A stretch of DNA of 64,000 nt from NCBI GenBank assembly GCA_963848965.1, contig CAWKFG010000001.1:288001-352000 (forward strand), read 5' to 3'. The stretch is from an uncultured bacterium. Lineage in GTDB: Bacteria > Babelota > Babeliae > Babelales > Babelaceae. Both the position numbers and the translations under genes were made by a program. The notes beneath the pieces are model-generated. The model worked only from the letters and a program-made list of their open reading frames with translations, was not told the origin of the DNA and made no database searches. Below are positions 1-64,000 of the stretch, piece by piece; positions within the stretch are counted from its first letter, which is position 1, and each line of letters begins with the position of its first letter.

Positions 1-231
1 TTTACGGGAGCAGCTGTACCTACAGTACCAAAACCTGTAGTTATGGCAAAGCCGCTGCCTCCAAAGCACGTGCCAACAGCTAGGCCACAAAGCTCTTTCT
101 CGCAAGCACAACCACGTATGTTTAAAGAAAAAGAGGTAGCTCTTTCTATTACTGACAAAGAAAAATGGCCACGTGCCTCTACTATTCTCAGAATATTTCC
201 TGGTACAATTACATATAAAGCATCAAGTTGA
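1..231 (+). CDS. 3' end of a hypothetical Pro/Lys-rich protein (open past the window start)
   Basis: Frame 1 is open from base 1 (FTGAAVPTVPKPVVMAKP...) to TGA at 229-231, just before the der RBS. Confidence 0.55.
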   Translation, partial: FTGAAVPTVPKPVVMAKPLPPKHVPTARPQSSFSQAQPRMFKEKEVALSITDKEKWPRASTILRIFPGTITYKASS

Positions 232-243
232 GGAGTTTTTCTA

Positions 244-1569
244 ATGAGTACTGTTGGGACAGTGGTTATTGTAGGACGTGTTAATGTAGGTAAATCTACG
301 CTTTTTAATCGTCTATCAGTAGATGTTAAAAGTATTACACTCGATTATGAGGGAGTAACACGAGACTTTATAAAAGATCGAGTACAATGGCATGGTATAG
401 CATTTGATATTGTAGATAGCGGAGGTATCACTTTACGCAAAGTGCAAGATCCCCTATTTGAAAAAGTACGGCAAAAAGTATTAGATCTTGTAGAAACTGC
501 AGATCTTATTTTATTTGTTATTGATGGTACTGTAGGAGTACTCCCAGAAGATAGAGAGATTTCACAGTATCTTCATAAGTTAGGAAAGCCTGTTCTTCTT
601 GTTGTTAACAAAATGGATAGTAAAAAAGTGCAAGAGCATCTGTATGAGTTTCAAAAGTTAGGACACTCTATCATTGTTCCTGTCTCTGCTCAACATGGTA
701 CTGGTATCGGTGAACTGTTAGATGCTGTTGTTTCTCATTTGCCTAAGAAATCGACAAAGAAAGAAGAGATTAAGGCTACTTATAAAGTTATGCTTTTAGG
801 AAAGCCGAATGTAGGTAAGTCATCTTTGATGAATGCTCTGTTAAAAGAAGAGCGAGCATTGGTATCAGAGCTGCCAGGAACAACACGAGAGGCACTTTCG
901 GAGACTATCTCATTTTATAAAGAGAATATAGTGCTTACCGATACGCCGGGAGTACGGCGTAAGCGAGCTGTATCAGAAGAGCTTGAAACGCTTATGGTAA
1001 AAAGCTCCTTTGCAGCACTTAAAGATTCTGATATTGTAGTATTGTTAATGGATGGAAGTGCTCATGAGCTTGCAGATCAAGAACTTAAGCTTGCTTTTTA
1101 TGCATTTACTGAGCATTATAAAGCATTGATACTTCTTATTAATAAGCAAGATCTTATGACAGAAGTAAGTAAACAGGATCTTGAGCGTAGTTTTGATTAC
1201 TATCGCCATTTGATTCAAAAGATTCCTATATTGAACATTTCTTGCAAGACGGGCAAGAATGTTGGTCGTGTACTTCCGCTTATTCATGAAGTGTGGCAGC
1301 GGTATAGCCATAGGTTTGAAGATGTAGAGCTTAATAGGCTGTTGATTAGCTCTTTACAAAAAAAGCCTTTATACCATAAAACGCAAAAGCTGCAGGTCCA
1401 TGAGGTAAAGCAGATAGGAACTGCGCCGCCTACTATTTTTATGAAAGTTAATGAACCAAAGTGGTTTGGTCCTTCGCAGCTTGGATTCTTTGAAAATATT
1501 TTGCGTTCAGAGTATGATATGCAAGGAGTACCGGTTAAGTTTGTAATAAGAAAAACTGCTATATCGTAA
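244..1569 (+). CDS. der: Ribosome biogenesis GTPase Der (EngA)
   Basis: Two tandem G domains (GRVNVGKS/DSGG/NKMD and GKPNVGKS/DTPG/NKQD) plus KH-like C-terminus; RBS GAGGAG. Confidence 0.97.
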   Translation: MSTVGTVVIVGRVNVGKSTLFNRLSVDVKSITLDYEGVTRDFIKDRVQWHGIAFDIVDSGGITLRKVQDPLFEKVRQKVLDLVETADLILFVIDGTVGVLPEDREISQYLHKLGKPVLLVVNKMDSKKVQEHLYEFQKLGHSIIVPVSAQHGTGIGELLDAVVSHLPKKSTKKEEIKATYKVMLLGKPNVGKSSLMNALLKEERALVSELPGTTREALSETISFYKENIVLTDTPGVRRKRAVSEELETLMVKSSFAALKDSDIVVLLMDGSAHELADQELKLAFYAFTEHYKALILLINKQDLMTEVSKQDLERSFDYYRHLIQKIPILNISCKTGKNVGRVLPLIHEVWQRYSHRFEDVELNRLLISSLQKKPLYHKTQKLQVHEVKQIGTAPPTIFMKVNEPKWFGPSQLGFFENILRSEYDMQGVPVKFVIRKTAIS

Positions 1570-1583
1570 AGACGGAGAAACGT

Positions 1584-1913
1584 ATGCAAAAACGTATTGC
1601 TTTCAGAGGAATGGAGCATTCGCCTGTTTTAGAAGAGTTTGCACAAAAACATTTAGAAAAAATAGAGCGCTTATTAGAATCTGAGCCGACTCCTGTGTCT
1701 ATAGATTTAGTGCTTGAAGCACATCCTACACATGCTCATCATAAAGTAGAGCTGCGTGTAAAAACACCTCATTATGATCTGGTTGCTCAACACGAAGGCC
1801 CAGAGATGTACCAAGAAGTAGATAGAGTTACTGATAAAATGATACAAGAGATACGGAGAGCCAAAGAGCGCTTTAATGAAGAGAAGAAAAAAAGCGATTT
1901 TCATAGGCCATAG
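1584..1913 (+). CDS. hpf: Ribosome hibernation factor HPF/RaiA, short form
   Basis: 109 aa; IAFRGMEHSPVLEEFAQKHLEKI...MYQEVDRVTDKMIQEIRRAKER pattern. Confidence 0.85.
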   Translation: MQKRIAFRGMEHSPVLEEFAQKHLEKIERLLESEPTPVSIDLVLEAHPTHAHHKVELRVKTPHYDLVAQHEGPEMYQEVDRVTDKMIQEIRRAKERFNEEKKKSDFHRP

Positions 1914-1922
1914 TAATTATCG

Positions 1923-1948
1923 TAAGGGAGTTTTTTAGAACTCCCTTA
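1923..1948. terminator. Intrinsic terminator-like hairpin
   Basis: TAAGGGAGTT...AACTCCCTTA between convergent genes. Confidence 0.6.
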
Positions 1949-2020
1949 TTATCTGATCTTGCTAAGTTTATATTCTTGATTCTCTAAATCTCTAGAGCAG
2001 CTCTAACTTTGAGACTGTAA

Positions 2021-3406
2021 TCAAGATAGTGTATCTAATTGATTAAGTTGTATGGCATATTTTTCGTAAAGTTCTGGACATGCACCTGCTTTAAAAAGAG
2101 CAAGAACAAGTTTGACAGCTTTTTTTGTTACTGCAAAGGTTAGAAGTTTTTTTCCTTCTTGGGCTACTTGCTCAAGCAGAGCTCCAAAAAGAGTGATGAA
2201 CGTTGCAGCAAAATCAAAATTTTCACCTAGTAGAGCATAATCGAGAATAGTATATCCAGCAAGACTTCTAGCATTTAATGAGACAGAAGAAAGAGAGCAG
2301 TCTTTTAAGCTAGTAAGAATAGTAGTATGATCACAAAGAGCTGCATACATAAGGAAAGAGCATCCTTTACTGATTGTTGTAAGAGAAAGTTTTTCTTGCT
2401 GAATACTTTTAGAAAGCAGATCATGCACAAAAAATTCTGGATTTTTACAATATGTTTGCAGTGAAGGTTCTTGGTAAAGTTCCAAAAGATGAATAATGAA
2501 CTTATAATCCTCTTGATTCCCAAAGATAGAAAATTCGGGACTACGGCCGGCGTGAGTATATTCTTTTTGGGCAGCTTCTATACACTGTGGACTTATAGAA
2601 GCACCGTGGCAAAGCAGAGTAGCTACAGCTGCTTTCTTTCCTTTAGATACTGCATGATAAAGAGCAGACTGATTATTACTATCGAGCATGGTAACAGAAG
2701 CTCCTTTTTGTATAAGGAGAAGTATTGTATTTTTATGACCACGTAATGCAGCAGCCATAAGAGCTGACCTAGTGAATGTATGTGGAGGATTAACAAATGC
2801 ACCATGATCAATGAGAATTGAGGTTATTTCATTGTATCCTACAGCTGCAGCTCTTTCTAAGGGGCGCCACTGGCCAAAGTCCCAATTTACATCTGCTTTA
2901 TGTTGTAGTAATAACAGTACAATATCTTTGTTGTTCTTATCTATTGCATGTAATAAAGGCGTTTTTCCAAACCAATCTTTACTATTGGTGGAAGCACCAT
3001 ATTTAAGTAGTGTCTGCACTATATCGTAGCGCTCATGTATAACTGCATATATAAGAGCTGTTCTTTTATACTGATCTTGTAAATCAATTTGACTTTTACC
3101 ATGCTCAATAAGATATTGTGCAATTTCACTATGTCCAAGCTCTGCTGCAAGCATAAGTGGGGTTTTATTATCTCTATCGTGTGCGTTAATGTTTACAGGT
3201 TTGTCTGATTCTAAAAGTTCTTTGACTCGTACGTAATTATTATGAATAACCGCATCCGACAGTTCATCTTCTAAGGTTATGACTTTTTCTAGAAAAGATG
3301 CTTCAGATGGGGATTTTTGTGTCTCTTCAAATGATCGTTTCATACTAAAGCAAGAGGTGCCTACTGTTATAAGTATGAGTATAGTAGAGAGGCTACTTAG
3401 ATTCAT
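2021..3406 (-). CDS. Ankyrin-repeat protein with signal peptide, putative effector
   Basis: Repeated TPLMLAA/TALIYAV/TPLLHAI/SALMAAA ankyrin motifs; N-terminus MNLSSLSTILILITVGTSCFS-MKR. Confidence 0.92.
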   Translation of the reverse strand: MNLSSLSTILILITVGTSCFSMKRSFEETQKSPSEASFLEKVITLEDELSDAVIHNNYVRVKELLESDKPVNINAHDRDNKTPLMLAAELGHSEIAQYLIEHGKSQIDLQDQYKRTALIYAVIHERYDIVQTLLKYGASTNSKDWFGKTPLLHAIDKNNKDIVLLLLQHKADVNWDFGQWRPLERAAAVGYNEITSILIDHGAFVNPPHTFTRSALMAAALRGHKNTILLLIQKGASVTMLDSNNQSALYHAVSKGKKAAVATLLCHGASISPQCIEAAQKEYTHAGRSPEFSIFGNQEDYKFIIHLLELYQEPSLQTYCKNPEFFVHDLLSKSIQQEKLSLTTISKGCSFLMYAALCDHTTILTSLKDCSLSSVSLNARSLAGYTILDYALLGENFDFAATFITLFGALLEQVAQEGKKLLTFAVTKKAVKLVLALFKAGACPELYEKYAIQLNQLDTLS

Positions 3407-3577
3407 GGATATTTCCTTGCTACTCTAGAAGAATTGCTATTTACTATTAACCTTATTATACAGCAAATTAAAAAAAATAAAATTTGTGGTTTGTAGACTG
3501 GCTTTATGTATTATCCTTGACATTAAAATTATCCTATTAGTATTATTAATAAAAATAATGAAATAAAAGGAGTAGTT

Positions 3578-4357
3578 ATGTATAAATATTTATTTGTTAT
3601 GAGCATGTTTTCTTATTCTCTTCTAGGTATGGAAGGAAGAGAACCTGCTTTATCTGCGCAAGAAGAAAAGTCTTTTTTAAGTATTTTGCCTGCAGAGCTG
3701 CGACAGGAGCTTTCTGAATTTAAGAAAGAAACTATTGCTCAAGAGTTTAGAGAGAAATTTGCTCAAAAGGCAATACCGCAAACAGAGCAGATTGATTTTG
3801 TAGTAAAACGATTAAAGGATCTTAAAATAAATTTAGATGTTCCTATGTTAAATGCTTTTTTAGAGTTATTGCAAGCGAGATATGGCTGGTATGGAGAGGG
3901 AGGCTCGGAGTATCTTGGACCTAGAAGACTTCGTATTGCTGCACGGTTAGCTACTCCAGCAGCAATACAATGGTTGCAAGAGCAGATAAAGAATCCGCAG
4001 ACACGAAAAGAGTTCATGGAGCTTGTGAAAAAAGTCATTCAACTTGGAAAACATGATGAAGCTACCCTCAACGAGGTTAAATCGTATCTTGCTGCTTTAG
4101 GTGATGTTAATGCTACAGATCAGTATGGATGGACTGCTTTAATGTTTGCAGCAAGTGGTAATCTTCCTGTCGTACAGTTTTTACTTGATAATAAAGCAAA
4201 TGTTAACCTTCGCCATAGGACTCAGGATGAAGCAAAGACTGCTTTACAGATTGCGCAGGAATGGAGAGAAAGATTGCAAAGATGGAAAAATCTAGACGAT
4301 GTTGCTAGGCTTGATCAAATTATCAAACTACTTAAAGATCATGGAGCACAGGAATAA
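3578..4357 (+). CDS. Signal-peptide protein with F-box-like motif and C-terminal ankyrin repeats
   Basis: DVNATDQYGWTALMFAASGNLPVVQFLLDNKANVN ankyrin repeat; FLSILPAELRQEL near N-terminus; RBS AAGGAG. Confidence 0.85.
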   Translation: MYKYLFVMSMFSYSLLGMEGREPALSAQEEKSFLSILPAELRQELSEFKKETIAQEFREKFAQKAIPQTEQIDFVVKRLKDLKINLDVPMLNAFLELLQARYGWYGEGGSEYLGPRRLRIAARLATPAAIQWLQEQIKNPQTRKEFMELVKKVIQLGKHDEATLNEVKSYLAALGDVNATDQYGWTALMFAASGNLPVVQFLLDNKANVNLRHRTQDEAKTALQIAQEWRERLQRWKNLDDVARLDQIIKLLKDHGAQE

Positions 4358-4374
4358 GGTATACTATTGAATGT

Positions 4375-4400
4375 AATAGGGCAGCTTTCGCTGCCCTATT
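4375..4400. terminator. Bidirectional terminator hairpin
   Basis: AATAGGGCAGC-TTTC-GCTGCCCTATT between convergent genes. Confidence 0.75.
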
Positions 4401-4405
4401 TGTTA

Positions 4406-6253
4406 TCACTGAGCTAACTTGTCAAGCTCTTGCACAAGTTTTTCAATACCAAGCTCTTCTATTTCAACACCCCATTTTTTAATAACTTGATTGCTGGTAG
4501 GGTCAACAATAAGGTACGTTGGGAACCCCGCAATAGAGGAGCCATAAAGTTTTTTAACTTCTTCATAATCTGTTGTATGAACATCAGAATCGAGCTTAAG
4601 AGGTATATAACGTTGTAATACTTTCAGTATTCGATCATTATGGAATATAGTTCTGTCTAAAGATTTACAAGCACCACAATAGGTAGCACCTATGTCAATA
4701 AAGAGACGCTTATGTTCTTTTTTGGCTCGTTCTACTACTTGTGTATAATCATTGAGCCAAATAGATGGTTTTTCTTGAGGATAAAAGTGTTCATGCGTTG
4801 CTTTATACCCTTGTGCTGCCATAATGCAGGCAAGTACAATAAAGAGGGTCCCCATAAAACTCTTGTATCGTCGTACCCACTTACTATCATAGGAGGTCAC
4901 ACTCATAAAGTAGTAGATACCAAGCGCTAATAAGCTGGCTACAATAATCCAGACAAGGATATACCATGGGAAATACTTCTCTAAGTGTGACAGATGATAA
5001 AAGCCCATACCCATAAGCATAATACCAAAAATCTTTTTGACTTCAACCATCCACATACCTGCTCGTGGAAGCATGTTCATTGAGCTGGAGAAGGTCCCAA
5101 TAATAAGAAGAGGCAAGCTTGAGCCTATGCCAAAGAAAAAGAGAAGGATAAACCCTTCAATGTATCCTGTAAGGCTTCCTGCCGTGCTTATGCTTGCTAC
5201 ATAGTTAAGAATAAGAGCAAGACCAGGAGATAAGCAGGGTGATGCTATAGTACCACTTATTGCACCAAAGAGGAATGCAGAAAGAAATGATCCTCCTTTA
5301 ACTTGTGTACTTTTCGGTTGTAAAAAGCGAGGAATATACATCTCATAGAATCCAAACATAGAGCCACCAAAATAAAAGAGAATGGCGGCAATGGGTACAA
5401 CTATCCATGGACTTCCTTGCATTTCTCCAAAGACACAACTACCGAGCGCTGCAATAAAGCCAAGCAGGGCAAATGTTAAAGAGATGCCCAGCGTATAAGA
5501 AGATGCTAAAAGAAAGTTACGAAAAGGAGATTTGCTTGTATTTGCTTGTAAAATGCCTACGGTAATAGGAATCATTGGATAAATACATGGTGTTAAACTT
5601 AGTAATATTCCTAAAATAAGAGCTGCAAGTATTCTAATAAAGCGAGAACCAGTAGAGGTAAATAAAGAAGTAAGAGTTTGTTTCCATGTGTTTACAGTGG
5701 TACTTACTGAATTTACGACACGTTGCATAAAATTTCCCCACAGTGACGGTTGTGGTACTTCACATGAGACATCATTACGCGGCGTATACGACTGAGCTGT
5801 GGAGTTTGTAGCAGATGTTGTAGTCTCTTTTCCTGCTTGTTCTAATGTGGGCTCTGAAAATTTTAGAGCGATAGTTTTTTCCTGCGGTTGTTGGGTGCTA
5901 CTTACATTAAAATGCGTGTGAATAAGAGCATCATTTACTTCTTGTTTTGGATCTTTTTGTGCTTCAAATGTAAAAGAGACTTTATCTTTGTAGCCTTCTT
6001 TTTGTGCTTTAAATGCTTTGTCAAAAAAGGAGCTTGTTTGTCCATCGACAGTTATTCCAGAAAGCTTTATATGAGGTGTATTAACAGAAGGGAGAAAGCT
6101 ATCTTTATAAAGATACTCATGTGGCTCAAGATTTACTGTAACAGCTATTCGTTGGTTGTTTTCGTTTATTTTCTCTGTTTTGTAGGTATATTCATAGCTA
6201 AAGAGAGGTACAAAGTTGAGAATGGCGAGCACATGAAAGATCCGTAATTTCAT
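4406..6253 (-). CDS. dsbD: Thiol:disulfide interchange protein DsbD
   Basis: SLTPCIYPMIPI and ASPCLSP membrane cysteines, LPRAGMWM motif, C-terminal thioredoxin ATYCGAC. Confidence 0.92.
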   Translation of the reverse strand: MKLRIFHVLAILNFVPLFSYEYTYKTEKINENNQRIAVTVNLEPHEYLYKDSFLPSVNTPHIKLSGITVDGQTSSFFDKAFKAQKEGYKDKVSFTFEAQKDPKQEVNDALIHTHFNVSSTQQPQEKTIALKFSEPTLEQAGKETTTSATNSTAQSYTPRNDVSCEVPQPSLWGNFMQRVVNSVSTTVNTWKQTLTSLFTSTGSRFIRILAALILGILLSLTPCIYPMIPITVGILQANTSKSPFRNFLLASSYTLGISLTFALLGFIAALGSCVFGEMQGSPWIVVPIAAILFYFGGSMFGFYEMYIPRFLQPKSTQVKGGSFLSAFLFGAISGTIASPCLSPGLALILNYVASISTAGSLTGYIEGFILLFFFGIGSSLPLLIIGTFSSSMNMLPRAGMWMVEVKKIFGIMLMGMGFYHLSHLEKYFPWYILVWIIVASLLALGIYYFMSVTSYDSKWVRRYKSFMGTLFIVLACIMAAQGYKATHEHFYPQEKPSIWLNDYTQVVERAKKEHKRLFIDIGATYCGACKSLDRTIFHNDRILKVLQRYIPLKLDSDVHTTDYEEVKKLYGSSIAGFPTYLIVDPTSNQVIKKWGVEIEELGIEKLVQELDKLAQ

Positions 6254-6300
6254 AGAAGTTCCTTTTTTCTTAAAAATATGCTACTATACTACTATATTAT

Positions 6301-6376
6301 GGGGTTGTAGCTCAGTTGGTAGAGCGCATGGATGGCATTCATGAGGTCACCGGTTCGAATCCGGTCAGCTCCACCA
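6301..6376 (+). tRNA. tRNA-Ala(GGC)
   Basis: Cloverleaf GGGGTTG...CAGCTCC-A-CCA with G3:U70; anticodon loop ATGGCAT; GGTTCGAATCC T-arm. Confidence 0.96.
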
Positions 6377-6524
6377 GCCTACGCTCTTTGAGCTACGGAC
6401 GGGCACAGCGGCTGGCAAGCCAATCTTTTGCTTCACTCTTTAAACTATCAGTCTTCGCCAAGAGCTATGACTTGTAGCGTAAGTAGACTGACATAGTGGG
6501 CGTAACCAGCCTTGTGCGCTTGTC
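6374..6524 (+). repeat. REP-like palindromic element(s) and nested inverted repeats after tRNA-Ala
   Basis: CCAGCC-TAC-GCTCTTTGAGC-TAC...GGCTGG-CAAGCC; second copy AGTC-TTC-GC..GC-TAT-GACT at 6450-6472; related to copies at 37360 and 59078. Confidence 0.65.
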
Positions 6525-6542
6525 TGTATTTTAACCCATTTT

Positions 6543-6965
6543 TTAGAGTGTACACTTTTTATGTATCTCTGTCTTCAATTCGTTAAGTTCTTTTTTGAGT
6601 TGTGTTTTCTCCAGTCTTTTATAGAAGACATGGCAAGCAAGATGATTAATAAAGTCATTTCCTGCTACTATTGCGCCATCTCTTACAATACAAGTTTGTT
6701 GTCCTGCTTCTGATTCTGCTAAGATCTCTTCAAACTCTTTTATTTCACTTTTTATTTCGTTGAGCTTAGTGAATATAACAATATAGCGGTTATCAGGTAG
6801 AGAGCTTTTTGTAGTAAGAAGCATCTCTTTTTTTGTTCTCATCATCAACTTAAAGAGAGGTTCTTCATATTTTTTTACAATTTTAACTTCATTGTGCTTC
6901 ATTCCATATATATTATATGAAAGGGTAAAAAGAAGTGAGATACCTAAAAGTTTTGTTAGTTTCAT
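6543..6965 (-). CDS. Hypothetical secreted coiled-coil protein
   Basis: 140 aa; signal peptide ending NIYG-MKH; RBS AAGGA. Confidence 0.75.
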   Translation of the reverse strand: MKLTKLLGISLLFTLSYNIYGMKHNEVKIVKKYEEPLFKLMMRTKKEMLLTTKSSLPDNRYIVIFTKLNEIKSEIKEFEEILAESEAGQQTCIVRDGAIVAGNDFINHLACHVFYKRLEKTQLKKELNELKTEIHKKCTL

Positions 6966-6988
6966 GAAATAATCCTTAGTAACAATTG

Positions 6989-7867
6989 TTAGTATTCTTC
7001 AATACTAATGTTCCCTTTTGTTGCTTCAAGCGTAACAGGAGCACCTTCTGCTCCTATAGTGCCATCTACTTCTCTTTTGTCTTTTTCCCAGGTAGCTTCA
7101 TTTAATGGTACTGGTTGAGTCTCTCGTTTAATGGGATGTTTTGAGGTAACTACGCCAGCAGACGTGCGAGCATGTACTGTTGCATGTATTCCACGCGGAA
7201 GATAAAGTTGTATATTTCCTCTGTCATTATGTAAGAATATACTGGAAGGGTCACTAAACTTTTTTTGTTTAAGTTTGATAGTCCCTTTTCCTGTTTTTGC
7301 GGTAACTGCTTTTGTGCTATCAGCAACCTCTATATCACCTTCGGCAAGTGAGATATCGAGTGCTCCTTGTAAATGTTTAATTTTTACAGATCCTTTTTGT
7401 TTGTTATCTATAGTAAGTGCACAATGCTCTGGAATCATAAGATTATAATTAACAGTTGCTGGATTCTGGTCAGGGATTACTCGTGTAGTTATAGTTACAT
7501 GAGCTGTTTTTGATTCAGGCTTACTATTACTACTTGGTTTCTCTTGGTCTTTGTCAGCAACTATCTTTGGTAGAATATTTGTTTTTATACCAATGGTAGT
7601 GTTTTTAAGCTCTTCTTGAGTTCCTTCTTTTTCAGCCTCAATAATGATCTTTTTTTGATTCCACGCTTTAACCGTTATTTTACCTCCAAGTGTATAAAGC
7701 TCAACAGTTGATTTATCTTCTAATGGAAGATCTTTATGTACGTATTCTTGTTCTTTCTTTTGCCAAAGATTGTTCATAAACTTTTTAGGACTAAAGCTAT
7801 AGAGAGAAAAATGGTGTACACTTATAAAAACAAATAAGGTACGTATAGTTTTTGTTATAGTTACCAT
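6989..7867 (-). CDS. DUF4097/putative-adhesin-like beta-strand repeat protein
   Basis: Repeating motifs TLGGKITVKAW, KTGKGTIKL, RTSAGVVTS, EATKGNISI; N-terminal hydrophobic segment. Confidence 0.75.
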   Translation of the reverse strand: MVTITKTIRTLFVFISVHHFSLYSFSPKKFMNNLWQKKEQEYVHKDLPLEDKSTVELYTLGGKITVKAWNQKKIIIEAEKEGTQEELKNTTIGIKTNILPKIVADKDQEKPSSNSKPESKTAHVTITTRVIPDQNPATVNYNLMIPEHCALTIDNKQKGSVKIKHLQGALDISLAEGDIEVADSTKAVTAKTGKGTIKLKQKKFSDPSSIFLHNDRGNIQLYLPRGIHATVHARTSAGVVTSKHPIKRETQPVPLNEATWEKDKREVDGTIGAEGAPVTLEATKGNISIEEY

Positions 7868-7908
7868 TAGAAATCCTCCACAGTATAGTAAAAGTTAGTG
7901 AGAGCATA

Positions 7909-9327
7909 ATGTATTCTACTAAAATTTTGCCAAATATTCAAAAGAAGGTCGCCAATCTCCTTGAACAATATCCGCTTATTTCTCCTATTGTGCATAGTAT
8001 TAATAAGCATAAAGGTCAAGCTTTTTTAGTAGGCGGTGCAGTACGAGATTTAATTTTAGGCTGTATTGCTCATGACTTGGATATTGAAGTACATGGTATA
8101 CCGCTTGAAGAGCTTGGACGTATTTTAAGTGAGTTTGGGCCAGTAAGCTATGTGGGTAAATCATTTGGTGTCTTAAAAATTCATGGTATGTCTATAGATT
8201 GGTCATTACCACGTACAGACAGTTCAGGAAGGAAACCTGAAGTTAGTATTGATCCGCATATGAATATTGTTGAAGCGTTACGCAGGCGCGATTTGACCAT
8301 GAATGCTATGGCAATTAACCTTTCTAACTATGAATTTATTGATCCCTTTAATGGCTATGAAGATTTACAAGTATGCGTCTTGCGCTCTCCAGATATACAC
8401 TTTTTTACAGAAGACCCTTTGCGCTTTTATCGTGTTATGCAGTTTATGGCCCGTTTTGAAATGTGGCCTGATGAAGCACTAGATAGCGTTTGCAAAACAA
8501 TGGATATTTCTCATGTTTCTACTGAGCGTATAGAGGCTGAATTTGAAAAAATGTTACTTAAAAGTGCAAAGCCATCATTAGGCATTCGGTGGCTTGACAA
8601 ACTAGGCAGACTCAAGGAGATAGTGCCTGAAATATATGCGACAAAAGAGGTGCCTCAAAATCCCGAATGGCATCCAGAAGGTGATGTGTTTGAACATCTT
8701 ATGCAAACACTCGATGCAGCAGCTGTATTATGTTATGATAACCCAGAAGAAAAGCTTATCCTTCTGTATGCAGCACTGTGCCATGATGTAGGCAAAGCAG
8801 TAACTACTGTGCTCAAAGATGGCAAATGGCGTAGTCCAGGACATGCAGAGGAGGGTGTTCCTTTAGCTAAGAAGTTACTCAAGCGTATTACCCGTAAAGT
8901 AAAACTTATTGAATCTGTAACTCGCCTTGTAAAATACCATATGCATCCTTTTCAATTTTTACAAAATGATGCATCATTAGCTGCCTATAAGCGTCTTGCA
9001 TTAAAGCTTGATGGTTATGCTTCACTCTGTATGCTTGCAAAACTAGTGCTTGCAGATAGACAAGGGCGTAATATACAAAGAGAGGTGCCTCTTACAGGCC
9101 CTGTTGAATTGGTAGATCAATTTATAGAGAAAGCTCAAAAAGCAGGGGTATTTACTCAAGTAGAAGAGCCACTTTTGCACGGTAGAGATATTAAAGATCT
9201 TGTGGAACCGGGCCCTTCTATGGGAAAAGCATTAAAATATGCCTATGAGTTACAATTGAAACGTAACATTAAAGATAAGGAAACTTTAAAGAGCTCTGTT
9301 AAAAAGTGGCTGCATTCTCAAAGATGA
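7909..9327 (+). CDS. cca: tRNA nucleotidyltransferase (CCA-adding/poly(A) polymerase family) with HD domain
   Basis: LVGGAVRD, DLDIE, RRDLTMNAM, EDPLR motifs; HPEGDVFEH and LCHDVGK HD domain. Confidence 0.9.
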   Translation: MYSTKILPNIQKKVANLLEQYPLISPIVHSINKHKGQAFLVGGAVRDLILGCIAHDLDIEVHGIPLEELGRILSEFGPVSYVGKSFGVLKIHGMSIDWSLPRTDSSGRKPEVSIDPHMNIVEALRRRDLTMNAMAINLSNYEFIDPFNGYEDLQVCVLRSPDIHFFTEDPLRFYRVMQFMARFEMWPDEALDSVCKTMDISHVSTERIEAEFEKMLLKSAKPSLGIRWLDKLGRLKEIVPEIYATKEVPQNPEWHPEGDVFEHLMQTLDAAAVLCYDNPEEKLILLYAALCHDVGKAVTTVLKDGKWRSPGHAEEGVPLAKKLLKRITRKVKLIESVTRLVKYHMHPFQFLQNDASLAAYKRLALKLDGYASLCMLAKLVLADRQGRNIQREVPLTGPVELVDQFIEKAQKAGVFTQVEEPLLHGRDIKDLVEPGPSMGKALKYAYELQLKRNIKDKETLKSSVKKWLHSQR

Positions 9328-9528
9328 AGGTATCTCAGCCCTAAGAAAAATTTCTATAAAGATAATTTGATTTATAAAAGTTACTATAAATATTGTTTCA
9401 AACTTTGGATTGCCTATGTTTACAAGGAGTTTCTTCTATTTATGTCTTAGCTACAGTCTATGATGCTTGACAAATTATATGATTTAAGAAAAGCTTGAAA
9501 AAACTGACTAATCTGATGTTAAAGAGGT

Positions 9529-12500
9529 TTGAAAATGCTAGCAAAAATGGTATTCATTGGTTATTGTGTAAGCACCTCACTAATACTACAGGCAATGCAA
9601 GAGGATAGAGGACAGAGAAGTCCACATTCTTTAAATACCGAAATGGATTATGCACTTTTGGAATTAGCCGGAGAGGGACAAGTTATTAGACTAAACAGAT
9701 TTCTTCTTGAGGAACATCTTGATAACATTAATGTTAGCGATAGTCATGGTATTACACCTTTAATGATGGCTGCTAAATATGGGCGTGTGAACGTGATAGA
9801 GCTACTTTTAAGCAAAGGTGTTAGCGTCAATGCTAGAGATAACGATGGAGTAACTGCTTTAATGTTAGCTGCAGAAAGTGGTTATAAAGAGGTAGTAAAA
9901 TTACTCTTGGATACAGGAGCCGACGTTCTTACTAGCTCAAGCATTGGTAGGACTCCTTTCGACTTTGCTTTGTATAATGGTCATCAGGCAGTAGCGCAAT
10001 TAATTGCCGAATATATGTTTGGTATTCATTCTAAAGAGAATGGTATAACTCCCTTGATGGTAGCTGCAGAGCAAGGCAACGAAGATGCTGTAAGACACTT
10101 TATAGCACTAGGCGTTTTTAGCATTAATGCTCAAGATAAAGATGGGTGGACTGCTTTGATGTACGCTGCTTTTAACAAGCACAGTCAAGTCGCTTACATG
10201 CTTTTAGATGAACACGCTGATAGTAATATTCAAGATAGTAAGGGTATGAATGCTCTAATGCTTGCTGCTTGTAATGGCCATAAAGATATGGTTCAATTAC
10301 TCTTAGATAGAGGTAGTAATATTAATGCTCAAGATTGTGCTGGTACTACTGCTCTAATGGTTGCTTGTGCAAATGGCCATAAAGAGGTAGTCCAGTTGCT
10401 CTTAGAAAAGGGTGCAGACTACGATGCTCACGATAGCACATGTACTACTGCCTTGATGGTTGCTGCTCAAAAGGGACATCAAGAAATTGTTCAACTACTT
10501 TTAGCAAAAGATGCTCAAGTTAATGCTCAAAATCATATGATGATGACAGCCTTAATGTTTGCATTAGACTATCAACATGAAAAAATTGCTTTATCACTTA
10601 TAAACGCAGGTGCTGACGTTAAACTTCAAGATAAATCTGGATGGACTGCTTTAATGTTTGCAACGAAAAATAACTTTGCATACCTAGTAAGGCTTCTTTT
10701 GGAGAAAGGCGCTCACTATAACATTCAAAATAAAAATGGTCATACAGCATTAATGATCGCTATTAAAGCAGGGCATGGCGAAATAGTAAACTTATTGAAG
10801 GCTCATAGAGCTAATGATTCTAAGGCATTAGCTTTTGTTCCTGAAGCTTCTGAACAAAATTTGCTTCATATGCAACTTTTATTAGCTGCACATAAAGGAA
10901 AAACTGAAGATCTTGCTTCTCTTCTAGAAAAAGGGGCTAATGTTAATGAGCAGTTACCATCTTGCCAATCTGCTTTAACATTTGCAGCAGCAAATGGGCA
11001 CAAAGAAGCAGTAGAATTGCTCTTAAAAAATGGAGCAGATGTTAATGCTCAAGATAGTGATGGCAATGCTGCTTTAATGTTGGCTGCACAATGGGGACAT
11101 AGGGACATAATAGAACTACTTTTGGCCTATGGTGTTAATGTTAATGCTCAAAATAAAGAAGGTGATACTGCTTTAGTATATGCAGTAAAAAGGGGTGATA
11201 AGGAAATAATCAAAATGCTCTTAGAAAATGGGGCTGATATTGATGTAAGAAATCATTGTGACACAACTGCCTTAATGGAAGCATCAAGTGAAGGAAATAT
11301 CGACATAGTAGAGATTTTACTAGGACATAATGCTAATATTAATGCTCCAGGCTTTCTTGGAGCAACAGCCCTAAACGGAGCATTATATTACGGGCATAAG
11401 GAAGTGATTAAGCTACTTCTAGCTAATGGTATTCAGCTTGCCGAAAGAGATTTATCATATGCAGTTTCTAACGATAAGGAAATAGTAGAGTTAATTTTAG
11501 ACAAAGGGGCTCATATTTATGCTCAAGCTGATAAACCTTATAAGGAGCTCTTACATAGAGCTCGAGACCTTGAAGTGATACGACTACTTTTAGATAAAGG
11601 AACTGACGTTAATACTCCCAATAATAGGGGTGAGACTCCCTTAATGGTCTATGTCGGTGTAGATTCTCGCCCTAAGGAAGTAGTAAAGTTACTCTTAGAT
11701 AGAGGTGCTAATGTTAATGCTCAGGCCATAAATGGTTGGACTGCTTTAATAGAGGCTGTATATCATTATCATATTTATCAGACTGAGCATAAAGATGAGC
11801 CCCTTTGCCTAACAAATGAAATAGTAATGTTACTCTTAGAGAAAGGAGCCAACGTTAGTATACAAGATAAGATGGGCAGAACAGCTTTAAGTCATGCAGT
11901 AGAAAAGGAATGGAATAATGATCCATTGCAGCATGATCAAGTTATAGCGACTGTAAAAACATTACTTTCTCAAGGAGCAGATCCTAACATATCTTATGGA
12001 ACTTGTGATGGTAAAAAAACGACTAGCTTAATTTATGCTGCAGCTCATGGAGAAAGAGAATTGGTGAAATTACTTCTAGATACCCGCGCAGACGTTAATG
12101 CTCAAGATAGTCAAGGTCTAACAGCTTTAATACACGCAGCCCAAGAAGGACATCAAGATATAGTACAGTTACTTTTAGATGCTGGTGCTAAAGGTTGGAC
12201 AGAGCTAATGATTGCAGCCCGACAAGGTGATAAACAAAGAGTAAATGAACTTCTTAATGCTGGTGCTGACGTTAATGTTCAAGATAAGCTTGGTAAAACA
12301 GCTTTAACTCTTGCTGTTGAATGTGACCAAAAAGAGATAGTGAACCTATTGTTAGAAAAAGGAGCTTACATTAATGCTCGGGATAGTAATGGTTGGACTC
12401 CCTTAATGTTTGCTGCTAAAAATGGACATAGTAAAATGGTAAAATTACTGTTAGAAGCAGGTTCTCAAATTAATGTTCAAAATAGCACAGGACATAGTGC

Positions 12501-13689
12501 TTTAATCATTGCTATCAAGCATGGGCATAGAGAAATAATTGAAATATTGTTGAATTGCAAAGCAGATCCTAACACTATTTATAAGGATAAGTATAATAAA
12601 TATAGAACTCCTTTAATGGCTGTTGCTGAAACTGGTGATCAAGAAGTAGTAAAATTACTCTTAACGGCAGGAGCTATCGTTAATGCTAAAGATAATAATG
12701 GTTGTACTGCCTTATGGTATGCCGTGGAAAAAGATCATAAGGAAGTAGTAAAAATATTATTAGAGCAAGGAGCTGATGTTAATGCCCTCAATCAATGGGG
12801 ACGGTCTGCCTTAATGCTAGCTACTGAGTATGGGCATTTGGAAATGGTACGGTTACTGCTAGATAAAGGAGCTTTTGTTAATGCACAATCTAATACTGGA
12901 GACACAAGTTTAATGACTGCTGTAGGCGAAGACCATTTGTTGATTAAGAAAACTACTCCTCAAATAAGAAAAGCAATTGTAAAATTACTTTTAGATAAGG
13001 GAGCAGATAGTAGGGCAAAGGATCAAAACGGTAGAACAGCATTATGGATGGCAATTGAAAATAAGCATAAAGGACTCATTACAATGCTCCTAAAAAATCA
13101 AGCCAAAGCTCAAGATAGCTTTCTTCCAATACATGTTGAAGCATTACCAATATTTAGAGCTCAGGATTTGACAGAAAATTTAATGATTGCTGCTCGTCAA
13201 GGAGATCAGCAAAAAATAGATGACCTTCTCAAAGCTGGAGCTGATGTTAATGCACAAGATAATCTTGGTAATACTGCATTAATTCTTGCTGTTCAATCTA
13301 ATAATAAAGAAGTAATACAACTACTTTTAGAGAATAATGCTAAGGTAGATGCTCAAACTGCTAATGGCCAAACGGCTTTAATAATTGCAGCATGGCTTGG
13401 GCTTAAAGAGGTGGTAGAAATGTTATTAGCTAAAGGCCCTAATCTTGAACTTACGTGTGTTGAAGAAGAAGTTGGGGGTTTTACTGCCTTAATGGCTGCT
13501 GCTGAGCATGGCCATAAGAAAATAGTAGAATTACTTGTAAATGCTGGTGCTAACGTTAACGCTCGTCAAAAGGATGGGTCCTGCGTTTTAAGCAAAGCAG
13601 CGAAAAGCGGAGATGGAGAGATAGTTACCTTACTTTTTAATAAAGGTGCAAATACTATTACTCAGGTTTATATGGCTTCTAAACAATAA
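9529..13689 (+). CDS. Very large ankyrin-repeat protein (1386 aa) with signal peptide
   Basis: Dozens of G.T[AP]LM.AA..GH.E[VI]V.LLL..GADVNAQD repeats; start TTG 9529 (or ATG 9535) after AGAGG. Confidence 0.95.
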   Translation: MKMLAKMVFIGYCVSTSLILQAMQEDRGQRSPHSLNTEMDYALLELAGEGQVIRLNRFLLEEHLDNINVSDSHGITPLMMAAKYGRVNVIELLLSKGVSVNARDNDGVTALMLAAESGYKEVVKLLLDTGADVLTSSSIGRTPFDFALYNGHQAVAQLIAEYMFGIHSKENGITPLMVAAEQGNEDAVRHFIALGVFSINAQDKDGWTALMYAAFNKHSQVAYMLLDEHADSNIQDSKGMNALMLAACNGHKDMVQLLLDRGSNINAQDCAGTTALMVACANGHKEVVQLLLEKGADYDAHDSTCTTALMVAAQKGHQEIVQLLLAKDAQVNAQNHMMMTALMFALDYQHEKIALSLINAGADVKLQDKSGWTALMFATKNNFAYLVRLLLEKGAHYNIQNKNGHTALMIAIKAGHGEIVNLLKAHRANDSKALAFVPEASEQNLLHMQLLLAAHKGKTEDLASLLEKGANVNEQLPSCQSALTFAAANGHKEAVELLLKNGADVNAQDSDGNAALMLAAQWGHRDIIELLLAYGVNVNAQNKEGDTALVYAVKRGDKEIIKMLLENGADIDVRNHCDTTALMEASSEGNIDIVEILLGHNANINAPGFLGATALNGALYYGHKEVIKLLLANGIQLAERDLSYAVSNDKEIVELILDKGAHIYAQADKPYKELLHRARDLEVIRLLLDKGTDVNTPNNRGETPLMVYVGVDSRPKEVVKLLLDRGANVNAQAINGWTALIEAVYHYHIYQTEHKDEPLCLTNEIVMLLLEKGANVSIQDKMGRTALSHAVEKEWNNDPLQHDQVIATVKTLLSQGADPNISYGTCDGKKTTSLIYAAAHGERELVKLLLDTRADVNAQDSQGLTALIHAAQEGHQDIVQLLLDAGAKGWTELMIAARQGDKQRVNELLNAGADVNVQDKLGKTALTLAVECDQKEIVNLLLEKGAYINARDSNGWTPLMFAAKNGHSKMVKLLLEAGSQINVQNSTGHSALIIAIKHGHREIIEILLNCKADPNTIYKDKYNKYRTPLMAVAETGDQEVVKLLLTAGAIVNAKDNNGCTALWYAVEKDHKEVVKILLEQGADVNALNQWGRSALMLATEYGHLEMVRLLLDKGAFVNAQSNTGDTSLMTAVGEDHLLIKKTTPQIRKAIVKLLLDKGADSRAKDQNGRTALWMAIENKHKGLITMLLKNQAKAQDSFLPIHVEALPIFRAQDLTENLMIAARQGDQQKIDDLLKAGADVNAQDNLGNTALILAVQSNNKEVIQLLLENNAKVDAQTANGQTALIIAAWLGLKEVVEMLLAKGPNLELTCVEEEVGGFTALMAAAEHGHKKIVELLVNAGANVNARQKDGSCVLSKAAKSGDGEIVTLLFNKGANTITQVYMASKQ

Positions 13690-13959
13690 ATGTAGAGCTA
13701 GTTAAGTTTCCTGTGCCTTTAAGACGTGTTTCACACCTTGCTCACATTCTAGGTATTGGCATTAATCGTATGGCACATATCGCAGATGCTTTAACAGAGC
13801 CAGAAATTTTGCGTCTTGAAGCCTTAGATAAAGATTTTATAAAGCAGTTGTTAGCTTTTGGGTGTATCACTTGCATATTCTTATGCTATCATATATCCTT
13901 TTGGGTAAAATAGGGGCACCCTCTTTAGCAAGAGAGTTTATTCACTAAAAGGAGAAAAG

Positions 13960-14694
13960 ATGGCACTCGGACTTTGGCATATTATAAGTACTACTGATTT
14001 TATCACAAAATGTGTTTTAGTTTTTCTTTTAGGCATGTCGATCATTTGTTGGGCCCTTACTATTTATAAATACCTACTTTTTAAACTCAAAATGGCACAA
14101 CTTCGACAAGCTCATACGTTACTTACCAATGTAAAGAATCTTGAAGATTTTTTAGCACGTGCAGCATCAATTCAATCTACTTTTGCAGGTGAAGTTATTT
14201 CTTATTTTCTTGCTGATTTTAAGACGCTCCTTAAAATGTATGAAACAAACCATACTCCTTTACAAGATAAAGACTGGTATCTTTTACAATCTAATATTAA
14301 TCAGCGGCTTGATGATGCACTGCAGCAAGAAGAAGCATTACTTCCTTTTCTTTCAACAAGTGCTCAAGTAGCTCCCCTCATCGGTCTCTTTGGTACCGTG
14401 TGGGGCCTTATTCATGCATTTATGGGTATTGCTCAACAGAAAAGTGCTGATATTGCAGCAGTAGCTCCTGGTATTGCAGAAGCTTTAATTACAACACTCG
14501 GTGGTCTTGTTGTGGCTATTCCTGCTCTTATCATGTTTCACTATTTACAAGGCAGAATGCGTGTTATTGAACATATGCTTGCTTCGTTGGCAGACAAATG
14601 CCTCTGGATTATGCGATCAGTAACAACACAACATGAAAGCAGTTATGTAGCTCCTCATTTTGTTTCTAAGCCGGCACAGAAGGAGAATGCATGA
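13960..14694 (+). CDS. tolQ: TolQ/ExbB/MotA proton channel protein
   Basis: APLIGLFGTVWGLIHAF and VAPGIAEALITTLGGLVVAIPA. Confidence 0.92.
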   Translation: MALGLWHIISTTDFITKCVLVFLLGMSIICWALTIYKYLLFKLKMAQLRQAHTLLTNVKNLEDFLARAASIQSTFAGEVISYFLADFKTLLKMYETNHTPLQDKDWYLLQSNINQRLDDALQQEEALLPFLSTSAQVAPLIGLFGTVWGLIHAFMGIAQQKSADIAAVAPGIAEALITTLGGLVVAIPALIMFHYLQGRMRVIEHMLASLADKCLWIMRSVTTQHESSYVAPHFVSKPAQKENA

Positions 14695-15125
14695 TTAGGG
14701 CATCAAGACGCAGGAAATCTGCTCATCAAACACCAGAAATATCACTTACTCCTTTAATTGATACAGCACTCGTACTTCTTGTAATCTTTATGATTGCTAC
14801 TCCTATGATGCAAAACTCTCTTAAAGTGAATCTTCCTAAAGGGTACATGAAAGAAGATCAACAAGAAACAGCACAAGAAAATCTTGTTGTTGCTATTAAT
14901 CAAGATTTAAAAGCAGATGAGCATATTATTGCTCTCAATGGTAAAAAAGTCTCTTTTGCAGAACTTGTTCCTGCAATAGAGCAAAAAATAGGGACTAAAA
15001 AAGACCAGAAAATTTATATTGAATGTGACGAAAAAGTACGTTATGGCTTCTTATTTGAAGTAGCAGACAAGATAAAATATCTGGCAGGGGTGGAACATGT
15101 TATTTTATCTGCACAGAAGGCCTAG
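14691..15125 (+). CDS. tolR: TolR/ExbD biopolymer transport protein
   Basis: EISLTPLIDTALVLLVIFMIATPM; ATGA overlap with tolQ. Confidence 0.9.
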   Translation: MIRASRRRKSAHQTPEISLTPLIDTALVLLVIFMIATPMMQNSLKVNLPKGYMKEDQQETAQENLVVAINQDLKADEHIIALNGKKVSFAELVPAIEQKIGTKKDQKIYIECDEKVRYGFLFEVADKIKYLAGVEHVILSAQKA

Positions 15126-16134
15126 AGAGCAGATCCTTTTATTTAAAATATTTTTATATACATGTAGTGCTCACTTGTTACTTTTACTTTCATGTTTCTT
15201 CGCAGAAAAATATTTGCGTACTACTTATACTGTGCTTTTTTCAGGCCGTCGTATAGGGTCAGGTGCTGCAGTAAGCTTTGGAAAAGGAACAAAAAAAGGA
15301 CAAGGCACAGGATCTCTTCATCATAGTGTACCAGGAGCTGCGAAGCAGTTAGATACTACTTGCCAAAATACTCTTCCAAAGACTGTTCCTCAACATGAAG
15401 CTCCTAAGAAAGCAGAACCAAAAACTATAGAACCGCAAGAAAAACTACCTGAAAAAGCGCTTCAAAAATCTGGTAAAAAGGTACAAGCTGCTAAAAAGGA
15501 AACAAAACCAGCTGTTCCTCTGTATAGCGAATTAAAAAGAAACTATTCGACGCTCAAAACTGCTCATAAAGCTCAGCCTAAAGAGTTTGAAAAGCAAGCT
15601 CCTCTAATTAAGCCTCAAGAACCAGTAAAAAAAGAGGAGCCAAAAAAAGAAGCTGTGCAAGAGAAAAAAGTGCAACCAGAGCCTAAAAAGGAAGTGGTTA
15701 CTCAAGAAACGAAGCCAGAACCTAAAAAAGTTCAGGAAAAACCTCAAGAAGCTCCTTTAGCAAAAACATCAGAAGCTCTATTGCAGGTAGAACAAACTCA
15801 AGTAAATACTTTACCCGGTGCAGAAACTAATACTCTCCAGAGTGAAGGGCAACCTAATGGAGAAACACTCACTATTGATTTTTCAGATACGGTCATAGCA
15901 GACAGATTTATGAGAGAAATTAGCCAAGCGATAGCACGGTATTTTAGGAAGCCTCTTGGATTTGATGATCATGAACATTTTACTATTTCTTTTGAGATAT
16001 GTGACCAAAAAGCGCGTAATATAAGTGCACGTGGCTCAGAACCGCTGATACTGTATGCAGCGCTTAAAGAGGCACTGCTCAAAGCTACTTTTTCAGGGAT
16101 ATATACTCCTACAAAAGTAGAACTCGTATATTAA
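15097..16134 (+). CDS. TolA/TonB-like energy transducer
   Basis: N-terminal membrane helix with SAHL motif, long Lys/Glu/Pro linker, small C-terminal domain; lies between tolR and tolB. Confidence 0.7.
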   Translation: MLFYLHRRPREQILLFKIFLYTCSAHLLLLLSCFFAEKYLRTTYTVLFSGRRIGSGAAVSFGKGTKKGQGTGSLHHSVPGAAKQLDTTCQNTLPKTVPQHEAPKKAEPKTIEPQEKLPEKALQKSGKKVQAAKKETKPAVPLYSELKRNYSTLKTAHKAQPKEFEKQAPLIKPQEPVKKEEPKKEAVQEKKVQPEPKKEVVTQETKPEPKKVQEKPQEAPLAKTSEALLQVEQTQVNTLPGAETNTLQSEGQPNGETLTIDFSDTVIADRFMREISQAIARYFRKPLGFDDHEHFTISFEICDQKARNISARGSEPLILYAALKEALLKATFSGIYTPTKVELVY

Positions 16135-16151
16135 ACAAGTAGGGGACTCTT

Positions 16152-17429
16152 ATGCTTATTATTATACCATTCGTACTCTTTTCCTTTTCTCTTTTTTCAT
16201 CGTTACGCATTGAAATGGATGGAGAACATCAATCTCTGAAAGCACCAATGAAACTTCTTCTTGCAATTGCATCAGACGATGATGAGCTCACAGAACTTGC
16301 AAAGATTATACAAGATAACTTTCAACGGAGTGGCCAATTTGTAGTTACTGTAGATATCCAAGAACATCCAAAAACTAAATCTGAAGTAAAAAAAATCTTT
16401 TCTTCTGGTTATTCACTCGTTACTTTTCTTAATCAAGCCGATAACAACAAATCATTTGAATGGCGCTTGTACGATGCTGTAGAGGCGCATATGGTAAAGG
16501 GCAAAAAGGTGCCCAAAAGCTTTTCCCTTCGCTCTCAAGCTAATAGCCTCTCTGACGACTTGTGGTATACGCTGACACACCAACCAAGCTCATTCTCTTC
16601 AAAGATAGCATATACTAAGAAACTTACAGGTGCTCATCGTCATCAATCTTCTATTTGTTTCTCTAATGCTGATGGCTCTGATAGCCAAATATTTATAGCC
16701 GCCCCCGGCACGTACGTTGGCCTTTATTGGCACAAAGACGGAGGGGAGCCTCTACTTTTCTGCTCAGAATTTACTCGCTTTAACGTACGTCTTATCTCCT
16801 TTACTCCTACCGCTCAGAAAAAGATTGTTCTTGATCTTAATGGAACGTGTGTAGGTATATCATTATCTGACGATACGTCAAAAGCCCTCTATTGCCGTTC
16901 TGGTGACATATGGCTCTATGCCTACGACTCTGCCATAAAAAGGGGCTCTCATAAGTGTCTTATTAAGAATGATGGCAAGAACATGTCACCCATCTTGTTA
17001 CCAAATAATGACATTATATTCTGTTCTGATTCACATAAGCTGTCACCCAAATTTCGAGGGCCGCACATCTATCTCTATTCACCTTCAACAGGTACTACAA
17101 AACAGCTGACCAAAGATGGATTCTGCGTAGGACCTGCATACTGTCCAAGAACCCAAAAACTTGCCTACTCCAAGCGAGTCAACGGAACAATGCAAATATA
17201 CCTCTATGACATGAAAACTGATAAGCATATTCAACTTACTACTGATAAAGGTGATAAGCTCGATTGCTGCTGGTCGCCATGCGGAACGTACCTCGCCTTC
17301 TGCCATCAACAGAACCGCACAAGCCGCATAGCTACTATGCATGCTGTACTCAAAAAACGCTTCTATATTACGCCTGAAAACCAGTACTGTTCGTGCCCTG
17401 CATGGTCAGATACTTCTGCTAGTCAGTGA
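16152..17429 (+). CDS. tolB: TolB-like periplasmic beta-propeller protein
   Basis: Signal peptide, TolB N-domain-like region (IQDNFQRSGQF, WRLYD), PD40-like repeats (GPAYCP, WSPCGTYLAF, PAWS); operon position. Confidence 0.8.
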   Translation: MLIIIPFVLFSFSLFSSLRIEMDGEHQSLKAPMKLLLAIASDDDELTELAKIIQDNFQRSGQFVVTVDIQEHPKTKSEVKKIFSSGYSLVTFLNQADNNKSFEWRLYDAVEAHMVKGKKVPKSFSLRSQANSLSDDLWYTLTHQPSSFSSKIAYTKKLTGAHRHQSSICFSNADGSDSQIFIAAPGTYVGLYWHKDGGEPLLFCSEFTRFNVRLISFTPTAQKKIVLDLNGTCVGISLSDDTSKALYCRSGDIWLYAYDSAIKRGSHKCLIKNDGKNMSPILLPNNDIIFCSDSHKLSPKFRGPHIYLYSPSTGTTKQLTKDGFCVGPAYCPRTQKLAYSKRVNGTMQIYLYDMKTDKHIQLTTDKGDKLDCCWSPCGTYLAFCHQQNRTSRIATMHAVLKKRFYITPENQYCSCPAWSDTSASQ

Positions 17430-17438
17430 CGCTTTTTT

Positions 17439-17824
17439 AAGGGGCTCTGCCCCTTGTACCCCGCTAGGGCCTTGGCCCTAGAACCCATTTGCTTCTTTTT
17501 GTTCTTTTTCTGCGTTAAAAAACGCTGAGCGTTTTTTAACAATAGCAGTCGCTACGCGATTTAAGCAACCAGGGGAACTCCCTGGTTGCCCGTTGCTGAC
17601 TTACGTTCTACTTACTGGTATTTCATACCAAAGGTAACTCTGTAATCACACCGTCGGCAGCAGGGGTGCGTTCCACCCCTGATGGAGATTCCCGGAGGGA
17701 CTGCTATTGCAAAAAATCAGCATGATTTTTTGCTTTAAAAGAACAAGCGAGGAGCTTTAGCTCTGAAGCTATAAAGCGGGTTGCAAGGGTACACCCTTGC
17801 TGGGGTTACAGGGGCAAAGCCCCT
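17439..17824. other. Large branched inverted-repeat element (candidate structured ncRNA or MITE/REPIN-like element)
   Basis: Terminal inverted repeats and mirror-ordered hairpins joined by long-range stems; GC-richer than flanks; see finding. Confidence 0.8.
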
Positions 17825-17841
17825 AGCTAAGTAGACAGTTA

Positions 17842-17873
17842 GCCTGCCGTAGTCATGATCGCAGGAGAAGGCA
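17842..17873. repeat. Degenerate copy of the tRNA-associated REP-like element
   Basis: GCC-TGCC-GTAG-...-GAA-GGCA resembles the 59078-59111 copy (GCC-TGCCAACC-GTAG...GAA-GGTTGG). Confidence 0.45.
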
Positions 17874-18036
17874 AAAACTCTTGTGTAAAGAACTATCGAC
17901 AAAATAGTGCTTTGAGGGTATACTATTAGTATTAATAGGCTAAAAAATAAGCATATCTATTTTGTTTCTCGTAAGGCCGCATAGATAAAGCTGCGGAGAG
18001 TAAAAAATACAAGGTTTTTCAACAAGTGAGTGTCGT

Positions 18037-19857
18037 ATGAAAAAAATAAACATTAAAAATTTTAAAGGGGGCCCTGGCAATCTGTTTATTATAGCAGTGT
18101 TCCTCTTAGGTACCCTCTTTGCTGTATTTAAGCTGGCGGAGCTTAATAGGGCAACGGAGAGTATTAAGTATTCTACGTTTCTAAAGAGATTAGAGGCCAA
18201 TAAGATTCAGGCTGTTGAAGCTAATGGTTCAGAGATTAGAGGGCTCTATCGTGATGGCGGTCGTTTTGAGACGGTAATTCCAGATAATCCTAAGATCTGG
18301 GATATGTTACGAGAGCATAATGTAGAGGTTGCGATTATTTCGCCATCGTCTACTGATTTTGGACTCTGGCATCTTTTGTATCTCTTGCCGTTTATTATGA
18401 CATTGCTTTTTATTTGGTACTTTTTCAGACAATCAAGAAGCTCGGGTGGCAATGGTGGTAATATCTTTAGTATGAGTAAAAGTAAAGCTAAGATGTTTAT
18501 GCCTGCCCAGATTAAAGTAACTTTTGATTCGGTTGCTGGTGCTGCTGAAGCAAAAGAAGAGCTCAAAGATGTTGTAGACTTTTTAAGAAGTCCTGAAAAG
18601 TATAAAAGGTTGGGTGCCAAGCTAACGAGAGGTGTCCTCTTGGTAGGTGAACCGGGTAATGGTAAGACCTTACTTGCAAAGGCAGTTGCTGGAGAAGCAA
18701 ATTGTCCTTTCTTTAGTGTAAGTGGTTCTGACTTTATTGAAGTATTTGTGGGTGTTGGTGCTGCTCGTGTAAGAGACTTGTTTATGCAAGCACGACGTCA
18801 TGCTCCGAGTATTGTGTTTATCGATGAGATAGATGCTGTCGGTCGTCAGCGTGGCAGTGGCCTTGGTGGCGGTCATGACGAGCGTGAACAGACACTCAAC
18901 CAGCTACTGACAGAGATGGACGGTTTTGATACAGGGCAGTCGTCTGTTATTGTATTAGCTGCGACTAATAGGCCAGATGTGCTTGATAAAGCTCTTTTGC
19001 GTCCAGGTCGTTTTGACAGAAGTGTCTATGTTCCTTTTCCAGATCTTATAAGTAGAGAAGAGATTCTTCGTGTCCATGCACAAGGCGTTAAAATGGATAA
19101 GGGTATAGATCTTCATAGAGTAGCACGAGGAACTCCAGGATTTACTGGAGCAGATCTAGCGAATCTTATTAACGAAGCTGCTATTAATGCTTCTAAAAAT
19201 AATCAAGCTATGGTCCTATTACCTGATTTTGAAGAAGCACGAGATAAGATATTACTTGGTAAAGAAAGAAAGACGGTAGTACTCTCTGACCATGAACGAA
19301 AAATAACTGCATTCCATGAAGCAGGACATACGCTTATTAGAGTTCTGTTACCAAATGAGACAGATCCTCTTCATAAGGTTACTATTGTGCCTCGTGGAAG
19401 AGCGCTGGGCGTTTCTTTCTCATTGCCAGAACGAGAACGTCATAGTATCTCCAAGGAAGAAAAACTTGCAGATATTACGGTAGCACTTGGCGGCCGTGCT
19501 GCTGAAGAGCTTATGTTTAATCGTCTTGAAACAGGAGCGTATGACGACTTTAAGAAGGCTACCGAAATTGCTCGTAATATGGTATGCTATTATGGTATGT
19601 CCAGCTCATTAGGACCTGTCGTTTATCAGCGTGAAGATGGTGAACCGAACTACTCTCCAGAGACAGCACGCCAAATTGACCAAGAAATACGATCAATAAT
19701 GGATCTTTGCTACCAACGAGCTATCAAATTATTGGGTGAAAATAAAGATAAGCTTTCTAAGCTTGCAGAAGCTCTTTTAGAAAAAGAGACGCTCTTTGCA
19801 GCAGAAGTATACGACCTTCTTGGTCTTGAACCTCGTGAAGGGCATTTATTCCATTAA
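18037..19857 (+). CDS. ftsH: ATP-dependent zinc metalloprotease FtsH
   Basis: Two TM helices, [24 protein letters not shown]. Confidence 0.98.
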
Positions 19858-19947
19858 TCATAAGAATTGAAAAAAAAGCTAAGTATAGTAAACTATACAA
19901 AGAATAGCTGAAAATTTTGATACATCGCAAGAAAGGATTTAGATAGT

Positions 19948-20151
19948 ATGTCACGTATATGTGTATCATGTGGTAAGAAACCACAGGTGGCTAATATTGT
20001 GAGCCACGCAAATAATCGTACAAAAAAGTGGGTCTATCCCAATGTGCATAAGATGCGCTTTATCTTTGTAGAATGCCCAGATAAGGGAGTACACAGAGGG
20101 AGTGTATGTACAAAATGTGTGAAAGCCCAAAAAGTTCAAAAAGTTGTTTAA
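19948..20151 (+). CDS. rpmB: 50S ribosomal protein L28
   Basis: MSRICVSCGKKPQVANIVSHANNRTKKWVYPN...CTKC. Confidence 0.95.
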   Translation: MSRICVSCGKKPQVANIVSHANNRTKKWVYPNVHKMRFIFVECPDKGVHRGSVCTKCVKAQKVQKVV

Positions 20152-20169
20152 TAGAGGTATTAAAGATTC

Positions 20170-20451
20170 ATGGCAAACACAAAGTCTGCTCAAAAACAAG
20201 CAAAACAAAGTGAAAAACGTCGAGTTCGAAATCTTGCTCGACGCACTTCTATAAAAACTGCAGTTAAAAAAGCTGTTACCGCAATTGAAGGAAAAGCGGG
20301 TACTGAAAAAGTACAAACATTGCTTAAAGATGTTGAAGCAAAACTTGCTCGCGCAAAAAGCAAGGGTATTATGCACAAAAATACCGCTGCTCGCAAGCTT
20401 AGTCGCTTAACAAAACGAGCACAGAAAGTGCAAGCTCAACCTGCAGCTTAA
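20170..20451 (+). CDS. rpsT: 30S ribosomal protein S20
   Basis: MANTKSAQKQAKQSEKRRVRN...KGIMHKNTAARKLSRL. Confidence 0.97.
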   Translation: MANTKSAQKQAKQSEKRRVRNLARRTSIKTAVKKAVTAIEGKAGTEKVQTLLKDVEAKLARAKSKGIMHKNTAARKLSRLTKRAQKVQAQPAA

Positions 20452-20461
20452 AAAAGATATA

Positions 20462-20494
20462 AAAAACACCGAGGCAAAAAACCTCGGTGTTTTT
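20462..20494. terminator. Bidirectional intrinsic terminator
   Basis: AAAAACACCGAGG-N7-CCTCGGTGTTTTT. Confidence 0.85.
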
Positions 20495-20510
20495 GTTTTT
20501 ATACAGAATT

Positions 20511-21584
20511 TTAAGAAGCACGTGCTCTAAAGAAAGCGTACTTCTGGTCTAGCTTTTTAGCGAGCCATGGTACTGTAAATCCAAGCACGAGTCCGCTCAG
20601 CCATGCCCCAGATCGTTTTTTAATATCAGCTGATCTTGCCGGATTAGAGTGGTTAAGAGATCGTTGGAGTACTATAAGACTTGCTCCAAGGCCTCCTAAG
20701 CTGCCCCATCGTTGTGATTTTGTAAGCTGCGGTGATGTCCATAAGTGCTGTGCAACCATACCATACACAAATGCTGCGAGTCCTTCAGAGATAAGCTCAG
20801 GAGTAATGAATGGTGCTTGAGGAGCAGGACGAGTTGCATGTACTGTATGTGGATTGCCTACAGGGACGGCTTCTGGTTTTTCGTCTGCTGTATGTTTATA
20901 GCGTCTTACGTTAGGCATATCTTCTATATGACGTTTACAATGAGGACATGCCCGATCTGTTGAACTTTCTACAAGCTCGGTAAAACATACTGTATGATAG
21001 AGAGCTGCACAGTGAGCAGAACATTGTGTTACAAGGTCCTCTGCTTGAAATCGACCTTGGCAGAAATTACACTGTGTTTGGTCTACAGCGGGGTTATTCG
21101 ATGCTTGTGCTGCAGGTTTTGCTTGAGATGCTACTGGAATTTTTGTAGCTGTAGGAGCTGGCGTCTTTGGTGTAGGTGCTTTTGGTGCTGGAGCCTGCGG
21201 TGCTTGTGCAGGAGCAGCTGCTTTCTGAAGTTCGGTAATTGCTTTACGCATAAAAGCTTTTGGCATTTGAAACATTTTTCCGCTACAACTAGGACAAGGA
21301 AATGAGTTATCCATACTATATTTATAATTTATTGATTGTTGAGCAGCTTTATTCTTTTCAAAACAAGCGGGATGGTAACCCACTGTTTTGCAATTGAAAG
21401 GACACCGTGTTATAAGATCCGCTTCTTCAAACTCTACATAACAAATACCACATGCTACGGGATCAACTTCTTTAAAATCTTCAAGTTTAAGCTCTTTTGG
21501 TTGTTGATTCATACAAGAGCTCATTGATGTAGTAAGCATAATGCTTGTAAAGATAAGTAAATACTTTGTTCTAAATAGTTTCAT
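20511..21584 (-). CDS. Signal-peptide protein with two C4HC3 (RING-variant/PHD-like) zinc fingers and C-terminal hydrophobic helices
   Basis: CGIC..CPFNC..YHPAC..CPSC and CNFC..CSAHC..YHTVC..CPHC; start moved to ATG 21584 (GGAG RBS). Confidence 0.8.
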   Translation of the reverse strand: MKLFRTKYLLIFTSIMLTTSMSSCMNQQPKELKLEDFKEVDPVACGICYVEFEEADLITRCPFNCKTVGYHPACFEKNKAAQQSINYKYSMDNSFPCPSCSGKMFQMPKAFMRKAITELQKAAAPAQAPQAPAPKAPTPKTPAPTATKIPVASQAKPAAQASNNPAVDQTQCNFCQGRFQAEDLVTQCSAHCAALYHTVCFTELVESSTDRACPHCKRHIEDMPNVRRYKHTADEKPEAVPVGNPHTVHATRPAPQAPFITPELISEGLAAFVYGMVAQHLWTSPQLTKSQRWGSLGGLGASLIVLQRSLNHSNPARSADIKKRSGAWLSGLVLGFTVPWLAKKLDQKYAFFRARAS

Positions 21585-21683
21585 AAAGATCTCCATTAAA
21601 ATGCTGCAAAAAAATTATTTATATCTTAAAATTGATTACTTTAGTTTTTAAACTATACCATATTCTGTAAAAACCTTAAATGG

Positions 21684-23426
21684 TTAGTCAGAGTTTGGTG
21701 CTGAAAGCTTAGGTGAACTTTTTTGTTCTACAAGTTCTGCATATTTTTTAAGGAACTTTTGTGCTACTTTAATAGCAACCGATGAAGATCCTGCATTTTC
21801 AATAAGCACCACTAATGTATGAGGATCATGGTCTTTGTAGCGAAAATACGCAGCGAACCAAGCGTGATGTACAAACTCTTTTCCAAGATTGCTTTTTTCT
21901 AGGCTACACGTTTGTGCAGTTCCTGTTTTTCCATATATTTTAAAGCTTTGTAGTAAATTGCGTAGGTAAAGTCCTGTACCATGTTTGATCACTTCTTCCA
22001 TACATCCTTTTATAAAATGGAGGGTATCTGAGCGTAAAGCAATAGGCCGCTTTGAGATAGGTTCTAGTGCTAAAATACGGGGTTGAACAAAATAGCTTTC
22101 GCAGAGTGCAGAGATCATACAAGCAATTTGCATAGGAGTTACAAGGATAAATGATTGACCAATAGCAGCTGAAAGAGTTTCCCCGGGCCACCAGCGTTCA
22201 CCTTTTGCTTTCTTTTTCCAAGCACTTGTAGGAACAAGTCCTGTTTTTTCATGGAACAAGATATTTGTCTTAGCGCCCAATCCTAATTTGTAAGCATACT
22301 CTGCAAGAGTGTCAATTTTAATCTTTTTGGCTATCTCAAAAAAGGGTATATTGCACGAGTGAGCTAATGCTTGTTCAGTAGAAAGGGCACCATGACCTGT
22401 CTGTTTTGAGCAGCGGTATGCTCGGTCTGCAAACATAGAATAGCCAAAACAGTACCATCGAGTTTCTGGTGTTATAATATATGATTCAAGAGCAGCGCTG
22501 AGTGTTACAAATTTAAAAAGAGATGCAGGAGGAACAAGTGCACTTAATGCACGGTTAATGAAACTTTTTTTCTCTTGTAATGCTTGCCATTCTTCAGGAT
22601 TAATAGCACGCAAAAATATATTAGGATCAAAAGATGGTCTTGAAAGAATAACTTCAACCGCTCCTGTTCGTGGATTCAATACTATACAAGTTCCATCATA
22701 CTCTGTAGGAAATACTTCCTCGGCTATAAGCTGTAATCCTAAATTGAGATTTGTTTGTAACGTATCTCCTGCATGAGCTTGTTTTACTTGATAAGATGCT
22801 AAGTTGTGCCCAATTGAGTTTATTATTTTAATAATCTCACCAGATTGCCCTTTAAGAGCATCATTACATACAAGCTCTAGCCCCATTTTACCGGTAGCTT
22901 CTAAATCGAGTCCTAGATATCCTACCACATGACTTGCTATCTGTTTGTGTGGATAAAATCGCTTAAACTCTTTGTGTATAATAATATTTTTGTGATTAGG
23001 GAAATATTCAAGGATTCTACTAAGCTGTTCAAAGGTTATGTCATAGGCAATTTGTACGCGCTGTCGTTGTTTTTCTGCAGTCGTAAGTTTTTCTATACTA
23101 TCATCTTGAAGGGGAATAATTTCTTGTAATGTTTCTAGTATCTGAGTATGTTCTGCAGAAAGTTTTCTTTCGCCTCTACCTTGCCAATGAATACTGTATA
23201 CTGGTCGATTAGTAGCAAGGAGATTGCCTTCTGCATCTATGATGTTCCCTCGGGGAGAGCTTATTTTTTCGTAGCGCAAAAAGTTCTGTTGACCAAGCCT
23301 GAAAAAGTTAAGCTGTAAATTAACTTGTAAGTGAAAAAGGTATAAAACAATAGCGCTGAAAGCGCAGAAAACAATTCCTATAACAATCTTTAGTCGGTTT
23401 GTAAGCAGGCGCGAAAGAAGTTCCAT
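21684..23426 (-). CDS. mrdA: Penicillin-binding protein 2
   Basis: PRGNIID, PPASLFK (SxxK), SCN (SxN), KTGTAQ. Confidence 0.93.
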   Translation of the reverse strand: MELLSRLLTNRLKIVIGIVFCAFSAIVLYLFHLQVNLQLNFFRLGQQNFLRYEKISSPRGNIIDAEGNLLATNRPVYSIHWQGRGERKLSAEHTQILETLQEIIPLQDDSIEKLTTAEKQRQRVQIAYDITFEQLSRILEYFPNHKNIIIHKEFKRFYPHKQIASHVVGYLGLDLEATGKMGLELVCNDALKGQSGEIIKIINSIGHNLASYQVKQAHAGDTLQTNLNLGLQLIAEEVFPTEYDGTCIVLNPRTGAVEVILSRPSFDPNIFLRAINPEEWQALQEKKSFINRALSALVPPASLFKFVTLSAALESYIITPETRWYCFGYSMFADRAYRCSKQTGHGALSTEQALAHSCNIPFFEIAKKIKIDTLAEYAYKLGLGAKTNILFHEKTGLVPTSAWKKKAKGERWWPGETLSAAIGQSFILVTPMQIACMISALCESYFVQPRILALEPISKRPIALRSDTLHFIKGCMEEVIKHGTGLYLRNLLQSFKIYGKTGTAQTCSLEKSNLGKEFVHHAWFAAYFRYKDHDPHTLVVLIENAGSSSVAIKVAQKFLKKYAELVEQKSSPKLSAPNSD

Positions 23427-23429
23427 AGT

Positions 23430-24293
23430 TCACGTTGATGTCTTTGTAATATATCGCTCGGTACTTATACGAGTTTTGTGGCCTAACAGCTCTTGAACAG
23501 TTTCTACATCTGCTCCATTTGATAACAGATGTGTAGCAAAGGAATGACGTAACATATGAGGAGTAAGTACCTGCTTATTTTCAAAACACTCACGAAACAT
23601 AACGCAGATTCTTTGTATTGATCGAGAGGTTAATGGAGTATTACGATAATTGAGAAAAAGTCGTTCATGTTGGCTTTTTACTTCAGTTCGTTCATGTGTT
23701 AAATATGCTTTAATTCGCTCAAGTGCTTTTACACCAAAAAATACAGTACGTTCCTTTTTCTTTTTATTTCGTATAACAATAGAACGATTGGTAAAATCTA
23801 TTGCTTGCATTTCTATAGCTACAAGTTCAGAGCAGCGTATACCTGTTGCATACAAAAGCTCTATAATTGCTTTATCACGAAAAGGATACTTCGTAGATAA
23901 TGCATCAGGCTCTATACCATCCATAAGATGAAAAACGGCATTTACCTCAATAGTAGCCGGCTTTTTCAACGTTACATGAGGGCGCTTAAGAGATACTTTT
24001 AAACGAACACCCTGTGTACGTAAGAATCGCTTAAAAGAATTAAGACACGATATCTTTCGAGCAATTGAGCTGGTATGCATAGAAATTGAAAAAAGTGCAG
24101 CCGCAAAACGCTTAAAGGCCTCTTCTAGAAGAACTTCTCTTTGTTCTTGTTTTTCAAGAGTATTCCAAAAGGCTATACATTGCAAGAGATCGGCTTTATA
24201 TGCTTTTTGTGTATGCTCACTTGCTTTTCTTTCTTGTGCTAAATAGGTAAGAAATTCTTCTTTTTTGTTTAAGAATTCTACTTTGGTCATCAT
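23430..24293 (-). CDS. XerC/XerD-type tyrosine recombinase
   Basis: ELLYATGIRCSEL, TPHMLRHSFATHLL, VQELLGH, TERY. Confidence 0.9.
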   Translation of the reverse strand: MMTKVEFLNKKEEFLTYLAQERKASEHTQKAYKADLLQCIAFWNTLEKQEQREVLLEEAFKRFAAALFSISMHTSSIARKISCLNSFKRFLRTQGVRLKVSLKRPHVTLKKPATIEVNAVFHLMDGIEPDALSTKYPFRDKAIIELLYATGIRCSELVAIEMQAIDFTNRSIVIRNKKKKERTVFFGVKALERIKAYLTHERTEVKSQHERLFLNYRNTPLTSRSIQRICVMFRECFENKQVLTPHMLRHSFATHLLSNGADVETVQELLGHKTRISTERYITKTST

Positions 24294-24473
24294 AAACCTC
24301 TGATTATAAGCGTCGTGTAATACGCAAATTGTCGTATCTACTATACCATTATTCAGTCAAATTTAAAAATTTTTAAGGTTGCTCAAAAAAAGAGCTGGTA
24401 AAGTGCTTGCTCTTTTGTATTGACCATATTAGAGTAAAAAAAGAGACTTTGATAGGATGAACGAGGTATTACT

Positions 24474-25151
24474 ATGCTATTTACGCTCGAGGAACGAAAA
24501 GCAAGTATCTTAAAGGGTATTGCTCTTTTAGAAAAAGCAACGCAAGGCATGCTTCCTCCTCTTATTGATATTATCATTCAAGAGTATGGAAAAGATCCTT
24601 TTCTTATACTTATTGCATGTCTTTTAAGTTTACGAGCACGCGATACTTCTACGATTCATATCTGTAGGCGTCTTTTTATCAAAGTTCGTTCACCACAAGC
24701 ATTACTTAAACTGTCTATAGAAGAGATTCAGGAGATTTTACGGCCTCTCAATTTTTATCGTAAAAAAGCATATGTACTTCATAGTGTTTGCCAGGAGCTT
24801 ATAACTCGGTTTAAAGGAGAAGTTCCTTCAAATGAAGAGGATCTTTTGTCTCTTAAAGGAGTAGGGCGTAAAACCGCTACTTTGGTACTTGGTAAAGCTT
24901 TTGATATCCCTGCTATTTGTGTTGATACTCATGTTCATCGTGTTTCTAACCGTTTAGGATGGGTAGAGACAAAAACAGTAGATGAAACAGAAGAGGCACT
25001 AAAACAAATAGTACCACGCAGTAAGTGGATAGAGCTTAATAGATTATTAGTCACATGGGGCCAAAATATTTGTGTACCTATCTCTCCTTTTTGTTCTAAA
25101 TGTGTTCTCTTCTCTCTATGCCCTAAAATTGGTGTTACGAAACGACGATAG
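24474..25151 (+). CDS. nth: Endonuclease III
   Basis: LKGVGRKTA helix-hairpin-helix, VDTHVHRVSNR, C-x6-C-x2-C-x5-C Fe-S motif. Confidence 0.95.
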   Translation: MLFTLEERKASILKGIALLEKATQGMLPPLIDIIIQEYGKDPFLILIACLLSLRARDTSTIHICRRLFIKVRSPQALLKLSIEEIQEILRPLNFYRKKAYVLHSVCQELITRFKGEVPSNEEDLLSLKGVGRKTATLVLGKAFDIPAICVDTHVHRVSNRLGWVETKTVDETEEALKQIVPRSKWIELNRLLVTWGQNICVPISPFCSKCVLFSLCPKIGVTKRR

Positions 25152-25210
25152 CAGTTGCATGCACAAAAAGCTTTTTGTCTAAAGAGCTTTTTACCAATTT
25201 GCAAAAGGTA

Positions 25211-25239
25211 TTGCATAATACGTTATTAAGGGGTATACT
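25211..25239 (+). promoter_or_regulatory. Sigma70-like promoter upstream of the RRM gene leader
   Basis: TTGCAT-N17-TATACT. Confidence 0.55.
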
Positions 25240-25436
25240 CATAGTAGTGTTATAATCAAGGGTAAGATTTCTTACGTGATTAACTGCCGGTTTGAGATAC
25301 TTTTCTTTTTGATCTTGCTTTTACCACTAAAAGGTTTCCTTCCTTAGGGTATCTGTAGCAGAAAGTCGAAAGAACACTGGTTAAGACGCTTACAAGAGCC
25401 CTTGGTTGATTGTTTATTATTTTTTAAGAGGTACAG

Positions 25437-25808
25437 ATGAATATCTATGTAGGAAACCTTGCACGTACGGTAACAGAAGATACACTCAAAGAGAAGTTCA
25501 AAGAGATGGCATCTGCGACAGTTGCTTCTGTAAGACTTATCAAAGATAAGTTTACTGGAGAGCCTAGAGGATTTGGATTCTTACAAATTCCTGAGGCAGA
25601 AGAAGCAAAGCGCGCTATTGAAACGATGAACGGCTTTGAGCTTGAAGGGCGTAAGCTCGTTGTTAACGAAGCTCGTGAGCAAGAACGTTCACCACGTCCT
25701 CGCTTTAATGGCGGCGGCAGTGGTGGCGGCAGAGGCGGAGATAGAGATCAAAGAGGCGGCGGCGGTGGTGGATTCGGTGGCGGATTCAAGCCAAGACGCA
25801 GCTTTTAA
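25437..25808 (+). CDS. RRM (RNP-1) RNA-binding protein with Gly/Arg tail
   Basis: RNP2 IYVGNL, RNP1 RGFGFL, GRKLVVNEAR. Confidence 0.95.
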   Translation: MNIYVGNLARTVTEDTLKEKFKEMASATVASVRLIKDKFTGEPRGFGFLQIPEAEEAKRAIETMNGFELEGRKLVVNEAREQERSPRPRFNGGGSGGGRGGDRDQRGGGGGGFGGGFKPRRSF

Positions 25809-25820
25809 CTGAAATATACG

Positions 25821-25849
25821 AAAAGGGTGTCTTTATGACACCCTTTTTT
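25821..25849. terminator. Bidirectional intrinsic terminator
   Basis: AAAAGGGTGTC-TTTAT-GACACCCTTTT. Confidence 0.85.
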
Positions 25850-25852
25850 GTT

Positions 25853-27721
25853 TTAACTTTCTATAGTGATATCGCCTTGAATCAGTTTGCGATAGTAAGA
25901 AGATCTTTTTTCAAGCTCGCTGGTTGTATAAAAATGAATAGTTTTTTCTCTGTCTAAAAGAGAGAAGTCAAGAATAGCTTCTGCATTTTCCAGAGTTTTT
26001 AAGCGGTGTGCAATAACAAATGTAAGTGCATGATGAGCTAGGTGGTTGATCATAGTAGTGATTGCTCGTTCACTTACTTCATCAAGACTACTTGTTGGCT
26101 CATCAATTAAAATAAGTAGCGGTTTATAATAGGAAGCACGTAAATAGAGACTTGCAAAGTTAAGTCGTTGCCGTTGTCCTCCTGATAGTGTGAATCCTCC
26201 TTCTCCAATGAGCGTATTGAGCCCTTCTTTTTCTTCAAAGATATGCCAAATTCCTACTTCCTTAAGTACCTGAATAATCTCATTTTCTGAATAGGGGCTC
26301 TCATGTTTTGGAAGTCCGAGTAAGAGATTAGATTTGACAGTACCACTTAAACTCGTTGCTATTTGCCCTTGCACAGCAATAAATTTTCTGCGTGCTCTAT
26401 CTCCTACATCATAGATAGAAATACCATTCAGGATAACTGATCCTCTATCAGGTTTTAGTTGACCACCAAGAATGGAGAGCAGAGTAGTTTTACCCATTCC
26501 AGAAGGGCCAATAATACCATAGAGTTTATTTGGTTGCGATTGTTGTACCTGCAGAAAAAGCGTATGATTCTCAAATATTTTTGCTTTTGGATTATAATCA
26601 AAATTAAGATCTCGTACATCAAGCGTAATAGTGGATTGAGAAAGATTTTCTTCAAGCTCTTTTTCCGATACCGTATCAGTAAGCACAGGAAATGTTTGTT
26701 TGCCAAATGAGCGAATGAATGCAAAAAGATCTTTAATACGAATAATTGCTTTAATAAGTTTACGTAATCTACGTCCAACTTGAATAATTTCAGAAGTTCC
26801 ACGTAAATAGGTCAGTAGTAAAGCAGTTGCCGAAATAACAGTTAAGGTATTATGAAGTAATGCATATAATAAGAAACTTCCTAAAATGAGAATACTTATA
26901 ATATACGATAAACGGGTAATAAAGTTTGTGGCAGAAAACGCAAGCCATGCAGATCCAGCTTTTACCATCATAAGAAAGTTTTTATTTTTTACAGCCTGAG
27001 CAATCTCCTTTGTAGCAAAGCTTGCACGGATAAGCTGTACTTGCGTTAAGCTTTCAACGCTCAGAGCTTTAACTGCATCATCTGCATCGATAAGATTTTT
27101 TTCAAAAGCAAGGCCTGTAAGGAGATTAAGAGATATATTAAGTATTGCTATAAAAAGAAGTATAAGGAGCGTGATAATACCTAAGGTAATATTGGTAAAT
27201 AAAAATGATGCAACAACTGTTATTACGCTAATAATAGTAGGTACAAGATCAAGTAATAATAAATCGAGAAAGTCTTCGTACGCTCGTGCGGCACGCTCAA
27301 TTTTTGCAAATACTTTTCCTGTAGATTTTGTAGCGTGGTGCAGTGGATCAACGCTGAGAAAGAATTCAAAGGCATTATATTGAACACTGCTAATACACTG
27401 TACTTCAAGAAGGCTCATATTATAGAGAATAAAATATTCACATACTAAAGCACCTATCCACGCCGTGATAAATAGACCAAAGGCAGTGATGCTTTTTGCT
27501 TCCAAAATACGACCAATAAGCAGCGGTACAAGCGTATAAAATACATGCGTAAAAGTGTTTCCTATTAATGATATAATTAAGTATCTTTTTTGTTGTTCAA
27601 TAATCGTGGTCCAGGGTTTATTGAAATCAATAGGTAAGATAGTGACCTTATTTTTAAGGTTGGTAAAGTGAAGCCAGAAGTGATAGTATTTTTGCGCTGT
27701 ATTTTTCAAGCGATAAAACAT
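25853..27721 (-). CDS. ABC exporter, fused permease/ATPase
   Basis: Multi-TM N-terminal half; GPSGMGKT, LSGGQRQR, LIDEPTSSLD, IAHRL. Confidence 0.93.
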   Translation of the reverse strand: MFYRLKNTAQKYYHFWLHFTNLKNKVTILPIDFNKPWTTIIEQQKRYLIISLIGNTFTHVFYTLVPLLIGRILEAKSITAFGLFITAWIGALVCEYFILYNMSLLEVQCISSVQYNAFEFFLSVDPLHHATKSTGKVFAKIERAARAYEDFLDLLLLDLVPTIISVITVVASFLFTNITLGIITLLILLFIAILNISLNLLTGLAFEKNLIDADDAVKALSVESLTQVQLIRASFATKEIAQAVKNKNFLMMVKAGSAWLAFSATNFITRLSYIISILILGSFLLYALLHNTLTVISATALLLTYLRGTSEIIQVGRRLRKLIKAIIRIKDLFAFIRSFGKQTFPVLTDTVSEKELEENLSQSTITLDVRDLNFDYNPKAKIFENHTLFLQVQQSQPNKLYGIIGPSGMGKTTLLSILGGQLKPDRGSVILNGISIYDVGDRARRKFIAVQGQIATSLSGTVKSNLLLGLPKHESPYSENEIIQVLKEVGIWHIFEEKEGLNTLIGEGGFTLSGGQRQRLNFASLYLRASYYKPLLILIDEPTSSLDEVSERAITTMINHLAHHALTFVIAHRLKTLENAEAILDFSLLDREKTIHFYTTSELEKRSSYYRKLIQGDITIES

Positions 27722-27834
27722 AACGTATCCTTATCGTGTACAATCCCATAGCTTTATTTTATAAGAAAGCTATAGTATAAAGAGTACTATCCATTATAAT
27801 ACACTAAAATACTGAAGAAATTAAAGGATATGGC

Positions 27835-28797
27835 ATGAAGCTTCTTTCATCGTTTACACAGCTTAAGGTATCATGGCTCGAGTCAATCATGCTTTTTAAG
27901 CCTGTATCATTAAAATTATTTTTATTAGTCACTCTCAAATCTTTAGGTTCGTTATATACATCTTTGCCCTCTCAAGGGTTGCTTTTTTTTCTTTATATAC
28001 CGTTACTTTTTGCTTATAAAGTGTATATAGCTGGTGGTAAATGGGCCATTGAAGATTTACTGCTGGTAGGTGCTGGCTCTTATGTAGTTGCTCTTTTAGT
28101 ACAAGCAGTGCGGTCTTCTATTGATTATAAAGATGCGCAATATTGGCGTATTCATGAGGTAGTATTTTTAAAGCTCTATGCAGGAGTATTCTTTCTTTGT
28201 TATTTACCATACGCTTACTTTTATCATCGTCCTATTCATTATAGTGGACTTATTTTTGCATTTGTCTGCTTGATAGCTCCCTTAAAAATAAAGATAAGTC
28301 CTGCTTTTAGCGGTCTTTTGTTTTATATAGTACTTATTGCAGCGCTAAGTTCTACAGCTTTACCGAGACCTTTTGATATACCTCCGCATGGCCTTGTAAC
28401 ATTTTTTACGTGGCTACAAGCTTTTCTTTTAATAAAGTTACCTGCTCTTGAGTCAATTTTGGGTGTCTTTGCTTACTTCTTCTCTCCTGTTGTTATTGTG
28501 TGGACTCTTTTTATGTATGACGCTCAAAAAACGATAAGAGAGTATATGCATGCTTTGGTAAAGACACTCTCTATGGTTATCTATAACTATCCGTTCTTTT
28601 TAATAACCTATACGATTTTTTACTTTTCTGTTATACTTATACATGCTATAAGCTCTTGGATACTGCCACCATGGCACGGTTGGCACTTTATTGGATGGAT
28701 AGGTTTTATCTTTTTGCTGCTTCCATTTTATATCTGCTTTATCACAAATTTTTATATAAAACGTATTCATGAGCAGTTTTCACTTTATTATAGGTAA
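27835..28797 (+). CDS. Hypothetical polytopic membrane protein
   Basis: 320 aa with many hydrophobic segments; AAGGA RBS. Confidence 0.8.
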   Translation: MKLLSSFTQLKVSWLESIMLFKPVSLKLFLLVTLKSLGSLYTSLPSQGLLFFLYIPLLFAYKVYIAGGKWAIEDLLLVGAGSYVVALLVQAVRSSIDYKDAQYWRIHEVVFLKLYAGVFFLCYLPYAYFYHRPIHYSGLIFAFVCLIAPLKIKISPAFSGLLFYIVLIAALSSTALPRPFDIPPHGLVTFFTWLQAFLLIKLPALESILGVFAYFFSPVVIVWTLFMYDAQKTIREYMHALVKTLSMVIYNYPFFLITYTIFYFSVILIHAISSWILPPWHGWHFIGWIGFIFLLLPFYICFITNFYIKRIHEQFSLYYR

Positions 28798-28805
28798 ACA
28801 TATAC

Positions 28806-29543
28806 ATGAGAATTGTTATTTTTTTAAGAACATTACTATCGTATGCATTGCTTGGGTTAGTAGCACCGTTTTTTCTAATACCTTGCCTTCTTATTGCATG
28901 CTTGCCGGAACGCTTTCGCTATGATAATCGTCTATTCTTTTTCTTTGCCTATTGGTTTTATAGAACTGTTTTATTGTTAACTTTTAATTCTCTGCGCATA
29001 GAGGGAAAAGAATATCTTCAAAGAAAGGCTCCCGTTATTTTTGTTGCTAATCACCAATCATCGCTTGATATTCCTGCAGTAGGAATTGTAGGTGGTGTAA
29101 AAGCACATGTATGGTTAGTGTTAGAATATTACATTAATACTCCTGTATTAGGATTTTTTATTCGTAGAATGTTTGTTCCTGTAGATAGAGAGAGTGGTGG
29201 TAAAGCTGCTCGATCACTTATACGGCTTATACACTTATTGAAAGAACATAAAAGAAACCTTATTATCTTTCCTGAAGGGGGTAGATATACAGATGGTACT
29301 GTGCATACCTTTTATAAAGGATTTGCAGTTATTGCCAAAAAAACAGGATTTCCTGTTGTTCCTGTTTATATGCCTAATAATGGTAAGATATATCCACCGT
29401 ATAGCTTTTTGATATATAGGTATCCTATAACAATAATTATTGGAAAACCATTTGTATATGAGCCTGAAGATACTGATGAATCATTTACCGAAAAAGTATA
29501 TCAGTGGTTTACTGAGCACGTAGAGCAGGAATTAAAAAAATGA
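28806..29543 (+). CDS. plsC: 1-acyl-sn-glycerol-3-phosphate acyltransferase
   Basis: ANHQSSLD (HX4D), VDR, IFPEGGR. Confidence 0.92.
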   Translation: MRIVIFLRTLLSYALLGLVAPFFLIPCLLIACLPERFRYDNRLFFFFAYWFYRTVLLLTFNSLRIEGKEYLQRKAPVIFVANHQSSLDIPAVGIVGGVKAHVWLVLEYYINTPVLGFFIRRMFVPVDRESGGKAARSLIRLIHLLKEHKRNLIIFPEGGRYTDGTVHTFYKGFAVIAKKTGFPVVPVYMPNNGKIYPPYSFLIYRYPITIIIGKPFVYEPEDTDESFTEKVYQWFTEHVEQELKK

Positions 29544-30523
29544 TTATTCAAAGTATGTATCCCTATTTTTTGTACATAGGGCTTCCACTTGCAGCATTAA
29601 TTGCATATTGGCGTTGGTATTACTATAAAAGACCTGTGTACAGGTATTCTTCATTAAATCCTTTAGAGGGACAAAAGTCGCTTGTTGATCGCTCTCATGC
29701 GATATTCTTTCTTCTTCGTTTACTTGCTTTAACTACCTTATGTCTTGCTCTTGCACGTTTTCGTATTCCAGATGAACGATCTAAAGTGCCAGTACAAGGG
29801 GTTGACATTATGCTCGTGCTTGATGTATCAGGAAGCATGCAGCTTTTTGATGATCTTAATGATCCTCGTCCTCGTATTGATGTAGCGCGCAAGGAAGGAA
29901 TCAAGTTTATTCAAAAGCGCGAAAATGATCCTATAGGTCTTGTTATATTTGGTAATGTTGCTGTTTCACGAGCTCCTTTAACACTTGATAAAGCATTATT
30001 AACCGAAATTTTAAAAGAAACTTCGTTAGGGATAGTAGATCCAGATGGAACGGTGCTTGCTCGAGCTATGGTAACTGCTGCTAACCGATTGAAAAATTCA
30101 ACAGCAAAAAGTAAGATAATGATTGTATTAACTGATGGACAACCGAGTGAGCGCGATATTGAGCCAGAGGTTGCTCTTGAGCTTGCACAAAAGTTGGGCA
30201 TAAAAATTTATACTATTGGTATTGGATCAGAAGAAGGAGGATTTATGTCTCATCCGTGGGCGGGCATAGTCCGTGCATCATCAGCTTTAAATGTTCCTTT
30301 GTTAGAAGCGATTGCTCAAAAAACAGGAGGGCACTTTTTTCAAGCACGTAATCCAAAAGATGTAGAGCGTATTTATACAGCTATTGACCAACTTGAAAGA
30401 ACAGAGCATGAAGCTCCTGTTTTTGCGCGATATTTTGAATATTTTATTCCGCTTTTATGGCTTACGTGGCTCTTGTTACTGAGTGAGATTCTTTTAGCAT
30501 CAATGGTATGGTTACGTTTATGA
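29540..30523 (+). CDS. batA: BatA-like VWA domain protein
   Basis: GVDIMLVLDVSGSM MIDAS, PLTLD, VLTDG, IKIYTIGIG. Confidence 0.88.
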   Translation: MIIQSMYPYFLYIGLPLAALIAYWRWYYYKRPVYRYSSLNPLEGQKSLVDRSHAIFFLLRLLALTTLCLALARFRIPDERSKVPVQGVDIMLVLDVSGSMQLFDDLNDPRPRIDVARKEGIKFIQKRENDPIGLVIFGNVAVSRAPLTLDKALLTEILKETSLGIVDPDGTVLARAMVTAANRLKNSTAKSKIMIVLTDGQPSERDIEPEVALELAQKLGIKIYTIGIGSEEGGFMSHPWAGIVRASSALNVPLLEAIAQKTGGHFFQARNPKDVERIYTAIDQLERTEHEAPVFARYFEYFIPLLWLTWLLLLSEILLASMVWLRL

Positions 30524-31530
30524 TAGTATCAACAGCTGGTATTACCTGGGCATCTGCTCATTACTTCTTTATTCTTATTCCTCTTGTGATGCTTACACTT
30601 ATACTACTTATTCGTCGTTATGTGTGGCAAAAGAGTAGAGTGTCACTTTTAGTAGCACCTCATCATGCTCAAAGGCTGTTGCGTCATTTTTCACTTTCTA
30701 AAGAAAAAGTGAAAGCAGGACTATTAGCAGCAGCTCTTATTTTTCTAGCACTTGCACTTGCTCGTCCTCAATGGAAGGATAAGCAAGAAATCGTAGAGCA
30801 GCATGGTAGAGATGTTCTTATTGCTTTAGATATCTCTCGCAGTATGCTTGCAGCAGATGTACCTCCTTCACGACTTGAATATGCAAAAAATAAAATTAAA
30901 AAACTTGTTCAAGCGCTTACTGCAGAACGAGTAGGACTCATTGTTTTTTCTGGAGCTCCCTTTGTACAATGTCCTTTAACCGCAGATACAAGCGCTTTTT
31001 TAACGTTCTTAGAAACCACAGATGCTGAAACAATTTCTGGTGGTACTACTGCACTTGATCAAGCGGTGCAGAAAGCACTTGATGTGTTTAGCCGTATGGC
31101 TACTAAAAAGCATAAGTTACTCGTTATTTTTACTGATGGAGAAGACTTTTCTTTACAGCTTGAAGGAATTAAGCAGAAAGCACAAGCGATGGGGCTCCAT
31201 ATTTTTACCGTTGGTATAGGAACTCCAGAAGGAGCACCCATTCCATTGCTTGATGAGCAAGGCGTTTCTCAAGGCCATCAAAAAGATGAGCAAGGCCGTA
31301 TAGTTATCTCGCGCTTGAATGAAGGACTATTACAGAAACTTTCGCAAGAATCAGGAGCATTTTATGTGCGAGGTACCTCAGATGATAAAGATATTGCAGC
31401 ATTGCTAAAACGTATTCAATCATTTGAAAAAGAAAAGTTTGAAGATAAGCGTATTGCAGCTAAGCAGGAAAAATATTATTATTTTGCTGCTTGTGCATTA
31501 GCGTGTATGCTATTGGAGTGGCTCTTATGA
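30520..31530 (+). CDS. batB: BatB-like VWA domain protein
   Basis: ALARPQW, LDISRSMLAADVPPSRL, FTDGED, GIGTPEGAPIP; ATG 30520 overlaps batA stop. Confidence 0.88.
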   Translation: MIVSTAGITWASAHYFFILIPLVMLTLILLIRRYVWQKSRVSLLVAPHHAQRLLRHFSLSKEKVKAGLLAAALIFLALALARPQWKDKQEIVEQHGRDVLIALDISRSMLAADVPPSRLEYAKNKIKKLVQALTAERVGLIVFSGAPFVQCPLTADTSAFLTFLETTDAETISGGTTALDQAVQKALDVFSRMATKKHKLLVIFTDGEDFSLQLEGIKQKAQAMGLHIFTVGIGTPEGAPIPLLDEQGVSQGHQKDEQGRIVISRLNEGLLQKLSQESGAFYVRGTSDDKDIAALLKRIQSFEKEKFEDKRIAAKQEKYYYFAACALACMLLEWLL

Positions 31531-32528
31531 TTATGTATTGTATAGTAGTATGTTTTACAGCTTTTTGTGATGCTTCATATTTTCGCTCGTGGCAAGCAGA
31601 TAAAGCATATGCTGCAGGCGATTTTGCTAGAGCACGTACCCTTTACCAAGAGGCTGTTGAAAAGAATCCTCAAGATTTGAAGGCATTATATAATGTAGGA
31701 AAAGCTGCATTTAAAGCAGAAGATTATGCTTCTGCTGCTCAAGCATTTGAAAAAGTAGGGACAACTGCTCTAACAGCACAGGAAAAAGAGCAAGCTTTTT
31801 TTAATCAAGGTGACAGCTTTGCAAAGCTCAGTCAGTATGAGAAAGCAGTTAATGCTTATAAAGAAGCACTTAAAATTAATCCTTCAAATGAACATATAAA
31901 GCAGCGTCTAGCACTTATGGAAAAACTTCTTCAAGAGCAAAAAAAGAAAGAGGAAGAAGAAAAGAAAAAGAAAGAAGAGCAGGACAAAAAAGAGAAAGAG
32001 CAGAAGCAAGAAAAGGAAAAACAAGAGAAAAACAAACAAGGCGAGCAAAAAGAGCAGAAGCAATCATCGCAACAAGAAGAAAGCGATAAAAAGAAAAAAC
32101 AGGACAAAGAGCAAACGCGCGGACAAGATTCGCAAAAAGAACGTGAGCAAGAAAAACAAAGGAAACAAGAGCAAACTCAACAAAGCGAACAAAAGGCCAG
32201 CGACGACCAAGCAGCTCAAGAAAAAGATAGAGCTCAAACTGGCAAACAGTCCGGTAGCCAAAGTGCAGAGCAAACTCGCAAAGAAGAAGCAGAGAAAGAA
32301 CAACAAGGTAAGCATAGTCAGCCCTCTCAACAAGAAATGCAAAAAAAGGAATCTGCTGCTTTAACATCACAGCAAACACGTAAAAGTATAGCAGATGAGC
32401 GATTAAATGTCTTGGAAAAAAAAGTATTAGAGGCTGCAGAACAAGAAGATACACAAATGTATAAAGCATTAGTAAAAACACAAATACAAGCAAAAATGCC
32501 GGCAAATTATGGTCAAAAAAATTGGTAA
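31527..32528 (+). CDS. batC: BatC-like TPR protein with Gln/Glu/Lys-rich tail
   Basis: TPR motifs (ALYNVG, AFFNQGD, YKEALKINP), low-complexity tail, C-terminal KNW; ATG 31527 overlaps batB stop. Confidence 0.82.
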   Translation: MIMYCIVVCFTAFCDASYFRSWQADKAYAAGDFARARTLYQEAVEKNPQDLKALYNVGKAAFKAEDYASAAQAFEKVGTTALTAQEKEQAFFNQGDSFAKLSQYEKAVNAYKEALKINPSNEHIKQRLALMEKLLQEQKKKEEEEKKKKEEQDKKEKEQKQEKEKQEKNKQGEQKEQKQSSQQEESDKKKKQDKEQTRGQDSQKEREQEKQRKQEQTQQSEQKASDDQAAQEKDRAQTGKQSGSQSAEQTRKEEAEKEQQGKHSQPSQQEMQKKESAALTSQQTRKSIADERLNVLEKKVLEAAEQEDTQMYKALVKTQIQAKMPANYGQKNW

Positions 32529-34725
32529 ATTACTTATACTATTGTATAGCACCTTTCTTGGTGCAGAAAGTGCTGTCGATCTTCAGATACTTTCAACAGC
32601 AGGGCAACCACTAAAAGCAGTTGCAGTAGGTGTACCCTTTGTTATTGCAGTAAGTTTGAAAAACTTTACGCAAGAGACAAATACACCTTATGTAGCTGGT
32701 ATAGAGCAGCTTGAGCTGTTACATACAAGTCAGCAGATGAACACTATGATTATTAATGGAACTACGACTAGTGAAAGAAAGTATCTTTTTCAAGTTCGCG
32801 CTCGTGAATCGGGTACACTCACAATTGGTCCTGCTTCTATTACAAAGCCACAAGCTTTACAATCTTCTGTAGTATCATTACCAGTCGAGGCAGAAAGCAC
32901 AAAAACCACTTTGAAAGGAAAAGCTCAGTATGAGTTTATTATAGACAAAAAAGAGCCCTTTGTAGGTGAAAAAGTTCCTTTTACTTTGCGTTTTTCTTAT
33001 GCCCAGCCAGATCTTAAAATACGTGCTTTAGAAGAACCTGAAGTAAAGGAGATACGTATACAAACAAATAAAGAAGTGATTGCAAAAAATGTAAGTCAAG
33101 CAGGGCAAGCATATACAGTACAAGAGGTGCACGGCTATTTATATCCAGAAGAGCCGGGCACATTTGTTCTTCCTGCTTTAATTGCAGAATTTGCAGCACC
33201 AGATACAAGCTTTGGCATCTTTTCGTTTTTTGCAAAACGGGAACAAATTTATTCAAATGCAGTTACTCTTAAAGTTTTACCGTTGCCACCTACATCTGAA
33301 GCAGCTCATGCTGTTGGCAAATTTAGAAATCTCTATGCTACTATAAGCCAGTCTCAGATTAATCAAGGAGAGGGTACAGCGCTTACTATCAGTGTAGAAG
33401 GAACTGGTAACGTAGAAAGTGCAAAAGCACCTACACTTGTGCTACCTGAAGGACTTAAATATTATGAATCAAAGGCAACGGTAGAAGGACAAGGTCCCGA
33501 CTATGTAAAGCGCTTTGAATATGTAGTGCAAGCAATTCAGCCGGGTGCCTGGCTGATTCCGCAGCAATCCTTTGTGTATTTTGATCCAGAAAAGAAAGCA
33601 TACAAAACATTATATACAAAACCTCTGCCGCTTGAAGTAAAAGAAGGAACTCCTGTAACTCCAGTAGAACAAGGTATGCCAGAAGAGCCGCAAGAACAAC
33701 CGAGTGCTGAAAAAGATTTTATCCCACAGTCATTATGGCACTTACCGCTGTGGTTGTTTGCTTGTTTATTAGCATTTCCTTTATTTGTATTAGTGAGTAA
33801 AGAGCTCTTTATACGTTTACAACAACTATTACGCAAAAGGTATACAGGATATCGAGCGTTTGCTGCAGCTCGTAGTAAGATTAAGAATGCTCAAGCAGAT
33901 ACTCTTTATACTTCTATCAAAGAAGCATTTGCACAGTACTTGGTAAAAAGTTCTATTACTCAGGAAGATATTGAGAAAGTACTTACAGCATGGGGTCTTA
34001 CATATGAAGAAAAGATGCAATGGCAGCAGTTTGTAACAGCGCTATTAGAGCATAGTTCTTACGCACCATCCCATAGTAAAAAAAATGTAAAAGAGCTTAT
34101 ACATGAAGCAGATACATGGCTTTCTCTGTTTTATAAGAAAGCAAAAATGCAACCAACGCTCACTCTTATGATGCTCTGTCTTATCTCTTTTTCTCTTGTT
34201 TCTGAGCCACGTGAAGGGCTTCTTAATAAAGCTCTCTATATGCGTAGAGCAGAACAGACAACGTGGGGCTCGGATGTCGCTTCTATAGATACAGAGGTTG
34301 AAAATCTTAAAGAGCAAGCGGGAACAGTATCGAGAAAGCGATATTCTCCTTTATTTACAACACTTTATTATGCTTTTAGCAAAGTGCCCTTTGTCATATG
34401 GCAGCTTTTTTTTATTTGCCTCTGGTGGGCTTTAATTTTCTATGGTAGCCTAGTCAAAATGCGCTATCGTATCCTCCTTGTGCTTGCATGGCTCTTTGTA
34501 GGATGGGGCGTAATAACAATAGTGTATGGAAAATATGGACAATGGGCTTTTGTACAGAGATCACAAGCACTTCTGTATATTGGACCAGATACGACATATC
34601 CAAATAAGGGAGAACTCAGTTTTTTAGATGAGGTATATACAATGAAAAAACAAGGTAACTGGTATTATGTATCATCCCCTCTTGGTACAGGATGGCTATC
34701 TGGTAGAGACATAGAGCTTGTATAA
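32509..34725 (+). CDS. batD: BatD-like protein fused to a BatE-like TM/SH3 region
   Basis: IINGTTT, LTIGPA, AVGKF, VEGTGNV, YFDPEKKAY motifs; C-terminal LYIGPDTTYP...GNWYYV...GTGWL. Confidence 0.8.
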   Translation: MVKKIGKLLILLYSTFLGAESAVDLQILSTAGQPLKAVAVGVPFVIAVSLKNFTQETNTPYVAGIEQLELLHTSQQMNTMIINGTTTSERKYLFQVRARESGTLTIGPASITKPQALQSSVVSLPVEAESTKTTLKGKAQYEFIIDKKEPFVGEKVPFTLRFSYAQPDLKIRALEEPEVKEIRIQTNKEVIAKNVSQAGQAYTVQEVHGYLYPEEPGTFVLPALIAEFAAPDTSFGIFSFFAKREQIYSNAVTLKVLPLPPTSEAAHAVGKFRNLYATISQSQINQGEGTALTISVEGTGNVESAKAPTLVLPEGLKYYESKATVEGQGPDYVKRFEYVVQAIQPGAWLIPQQSFVYFDPEKKAYKTLYTKPLPLEVKEGTPVTPVEQGMPEEPQEQPSAEKDFIPQSLWHLPLWLFACLLAFPLFVLVSKELFIRLQQLLRKRYTGYRAFAAARSKIKNAQADTLYTSIKEAFAQYLVKSSITQEDIEKVLTAWGLTYEEKMQWQQFVTALLEHSSYAPSHSKKNVKELIHEADTWLSLFYKKAKMQPTLTLMMLCLISFSLVSEPREGLLNKALYMRRAEQTTWGSDVASIDTEVENLKEQAGTVSRKRYSPLFTTLYYAFSKVPFVIWQLFFICLWWALIFYGSLVKMRYRILLVLAWLFVGWGVITIVYGKYGQWAFVQRSQALLYIGPDTTYPNKGELSFLDEVYTMKKQGNWYYVSSPLGTGWLSGRDIELV

Positions 34726-34745
34726 TAAGAGAGTAGGTTACCAAC

Positions 34746-35624
34746 ATGAATATATCATTAAACAAGCTCTTGGTAGTTAGTTGGTTTAGTGTAATGACTA
34801 TAATTAGCGGTTTTTTAGTAGCAGAATATCAATTTTTTAGAGCTCAAGCATTGCAACTTGAACAGCTAAAAGATGATTATTCTCAGCATATAGCGCTTTT
34901 AAAGAAACGTATGGATCGTTACAGTGAGCAGCCTGAAGGAGATGGGTTAAAAAAAAACTCAATAAGTACTGATACAAAAGAGGTAAAAAGACTTTTATTA
35001 GTAAATAGAGCATGCAACTATTTGCAACAATCAGCTCTTTCTTTTGTACGTACGTATAATAAAGAGTATGCACTTAAGAATGTGTGTGAAGCTCCTTCAA
35101 TAAAAACTACGAATGTAAAGAAGCGAACAACAAAGAGACCTCTGAAAGCACGTCGGCGTAAAAAGCAAAGTATACCTATAGAAAGCCAGTGGCATAAGTT
35201 GCAACGAGAGCCTCTGTTTCGGTGGCCGCTTGAACGTTCAACATTTTGGTTGAGCTCTCCTTTTGGGCCGCGTAAAAAGCCTAATGGTACGTGGGGATTT
35301 CATAGGGGAATAGATTTAGCAGCTCCTCGTGGTACTCCGGTAAAGGCTGCTGGTGATGGTATAGTAGTACAAGCTACCTATGACCCTGAAGGGTATGGTA
35401 ATACAATTGTTATTGAGCATGATCATAAATTTAGAACACGTTATGCACATTTAGATAAAATATACGTGCATAGGGGACAAAAAATTAAGCAAGGAGAGTA
35501 TATTGGTAGAGTAGGAGCTACAGGATTTGTACGTAAAAGTAGAAGAGGAAGCAGTGGTACACACCTACATTTTGAGGTGTATGTTTTTGGAAAGCACGAA
35601 AACCCATTTCATTTTCTTGCTTAA
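34746..35624 (+). CDS. M23 family metallopeptidase
   Basis: HRGIDLAAPRGTPV, YGNTIVIEH, TRYAHL, HLHFEV; N-terminal anchor and coiled coil. Confidence 0.93.
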   Translation: MNISLNKLLVVSWFSVMTIISGFLVAEYQFFRAQALQLEQLKDDYSQHIALLKKRMDRYSEQPEGDGLKKNSISTDTKEVKRLLLVNRACNYLQQSALSFVRTYNKEYALKNVCEAPSIKTTNVKKRTTKRPLKARRRKKQSIPIESQWHKLQREPLFRWPLERSTFWLSSPFGPRKKPNGTWGFHRGIDLAAPRGTPVKAAGDGIVVQATYDPEGYGNTIVIEHDHKFRTRYAHLDKIYVHRGQKIKQGEYIGRVGATGFVRKSRRGSSGTHLHFEVYVFGKHENPFHFLA

Positions 35625-35676
35625 ATACTCGAGAGAGTATACTATATATGCGGATATTGATTGAAAGGATTTTTTT

Positions 35677-36552
35677 ATGAAAGTTATGCAACGAATACTC
35701 GGTAGATTTTATGATGTTCCTTTAATAAGGCTCGTATTTGAGATAGTTTTTGTCATTTTACCAGTAGCGTTTCTTATTCGAACGTTCGGATTTGGCTTAT
35801 ATCAAGTCCCTACAGGTTCAATGGAAACAACATTGTTGGTAGGTGAACGGTTCTTTGCAGATAAGTTAAGTTATTGGTTTAGACCTCCACAACGCGGAGA
35901 AATTATTGCATTTAATGATCCACGTTATCCTTATTCTTCAAACTCTGCGGTAAATTTTTGGCAGCGGTATGTCTCTTGGAATGTATCTAACTGGACAAAG
36001 CGTGTTATAGGTGTTCCGGGCGATCATGTGCAAGGAAAGATAGAAGATGGTAAACCTGTAGTCTATGTAAATGATGTTAAGCTTGATGAAAGTGCATACA
36101 TAAATAAATACCCGCTTATTATGGTATGGAAACAACCAGGAACATTTACTGAAGGTGCTCGCAAACGTGAATGGGACCAAAAGACATTTGATCCTGCATT
36201 GCCGTGGGATAAACAACTCTATTATAAGATCAATCCTAATAGTATTGTAGTAAATCCTCATACTCTTGAACCTTATGTTGCTTATCCAGGTACTCCACAT
36301 CCTGCTGGTAAAGATGTTTTTGACGTACATCTTAAGGAGAATGAGTATTGGGTAATGGGAGATAATAGGCAAGGAAGTTCTGACTCTCGAGAATGGGGAG
36401 TACTTGATGGAAAGCTTATTCACGGTAAAATTATCTATAGAATATGGTCGATGGATACTAGTGAGTCTTGGTGGTTTATAGACTTGCTTAAGAACCCTAT
36501 CAGTTTCTGGAAAAAAGTGCGCTGGAATAGGTGCTTTCAGTGGGTTAAGTAA
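35677..36552 (+). CDS. lepB: Signal peptidase I
   Basis: VPTGSMETTL, KRVIGVPGD, MGDNRQGSSDSREWG. Confidence 0.95.
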   Translation: MKVMQRILGRFYDVPLIRLVFEIVFVILPVAFLIRTFGFGLYQVPTGSMETTLLVGERFFADKLSYWFRPPQRGEIIAFNDPRYPYSSNSAVNFWQRYVSWNVSNWTKRVIGVPGDHVQGKIEDGKPVVYVNDVKLDESAYINKYPLIMVWKQPGTFTEGARKREWDQKTFDPALPWDKQLYYKINPNSIVVNPHTLEPYVAYPGTPHPAGKDVFDVHLKENEYWVMGDNRQGSSDSREWGVLDGKLIHGKIIYRIWSMDTSESWWFIDLLKNPISFWKKVRWNRCFQWVK

Positions 36553-36646
36553 GGAGGTGAGTAAGGGCCTAAATAGGAAAAAGTTGCATTAATACGAAAT
36601 TGTGATACATTAATAATATGATATATACTATTAAGACAGGAACAAG

Positions 36647-37186
36647 ATGAGCAAAAGAAGAGAAAGTTATATATTTTTCGGTTTTCTTTTAACTGTCGTT
36701 ATGCTTACACCTGCATGCGAATGGCTTGGGATTGGTAAAGGTAAGAAAGCAGAACAACAAGCTGCCCCAGCACAGCAACAAGACGTAAAATTAAAAATAG
36801 TTGACGTTAACGAAGAAAAGATTTATAAAGATGCTCATATAGCAGGAGCGGTACACATCCCTTATGATAGGCTTGAAACCGAAACTGCTCAATGGGATAA
36901 AAATACTCCTATAGTGACCTATTGCACAACCTATGAATGTACAGAAAGTCATAGAGCGGCAAAGAAATTGAAAGAGCTTGGATTCACTAATGTACGTGTT
37001 TACGAAGGAGGAATAAACGATTGGCATAAGCATGCTCAAGAAAACAAAGCGGCTTATCCATACGAAGGATCTGCTACCGAAGCTTATCTGACAAAGTCAG
37101 TAAGTAAACCGGAAGGCAGAGAGAGCGATGTGCCTTCTATCACAGCAGAAGAATTGAGCAAGAGTATTGAAGAGGCGAGAAAGTAA
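36647..37186 (+). CDS. Rhodanese-like domain protein, probable lipoprotein
   Basis: IVDVN..HIAGAVHIP..IVTYC..LGFTNVRVYEGGINDW; signal peptide ending LTPAC. Confidence 0.85.
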   Translation: MSKRRESYIFFGFLLTVVMLTPACEWLGIGKGKKAEQQAAPAQQQDVKLKIVDVNEEKIYKDAHIAGAVHIPYDRLETETAQWDKNTPIVTYCTTYECTESHRAAKKLKELGFTNVRVYEGGINDWHKHAQENKAAYPYEGSATEAYLTKSVSKPEGRESDVPSITAEELSKSIEEARK

Positions 37187-37195
37187 AAAAATTTT

Positions 37196-37269
37196 GGCGG
37201 CATAGCCAAGGGGTAAGGCAAGGGTCTGCAAAACCCTGATCCCCGGTTCGAATCCGGGTGCCGCCTCCA
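37196..37269 (+). tRNA. tRNA-Cys(GCA)
   Basis: GGCGGCA...TGCCGCC-T-CCA; anticodon arm AGGGT-CTGCAAA-ACCCT. Confidence 0.96.
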
Positions 37270-37277
37270 TAAAAATC

Positions 37278-37362
37278 GCCGAGGTGGCGGAATGGTAGAC
37301 GCAAAGGACTTAAAATCCTTCGGGCTATGCCCGTGCCGGTTCGAGTCCGGCTCTCGGCACCA
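37278..37362 (+). tRNA. tRNA-Leu(TAA)
   Basis: GCCGAGG...TCTCGGC-A-CCA; AAGGA-CTTAAAA-TCCTT; long variable arm. Confidence 0.96.
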
Positions 37363-37400
37363 GACTTCGCTCCTCAAGGAGCTACGCCTGGCACGGCCAG
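37360..37400 (+). repeat. REP-like element starting at the tRNA-Leu CCA
   Basis: CCAGAC-TTC-GCTCCT-CA-AGGAGC-TAC-GCCTGG-CACGGCCAG. Confidence 0.7.
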
Positions 37401-37485
37401 TCTATGCCAGATAGCTGCTTTTGGTGAGCTAAGAAAAGAATAGTGATAGTTGTTTAACAATAAAACCAATAATAAAGGAATATCT

Positions 37486-37764
37486 ATGAGCAATAAAGCC
37501 AAATTAATCGAACAAATGGCTAAAATGTCAAAGACTCCAAAAGCAACTTGCAAAAAAGTACTTGAGTCATTTATCAAGTCTGTTGCAACCACTCTTAAAG
37601 GTGGAAAATCTGTAGTTCTTACAGGTTTTGGTAGCTTTAATACCATTAAACGTAAAAGCCGTGTTGGGATCAACCCAGCAACAGGTAAGAAGATGCAAAT
37701 TCCTGCTAAGCGTGTAGCTAAATTCAAGCCAGGAAAAGCACTTCGCGATATGGTTGCACAGTAA
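37486..37764 (+). CDS. hup: HU family DNA-binding protein
   Basis: NKAKLIEQMA...VLTGFGSF...RVGINPATGKKMQIPAKRVAKFKPGKALRD; ATG 37486 after AAGGA. Confidence 0.95.
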   Translation: MSNKAKLIEQMAKMSKTPKATCKKVLESFIKSVATTLKGGKSVVLTGFGSFNTIKRKSRVGINPATGKKMQIPAKRVAKFKPGKALRDMVAQ

Positions 37765-37776
37765 ACTATTTCGTTC

Positions 37777-37805
37777 AAGAGGGAGCGCAAGCTCCCTCTT
37801 TTTTT
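37777..37805 (+). terminator. Intrinsic terminator
   Basis: AAGAGGGAGC-GCAA-GCTCCCTCTT followed by T run. Confidence 0.88.
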
Positions 37806-37908
37806 ATGCCCATTTTTGTTTTCCATAAAATTTCTTTAAATGCTTGTATTGCCTTTACGTTTGTATATACTGAGACACAGCTTGGTTTCTTTTTAACAAG
37901 GAGTAAGT

Positions 37909-38256
37909 ATGGAACAGGCAGAAAAAGTAAAAGGATGGGATGTCTTTAACAAACCTACGAGTTGGTATGTGCATTTAGGCATGTTTTTTGTTATTGGTTT
38001 TGTAGGTGGATTTGTGCTCAAGCATTTTGGTCGCTATATTATATTTCTTCTTATTATAGGTGGCCTTTTATTGTGGAGCTTAGAATTGCTTAATATTATT
38101 ACCATTAACTATGCTTCTTTTAAAGCTCTTATGGGGCTTTCAACTGATACAACGCTTAATGGATTAGGTACTGAACTAAGTAACTGGATACATACACATA
38201 TCTCAGAGACTATTGCTCTTGGACTTGGGTTTGTCTTTTCATGGATGTTTATGTAG
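37909..38256 (+). CDS. Small membrane protein, FUN14-family-like
   Basis: LGMFFVIGFVGGFVLKHFGRY...GGLLLWSLELLNIITINY...GLGFVFSW resembles the FUN14 pattern by eye. Confidence 0.6.
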   Translation: MEQAEKVKGWDVFNKPTSWYVHLGMFFVIGFVGGFVLKHFGRYIIFLLIIGGLLLWSLELLNIITINYASFKALMGLSTDTTLNGLGTELSNWIHTHISETIALGLGFVFSWMFM

Positions 38257-39413
38257 CAACCGACGCTCCTGCTATAGCACTAGTTGATGATATTATTAGT
38301 AAAGCAGTACATCTACGAGCTTCGGATGTTCATATAGAGCCTACGAGTACTTACTTGCGAATAAGAATACGTGTTGACGGTCTTTTGCATGATAGTAGTA
38401 CTATAGGCTCAGACTATGCACGACAAGTTATTTCTCGTATTAAAGTGCTTTCTCACATGGATATCTCAGAGCGTCGTATTCCCCAAGATGGAAAATTTAT
38501 CTTTTCTTATGAAAAGCACGCCATTGATGTGCGCGTAGCTACATTTCCTAGCATCTATGGAGAGAAGGTTGTTCTTCGTATTTTAGACAGAAGCACAACT
38601 GCACTTGCTTTAGAAGAGTTAGGATTTGATGCTATGTTGCTGGAAACAATACAAAAGCTTTCTCAACGAGCTACAGGTTTTTTTCTTGTTACAGGTCCTA
38701 CAGGATCAGGCAAAACAACAACATTACATGCAATGCTTGCTGCAGCACGAACGACATCAAAGAATATCGTATCACTTGAAGATCCTATTGAATACACAAT
38801 AGAGGGTATAACACAAGCACAGATATATCCTGCAATTGGTTTTACCTTTGAGCATGGTATTCGTGCTTTATTAAGACAGGATCCTGATATTATTATGGTG
38901 GGAGAAATACGAGACAAACAAACTGCACATGTTGCTTTACAAGCAGCAATAACGGGGCATCTTGTGTTAAGTACATTGCATACTAATGATGCTACAAGCT
39001 CTGTAGTACGGTTACTCGATATGGGTATTGAGCCGTTTTTGTTAAATGCTGCAGTAACAGGTGTTCTTTCTCAACGGCTTGTACGTAAACTGTGCAATGA
39101 ATGTAAATACCTTACGCCATTATCAGATGTAGAAAGTACGTTTATACAAGAGTATAAAATTCCTCTTGTAAGCTCATATATAAGTAGGGGTTGCACATCC
39201 TGTAGAGGAATAGGGTATAAAGGACGCATAGGACTATTTGAGCTTTTGGTTATGTCTCATGAACTTCGTGCTTTAATTATGCAACGACCTTCTTTTGATA
39301 CTCTTTACAAGCAAGCATGTACTGAAGGTATGAGACCATTATTGCTTGATGCTGCAGATAAAATAGATACAGGTAGTACGAGTGTGGTAGAGGTTATGCG
39401 TGTTCTTATGTGA
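38241..39413 (+). CDS. GspE/PilB-family secretion ATPase lacking the N-terminal domain
   Basis: RASDVHIEP, ERRIPQDG, TGPTGSGKTTTL, EDPIE, LRQDPDIIMVGEIRD, STLHTND, two CxxC. Confidence 0.95.
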   Translation: MDVYVATDAPAIALVDDIISKAVHLRASDVHIEPTSTYLRIRIRVDGLLHDSSTIGSDYARQVISRIKVLSHMDISERRIPQDGKFIFSYEKHAIDVRVATFPSIYGEKVVLRILDRSTTALALEELGFDAMLLETIQKLSQRATGFFLVTGPTGSGKTTTLHAMLAAARTTSKNIVSLEDPIEYTIEGITQAQIYPAIGFTFEHGIRALLRQDPDIIMVGEIRDKQTAHVALQAAITGHLVLSTLHTNDATSSVVRLLDMGIEPFLLNAAVTGVLSQRLVRKLCNECKYLTPLSDVESTFIQEYKIPLVSSYISRGCTSCRGIGYKGRIGLFELLVMSHELRALIMQRPSFDTLYKQACTEGMRPLLLDAADKIDTGSTSVVEVMRVLM

Positions 39414-39531
39414 TTGTTCAATGAGCGCTAATCCAAGTAAGGCAAGAGCTACCGTCTTATTATTCCTTTAGAATGAGCTGTTTGTAAATGTTTTCAGTAG
39501 AGCAAACGTAGGTCTTATGCAAAAGCTCTAC

Positions 39532-39580
39532 TTGATTTAATGGCAATTTAATGGCATAATAATGGCAAATTAATGGCATT
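39532..39580 (+). promoter_or_regulatory. Promoter overlapped by four 11-bp-period direct repeats (TAATGGCA)
   Basis: TAATGGCA at 39538, 39549, 39560 and 39571; TTGATT-N17-CATAAT. Confidence 0.7.
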
Positions 39581-39593
39581 GAAAGTGCAACAT

Positions 39594-40688
39594 ATGTTTA
39601 ATCCTTGTTTTACTATAACTACCTATCTAGCCTCTCTGCTCATGCGTATAGAAGGGTTACGTCAAGAAATTACTCTGTTACCTATTAATCCTTCTGTTTT
39701 GGCAAGTTTAAGAGAAACAGCTTTGTTGTCTTCAGTACATTATTCTACTGCTATTGAAGGTAATAGATTGACTGAAGAAGAAGTTATAGAAGTAATTTCT
39801 CATAATGTGCATATCTCTGGAAAAGAACGAGATGAGCATGAAGTATTAGGATATTATGCTGCTTTAGATGAGCTTGAGCGCTTAGTATTACGTAAAGATC
39901 CTTTAACTGAGAAGGTAATTCAAAAGTTACATGCTCTTGTAATGGCAGGAGGGAAAAGAAGAGTAAAATCAACACCCTATAGACGAGGGCAAAATGTAAT
40001 CCGGCAAGCTGGTAATAGAGCAATTGTTTATATGCCACCAGAGACTCAAGATGTTCCTCTTCTAATGCATGATTTAGTTGTGTGGATTAATAAAGCAAAC
40101 CAGGAATATCTTCCATGTCCTTTACGGGCGGCAATAGCTCATTATCAATTTGCTACTATTCATCCTTATTATGATGGTAATGGAAGGACGGCTCGATTAC
40201 TCGCAACGCTTATTTTACATCAAGGTGGCTACGATCTTAAAGGTCTTTATTCGCTTGAAGAATATTATGCAAAAGATTTGGGCACATATTACCAAGCGTT
40301 AACCATAGGGCCTTCGCATAATTATTATATGGGTAGAGCAGAGGCTGATATTACGTCCTGGCTTGAATACTTCTGTGCTGGGATGCTTGAGAGCTTTGAG
40401 AAGGTCAAAAATCAAGCGCTCAAAGCACAAGGAAGAGGATCTGTAGATACTTCTGAAACATTAAAATACCTTGATGTTCGACAAAGAAAGGTTCTTTCCG
40501 TTTTTTATCATCGAGAAGTAATTACTTCATATGATGTTGAAAAATTATTGCGTGTAAGGCCTCGAACTGCACGAGCGCTATGTAAGCAGTGGGTAGACAG
40601 CGGTTTTTTGATCATTGCTGATGCTTCTAAGAAAAGCAGAAAGTATAAGCTTGCACAACGCTATAATGATTTGAAGGGGAACCTTTAA
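39594..40688 (+). CDS. Fic-domain protein (class II-like) with probable C-terminal winged helix
   Basis: HPYYDGNGRTAR active site; STAIEGN inhibitory motif; start probably MFNP at 39594 (longest ORF begins 39573). Confidence 0.93.
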   Translation: MFNPCFTITTYLASLLMRIEGLRQEITLLPINPSVLASLRETALLSSVHYSTAIEGNRLTEEEVIEVISHNVHISGKERDEHEVLGYYAALDELERLVLRKDPLTEKVIQKLHALVMAGGKRRVKSTPYRRGQNVIRQAGNRAIVYMPPETQDVPLLMHDLVVWINKANQEYLPCPLRAAIAHYQFATIHPYYDGNGRTARLLATLILHQGGYDLKGLYSLEEYYAKDLGTYYQALTIGPSHNYYMGRAEADITSWLEYFCAGMLESFEKVKNQALKAQGRGSVDTSETLKYLDVRQRKVLSVFYHREVITSYDVEKLLRVRPRTARALCKQWVDSGFLIIADASKKSRKYKLAQRYNDLKGNL

Positions 40689-40697
40689 GGCTCCCCT
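40675..40697. terminator. Hairpin between convergent fic and carrier genes
   Basis: AGGGGAACCT-TTA-AGGCTCCCCT. Confidence 0.5.
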
Positions 40698-40700
40698 ATT

Positions 40701-41585
40701 CTATGTAAGTTTCTCCTCTAATGTTTCTTTCACATAACTTAATAACGGTATAGCTGCTGCAATACGGATAGTACGAGGAGTAAGCCCTTTATAGAGTTCT
40801 TGTATACCTTTTTCTCGTGCTATTTTTAGCGCAGCATCTAAGCTTCCTTTGTAAAGCTTTTTTGAAAGATCACGCTTGAGGGCAGTGCTTATAGAGTCAC
40901 AGGGATGAGTAAGAATGCCTGCTATTAATCCAGCAGGAACACCAGTGGCTATCGTATCACCTATGCGACTACCTGTAGTAATTCCTAAACGCTTTTTGAG
41001 CATATCGCCCAAGGTTATATATCCTACAGTGAATCCACCGTCTCTTATAGCTGTTGGTATAAGGCCACGATAAAGCTTTTTAAGATTACTGTAAGATACT
41101 GGATTATGCATATCAAAAATCTCTTGGATAGTACGAGAAAGCGTATCTTTTATCACTTGTCCTTGCTGAATTACAAGCATATCAGCAGGACTGCTTGCAA
41201 GTGCGGATGTGCCGCCGGCTATGAACGCTGCAGCAGTTTTTTGTGCATCTGAACCATTAAGATAAGGACTTAAAAGGCCGTTGATACCTACTTGTAGTGC
41301 AGTTATAGGCGCCATACTCGCTACATTAACACCATAACCTTTATAAAGCTGTTTTAAGAGTGATAATGCCGTTCTGTTTGCTGTATCAGAAGCTGTACCT
41401 GTTTGTAACCGATTTTTTATTGCTTGTAACATTTGTCCTACAAGAGTTACTTCACATGCACCAGCAGTGGCTCCAATAAGGCTATTTTCAAGCATTGTTA
41501 ATGATCTTTTTTGAGGTTTTTCCATAGCATACGAATATGAGCAGAGCATAGTTGTTATACTCATAAGTATAGGTAAAGTATACAT
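40701..41585 (-). CDS. Mitochondrial carrier family (SLC25-like) protein with signal peptide
   Basis: Three repeats: GATAGACE..QMLQAIKNRLQ..LYKGY; AGGTSALASSPAD..LYRGL; AGLIAGILTHPCD..LYKGLTPRTIR. Confidence 0.88.
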   Translation of the reverse strand: MYTLPILMSITTMLCSYSYAMEKPQKRSLTMLENSLIGATAGACEVTLVGQMLQAIKNRLQTGTASDTANRTALSLLKQLYKGYGVNVASMAPITALQVGINGLLSPYLNGSDAQKTAAAFIAGGTSALASSPADMLVIQQGQVIKDTLSRTIQEIFDMHNPVSYSNLKKLYRGLIPTAIRDGGFTVGYITLGDMLKKRLGITTGSRIGDTIATGVPAGLIAGILTHPCDSISTALKRDLSKKLYKGSLDAALKIAREKGIQELYKGLTPRTIRIAAAIPLLSYVKETLEEKLT

Positions 41586-41720
41586 AAAAATACCTTTATT
41601 TTATATTATAAATTAATATTAAGAGCATAGTACAAGGAACGTGCCTTTAAGCCACAGGTTTGTATATGCTTTTTGTAGCAAAAACGTAATTGTATTAATG
41701 AAATAGAAAATATTTTGTCC

Positions 41721-41852
41721 TTATCGGACAAACAGAGAAATAATAAAAGTAATCAGTGGAAGAAAGAAAGGAAGGGTAGAAATAAGAGAAGATGAAGAAA
41801 GATGTGAACGTTTGTGTATTTCACAGGCATACGACGTATGTGACGTATACAT
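41721..41852 (-). CDS. Putative 43-aa peptide with C-terminal hydrophobic tail (below ORF-track cutoff)
   Basis: MYTSHTSYACEIHKRSHLSSSSLISTLPFFLPLITFIISLFVR; AAAGG upstream; TTGACT...TACTAT further upstream. Confidence 0.4.
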   Translation of the reverse strand: MYTSHTSYACEIHKRSHLSSSSLISTLPFFLPLITFIISLFVR

Positions 41853-42153
41853 AAGGATACCTTTCATGTAAAAAAAGTTAAAATAATATAATATCATAGT
41901 TTATAGTATGCGATAGAATTTCAAAAAGTCAAGAGTTTTTTGAAGTGTATTACATTAGTACATGAGGGACTCTCTTGGGTGGGATTTTTTAGATATATCC
42001 TTAATATACGCATGAATAGCTATAAAGAAGAAAATTATTTGTCCGTGGTGCAAGACACTAGTATGAAAGAAGCAATCTAATTATTGCTATCTGGCAATAT
42101 GGTTGAGTATGCTAAAGATGATACTTGTATATGCTCAAAGATAAGGGGGAAGT

Positions 42154-42360
42154 ATGAGCAAAAAATTATATTCGTTTTTAGCAGGTGCTTTTACCTTGTG
42201 CGCTTTTAATCACCGGCTTCAAGGATGCCCAATTTGTATAGATTCATTAGGTGCTATCAAAAAGCCATTTTTCTGTTCTGATGAAGAGCAGTTAAAAGTT
42301 CGCATAAAATCACATCAACAAGAGATACATAAACTGTTAAGCAGTGAAGAAATTGTGTGA
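42154..42360 (+). CDS. Small secreted protein with CxxC just after the signal peptide
   Basis: ...AFNHRLQG-CPIC...; AAGGGGG RBS. Confidence 0.65.
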   Translation: MSKKLYSFLAGAFTLCAFNHRLQGCPICIDSLGAIKKPFFCSDEEQLKVRIKSHQQEIHKLLSSEEIV

Positions 42361-42541
42361 AAGCTTTGGTCTATAATTTTTTGAACGTTATTGAAAAAAT
42401 TTTATCTTCATGTACAATTGTAATAAATTGTTTTATGATATAGTAACTCAATGTACTATCTGTGCATAAAATAGGTGTGAGAACAAAGCACACTAGGTAT
42501 AGGGGAATAAAAAACTTCAATAATATAGCCAAGAAATAAAT

Positions 42542-44623
42542 ATGATAATGAAAAGCTTACTATTATTAGTTCTAGTCTCTAGTGGTTATACTTTTGCTAT
42601 GGAGAGTGAACATGCGCCTATTCAAGAGCAAAGTACCCAAAAAGATTCTGCAGAACTTCTCTCTGGACAAGCTTCTAAGAAAGCAAAATTTTCTGGACAG
42701 CAAGGAACTTTTGAATATGTTCATTCGTGTGAAGGATGTGGTACTTTATTTAGTCAGCTACCTGATTTACTAGGACACGAACAGTTCTGTGATGCGTTAA
42801 AAAATAAAGAAAAAAATCACTTAGGAGAGTTACAACATGCTGAGATAACTATACCATCTATGAATGGACATAAGGAAGAAAATGGTACGACACCTATGGA
42901 ACTATCATATATGCCCTTCAATGGAGCTAGTTTTACATTTCCTCCTGTTGTTGTACACTCAGAAAGTGCTGACATTGATAATGCTGATGAGGAGCTAGTA
43001 TCTATAAAAATTATACCAACTCCAGAAGGAAGTTTATTTCAGTGTGTACCTTGTGATGCTCTTTGTACTCAAGCAGAACAGATACGAGCGCATCTTCATG
43101 AAAAACATTATAAAAGAAAAAAATTTGTATATGAATCAGCTAAAAACAGGTATAAGTGTGATCAATGTAATGCAACTTTTGAACTTCCTGCACAAATAAG
43201 AGACCATCTTTTAAAGCACACAAAACAAGCGAGATTCTCGTGTGAGATATGTGATAAAGATTTTAAGCTTAAATCTGAATTAGAAAGTCATAAGAATAGT
43301 CACAAAAAAGGGGAGTCGTCACCGAGCGTTACTACTCCTGTAAGCACAATTCTGCCACCACATATATCACCAGTAACAGTTCCCCTTAGTACAGTGGGAA
43401 CACCTCATTGGCAAAATTTTATCAGTGTTTTGGGTAAGGAGCCCGAAAAAGTTCCTGAGCAACCTAAGCATTCTACGAGAGCTCCAACGTTGGCAGAAAA
43501 GTTGGCAGCTTTGAGAAATTCTAGAGAACTTCGTGTAAGTACTCCCGCCCAAGCGCTACCAAACACATCTATTACTCAAGGGATAGTACTTAATAACCTT
43601 AAAGATTTAGTTAAAAAAGAAGAACCTAAAGTAGTTTCTTCTCCTTTATTAATACGATCAGTATCAGCACAAGGGATTGTTCCTGAGGTTGATATAGCAG
43701 GGTATATAGACATTAAGCTTGCTGGTGCTTTTATAAACAAAGCAATTGAACTTGTCCAAAAAAGTTTGGGCTATAAGATACCTTTAGATGAAATAAATGC
43801 ACTTTTGGTTAAGGTATATGAAGCTCTTATTCTCCAGAGTATTGATGGGAAAATTGATAAAAAACTTGTAGACAATATGAAGTCGTATATATTTCAAAAG
43901 ATGGTATTTGGAGCCACTACAGCTACGCATAGTTTGCCAGATGTGCTCGGTACTCTTACTAAGCATTATAAAGCACATACTTTTTATCTACAGTCTGTAA
44001 ATCAAGGAGATGATTGGTCCTGTGGTTATTGGGCTGTATTTAATGCGCTTGCTTTAAACTATCTTCTTGAAAAAGGCTATGCTGTTACCTCAGACCATCT
44101 TCAGACACTTACGCATGATAAAGTCAGAAAACTAATTTCTAATGTGCCTAAACAGTCAATTGATGAAGCTCAGTTAATGGCTCTTATTCATGCTCAAGAG
44201 TTAAAAGATGTGTTTATACTAACTTTTAATCAAAAGAATAAAAATGAACAATCTCTTTTGGCATGTACTTATGAAGGTCCTTATGATGAAAAAGAGGATA
44301 GTAATCCGTATTCTACGGTAACATTTACTCAAGAGCAGAATGAGTTTACTGAGATATTTGCTTTACTCCGTGAGCGTATTAAACAAAATGATAAAGCACG
44401 TGCCTACCATTTTATTTGTAATTTAGAAGCGTATCATTGGATTCTTATCTCTATAGTAAAGCGTGTAGATAGAGGTCCTATTATAATAATTCTCGATTCT
44501 GCTCAATTTCCTGTACCACATCGAGGAAATGAACAGTATATCACATTTTTATATACGACATTTATACAGCCGTTTTATCAGCAGATACAAGCCTCTATTG
44601 GCGAGCAAAAAGAAACGGTATAA
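42542..44623 (+). CDS. Signal-peptide protein with C2H2 zinc fingers and C-terminal Josephin/papain-like cysteine protease domain
   Basis: CVPC..HLHEKH, CDQC..HLLKH, CEIC..HKNSH; NQGDDWSCG...FICNLEAYHW...ILDS. Confidence 0.8.
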   Translation: MIMKSLLLLVLVSSGYTFAMESEHAPIQEQSTQKDSAELLSGQASKKAKFSGQQGTFEYVHSCEGCGTLFSQLPDLLGHEQFCDALKNKEKNHLGELQHAEITIPSMNGHKEENGTTPMELSYMPFNGASFTFPPVVVHSESADIDNADEELVSIKIIPTPEGSLFQCVPCDALCTQAEQIRAHLHEKHYKRKKFVYESAKNRYKCDQCNATFELPAQIRDHLLKHTKQARFSCEICDKDFKLKSELESHKNSHKKGESSPSVTTPVSTILPPHISPVTVPLSTVGTPHWQNFISVLGKEPEKVPEQPKHSTRAPTLAEKLAALRNSRELRVSTPAQALPNTSITQGIVLNNLKDLVKKEEPKVVSSPLLIRSVSAQGIVPEVDIAGYIDIKLAGAFINKAIELVQKSLGYKIPLDEINALLVKVYEALILQSIDGKIDKKLVDNMKSYIFQKMVFGATTATHSLPDVLGTLTKHYKAHTFYLQSVNQGDDWSCGYWAVFNALALNYLLEKGYAVTSDHLQTLTHDKVRKLISNVPKQSIDEAQLMALIHAQELKDVFILTFNQKNKNEQSLLACTYEGPYDEKEDSNPYSTVTFTQEQNEFTEIFALLRERIKQNDKARAYHFICNLEAYHWILISIVKRVDRGPIIIILDSAQFPVPHRGNEQYITFLYTTFIQPFYQQIQASIGEQKETV

Positions 44624-46988
44624 CAGAGTCAGGGTTGAGTGAGAGTGAACTAATACCTTTTTCTATAAGGAGCTCTGCAATCTCTGGAAAATCAGAAGGA
44701 GCTTGGCCACAGATGCCTATAGGAACTCCTATCCGTTGTGCAGTTGTGAGCGCTATATCAAGCATCTTTATAACTGCAGGATCCCGTTCGTCAAATTGTG
44801 TGCTTAAAAACCCAGAATCTCGATCAACTGCCAAAGTAAATTGTGTAAGATCATTAGATCCTATGGAAAAACCATCAAAATAGCGGGCAAATTCTTCAAG
44901 AAGAATAACATTTGAAGGGATTTCACACATCATAAGAATTTCAAGATTATGCTCTTTCCGTATAAGCCCATGGTGAGCGAGAGCATCTAAGGTACATTGA
45001 GCTTCACCTATAGTACGAACAAATGGGACAAGTAGTTTAACATTGGTGAGCCCCATATCTCTCCGCACTTTTTTGAGCGCTGCACATTCTAGTGAAAATG
45101 CAGGCGCATAAGTAGGATTACAATAACGTATTGCTCCACGAAAACCGAGCATTGGATTCTCTTCATCTGGCTCAAAAAACGTTCCTCCAAGTAGGTTGCG
45201 ATATTCATTACTTTTAAAATCAGATAATCGTACAATAACAGGTCGCGGATAAAATGCAGCTGCAATGATACCAATACCGTGAGCAAGTGTCTCTATAAAG
45301 AATGTTTTTGGATCTCCATAGGGACGAGAAAGCGTCTCTATTATTTTGCGTAAAGCAGGATCAGTAACTTTCTCTATATGGCATATTGCCATAGGATGGA
45401 CTTTTATAAAATTCGTGATGATAAATTCTACTCGTGCAAGGCCTACCCCATCTACCGGTAAGAAAGAGAGTTCATATGCTTTATCAGGATCTGCAATATT
45501 AAGAAGTACGGGAACAGGAGGAATTGGTACCTTTTTAAGTTCTATTTTTGTTATCTCAAATTCTTGAGCTCCTTCGTAAATGTATCCTACTGCTCCCTGG
45601 CTACAGTCAACTGTGACGAAATCTCCGTCTTTTATCAATTCTGTTGCGTCATTTGTGCCGACAATTGCAGGAATACCAAGTTCTCTGCTTACAATAGCAG
45701 CATGGCACGTTCGTCCTCCTTGATTCGTGATAATTGCTGAAGCTTTTTTCATGAGAGGAACCCAATCAGGATCGGTCATGTGAGTTACTAAGATGTCACC
45801 TTCGCCAAATGTAGTGTGTTCATGAATGCTTGTTAGAATACGAGCTTGTCCGTAAGCAATCTTTTTTCCAATACTTAAGCCTGTTAAAAGAGTATGTGGA
45901 GGTACATCTGTCTTTTTTAATGAATAGCGAATGAGTACATCGGTTTGTGCATTTCTGGCGTGCACTGTTTCAAAGCGTGCTTGAACGATGTATAATTGTC
46001 CATCAATACCATCTTTTGCCCACTCGATATCCATGGGGGACCACTTATTGCGTAGCGTACTATAGAGATTTTCAATCGTAAGTGTTTGGCGAGCAAGATC
46101 GAGTATTTCATCATCTGTTAAAGAGAACTGTTGTGCAGCAAGAGGATCTACCGATACCTCTTCTATAGGATTATGTATATCTTTTGTATAAATAAATTGT
46201 ACTTCTTTGCTTCCCAAATATTTTTTAATGATAGGACGATATCCCTGTATAAGTGTTGGTTTATGTACGTGGAATTCATCAGGATTAGCAAGCCCTTTAA
46301 CAATAGCTTCTCCAAGCCCATACGATGAAGTAATAACTACTATATCTTTAAATCCGGTATCGGTATCTAAAGAAAAAATGACACCAGCACTAGCTTTATC
46401 TGAACGTACCATTTTTTGAATACCGACAGAGATACCAACTTTAAAATGATCAAATCCTTGTTCCATACGATAGACAATAGCTCTATCGGTAAAGAGAGAA
46501 GCCATACACTTTCGTGTTGCATTCAGCACTTCTTCAATTCCTTGCACATTGAGATAGGTGTCTTGCTGACCTGCAAAAGAAGCATGAGGTAGGTCTTCTG
46601 CGGTTGCAGAAGAGCGGACGGCAACGTCTATGTTAGTACGGTTGTAATAGTCTGAAAGCCATGTATACGCATAAGCGATTTCTTCTTTAACTTCTGCTGG
46701 TAATGGCTGTGAAGTGATGAGATGACGAATTTCTGCACCAAGTTTCTGAAGCGTTTCCACTGGTAAGGGAGCTACAAGCTGTTCTACAAGATGTTTTAAT
46801 GGCTCAAGAAGGTTATTGTACTTTAAATGATACCAATAAGCATCTGTTGTTATTGCAAATCCTAAGGGAACCTTAATACCTTGATCTTGTAATTGTTGTA
46901 CCATCTGCCCTAAAGAAGCGTTTTTTCCTCCAACGAGTGGCACATCTTGCAAAGAAATTTCGGTAAAATATTTTATAAATCTCATCAA
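44595..46988 (-). CDS. ppsA: Phosphoenolpyruvate synthase
   Basis: VGGKNASLG, VAVRSSATAEDLP..SFAGQQDT, GGRTCHAAIVSRELG, SIGSNDLTQ, GICGQAPSD. Confidence 0.98.
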   Translation of the reverse strand: MMRFIKYFTEISLQDVPLVGGKNASLGQMVQQLQDQGIKVPLGFAITTDAYWYHLKYNNLLEPLKHLVEQLVAPLPVETLQKLGAEIRHLITSQPLPAEVKEEIAYAYTWLSDYYNRTNIDVAVRSSATAEDLPHASFAGQQDTYLNVQGIEEVLNATRKCMASLFTDRAIVYRMEQGFDHFKVGISVGIQKMVRSDKASAGVIFSLDTDTGFKDIVVITSSYGLGEAIVKGLANPDEFHVHKPTLIQGYRPIIKKYLGSKEVQFIYTKDIHNPIEEVSVDPLAAQQFSLTDDEILDLARQTLTIENLYSTLRNKWSPMDIEWAKDGIDGQLYIVQARFETVHARNAQTDVLIRYSLKKTDVPPHTLLTGLSIGKKIAYGQARILTSIHEHTTFGEGDILVTHMTDPDWVPLMKKASAIITNQGGRTCHAAIVSRELGIPAIVGTNDATELIKDGDFVTVDCSQGAVGYIYEGAQEFEITKIELKKVPIPPVPVLLNIADPDKAYELSFLPVDGVGLARVEFIITNFIKVHPMAICHIEKVTDPALRKIIETLSRPYGDPKTFFIETLAHGIGIIAAAFYPRPVIVRLSDFKSNEYRNLLGGTFFEPDEENPMLGFRGAIRYCNPTYAPAFSLECAALKKVRRDMGLTNVKLLVPFVRTIGEAQCTLDALAHHGLIRKEHNLEILMMCEIPSNVILLEEFARYFDGFSIGSNDLTQFTLAVDRDSGFLSTQFDERDPAVIKMLDIALTTAQRIGVPIGICGQAPSDFPEIAELLIEKGISSLSLNPDSVIPFLFARQ

Positions 46989-47384
46989 TGTTCCAATAAA
47001 GCATTTTTTATCAATGATACTAATTTATAGCTTATGTGTGAAGAGATAAGGCAGTGCTTCAGATAAAATATGCTCATTTGGTATAATTACTAAGTTTTGC
47101 TGAATCAAAAATTATGTTACAATTAAACTAAGTTTTAATAGTAATTAAAAAATATTGTGCAGTATTTATCAAACGGTAGAGAAGAATACTGATAATGCTC
47201 TTAATTTTTCGCAGGTTTCTTTGTAAGTAAAGATACCGATAAAAAAGTGAAGAACATCAACGCCCTTCAACGACTTCTGGTAAGCCTGAAAATGAGCGTG
47301 CCAACTCTCGTAATCAAAAGTAAAAATCTATATTCTATGCGCTTCAGCCTTAAAGTAATAAAGAGCAAGTTTTCATACAATTCC

Positions 47385-48308
47385 TTAAAGATTATGTTCA
47401 ATAACTTTTGCTGGGTTATAAATAAAAGAATCAGTAGTATGCAATGAGGCTAAAAATTTACGTATATGTGGCCCATATTCAGCATCTTGTAAAGAAGAGC
47501 CTATAACTGCTTTGATCCATCCAAGTGGAGTACCAAGATCGTATCGTGTACCTTGAATTTTATAAGCAAAAACTCGTTCATTATGTTGCATCATATGAGA
47601 AAGAGCATCAGTAAGTTGCAGCTCTTGAGATGCATAGGTGCTTATCTGTTCTAGTGAGTTAAATATTTTGTGTGATAAAACATATCTACCAACGATTGCC
47701 AAAGAAGAGGGTGCATCTTTTGGATGTGGCTTTTCAACAACGTGAGAAAGCTGAAAAAGATGCGGAGTAATTTGCTTTTTAATGCCTACAATGCCATAGG
47801 AAGAAATGCATTCAGTCGGTACCTCTTGCACAGCTATAACACTTGCTTTTTCTTGTCGAGCAATGCGTATAAGTTGACTTAAGCCTGGTTGCTTGCTTAC
47901 AATAATGTCATCAGGTAATGCTATAGCAAAATATTCTTTACCAATACTATGACGAGCTATCCAAACGGCATGTCCTAAGCCAAGCGGTTCAGATTGCCGT
48001 ATATACGTAAATTGTGCAAGACGTGAAATCTTATCAACACTATTGAGCAACGAAAGCTTATCCTTATCTTTTTCTTTCAGAAGAGCTTCAAGAAACGCAG
48101 CTGTGTCAAAATGATCAACTATTGCTTGTTTATTTTTTCCTACAATCATAATAAAGTTTTGAATATCTGATTGAAGCCCCTCTTCTGCAATATACTGGAT
48201 CGCAGGCTTATTTAAAAGGGGCAACATCTCCTTGGGTATAGCTTTGGTATAGGGTAAAAATCGTGCTCCTATACCTGCTGCAGGCACTACTACTTTCACA
48301 ATCTCCAT
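47385..48308 (-). CDS. galU: UTP-glucose-1-phosphate uridylyltransferase
   Basis: PAAGIGARFLPYTKAIPKEMLP, RQSEPLGLGHAV, VVEKP, QLTDAL. Confidence 0.95.
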   Translation of the reverse strand: MEIVKVVVPAAGIGARFLPYTKAIPKEMLPLLNKPAIQYIAEEGLQSDIQNFIMIVGKNKQAIVDHFDTAAFLEALLKEKDKDKLSLLNSVDKISRLAQFTYIRQSEPLGLGHAVWIARHSIGKEYFAIALPDDIIVSKQPGLSQLIRIARQEKASVIAVQEVPTECISSYGIVGIKKQITPHLFQLSHVVEKPHPKDAPSSLAIVGRYVLSHKIFNSLEQISTYASQELQLTDALSHMMQHNERVFAYKIQGTRYDLGTPLGWIKAVIGSSLQDAEYGPHIRKFLASLHTTDSFIYNPAKVIEHNL

Positions 48309-48327
48309 TCTTGCTCCTTTTTTGTTT

Positions 48328-49368
48328 TTAAAACTGTTTCAGAAAGTCTATCCTATTTCCATGTAAGAGGCGAATATCTGTAATACCATATCTAATCATT
48401 ACTAATCTTGTTAATCCCATACCAAAAGCAAAGCCACTCCATTCGTTCGGATCTAAATTACAAGCCCTTAAGACGTTTGGATGGGTGAGGCCTGCACCTC
48501 CAACCTCTATCCACCGTGTTCTTTTGCATACAGGGCATCCTTGTGTACAAAATGGGCATGACATGGCAATGTCTACCCCAGGCTCTACAAAGGGGTAATA
48601 GCTTGGACGTAGTCGAATAGTGAGGTCCTTACGTTCAAAAAGTGCTTGAAAAAAAGTTTTCATGGTGGCAAAGAGCTGTGCTAGTGATACATGCTTATCT
48701 ACAAAGAGCCCTTCAAGCTGCATAAACATAAACTCGTGGGAAGCATCTGTTGCTTCATTGCGGTATGTTCTTCCTGGTACTACTATAGCAAGAGGAGGCT
48801 TTTGTTTAAGCATCGTGTGAATTTCAACAGGAGAGGTATGAGTTCTTAAGAGAAGCCCTGGCAGAGTAAGCCAAAAAGTATCTTGCATATCTCGAGCTGG
48901 ATGATCAGGAGGTATGTTCAGTGCCTCAAAATTATGGAAATCAGTCTCTACTTCTGGCCCTTCTACAATAGCAAAGCCCATACTTATAAAGATATCCTCG
49001 ATTTTTTCTATAGTGGTTGTGTAAGGATGCAAGCTTCCATGAAGCTCTGTGGTACGATATGCTGTTACATCAAACGAAGCTTCTTGTAATGCTTGATGTG
49101 CAAATTTTGCTTGTGTGAGAGCCTCTTGCTTTATTTTGAATGCTTCTTGAGTATGTTCTTTAAGTGTATTAAACAGTGGGCCATACTCTTTTTTTTCCTC
49201 TAAGGAAAAGCTTTTCAGCTGATGCATAAATTCGCTTATAGTGCCTTGCCTACTTAAATGCTTTATTCTAAAATGTTCTAATTGCTCAAGAGAGGTAACG
49301 CAAGAAAGCTCGTGTAGAAACTCTTTTTCATACTGTTCAAGCGACTTTTTTATATCATCCATACTCAT
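48328..49368 (-). CDS. pheS: Phenylalanine--tRNA ligase alpha subunit
   Basis: NFEALNIPPDHPARDMQDTF, LLRTHTS, RPSYYPFVEPG, GFAFGMG; start trimmed to MSMDD. Confidence 0.97.
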   Translation of the reverse strand: MSMDDIKKSLEQYEKEFLHELSCVTSLEQLEHFRIKHLSRQGTISEFMHQLKSFSLEEKKEYGPLFNTLKEHTQEAFKIKQEALTQAKFAHQALQEASFDVTAYRTTELHGSLHPYTTTIEKIEDIFISMGFAIVEGPEVETDFHNFEALNIPPDHPARDMQDTFWLTLPGLLLRTHTSPVEIHTMLKQKPPLAIVVPGRTYRNEATDASHEFMFMQLEGLFVDKHVSLAQLFATMKTFFQALFERKDLTIRLRPSYYPFVEPGVDIAMSCPFCTQGCPVCKRTRWIEVGGAGLTHPNVLRACNLDPNEWSGFAFGMGLTRLVMIRYGITDIRLLHGNRIDFLKQF

Positions 49369-49479
49369 ATGCCATTGCTTAAAAACTAACCAGATACTTT
49401 TCTGCGCTCTTAAGACTAACAAACGGCGTATCAATTGGCAATGGGGATTGAAATAGTTCAAGAAAAAGAGCTTAATTGC

Positions 49480-49507
49480 TTGACAAAAATGGCTAAACAG
49501 GTACTAT
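49480..49507 (+). promoter_or_regulatory. Sigma70-like promoter for tRNA-Phe
   Basis: TTGACA-N16-TACTAT ending 12 bp before the tRNA. Confidence 0.65.
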
Positions 49508-49519
49508 TAATGATGTAGA

Positions 49520-49594
49520 GCCGAGGTAGCTCAGTGGTAGAGCAGAAGCCTGAAGAGCTTCGTGTCGATGGTTCGATTCCGTCTCTCGGCACCA
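49520..49594 (+). tRNA. tRNA-Phe(GAA)
   Basis: GCCGAGG...TCTCGGC-A-CCA; GAAGC-CTGAAGA-GCTTC. Confidence 0.96.
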
Positions 49595-49602
49595 TAAAAT
49601 AA

Positions 49603-49635
49603 AAAAAATCTCCAGACAGCATCTGGAGATTTTTT
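49603..49635. terminator. Bidirectional intrinsic terminator
   Basis: AAAAAATCTCCAGA-CAGCA-TCTGGAGATTTTTT. Confidence 0.85.
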
Positions 49636-49647
49636 GTTACCTAAATC

Positions 49648-49866
49648 TTAGTAGCTGTCGTCTTCGTCAGCGCCAGAATCGTAGTCATCGCTGTAGTCAT
49701 CACCTGAACCGTCCATGTCGTCAGTTGTGCTACTTGTTTCAGTACCTTGTTCTTTTGAATAGCCAACGCTTGTGTCATTGTCCATACGGCCATAGCAGAC
49801 TTCGCATCCTGCTTGAGCTACTACAGGAGTAAGAAGTAATGTAAGAGCGAATAATTGTTTTTTCAT
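49648..49866 (-). CDS. Small secreted protein with N-terminal CxxC and Asp/Ser/Tyr-rich acidic tail
   Basis: MKKQLFALTLLLTPVVAQA-GCEVC...GDDYSDDYDSGADEDDSY; AAGGA RBS. Confidence 0.8.
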   Translation of the reverse strand: MKKQLFALTLLLTPVVAQAGCEVCYGRMDNDTSVGYSKEQGTETSSTTDDMDGSGDDYSDDYDSGADEDDSY

Positions 49867-49888
49867 GATAAATCCTTTTTATGCAATA

Positions 49889-50038
49889 TTAGCAGCAAGT
49901 GTTACAGTTTTGTTGACAACAGTCATAAGAATAGTTATAGCAGCAATTACCACCGCCAAACCAGCCAAAGAAGAATGCGTTTGCTGAAGGCGCTATAAGT
50001 CCAACAGCTAGTAGGGTTAAAGCTAATAGTCTTTTCAT
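49889..50038 (-). CDS. 49-aa secreted Cys-rich peptide (below ORF-track cutoff)
   Basis: MKRLLALTLLAVGLIAPSANA-FFFGWFGGGNCCYNYSYDCCQQNCNTCC; AxA cleavage site; AAAGGA RBS. Confidence 0.8.
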   Translation of the reverse strand: MKRLLALTLLAVGLIAPSANAFFFGWFGGGNCCYNYSYDCCQQNCNTCC

Positions 50039-50118
50039 ATTAATTCCTTTCTTTAAAGGTTATTTGAGTTATATAAGTCTTACTATTTTCAAATAGTAGA
50101 TTATTGTGCTTTAAAAAG

Positions 50119-50346
50119 TCAATAATTTTTACCTTTTTTAGTTAAATTTTTTTTTGAAGAGAGATTCATAGGCAATGGACATTGAGAACATGTAGTCATG
50201 CTTCTTTTTGTTAAAGAGGTTGTAGGTTGTTGACAGGTTAAAGAAAGGGTTTGAGAAGGTATAGAGCAGGACTGGCACTTGTTTTGTCCTGTAGGTAAAG
50301 AATCAATTGTACAAGAACCACCGAGTGAAATAGTTATTTTTTTCAT
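50119..50346 (-). CDS. Small Cys/Ser/Thr-rich basic protein
   Basis: Two CxxC (CQSC, CSQC) plus two single Cys; GAGGA RBS; no clear signal peptide. Confidence 0.6.
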   Translation of the reverse strand: MKKITISLGGSCTIDSLPTGQNKCQSCSIPSQTLSLTCQQPTTSLTKRSMTTCSQCPLPMNLSSKKNLTKKGKNY

Positions 50347-50428
50347 ATATTCCTCAAAATAAAGAGTCTTATATTTTTTATCAGTGTACTCTATAAGAGT
50401 ATTTATTTTGAAGAATTAGAGTAAAAAG

Positions 50429-50455
50429 CTACGGACAGGGTAACCCTGTCCGTAG
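50429..50455 (-). terminator. Intrinsic terminator
   Basis: CTACGGACAGGG-TAA-CCCTGTCCGTAG followed by a T run on the minus strand. Confidence 0.8.
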
Positions 50456-50481
50456 AGGTAATGTACTAAAGCTGGAATACG

Positions 50482-51069
50482 TTATCGAGCATATGCTTCA
50501 GCTGGTTGAGCAACTGGGTCAGCACTACTGTCACCCAATGGTGCATCTGCTGCAGTAGCTCCTGCATTAGGTTCAGGAGCTACTTGACCTATTGCAGGTA
50601 CGACCGCCTCTCCTCTTACTGGCCTATAAGCAGGTCTGTCGACTAGCCCGTTTGATAGTGGTTGTGCTACAGGACATACGCCAGTAGCGCATGGTGCTGG
50701 AGTTGGTTCAACAACAGGGCATATAGGTTGTACGCATGGTAATGCAGGGCATGCAGGAAGTACTTGTGGGCAACAACCAGGTTTTGGTCTGCAGCAACGA
50801 ATTCTAGGACAGCATACGGGCTTTGGTCTGCAAATACGTGGAGCTGGAACTATACAGCGAACTCGTGGCCTGCAGCATACTGGACGGCATATAAATAATG
50901 GCCGAGGACAGCGTACCCGAGGTTTACAAATTCGTTTAACTACTGGTGTTGGACAACAGGCAGGCAGTGGTTGTGGACAGCAGTCTGCTGGACCATTTGC
51001 AATAGCAAGAGCACTTTCTTGCAGAGCAAACGTTACTATAGTAAGTAATAAAAGTTTTTTACGTATCAT
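50482..51069 (-). CDS. Secreted Cys/Pro/Arg-rich repeat protein (22 Cys)
   Basis: MIRKKLLLLTIVTFALQESALA signal; CCP/CRPKPVCCPRIRCC repeats; start trimmed to ATG 51069 after AAGGGGGG. Confidence 0.85.
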   Translation of the reverse strand: MIRKKLLLLTIVTFALQESALAIANGPADCCPQPLPACCPTPVVKRICKPRVRCPRPLFICRPVCCRPRVRCIVPAPRICRPKPVCCPRIRCCRPKPGCCPQVLPACPALPCVQPICPVVEPTPAPCATGVCPVAQPLSNGLVDRPAYRPVRGEAVVPAIGQVAPEPNAGATAADAPLGDSSADPVAQPAEAYAR

Positions 51070-51340
51070 TTTCCCCCCTTTACTAGATATAGTTTTTTCT
51101 AAGCTTAGTAGCAGTACCTTATACTTAGTGTACCGTAAGCGACTGTAGAGATTCAATGTTTTTCAATGAAGCACTGTGCTTGTGAAAAAGGGCCCTCGTT
51201 ACGTTATAAATGCGATAGGGGAAATATATGTTTCTTTTTCATACAAAAAGGAAAATTAATAAATTTTATGATGACTCTTTTAATTATTAAAAAGATGTAT
51301 TATGGTGATACGGTAGTAATGAGGTACTTAGTTTGTAAGG

Positions 51341-52015
51341 GTGATAATGAAGGAACAAGGTAATACACACAAATACACGGTAGCGTGGTTCCGACTGGCA
51401 GAGTTTGTGTTAAACGGAAAGAAGCAGCAAGCGTTAAGTATTTTACGTCTTTTAGCATATTCATTGCCAGATGAAGCAATCGCTGCTCAGTTGGAAGGAG
51501 ATCTTCTTTGGTCATTTGCAGATACAAAGGCATTAGATGCATATTATAGAGCAGCGCAGCTTTATGAAAAGCAGGGAAAGTATATGCAAGCAATAGCATT
51601 ATACGAACTGTTGCTCTCTTTGCAACCAGACACATTAGAATTTGCTGTTAAATTCTTTAAGCTTGCTCAACAGAGTTTTCATCAAACAAAAGCGGAAAAG
51701 GCTTTAATGGTGCTTGTAGAGGCATGTGAAAAACATCAAGTAATTGACGAATTGATTGCTCTGTGTAATGAAAATAAAATTACGTATACACAAAAAATGA
51801 TGCTTTATGAGCGTATTGTACTCTTTTCTTTACAGCATACTACTGAAATTCCATCGTACATTTCTCATTATCTGGAGCAAGTAGTAGATTTTCTTTGCGC
51901 TATTGATGAAAAAAGAGTACGTTTTCTTTTATCTAAAGTACGTGCTTTAAATGAACCTTTCTATCATACTACAGCTATTTTTTTAAAGGATGGCATGAAA
52001 GAACTCGTTTTATAA
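51341..52015 (+). CDS. Hypothetical TPR-like helical protein
   Basis: ALDAYYRAAQLYEKQGKYMQAIALYELL TPR-like segment. Confidence 0.7.
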   Translation: MIMKEQGNTHKYTVAWFRLAEFVLNGKKQQALSILRLLAYSLPDEAIAAQLEGDLLWSFADTKALDAYYRAAQLYEKQGKYMQAIALYELLLSLQPDTLEFAVKFFKLAQQSFHQTKAEKALMVLVEACEKHQVIDELIALCNENKITYTQKMMLYERIVLFSLQHTTEIPSYISHYLEQVVDFLCAIDEKRVRFLLSKVRALNEPFYHTTAIFLKDGMKELVL

Positions 52016-52169
52016 TGACTTTTATAGCGCTATAAAACGACTTTTCTTCTAAGGTAAGTGCTGCAAAATCGGTGCATGACACTTCAAATTTACAACAACC
52101 ATGAGGCCCTATAATGGGCCTTATTGTTTGTATAATCCCTACAATAAGTATCTTTAAAAATCTTTGCAT
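51975..52169 (-). CDS. yidD: Membrane protein insertion efficiency factor YidD
   Basis: CKFEVSCTDFA...KRVLSCHP matches the YidD three-Cys pattern. Confidence 0.85.
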   Translation of the reverse strand: MQRFLKILIVGIIQTIRPIIGPHGCCKFEVSCTDFAALTLEEKSFYSAIKVIIKRVLSCHPLKK

Positions 52170-52241
52170 TGAATTTTTAGGTTCCAAAAATTATAGGATG
52201 TAGTATTCTAGAGAGAGTTTTTAACAACAGGTGCATAAAAT

Positions 52242-54176
52242 ATGAACAAAAAACTGTTAACTCTTTCTTTATCAGTAGTAGCTACTATTTATAGCGCGAC
52301 TTCTGACGAATCTTCTGTCTTCACTACCAACTGCGCCTCTGGTGTAGCTGTTAAGCAAAAGAAGACGGACACGGTCGTTCCTAAAGAGCTACTTCCAGCA
52401 AATAAGCTTCCTTTTTATTATACCTCAGGAAGTAGTTTTTTTAAAGGGTTGTTTGCCTTTACTCCCTATGGGTTTTTTGCAAAAAATATACTACTTTTTA
52501 ATAACCATGAACCATCTGATAGACTAGCATATGCGCTTTTTCATACGTTTGATCTTGGTTTTGAATATTACTATGGAGATGCGGCAAAAAAGCGATTTCC
52601 TGTAGTTGCACGAGGTATTTTAAGAAATCAAGCAGTATGGGGCGATCCAAGAATATTATTACGGACTATTGATGAAAGTATAAGAGATACAACTATTTTT
52701 GCAGAAGGGGTACATAGGCATGAGCTTCTCTTGCATGTTCCCTGGGTCCAGGAGTTGTGGCTCGCGCTTGATTTATCAGAACTTCTATGTTTGCCATTTT
52801 GTCATGCTCATGCATTAAAAATAGGGGCGTTCCCTTTCTATGTAGGTCGTGGTATTGCTCTTGGTTACTTTTTTTATAGAAACCCTAATCAAATTACTGT
52901 TGATATTACCACTGTTATTAGTCAATATGTGTTTGGAGGATTACTTTCAGGAGAGATTATTCCTAAAAAGCTCTACTATGATATATATGGGGGTATTTTA
53001 GATAATCGTTCAGCTACGTTTGAGCAAACAGAGCGACCTGTTTTGCGTAATGAATATGGTCATAGAAATACTCCTCAGCGTGGTTTTGGTAAAATCAATT
53101 TTATAGCAGCTGCACGGTTACGTGCAGCTCTTGTAAGTGAAAAAGACAAGAATATCTATCTTGAACCCTATGTTGTATATAACAATAATCCTGAGTCTCT
53201 CACTGAATTTCCAGCCGATTCTCAAAGAAAGCTTGGCAGTGCAGGCCTTGCATTTAACGCTGCCTTTAAAAAAGTAGACTTTGGCTTTGATATGGCATTT
53301 AATTTTGGGCGCCACCATACAAATGGCGTAGACAGGAATTTAATTTTTAACTATAACAGGGATGGTATAAATACTTTAGCAAATACTCATGTGTTTGCTC
53401 TTGATAATAATGTGCTCGATTTTGCATTAGTTACTCCTGAAAATCAGCAAATTATTAGAAATTCTTTGCAAAGTAGCTTTGAAAATGAGCAAGTTATTGG
53501 ACAAACAGAAAGTGGTGTGCTTATTAATGCTGCAAACAGATTTCGCGATCCCTTTGATATTATATTTAAAGGGAAGATGTTTATTTTTGATGCAGGTTAT
53601 ACTGTCATTGATCCTTCTTTAAGAATCAGTTGGGTAGTAGGGTTTGCAACAGGGGGTAGTGAACAGGTTTCAACGCGAAAAATTATTTTGAATGATTTTA
53701 TTGGTATTAATGAGTTTTATCAAGGAACTCGAGTTGCATCATTCTTTGTACCTCTTGCAGTTTCCCGCTTTAGTAATCTTATTGAAGTAGGAGGAGGATT
53801 TTTATGGCAAGTAACAGCATGTAAAAGGCTTTGGAAAGTCAATCCTAATGCTCTTGCCTACTGGAAGTATAGTGCGCCTTTTGCTTTTGATCCAGAGACT
53901 CAAACAGATTCTCTTATTCGCCGTGCGCGTAAATATATAGGTACTGAGCTCAATATACAAGCATTTGTAGAACTATTTCCGGATTTTAAGTTCTTTGCTA
54001 TAGGAGCGCTTTTTTTTCCTGGATCTTTTTTTAGAGATAACATTGGAAGACCCATAAGGGCTAGTATTATACGTTTAATTAATAGAGAAAATAGGACAGG
54101 GATCTTGGGAAATATCCCAGTGCAAGGAGCAGACACAGCGTATTTTGGATATGTTGGTTTTGAATACAGATATTAA
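52242..54176 (+). CDS. Putative outer-membrane beta-barrel protein
   Basis: Signal peptide, aromatic-rich alternating strands, C-terminal YFGYVGFEYRY. Confidence 0.7.
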   Translation: MNKKLLTLSLSVVATIYSATSDESSVFTTNCASGVAVKQKKTDTVVPKELLPANKLPFYYTSGSSFFKGLFAFTPYGFFAKNILLFNNHEPSDRLAYALFHTFDLGFEYYYGDAAKKRFPVVARGILRNQAVWGDPRILLRTIDESIRDTTIFAEGVHRHELLLHVPWVQELWLALDLSELLCLPFCHAHALKIGAFPFYVGRGIALGYFFYRNPNQITVDITTVISQYVFGGLLSGEIIPKKLYYDIYGGILDNRSATFEQTERPVLRNEYGHRNTPQRGFGKINFIAAARLRAALVSEKDKNIYLEPYVVYNNNPESLTEFPADSQRKLGSAGLAFNAAFKKVDFGFDMAFNFGRHHTNGVDRNLIFNYNRDGINTLANTHVFALDNNVLDFALVTPENQQIIRNSLQSSFENEQVIGQTESGVLINAANRFRDPFDIIFKGKMFIFDAGYTVIDPSLRISWVVGFATGGSEQVSTRKIILNDFIGINEFYQGTRVASFFVPLAVSRFSNLIEVGGGFLWQVTACKRLWKVNPNALAYWKYSAPFAFDPETQTDSLIRRARKYIGTELNIQAFVELFPDFKFFAIGALFFPGSFFRDNIGRPIRASIIRLINRENRTGILGNIPVQGADTAYFGYVGFEYRY

Positions 54177-54178
54177 TA

Positions 54179-54352
54179 CTATCGAGGTGCCATTCCTACT
54201 GTTCGATCAAGAATTATAACAGGATCAAGGCCATCTTCATATGCCAAAGTTACTGTAAAATTTTGGCCACCAGGATTTGAAAGAATTACAAACTCTGGGT
54301 TGGCAATTGAAGTAAAGGTATAAAACACAAATAATAAAGATAGTTTCTTCAT
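54179..54352 (-). CDS. 57-aa secreted peptide, array member 5 (below ORF-track cutoff)
   Basis: MKKLSLLFVFYTFTSIA-NPEFVILSNPGGQNFTVTLAYEDGLDPVIILDRTVGMAPR; TAAGGAG RBS. Confidence 0.75.
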   Translation of the reverse strand: MKKLSLLFVFYTFTSIANPEFVILSNPGGQNFTVTLAYEDGLDPVIILDRTVGMAPR

Positions 54353-54486
54353 TGTTAATCTCCTTATTATAAATTTCGTGTAATATTACTACGCATTAAG
54401 TTACTAAATCAATAAAATTATGCTTATTCTTTAGATTTGTTACCAATGCTTAAATAGTACATTTTGTTTATTGTATAAGTTTATTA

Positions 54487-54507
54487 AAAGGGCCGTAATG
54501 GCCCTTT
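54487..54507. terminator. Terminator-like hairpin after array member 4
   Basis: AAAGGGCC-GTAAT-GGCCCTTT. Confidence 0.65.
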
Positions 54508-54517
54508 ATGTTATATT

Positions 54518-54787
54518 TTAACGAGGTGCAAGATGTTCTTCAATTGCTATGTTTCTGCTTTGAACTTGACCGAAAACCCTTGGGAACTCTCCGGCTGCAG
54601 GAGTATCTTCAACATTAGGCAGAATTGTTTCTGTAGCGGTTTCTGCTAATCTTGCTCTATGCGCACCAAATTGCTCTACAGGTTGTGTTGAAACAGGTCC
54701 TGGAGTTGTTGCAGGTGGTTGTTCTGGGATCTGTGCATTCATTCCAAACATAGGAACTAAAAGTAAGGTTAACATAAGATTCTTCAT
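54518..54787 (-). CDS. 89-aa secreted peptide, array member 4
   Basis: Leader MKNLMLTLLLVPMFGMNA; TAAGGAG RBS. Confidence 0.82.
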   Translation of the reverse strand: MKNLMLTLLLVPMFGMNAQIPEQPPATTPGPVSTQPVEQFGAHRARLAETATETILPNVEDTPAAGEFPRVFGQVQSRNIAIEEHLAPR

Positions 54788-54919
54788 ACTATCTCCTTAA
54801 ATAGTTATTATTGATTATTACATGTCTAAGTCATAGTATCATTTATTAAGAAATATATGCAACAAAAGTATTATAAACTTTGTTAAAATCGATATATTGA
54901 GCAATATTAATTAGTGAAA

Positions 54920-55192
54920 TTAAGGTCCTACCTTTGTTACAGTGCTTGGACCTTCTCCTGGGCGTATAATGGTTCCTTCTGTTGGAATTGGAAAGTGGCC
55001 TGCAAAACCTTCTTTACCAACTATAATAGTTGAAGGTTGCCCAATTCCACTTTCTGATTCAATAAATCTTCCTCCTTTAGGTGTAATAGCTTGTGTTCCC
55101 TTTTCTCCTTGTTGATAAATAAATGCAACTCCAGGTTCAGAGGCTTTTGAAGGAATTATAAATATAATAGATAAGAAAAATGCATATTTCAT
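54920..55192 (-). CDS. 90-aa secreted Gly/Pro-rich peptide, array member 3
   Basis: Leader MKYAFFLSIIFIIPSKA; TAAGGAG RBS and shared upstream block. Confidence 0.8.
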   Translation of the reverse strand: MKYAFFLSIIFIIPSKASEPGVAFIYQQGEKGTQAITPKGGRFIESESGIGQPSTIIVGKEGFAGHFPIPTEGTIIRPGEGPSTVTKVGP

Positions 55193-55374
55193 GATATCTC
55201 CTTAAAAATATTATTATTGATTATCGTATTCTTAGCAAGAATATCACTTATTAAGGAATTTATACAATGAATCCTTATCAAAATTGCATTAAGTTGTAGT
55301 TTGAGGCTTAAGAATTGATCAAAAATAAGCAGTAAAATTTTACTGCCTAAAGATTTACTAGGTACGTTATTCAA

Positions 55375-55569
55375 TTAAGGAATGAACATAGGGCGGCCTG
55401 AACCTGGTTGGACAACGACTCCTTTTTCTAGAGGGTCGCCCGTAGGTGCTATACCTATAAATTCCGGTCTTCCTGTTGCAGGAGTTCTAACTGTTCTTCC
55501 GTGTACAACAAATTGTGATTTAATCGCAAACATTGGTACTAAAAGTAAGATGAACATAAGGTTTTTCAT
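55375..55569 (-). CDS. 64-aa secreted Gly/Pro-rich peptide, array member 2
   Basis: Leader MKNLMFILLLVPMFAIKS; TAAGGAG RBS. Confidence 0.82.
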   Translation of the reverse strand: MKNLMFILLLVPMFAIKSQFVVHGRTVRTPATGRPEFIGIAPTGDPLEKGVVVQPGSGRPMFIP

Positions 55570-55643
55570 AGTATCTCCTTAAAAGTTATTATTTTTTATT
55601 GTCTATCTAAGCCTAAGGAATCATTTATTAGGAAGATTAGGCA

Positions 55644-55692
55644 ATTGAATGACTGAAAATGTCCTTTGAAACGTAATTTTCAGTCATTCAAT
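55644..55692. repeat. Perfect 17-bp inverted repeat with 15-nt spacer
   Basis: ATTGAATGACTGAAAAT-N15-ATTTTCAGTCATTCAAT. Confidence 0.8.
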
Positions 55693-55750
55693 GCTTGATT
55701 ATGTGCCATGTGCATTAGTAGCGTAAAGTCGCTACCTATTACATCATTGA

Positions 55751-55951
55751 TTATCGGCGGGGTGGCCCAGGAAGTATAAGTTTTTGCTCAACGTCGGCAG
55801 GAGGAGTTATACGTATACTTCTAGGTGCCCCTCTTTGAGAGATCCTTGTTACTGTAACAGGACTTTCATCGTGAGGGGGCAGCTGAATAACACCACCGCT
55901 ATTTATTGCAAACATAGGTGCTAAAAGTAGAAATAACATAAGCTTCTTCAT
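55751..55951 (-). CDS. 66-aa secreted Pro-rich peptide, array member 1
   Basis: Leader MKKLMLFLLLAPMFAINS; TAAGGAG RBS. Confidence 0.82.
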   Translation of the reverse strand: MKKLMLFLLLAPMFAINSGGVIQLPPHDESPVTVTRISQRGAPRSIRITPPADVEQKLILPGPPRR

Positions 55952-56131
55952 AGTAATCTCCTTATTTTTATTATAGTTTATTATGTTTTAATTCAATTAT
56001 ATCAGTTACTGAGCTTATTTTGCAATAAAATATTCATTAAAAGTGCTTATATATAAGTTTTTTGAGTAGAATGTAGTATAGAAGTTGATAAATAGTAGAT
56101 GATAAGATTCTATAAGAGCTATAAACTCTAA

Positions 56132-56470
56132 TTATTGATTAGGTCCAAGAGAAGAATTAAGTATAATCTCTTTAAGCTGTTGAAAAGAAAGAGAAGTACT
56201 TTCTTTAGCACAGAAAATGATAAGGTCATAGGGAGAAGAATAAAGCTGTTCCTCATAGAAGAGAGCTTTAATTTGGCGGCGTATTTTATTGCGTAAAGGA
56301 GCTTTTCCCATCTTTTTAGGAGTAATAATTAAAACACGAGCTATATCTCCTTTTCGAGGAGCTCGTTTAATAGCGAGCCCCGCTTGCCGGTACACGGTAC
56401 GTGCAGTTTGAAAGAGACGCTTAATGTCGTCTTGAGTAAACTGGGTAATGCGTCGAGCAATGCGGGGCAT
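56132..56470 (-). CDS. rnpA: Ribonuclease P protein component
   Basis: PKKMGKAPLRNKIRRQIK RNR-like motif; directly after rpmH. Confidence 0.9.
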   Translation of the reverse strand: MPRIARRITQFTQDDIKRLFQTARTVYRQAGLAIKRAPRKGDIARVLIITPKKMGKAPLRNKIRRQIKALFYEEQLYSSPYDLIIFCAKESTSLSFQQLKEIILNSSLGPNQ

Positions 56471-56476
56471 GGGAAT

Positions 56477-56617
56477 TTAGGCATGAACAGCGATACGTTT
56501 TCTTCCACGAGCACGACGTCTATTGATGACTTTACGTCCATCATGAGTAGCCATGCGCTTTAAAAAACCGTGCTTTCTGTTTCTTTTTTTTCTTTTTAGT
56601 TTAAATGTAACTGACAT
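56477..56617 (-). CDS. rpmH: 50S ribosomal protein L34 (below ORF-track cutoff)
   Basis: [46 protein letters not shown]. Confidence 0.95.
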
Positions 56618-56697
56618 GATTGTTCCTTAAGATCGATAAAAATGCATACTATATTCTATAGTTTAGCGCAATTTAAGGTTTTTTTCAAAAAAAATCT

Positions 56698-57630
56698 CTA
56701 TAAACCTTTTTCTTTGAGATATCTTTCAGCATCGAGGCTTGCCGCACATCCAGTTCCTGCTGAGGTGATAGCTTGCCGGTACCGTTTATCTGCTGCATCT
56801 CCTGCTACAAATACTCCTTCAATAGAAGTACGAGTAGTCTCTTTTACAAGAAGATAGCCATAATCATCAAGAGCGAGTTGCCCTTTAAAAATCCCTGTAT
56901 TGGGTCGTAATCCAATTGCTATAAATACTCCCTCTACAGCAAGAGATTGAGTCTCTCCTGTTTTTTGATGCGTAACAAAAACGTGGGTAACACGATTTCC
57001 GTCGCCTCCTATCTGAGAAACGGTGCTTTCATAGATAATTTTAATGTGAGGGTTATTGAGTACTCGTTGCTGCATAGCAAAAGAGGCAGTAAGCTGTGGT
57101 AAAATATGCACAATAGTAACATCATTGGTAAAATTAGTCATAAACGAAGCATTCTCCATAGCAGTATCGCCGCCACCTATGATAATAACTTTTTTATCTT
57201 TATAAAATGCTCCATCACACACAGCACAGGTGGTTACTCCTTTGCTCCAGTATTCTTCCTCTCCTGGACAGTGTAGCCGTTTAGCTGTAGCTCCTGTTGC
57301 TATAATAAGAGCATGAGCATACAGTTCTTGCTCTTTATGGGTACGTAGCACAAAAGAAGAGGATCTAAGATCAGCATATGTTACCTCTGAACTTATAAAG
57401 CGGGTACCAAAATGAGCAGCATGCTTTCGTAGTTCGAGCATAAGAGTAGGGCCTAGAATGCTTATATGACCAGGCCAATTTTCTACGTGGGTAGTGCTCA
57501 TGAGTTGGCCCCCTGGATAAGAGCCTTCAATAACAAGGGGTGAGAGATTGGCCCGGGCTGCATAAACAGCAGCAGTTAACCCTGCAGGACCCGAGCCTAA
57601 AATAATAAGCTTTTCTGCTGATGTACTCAT
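56698..57630 (-). CDS. trxB: Thioredoxin reductase
   Basis: ILGSGPAGLTAA, GGQL, CAVCDG, IGGGDTA, YRQAITSAGTG. Confidence 0.97.
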   Translation of the reverse strand: MSTSAEKLIILGSGPAGLTAAVYAARANLSPLVIEGSYPGGQLMSTTHVENWPGHISILGPTLMLELRKHAAHFGTRFISSEVTYADLRSSSFVLRTHKEQELYAHALIIATGATAKRLHCPGEEEYWSKGVTTCAVCDGAFYKDKKVIIIGGGDTAMENASFMTNFTNDVTIVHILPQLTASFAMQQRVLNNPHIKIIYESTVSQIGGDGNRVTHVFVTHQKTGETQSLAVEGVFIAIGLRPNTGIFKGQLALDDYGYLLVKETTRTSIEGVFVAGDAADKRYRQAITSAGTGCAASLDAERYLKEKGL

Positions 57631-58937
57631 AGTTTAGCTTTTTTTGTAAGATAGTGAATAACGTAGTTTAATGTTTTCTCCCGAAGACAGTACAGCTTAA
57701 GTACTTCTGTTGGAACAGGCATCTCCTGTCCATTGCTCTTTGACGGAGGAAGATCAAAATAGATAAATTCTTTTGTTCGAGCTCTTTTAATAAAATTTAA
57801 ATAGCCTACAATATCTTCATGCGTGACCTGTATATTCTCTTTGTAAGCAATCATATCTATGATAATAGTCTCTTTGAGTTGTTTTTCTGCCAATTGTCTA
57901 ATTTTCTCTTTAAAATCGTTCTGTGCTTTATAAACATGATAATCGGGGTTCTCGTGCACTTGAGCAAGTACATAATGACGCTGGCGATCAAGTAAATGAG
58001 AAGGTAAAAGCATAAAGTACTGCTTTGATAACAGCTTTAATGTTGCTTCTACAGTTTCACGACGTTGTGAAAGGTCATTGCGATGAGAAAATACTTCAAT
58101 AAGCTTAAGATGCATTTCTTTACTATTTTTTATCTGGAAATGGCGATTAAAGGCATCAAATGAAAAATAAGCATGCGGTATACAATCCTTAATAGAAATA
58201 GAGAATGTATAATTTACATTAAGCTTGTTGCTTACGTATTCTTGAAACATAACATTGTTAGTGTAAAAGGTGTCACCCACTTTTTTACCAAGAAAAAGCT
58301 CATGAAGTTCTCTATCTGCTTCTTCATCACTTATTTTGACCCATAATTCGTCTTTATAACCATGTAAAAGTGGTTTTTTATCCTGATCTACTAATTCCAT
58401 ATTAAAGCAGACCCAATCTAAAAATGCTATCTCAGTAGTGATAGTTGCTTGAGCTTTTTCTGTTTCTTCTTTTATAAATGATTCTACTTGTCGATCGAGA
58501 TCTTTGTAGTTTTTCCGTTCTGGAACCTTAAGATTGCTTACTTTTTTCCATCGTTCATCGTTATCAAGCTGAATGTTAGTAAAAGAAAAGGTAAAGAGAG
58601 CATCTTCTTGCGGTTGCAGTCGAATATCTATTAAATCAGGCTCTCCAGCGACGACGATCTTATTTTTAGCAAGAGCTTGACGCAAGTAGCTTAAAACACA
58701 ATGAATAAAGAAAAATTCTTTGAGATGATCAAGAATATAAGACCGGAAATTATGTTCAATATATTGTAAGGGAGTAGTTCCCTTAGAAAAGCCATAGGTT
58801 TGTGCTTCGGCTTTTTGAGCAAGTATTGCCTCATTGTAAAGAGCATCTACAAATGACCGAGCAACTCGTATCGTTGCTGTATGTTGTTGCAGATGCTTTT
58901 GTGTTATAGAAAAAGTAAATTTTTCACCATGAACCAT
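57627..58937 (-). CDS. tig: Divergent trigger factor-like protein
   Basis: GFSKGTTP resembles the GFRxGxxP ribosome-binding loop; trigger-factor length; follows tRNA-Leu; start trimmed to MVHG after AAGGAG. Confidence 0.7.
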   Translation of the reverse strand: MVHGEKFTFSITQKHLQQHTATIRVARSFVDALYNEAILAQKAEAQTYGFSKGTTPLQYIEHNFRSYILDHLKEFFFIHCVLSYLRQALAKNKIVVAGEPDLIDIRLQPQEDALFTFSFTNIQLDNDERWKKVSNLKVPERKNYKDLDRQVESFIKEETEKAQATITTEIAFLDWVCFNMELVDQDKKPLLHGYKDELWVKISDEEADRELHELFLGKKVGDTFYTNNVMFQEYVSNKLNVNYTFSISIKDCIPHAYFSFDAFNRHFQIKNSKEMHLKLIEVFSHRNDLSQRRETVEATLKLLSKQYFMLLPSHLLDRQRHYVLAQVHENPDYHVYKAQNDFKEKIRQLAEKQLKETIIIDMIAYKENIQVTHEDIVGYLNFIKRARTKEFIYFDLPPSKSNGQEMPVPTEVLKLYCLREKTLNYVIHYLTKKAKL

Positions 58938-58959
58938 CACCGTCTTCTCCTTTTTTATC

Positions 58960-59044
58960 TGGTGCAAGAGGAGGGAGTTGAACCCACACCCCTTTCGGGA
59001 CTGGATCCTAAGTCCAGCGCGTCTGCCAATTTCGCCACTCTTGC
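58960..59044 (-). tRNA. tRNA-Leu(TAG)
   Basis: Minus strand GCAAGAG...CTCTTGC-A-CCA; CTGGA-CTTAGGA-TCCAG; long variable arm. Confidence 0.96.
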
Positions 59045-59077
59045 ACATGCTTCTTTTAACTTTGGCGGTTCCTTTTA

Positions 59078-59111
59078 CTGGCCTGCCAACCGTAGCTTTA
59101 GCGAAGGTTGG
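59078..59111 (-). repeat. REP-like element starting at the tRNA-Lys CCA
   Basis: Minus strand CCAACC-TTC-GCTAAAGC-TAC-GGTTGG-CAGGCCAG. Confidence 0.75.
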
Positions 59112-59184
59112 TGGGCCGCCTTGGACTCGAACCAAGAACCTGCAGATTAAGAGTCTGTTGCTCTACCAATTAAGCTAGCGGCCC
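59109..59184 (-). tRNA. tRNA-Lys(CTT)
   Basis: Minus strand GGGCCGC...GCGGCCC-A-CCA; anticodon loop CTCTTAA. Confidence 0.96.
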
Positions 59185-59280
59185 TTTCTTTGTCAAGGCT
59201 TCAGGTGAAAAAATAAAATCTCTGCTTCCAAAAAGACTTTCTATTATTATTTTACCCTTATTTTTACGAAATGTGAAGCC

Positions 59281-59871
59281 TTAAATCGTTTTTATCTCAG
59301 TTTCTTTTTTAGAAGCTAGAGTATCAGCTGTACTGATAAATTTATCGGTTATTTTCTGAAGGCTTTCTTGGAGCCTACGGCTGTAATCGATAGATATTTT
59401 TTTGGCCTTTTCAGTATCTCTTATAAGGTTTTGGATATCTTTTCGAAGGTTCCTTACTGCTATTTTACACTGTTCGAGCTTTTGATGCAAAATTTTTATA
59501 AGTTCATCTCTTCTATTAGAGCTCATACGAGGCAATTGAATTCTAATAACGTTACCATCGTTTGCTGGAGTAACCCCTAAATCTGAGGTAGCAAGAGCTT
59601 TTTCGATATCTGGCATATTTGCTTTATCCCACGGTTGTACTACAAGTAAGCCAACATCTGGAGCAGAGACTGCGGCTACTTCTCTGAGTGGCATAAGTGC
59701 ACCATAGGCAGGTACTTTAATATCTTCAATCATAGAAGGATGAGCACGACCTGTACGGATCTTTATAAGCTCTTTTTCAAAGTGCTTTATATGATTATCC
59801 ATCTCAAGCTCAATCTCTTTTTCAAATGGCTTGGTATTTGCTCCTTCAACAATTTCTATATGTAGAGGCAT
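59281..59871 (-). CDS. frr: Ribosome recycling factor
   Basis: KIRTGRAHPS, LVVQPWDK, PANDGNVIRI, KIAVRNLR; start trimmed to MPLH after AAAGGA. Confidence 0.96.
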   Translation of the reverse strand: MPLHIEIVEGANTKPFEKEIELEMDNHIKHFEKELIKIRTGRAHPSMIEDIKVPAYGALMPLREVAAVSAPDVGLLVVQPWDKANMPDIEKALATSDLGVTPANDGNVIRIQLPRMSSNRRDELIKILHQKLEQCKIAVRNLRKDIQNLIRDTEKAKKISIDYSRRLQESLQKITDKFISTADTLASKKETEIKTI

Positions 59872-59890
59872 AGTATGATCCTTTCTATAG

Positions 59891-60595
59891 TCAAGTTTTA
59901 ATGGTACTGCCAAGGTTGTTATAGGCAGCCTGTAGTAATGCATCATCCAGAAATATATTAAAGATTCGGAGTGGCATTTTATGTTGCTCTGCAAGTGCAA
60001 ATGCAGAAAGATCCATAATACCCAGCTCTTTTTCTAAAGCTTCTTTATAAGAAAGAGTACGTATAAACTGAGCATCAGGGTGAAGACGAGGGTCCTTTGT
60101 ATAGACTCCTTCAACTTTAGTTCCTTTCCACAGCTCATAAGCTTGTACTTGTAATGCTCGTAGTACTGCATTGGTATCTGTGGTGAAATAGGGGTTGCCA
60201 GTTCCTCCGGTAAATATTATACAACGTTCTTCTTCAAGAGCTTTTCTAATAGCCTGTGGAGAGATGCTCATTCCTATTGCTGGAACTTCGAGAGCGCTTA
60301 AGAGTACTGTTTTTATACCAGAGGCTTCAAAGATATCTTGAATAATGAGTCCATTCATGCATGTCGCAAGCATTCCTACATAATGGCTTACATTGGGCGA
60401 GATAGAAACTTGGCTTGCTTGTTGAGCACCACGAAAGAAATTTCCACCACCAATAACGATACTAAAGCTAAATGCATCTTTTAACTGCTTCAATTGAAGA
60501 GCAATTGAGCGTACTCGTTCTGCATTAAGACCATGAGGAGTATGGTAAATAACATCTCCTGTAAGCTTTAATAAAATAGTCTTTTTATGACTCAT
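59891..60595 (-). CDS. pyrH: Uridylate kinase
   Basis: ILLKLTGD, VIGGGNFFRG, GTGNPYFTTDT, GVYTKDP. Confidence 0.96.
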   Translation of the reverse strand: MSHKKTILLKLTGDVIYHTPHGLNAERVRSIALQLKQLKDAFSFSIVIGGGNFFRGAQQASQVSISPNVSHYVGMLATCMNGLIIQDIFEASGIKTVLLSALEVPAIGMSISPQAIRKALEEERCIIFTGGTGNPYFTTDTNAVLRALQVQAYELWKGTKVEGVYTKDPRLHPDAQFIRTLSYKEALEKELGIMDLSAFALAEQHKMPLRIFNIFLDDALLQAAYNNLGSTIKT

Positions 60596-60599
60596 GGAG

Positions 60600-61190
60600 T
60601 TAAGCGCCTACTTCAAAGCGTACAAATCGTCTAATTTTAACATTCTCGCCTAATTTAGCTATAAGCTCTTTAAGAACGTCATGCACCGTAAGCTTTTCGT
60701 CTTTAATAAATGGTTGATTAAGAAGACAAATATCAGTGTAATATTTTTGCAGTTTGCCTTCTATAATTTGGTCAATGATTTGAGCTGGTTTACCTGCAAG
60801 CTGCTCACGGTAGATAGCTTTCTCTTTTTCAACTAAAGCAGGATCAACATCTACAGAGCTTACGCATACTGGTCTAAATGCAGCAATCTGCATGCACATA
60901 TCGTGCGCAAACTTTGCTATTTCTTCAGTACGAGCTACAAAATCTGTTTCGCAGTTGATTTCAATTAATACTCCAACACGAGCTCCTGGATGAATATAGG
61001 CATGTACAATACCTTCTGCAGTTATATTGCCTGCACGCTTTTCAGCAACGGCAGCACCCTTTTTTCTTAAAAGCTCAATTGCTTTTTCTATATCGCCGTT
61101 TGCTTCTTGTAAAGCTTTTTTACAATCCATCATGCCAATGCCGGTACGTTCACGTAGTTTCTGTATAAGTTCTAAAGAAATTTCAGCCAT
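60600..61190 (-). CDS. tsf: Elongation factor Ts, short form
   Basis: LRERTGIGMMDCKKAL, EINCETDFVAR; start trimmed to MAEI after AGGAG. Confidence 0.97.
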   Translation of the reverse strand: MAEISLELIQKLRERTGIGMMDCKKALQEANGDIEKAIELLRKKGAAVAEKRAGNITAEGIVHAYIHPGARVGVLIEINCETDFVARTEEIAKFAHDMCMQIAAFRPVCVSSVDVDPALVEKEKAIYREQLAGKPAQIIDQIIEGKLQKYYTDICLLNQPFIKDEKLTVHDVLKELIAKLGENVKIRRFVRFEVGA

Positions 61191-61324
61191 AAAGCTCCTT
61201 GCTAGAGAAATAATTTTCTCATTAAGTGTGCCAGAAATCAGGCCATTGAGCAATGGCAAAATTTTCATTGTTTACAAGTTCCACTTTCTTGTCTATGGCT
61301 GTACTTTATTTCTAGAGCTCTCTA

Positions 61325-62683
61325 TTAGCTGATGAGGCATTTACTTTTTTGTTGTGGATGCTGTGGCAGCTCATATTCATGATCTTTAATAATATTAAAT
61401 ATCGTATAAATGTTTAACTGTGCAAGTATTGAATGAATGTCAAATAAATAAGCTGTACCATTAAGAAAGACGCTAAGGGCATAGTGACCTTTTGGGTGTG
61501 TTATAAGAGAGGGTGTATATGCTTTCACATTTTTTACATTAAATCCTAGAGCGATATCTTTAATAAATGTGTGTTCTTTAAGATCCAGTATTCTTAGTCT
61601 AAGCTCTTTGGTAAGTGCTCTAGGATAGTTGTCAAAGGTTGTAACTAGAGCATAATGCTCGTTATGTGTGGTTGTCATACGTAGAACAGATTCTCGCCCG
61701 GGAAGCCTAATTTCGTGGTCTATTTTGTCTGTCGTAAGATTTGCTACATATATAAAGCCATGGCCATCGGCTAGATAAAGAAAATTTCCATCTTTACTGT
61801 AGGTAAGGACATTAAAAAAAGCATGGCCGGGCTTATCATAGCGTATATGGCGAATAGATCCGTCTCTAAGTGATACTAGTTCTATTGCTTGTTCAGATTG
61901 TGAAGCTACTGCAAATTGTGTCTTATCTGGATTAAATGCACCTTGGGCCATAGATGGCTGAAAGTGTGTAGGCTGGCCGTTTGGTATTGGTATTACAGTA
62001 TTTTCTGGAGAGGAAGATACTATGTTTTTTATATAAGTAATTCGTTTATCAGTAGTGATAACAATACTGTTCATGGAGTCTTTATCATTACTAAAAGTTA
62101 CCATTACTGGTGTTGATGGTAATGTATGTTCTTGTAAGCATATGCCAGTCTCTAGACTCCAGACTTGCATTTTATTATGGCGTGTTCCTACTAGTGCATA
62201 GTTACCATCGTTGCTTATTGCTAAGCACGAAATAATTCCTTTATAACCACCAAATTTTAGTTTGCATTCATGAGTAGTGATGTCAATAAGGTAACAGTAG
62301 CACTGGACATCGGATCCAAAAAGAATATATTTACCATCAGGAGTAAATTCACCACATGTGAAAATTGTATTGGCATTTTCTACTGTATTTATTGGTGGTA
62401 TAAAACCAGCTATAGAGGGCTGTGCTGGTGAATATTTCATGAGAATATACGAATAGCGCTCAATAAGATACTGTAATAAGCTATCCTTAACAGGATATGG
62501 TAGGCTGTTTAGTTCATTAATAAGCTTTTCTCGCTGTACTGTAGGCGCTGTATTTATTTGTTTTCTAAGTGCTGTAATACAGCTTTCAAATAGTGAAGAA
62601 AAGTGCTTATTTTCAGGTGGTTCCATGCCTTGTAAAAGAGTAAAGAAAGAGCAGAGAAAGAGTATATTTTTTATATGATGCAT
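61325..62683 (-). CDS. Signal-peptide WD40/beta-propeller protein with F-box-like motif and C-terminal CaaX box
   Basis: FTPDGKYILFGS, ISCLAISNDGNYALVGT..MQVWSLETG; LNSLPYPVKDSLLQYL; ends KSKCLIS. Confidence 0.82.
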   Translation of the reverse strand: MHHIKNILFLCSFFTLLQGMEPPENKHFSSLFESCITALRKQINTAPTVQREKLINELNSLPYPVKDSLLQYLIERYSYILMKYSPAQPSIAGFIPPINTVENANTIFTCGEFTPDGKYILFGSDVQCYCYLIDITTHECKLKFGGYKGIISCLAISNDGNYALVGTRHNKMQVWSLETGICLQEHTLPSTPVMVTFSNDKDSMNSIVITTDKRITYIKNIVSSSPENTVIPIPNGQPTHFQPSMAQGAFNPDKTQFAVASQSEQAIELVSLRDGSIRHIRYDKPGHAFFNVLTYSKDGNFLYLADGHGFIYVANLTTDKIDHEIRLPGRESVLRMTTTHNEHYALVTTFDNYPRALTKELRLRILDLKEHTFIKDIALGFNVKNVKAYTPSLITHPKGHYALSVFLNGTAYLFDIHSILAQLNIYTIFNIIKDHEYELPQHPQQKSKCLIS

Positions 62684-62780
62684 AGTAACAATCCATGTAA
62701 GATCTGGTTTAATTTTTGTTTTTAATATTTCTAATTGTACTTAGCATCTTATGTTGTGTCAATTAAGGTAAAAAAATGCT

Positions 62781-63644
62781 TTATGCGGCAGCAGCGATCG
62801 TTTTTTCTATGACTAGTTGCGGGATCTCTACTTTTTTCAAGCTTTGATAATATGGTTTATTATATTTATCGAAGTAGAGAATACCATCATCAGTCCAGCT
62901 AAAGTTTTCAAAGCTAATACACTTATCTTCGATGCACTTGAAAGGGATAGACAGAATCCATTGAGCAATAAGAGGATGACGCATTTGACAGTGAGAGGGA
63001 TGTTTATTGACCTCTTCATGTTCAATAATAACCTGTAGATTAACGACTCTTTCAAGTTTATTGATACAGCGACTATAAAAGCCAAGTACGGTTTGCACAA
63101 TATCCTTTTTGGAGTAGAGGTTGCAAAGATGTTTAATAATTTTCATATTTGGTGCATACCTTTTTAAATGAATAGGAGTAGCAAGTAAATAGACATGATC
63201 AATAAGATACTCTTTGCTTGTGCTATTTTGTTGTAGAAGGGTGCTCCTATAGCTCATGATGCTATTCTGTGCTAGAAAAAAAGGGTCTTTCTCATTTTTG
63301 GATGCTTGTGTATCGTCTAAAGGAGCGAGTAGTTGGCTTGTAAGATTAATTACGTTGCCTCCATGACTGTGGCCTATAAGAGTAATTTTTTCTGTAGTAT
63401 AGCTTAAAATTACCTTTGCTAGTGCTTCTGCAGCTTGTATTCGTGCTATATGGCTCAGTTTACCAGACCAGGTAAAGGAGACCACTTTTTCGTCAAACAT
63501 CCGAGCTTCTTCTTCAAGTATTTTATAAAAATCTCCTTTAGGGCCGCACCAGAGAGCATCTGTGGCAAATGTTCCATGAACGAGGATAACTACTGGATGG
63601 GTAAAGGTACACCATAAAGCTAAAATAAATAGTACTTTTTTCAT
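62781..63644 (-). CDS. Secreted alpha/beta hydrolase-fold protein
   Basis: VILVHGTF oxyanion motif, IGHSHGG nucleophile elbow; start trimmed to MKKV after AAGGAGG. Confidence 0.85.
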   Translation of the reverse strand: MKKVLFILALWCTFTHPVVILVHGTFATDALWCGPKGDFYKILEEEARMFDEKVVSFTWSGKLSHIARIQAAEALAKVILSYTTEKITLIGHSHGGNVINLTSQLLAPLDDTQASKNEKDPFFLAQNSIMSYRSTLLQQNSTSKEYLIDHVYLLATPIHLKRYAPNMKIIKHLCNLYSKKDIVQTVLGFYSRCINKLERVVNLQVIIEHEEVNKHPSHCQMRHPLIAQWILSIPFKCIEDKCISFENFSWTDDGILYFDKYNKPYYQSLKKVEIPQLVIEKTIAAAA

Positions 63645-63864
63645 GAGCCCCTCCTTACTCTTTTTTTTTACAATAATAGGCTCTAACTCCTGTGTCAACA
63701 GTTCTCTTGAAGTTTTGTTAGGTCACTTTTTCAAGTGTCAAGCAGGGTTAAATTGTGCATGAAAAAACATATTTTTACACTAAATGTATTGCTAGTTTAA
63801 GCAAGTCTCTGGTAGTCTAATTCAGGAAATAGAGTATGCATAACACTTTAAATAAGGATCTAGT

Positions 63865-64000
63865 ATGAAATACATTATATTATCTGTACTATTAGGAGCA
63901 CTTGGTACAGTATTAGCTTATAACAGTAATAATCATAAATATTGTCATGATACAGAAACGGGAAAATACAGACGTATTAGATCGACTGACAATCCAAGGC
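63865..64000 (+). CDS. 5' end of a hypothetical secreted protein (runs off the window)
   Basis: MKYIILSVLLGALGTVLA-YNS...; TAAGGA RBS; open to the window end. Confidence 0.65.
   Translation, partial: MKYIILSVLLGALGTVLAYNSNNHKYCHDTETGKYRRIRSTDNPR

Follow-up and report, generated by a model that had tools for sequence, protein, structure and literature searches.

Almost all exported, host-directed proteins of this protist-parasite bacterium have an ordinary secretion leader with a methionine directly after its end. This rule is under selection, is apparently undescribed in the literature searched, and possibly serves to tag or protect what is delivered to the host. The rule is genome-wide and far larger than the eight proteins from which the initial annotation had proposed it: a Sec-type leader followed immediately by Met was found in 231 to 277 of the 1472 ORFs (~16–19%), mostly as Met-Glu, Met-Gln or Met-Lys.

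Leaders and N-termini in the window

Inspection of the translated ORFs of the window (the whole stretch of 64,000 nucleotides analysed) showed that all eight N-termini read as the initial annotation had given them, and a ninth case that it had overlooked was added (Table 1). Pfam domains among the eight were ankyrin (three proteins), RING, Mito_carr, C2H2 and WD40, and a search at E ≤ 0.01 returned no family for the 140-aa protein. All eight have a tripartite leader composed of a basic n-region, an uncharged hydrophobic h-region and a short c-region. At the 3.4% Met frequency of this zone, Met in eight of eight proteins has a p of ~2e-12, which excludes chance. Two genes have alternative starts: the giant ankyrin protein may begin at TTG (9529) or at ATG two codons on (9535), and both 21596 and 21584 are possible for the RING gene. 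[quoted passage not shown] A search of 150 other genomes (E ≤ 1e-8) brought up no orthologue of the WD40 protein, its matches being one paralogue in its own genome and two weak hits.

The four exported proteins of the window that had been put forward as controls lack the Met, as claimed. The identities of DsbD and BatD were borne out by Pfam, whereas those proposed as 'TolB' and 'barrel' had no Pfam family at E ≤ 1e-7, so that the name TolB is unconfirmed. The BatC-like TPR protein of the window has a leader and no Met, and its Fic and RRM proteins are leaderless.

Table 1. Features of the window that bear on the methionine rule.
Feature	Position	Strand	Pfam match	Leader end	Following residues
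Ankyrin-repeat protein, 461 aa	2021..3406	-	Ank_2, E=9.4e-48	SCFS (21-aa leader)	Met-Lys-Arg (MKR)
Ankyrin-repeat protein, 259 aa	3578..4357	+	Ank_2, E=8.4e-09	SLLG (17-aa leader)	Met-Glu-Gly (MEG)
DsbD (control)	4406..6253	-	DsbD_TM, E=2.5e-45	LFS	Tyr-Glu-Tyr
Orphan protein, 140 aa	6543..6965	-		NIYG (21-aa leader)	Met-Lys-His (MKH)
Giant ankyrin-repeat protein, 1386 aa	9529..13689	+	Ank_2, E=1.4e-250	ILQA	Met-Gln-Glu (MQE)
425-aa ORF in TolB position after TolQ/TolR genes (control)	16152..17429	+		LFS	Ser-Leu-Arg
RING-finger protein, 357-361 aa	20511..21596	-	zf-RING_2, E=3.8e-07; Prok-RING_1, E=8.4e-07	MSSC	Met-Asn-Gln (MNQ)
BatD (control)	32509..34725	+	BatD, E=1.6e-24	LGA	Glu-Ser-Ala
Signal peptidase I (LepB)	35677..36552	+	Peptidase_S26, E=4.4e-36; genome's single PF10502 match		
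Type II/IV secretion ATPase	38241..39413	+	T2SSE, E=1.3e-124		
Mitochondrial-carrier-family protein, 294 aa	40701..41585	-	Mito_carr, E=3.5e-25	YSYA (20-aa leader)	Met-Glu-Lys (MEK)
C2H2 zinc-finger protein, 693 aa	42542..44623	+	zf-C2H2, E=4.8e-07	YTFA (19-aa leader)	Met-Glu-Ser (MES)
644-aa exported protein, 'barrel' (control)	52242..54176	+	No family at E<=1e-7	IYS	Ala-Thr-Ser
Ninth case, 89-aa ORF	54518..54787	-	No family	PMFG	Met-Asn-Ala (MNA)
WD40 protein, 452 aa	61325..62683	-	WD40 families	LLQG (19-aa leader)	Met-Glu-Pro (MEP)

Genome-wide extent and predicted cleavage

Leaders were called with home-made rules and a self-trained matrix rather than with SignalP. At (-3,-1)-type sites within residues 16–34 of leader-bearing ORFs, Met followed in 277 instances (12.1%); at such sites inside proteins the share was 1.77% (817/46162). 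When the matrix was cross-validated and made to ignore +1, 342 leaders were kept at a score ≥11, and their +1 residue was Met in 154, with Leu as runner-up (24) and Gln in 15. The interior control for the matrix (score ≥11) had Met at +1 in 9/1013.

The proposal that cleavage falls directly before the Met agreed with a set of 166 leaders selected only by a Met preceding the first charged residue, and thereby blind to -1 and -3: the -1 residue was A, G, S, C or T in 161 (these make up 38% of the leader zone), and the -3 residue was L, S, I, T, V, A or C in 156. In a logo of 231 leaders, Lys was enriched at residues 2–3 (~30%) and the h-region was rich in L, F, I and S. Such features support genuine leaders of Sec/signal peptidase I type, with a cut predicted right before the Met. 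A lipoprotein (signal peptidase II) leader was ruled out, as +1 is Met and there is no lipobox Cys; one Peptidase_S9 protein (C1:263176-265098), first counted as tagged, was moved out of the set because of its lipobox-like VAAC. The motif is short and confined strictly to the N-terminus, with normal composition past about residue 10, and no additional hydrophobic segment occurs in 184 of the 231 tagged proteins.

Residue following the leader methionine

With a cut before the Met, the mature protein would start with Met-Glu and less often with Met-Gln, Met-Lys or Met-Asp. The residue after the leader Met is E in 54%, Q in 14% and K in 12%, whereas true initiators of the same genome are followed by K (21%), N (10%), I (9%) and E (6%). 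NatB is specific for Met followed by Asp, Glu, Asn or Gln, and modifies mainly nascent chains. This class, which the initial annotation had brought up, accounts for 170/231 termini (E 125, Q 32, D 7, N 6) as a sequence match only; Glu, Gln or Asp occupies +2 in 164/231, a hydrophobic residue in only 16/231, and the Met-Lys termini are not NatB substrates. Besides Met, the classical N-end rule counts Ala, Ser, Gly and Thr as stabilising termini, and therefore this rule alone does not require Met. Together with the share of Met-Lys and the preference of NatB for nascent chains, this speaks against the explanation that we favour below. PMC8553619 is a related paper; the NatB specificity used here is general background.

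Class specificity and selection

The contrast that had been drawn between eukaryote-like and envelope proteins held in the C1 sample, where Met followed the leader in 41 eukaryote-like or orphan proteins and was missing from 4 (two ankyrin, one WD40, one MYND), against 3 with and 12 without among envelope proteins (Fisher p = 5e-7). Ankyrin, C2H2 zinc-finger, LRR, RING, WD40, UCH and orphan proteins fall under the rule; BamA (two copies), SurA, Ctp, DsbD, BatD, a TolC-like protein and exported glycosyltransferases do not. Of the tagged proteins, 76 are singletons and the rest form about 20 small families and one ankyrin component, and similar leader DNA was found in only 43 of 26565 pairs. Leader and Met are kept by 90 of 125 ankyrin-motif ORFs according to the detector and by 13 more by eye (~103/125). 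Comparison of these sequences indicates that the position of the Met is held by selection while the leaders diverge.

Distribution among related genomes

Carried over to related genomes, the rule stood in five and partly in a sixth of 15 usefully sampled families, a statement based on the sampled genomes of each family. The rule is restricted to part of the bacterial order. Homologues of the carrier in 19 related genomes all have a leader, and Met follows it in 12/16 copies of families f1, f3 and f4 and in 0/5 of f6; f1, f3 and f4 are rule families, and retention of the Met there by homologues of 27–45% identity is a further sign of selection on it. In five copies that were read, the Met lies 16–22 residues before the first carrier helix. 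Being polytopic, this protein should stay in the bacterial inner membrane with its Sec leader, yet it is tagged, which runs counter to our preferred explanation. The same is true of ankyrin proteins in sister families, whose signal peptides end at ordinary A↓A or A↓S sites or at lipobox-like ones and which are evidently exported without the tag. Leader-bearing ankyrin proteins without the Met occur in f10 and f6, and the tag is therefore not needed for ankyrin export as such.

Export machinery

Cleavage ahead of the Met is expected of LepB, the only signal peptidase I of the genome, and no column of the LepB alignment divides rule from non-rule genomes. The type II/IV secretion ATPase of the window possibly belongs to an outer-membrane export machinery; the genome has a second T2SSE-type copy and three tandem secretins elsewhere. 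Secretins number 2–3 in all 18 families, independently of the rule. A candidate N-terminal modifier, an exported RimJ/L-like acetyltransferase, is absent from 20/20 other f1 genomes and does not track the rule. No candidate reader of the Met terminus was found.

Discussion

The explanation that we tentatively prefer, at a confidence somewhat short of probable, is that true Sec signal peptides are cut before a selected Met, which serves as a mature tag giving host-delivered proteins a eukaryotic-type terminus. The single signal peptidase I would cut the Sec leader directly before the Met, and the Met with its polar neighbour would form an N-terminal tag readable only after cleavage. Within the protist cytoplasm, delivered proteins would then bear the terminus of a normal eukaryotic protein, with an initiator-type Met retained, of NatB type, and neither Met-hydrophobic nor another N-degron; such a terminus would be independent of co-translational trimming. 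The broader claim, that Met plus Glu, Gln, Asp or Lys exposed by signal peptidase I is a mark of host delivery or host identity for the whole effector set of one Dependentiae clade, is possible although rather doubtful. If true, this mark would cover some 270 proteins, or nearly one fifth of the proteome, and the mature N-terminus, instead of a dedicated injection system, would select those Sec-exported proteins that arrive and last in the eukaryotic cytoplasm.

The Met could also be a start codon, either as a second internal start producing a leaderless cytoplasmic form next to the exported one, or because the upstream start is an annotation artefact. ATG can initiate translation, a U-rich tract lies 5' of the Met, and ~40% of the genes of this genome have no Shine-Dalgarno-like motif, so that initiation without it does occur. 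However, when a Shine-Dalgarno-like 4-mer was sought at -17..-5 for 231 upstream starts, it preceded 62% of first starts (69% of upstream ATG starts) but 1% of the Mets, the values for other genes and for interior Met codons being 59% and 11%; the leader thus belongs to the translated product, and the genuine start lies upstream of the Met, a condition that the initial annotation had left to be checked. Moreover, the upstream peptide is a full n-h-c signal peptide obeying the (-3,-1) rule, a structure that untranslated DNA would not yield across over 230 genes, the profile of second residues is unlike that of real starts, and cytoplasmic copies of eukaryote-directed proteins would serve no evident purpose, all of which makes an internal start highly improbable. 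A functionless relic of gene history, in which eukaryote-like genes that arrived or arose leaderless acquired a leader when the frame was extended to a start further upstream, leaving the old initiator as the Met, would explain the class split at no cost, as envelope proteins were ancestrally leadered and acquired genes had to add a leader. It also accounts for the tagged membrane carrier with its Met shortly before the first helix, and AT-rich upstream DNA may readily code for hydrophobic peptides. A neutral ATG should nevertheless decay as the leaders have, yet it persists in most ankyrin-motif ORFs, and no Shine-Dalgarno remnant is left before it. Among 72 N-terminal alignments to leaderless ORFs, only one begins at the Met, the leader-bearing ankyrin proteins of f10 and f6 lack it, and the excess of Glu at +2 is found neither after the initiators of this genome nor in eukaryotes, where Glu is not the dominant second residue. 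We regard such a relic as quite unlikely.

A sorting code read on the bacterial or vacuolar side, in which an export machinery recognises Met-Glu and moves the class over the outer or a host-derived membrane, is an unlikely reading as well, in spite of several points in its favour. The rule coincides exactly with the class that has to get out of the periplasm, sparing the envelope proteins listed above, the motif is a short one found strictly at the N-terminus, a further hydrophobic segment is missing from most tagged proteins, the genome encodes secretins and type II/IV ATPases, and precedents may be seen in the processed PEXEL terminus of malaria parasites and in the +2 rules of lipoproteins. 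On the other hand, no candidate reader was found, neither the number of secretins nor any LepB column follows the rule, and known type II substrates are recognised as folded proteins, not via a linear tag. Leader-bearing ankyrin proteins also occur in non-rule relatives, and the membrane carrier bears the tag too.

Comparison with known systems

In the lipoprotein sorting rules (+2 Lol-avoidance and the Bacteroidetes lipoprotein export signal), one or a few residues right after the signal-peptide cut decide the destination, which resembles the situation described here; those rules act on a lipidated Cys+1 generated by signal peptidase II, whereas the tagged proteins have no lipobox. A likeness is also offered by the Q-rule of Bacteroidetes, described in PMC5837995 and PMC10653852, in which signal peptidase I substrates have Gln at +1, which is cyclised to pyroglutamate. 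Both are lineage-specific, with a near-invariant +1 residue at ordinary Sec/signal peptidase I sites that sets the mature N-terminus. Here, however, the residue is Met, with Gln in only 15 of the 342 predicted leaders. Most signal peptidase I substrates, periplasmic proteins among them, obey the Q-rule, whereas the Met rule omits envelope housekeeping proteins, marks the host-directed class and holds in only part of its order. The Q-rule also has a dedicated modifier, glutaminyl cyclase, while the one candidate followed here, the RimJ/L-like acetyltransferase, does not track the rule.

Expanded eukaryote-like proteins with Sec leaders, thought to be secreted, are known in bacteria of this kind, the Dependentiae, from two papers, which give signal peptides on 79/126 ankyrin proteins (PMC4378268) and on 44% of CDS and 78% of ankyrin proteins (PMC6561590). 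Neither 'methionine' nor 'cleavage site' occurs in the main texts of the two papers, to which the search was confined; those main texts accordingly describe neither the Met at +1 nor its class specificity nor its patchy occurrence.

The PEXEL motif of Plasmodium (RxLxE/Q/D), as outlined in 10.1101/2023.07.12.548774, leaves a mature N-terminus with a small or any residue followed by Glu, Gln or Asp that is needed for host translocation. The two cases share host-directed proteins of an intracellular parasite, a secretory leader, a processing site and a preference for Glu, Gln or Asp at +2. Identity with PEXEL was rejected, as the conserved positions here are -3, -1, +1 and +2 of a signal peptidase site and the logo has no Arg/Leu pattern. 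Plasmepsin V cuts in the eukaryotic ER well downstream of the signal peptide, whereas the predicted cut here is that of the signal peptidase, in the bacterium, and the first mature residue is Met. Were the host-delivery mark real, the malaria PEXEL terminus would have a bacterial counterpart in it.

Methionine follows predicted leader cleavage sites throughout the genome

The initial annotation had listed eight proteins of the window in which a signal-like peptide is followed by Met, and translation of the ORFs reproduced all eight N-termini exactly. Leader and Pfam family were also annotated for the remaining 44 ORFs of the window that reach 80 aa. A ninth protein with a leader directly followed by Met (hereafter, a tagged protein) was absent from the original list; it has 89 aa, belongs to no known family, and its leader ends in PMFG followed by MNA. 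Its neighbour, a 90-aa ORF, has a leader without Met. Among the envelope proteins that had been cited as controls, Pfam confirmed the families of DsbD and BatD, the leaders of which are not followed by Met. For the ORFs that had been called TolB and barrel, the leader without Met was borne out, but the names were not, as no Pfam family was found at E≤1e-7. The BatC-like TPR protein of the window also has a leader with no Met after it. Two leaderless proteins adjoin tagged genes, one of the Fic/DOC type and one with a eukaryote-type RRM.

Features of the window
Feature	Position	Strand	Pfam assignment	Leader
Ankyrin protein	2021-3406		ankyrin repeats	Met after leader
Ankyrin protein	3578-4357		ankyrin repeats	Met after leader
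Orphan	6543-6965		no Pfam family	Met after leader
Ankyrin protein	9529-13689		ankyrin repeats	Met after leader
RING protein	20511-21584		RING	Met after leader
RRM protein	25437-25808	+		leaderless
Signal peptidase I gene, single copy in the genome	35677-36552		Peptidase_S26	
Fic/DOC protein	39573-40688	+		leaderless
Carrier	40701-41585	-	Mito_carr	Met after leader
Zinc-finger protein	42542-44623		C2H2	Met after leader
Ninth tagged protein	54518-54787	-		Met after leader
90-aa ORF	54920-55192			leader without Met
WD40 protein	61325-62683	-	WD40	Met after leader

The window spans C1:288001-352000 of an assembly (G000) that comprises 1.73 Mb in five contigs, with 37% G+C. From this assembly we took 1472 ORFs without overlap and with a minimum length of 80 aa, each begun at the most upstream ATG, GTG or TTG, a crude set in which some starts are over-extended. 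A glutamyl/glutaminyl-tRNA synthetase ORF (L170:6884-8407, on contig C4) that scored as having a leader probably has such an over-extended start. An uncharged hydrophobic 9-mer was present near the N-terminus of 756 of the 1472 ORFs, and in 166 of these a Met immediately precedes the first charged residue, the background Met frequency being 1.67%. In the hydrophobic-9-mer ORFs, Met is most frequent at residues 19-22, where it reaches 6-8.5%, compared to 2-3% in other ORFs. Moreover, at (-3,-1) sites (small or aliphatic at -3, A/G/S/C at -1) within residues 16-34, Met was the next residue in 277 cases, or 12.1% of sites, with a Met frequency of 3.4% in this zone; at control sites inside proteins it came next in 817/46162 (1.77%). 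With one half of the cases used for training and the remainder for scoring, a 15-position leader matrix blind to +1 detected 342 leaders at a score of at least 11, a value reached by 9 of 1013 interior segments, and the +1 residue was Met in 154 of these leaders, with Leu as the runner-up (24). A looser detector found leader plus Met in 272 of the 1472 ORFs versus 12 of 1016 interior controls. Methionine at +1 is a genome-wide rule in G000.

The predicted cut falls directly before the Met, as had been supposed. The 166 cases had been picked without regard to the residues upstream of the Met, and -1 is A/G/S/C/T in 161 of them, residues that account for 38% of the leader zone, while -3 is L/S/I/T/V/A/C in 156, as in the classical (-3,-1) pattern. 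Nor is the Met the real start codon, since a Shine-Dalgarno-like 4-mer, counted 5-17 nt upstream, precedes 62% of the first starts of 231 tagged ORFs and 1% of their tag Met codons. The same 4-mer precedes 69% of the ATG first starts of tagged ORFs, 59% of the starts of other genes and 11% of interior Met codons. The residue after the tag Met is E in 54%, Q in 14%, K in 12%, and D and N in 3% each, with K (21%), N (10%), I (9%) and E (6%) following true initiators. The most frequent mature openings are MEK (45), MEP (22), MEQ (17) and MKR (14), and the compositional bias of the tagged mature N-terminus is gone beyond about 10 residues.

The tag is concentrated in eukaryote-like proteins

Pfam class counts span 800 kb, equivalent to 46% of the genome, with the non-Met class alone scanned in the C4 half. 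In C1:180-580 kb, 61 tagged proteins comprised 24 ankyrin, 8 C2H2, 2 LRR and 1 RING-only protein, single Mito_carr, WD40, TPR, UCH, MutS-like and Peptidase_S9 proteins, a pyridine-nucleotide oxidoreductase-thioredoxin fusion, a weak thioesterase match, and 18 without family. The Peptidase_S9 protein, a candidate for a conserved tagged enzyme, was reclassified as a false positive of the filter because its 25 examined homologues lack the Met rule and the local copy, with a lipobox-like VAAC, resembles a lipoprotein. In this region 37 leaders were initially placed in the non-Met class, but 3 of them have Met at the predicted site (a C2H2, an ankyrin and one orphan). The non-Met leaders belong to Ctp (S41+PDZ), TolC-like OEP, FtsX, FtsW, Big-domain, amine oxidase, LigT, PAF-AH, AAA, DnaJ and MutS-like proteins, to the eukaryote-like exceptions (2 ankyrin, 1 MYND, 1 WD40), and to 19 proteins without family. 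The claimed class specificity held for this region, as eukaryote-like repeat or domain proteins numbered 41 with Met versus 4 without, and other recognised proteins 3 versus 12 (Fisher p = 4.6e-7; C1:180-580 kb, with unequal limits of E≤1e-4 for the tagged and E≤1e-8 for the non-Met class).

A further 48 leaders classed as non-Met in C4:1-400 kb were scanned at E≤1e-6. Two Omp85/BamA proteins, SurA_N, a class A PBP, GH1, PGA_cap, HAD, five glycosyltransferases and an FkbM methyltransferase lack the Met there, and in 7 of the 48, three ankyrin proteins and a WD40 protein among them, a Met lies at the predicted site or follows it by two to three residues. The glycosyltransferases and the methyltransferase lie in a row (L172:1447-15359; C4:301-315 kb), and since none of their leaders is followed by Met, exported enzymes also fall outside the Met class. 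Among 125 ankyrin-motif ORFs, leader plus Met was found in 90 by the detector and in 13 more by eye; in about 7 the leader is not followed by Met, and the others are leaderless. No further hydrophobic 19-mer is present in 184 of the 231 tagged proteins.

A tandem run of seven C2H2 proteins (L004:13097-19821 and L005:895-1884; C1:233-241 kb), all with leader and Met, is strongly eukaryote-like, with up to 11 fingers and zf-H2C2_2 matches down to E=7e-112. Two MutS domain V proteins of about 1010 aa on C1 have leaders, one ending SLQA|MES (L013:4295-7330) and the other LLYG|QEF (L015:5305-8358); an exported MutS-like ATPase is unexpected.

The methionine is selected while the proteins that carry it turn over

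Among the tagged proteins are 76 singletons; the others belong to about 20 small families or to one ankyrin component of 108 members. Leader-plus-upstream DNA is similar in only 43 of 26565 pairs, and therefore the Met, a single codon, has stayed in place although the leaders are no longer recognisably related. Shuffling of a leader cassette was rejected, as 33 of these 43 pairs are ordinary paralogues with mature parts also alike, and most of the other 10 are neighbouring genes. Leaderless paralogues starting at the Met were likewise rejected, as N-terminal alignments to leaderless ORFs began at the Met in 1 case of 72, and Met conservation from paralogue alignments was discarded because internal repeats confound it. 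Of 151 genomes, 20 including G000 have a homologue of the carrier, and the 21 copies all have leaders. In families f1, f3 and f4 the leader is followed by Met in 12 of 16 copies (11/15 minus the query), and in f6 in 0 of 5. The WD40 protein has no orthologue among the 150 other genomes searched, so that orthologue conservation is unusable for it. The tagged class turns over fast and the rule persists; the Met at the cleavage site is near-invariant and selected.

Some related families follow the rule and others do not

Nineteen genomes of the same order were sampled, 20-100 kb each, with an identical script.

Met at +1 of matrix-predicted leaders in sampled relatives
Genome	Family	Met rule	Met/leaders
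G079	f1	rule	7/21
G141	f1	rule	3/5
G001	f2	rule	3/14
G005	f3	rule	7/27
G130	f17	rule	11/27
G138	f18	rule	9/17
G127	f4	partial	3/8 and 1/8
G110	f3	weak	3/19
G040	f6	weak	3/13
G041	f10	none	1/16
G019	f8	none	1/16
G047	f5	none	0/15
G069	f14	none	0/16
G010	f7	none	0/10
G096	f11	none	0/10
G045	f12	none	0/13

The samples of f13, f15 and f16 (20 kb) were too small to judge and stand outside this tally. A model-free count bears out this table. In the six rule genomes, where the zone Met frequency is about 3-5% (2.6-4.7%), Met came next at 9-15% of (-3,-1) sites, and in the seven genomes classed as none it came next at 1-4%, near the zone frequency. Leaders of ankyrin-motif ORFs end |ME, |MQ or |MK in G079 and G141, and in A|A or A|S sites of the ordinary kind or in lipobox-like sites in G041 (11 ORFs) and G040 (8 ORFs). 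Ser follows 8 of 16 predicted leaders in G069 (L093-L097), which may be another lineage-specific +1 preference. A tree of 22 signal peptidase I (LepB) sequences, a single-gene and not a species tree, has one deep split with 100/100 support and places all ten rule sequences on one side together with f5, f6, f8, f13 and f14; a single origin of the Met rule would fit this topology without following from it.

Candidate readers and writers of the tag

No second dedicated signal peptidase I emerged, G000 having one Peptidase_S26 match and many relatives 2-4; one copy is enough, since G000 follows the rule with it. A change in LepB specificity was rejected as well, because an alignment of 22 sequences contained no column with a residue in at least 9/10 rule rows and at most 1/9 non-rule rows. 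LepB is about 290-325 aa long in the clade of G000; in one deep clade of the order (f10, f11, f15, f16; L183, L184, L192, L194, L195) its length is about 360-410 aa, the N-terminal extension is long, and tandem duplicates of the gene are common. Secretin copy number is 2-3 in all 18 families, independent of the rule, and was dismissed as the reader on this basis. Three large tandem secretin genes of G000 (C4:764526-774999) encode 1142, 815 and 789 aa.

Three GNAT acetyltransferases (C4:739307-739843, C4:849042-849737 and C5:65882-66487) have signal-peptide-like leaders without Met. Acetyl-CoA is not expected in the periplasm, which makes exported acetyltransferases odd, and these enzymes may act in the host. 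The RimJ/L-like member (C4:849042-849737) was rejected as a writer, its homologues being absent from all 20 other f1 genomes and sporadic in rule and non-rule families alike. Both M24 peptidases of G000 are leaderless.

Meaning of the tag and comparison with known systems

The observation made in the window is confirmed and extended to the genome. That the Met would give exported proteins a host-type N-terminus after delivery is plausible. An alternative still in play is that the Met serves as a sorting code. Both of these possibilities are weakened by the presence of the tag on the membrane carrier and by relatives that manage without the rule. Also to be considered is that the Met is the relic of an old start codon, an explanation that stays live but is weakened by the evidence of selection on the Met.

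Dependentiae are widespread, mostly uncultured protist parasites, and to our knowledge no injection system is known in them. The rule bears on how hundreds of their Sec-exported eukaryote-like proteins are distinguished from periplasmic ones and reach the host. With Met at the cleavage site, the candidate effectors of a genome can be listed by a one-line sequence test, and experiments gain a handle. Since some families have the rule and others lack it, they form a natural comparison for finding any reader of the tag.

Signal peptides themselves have been described in this phylum, on 79 of 126 ankyrin proteins (PMC4378268), and on 44% of CDS and 78% of ankyrin proteins (PMC6561590). The terms "methionine" and "cleavage site" are absent from both main texts, and a full-text search of the Dependentiae/TM6/Babeliales literature, with these two main texts checked, returned no publication describing the Met rule. 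After the Q-rule of Bacteroidetes, it is a second case of lineage-wide selection on the first mature residue of Sec substrates. Methionine and this phylum both go unmentioned in the Q-rule paper (PMC5837995). The Q-rule is the nearest described phenomenon and is not class-specific, whereas the Met rule is; in function, the closest precedent is the processed PEXEL terminus of Plasmodium.
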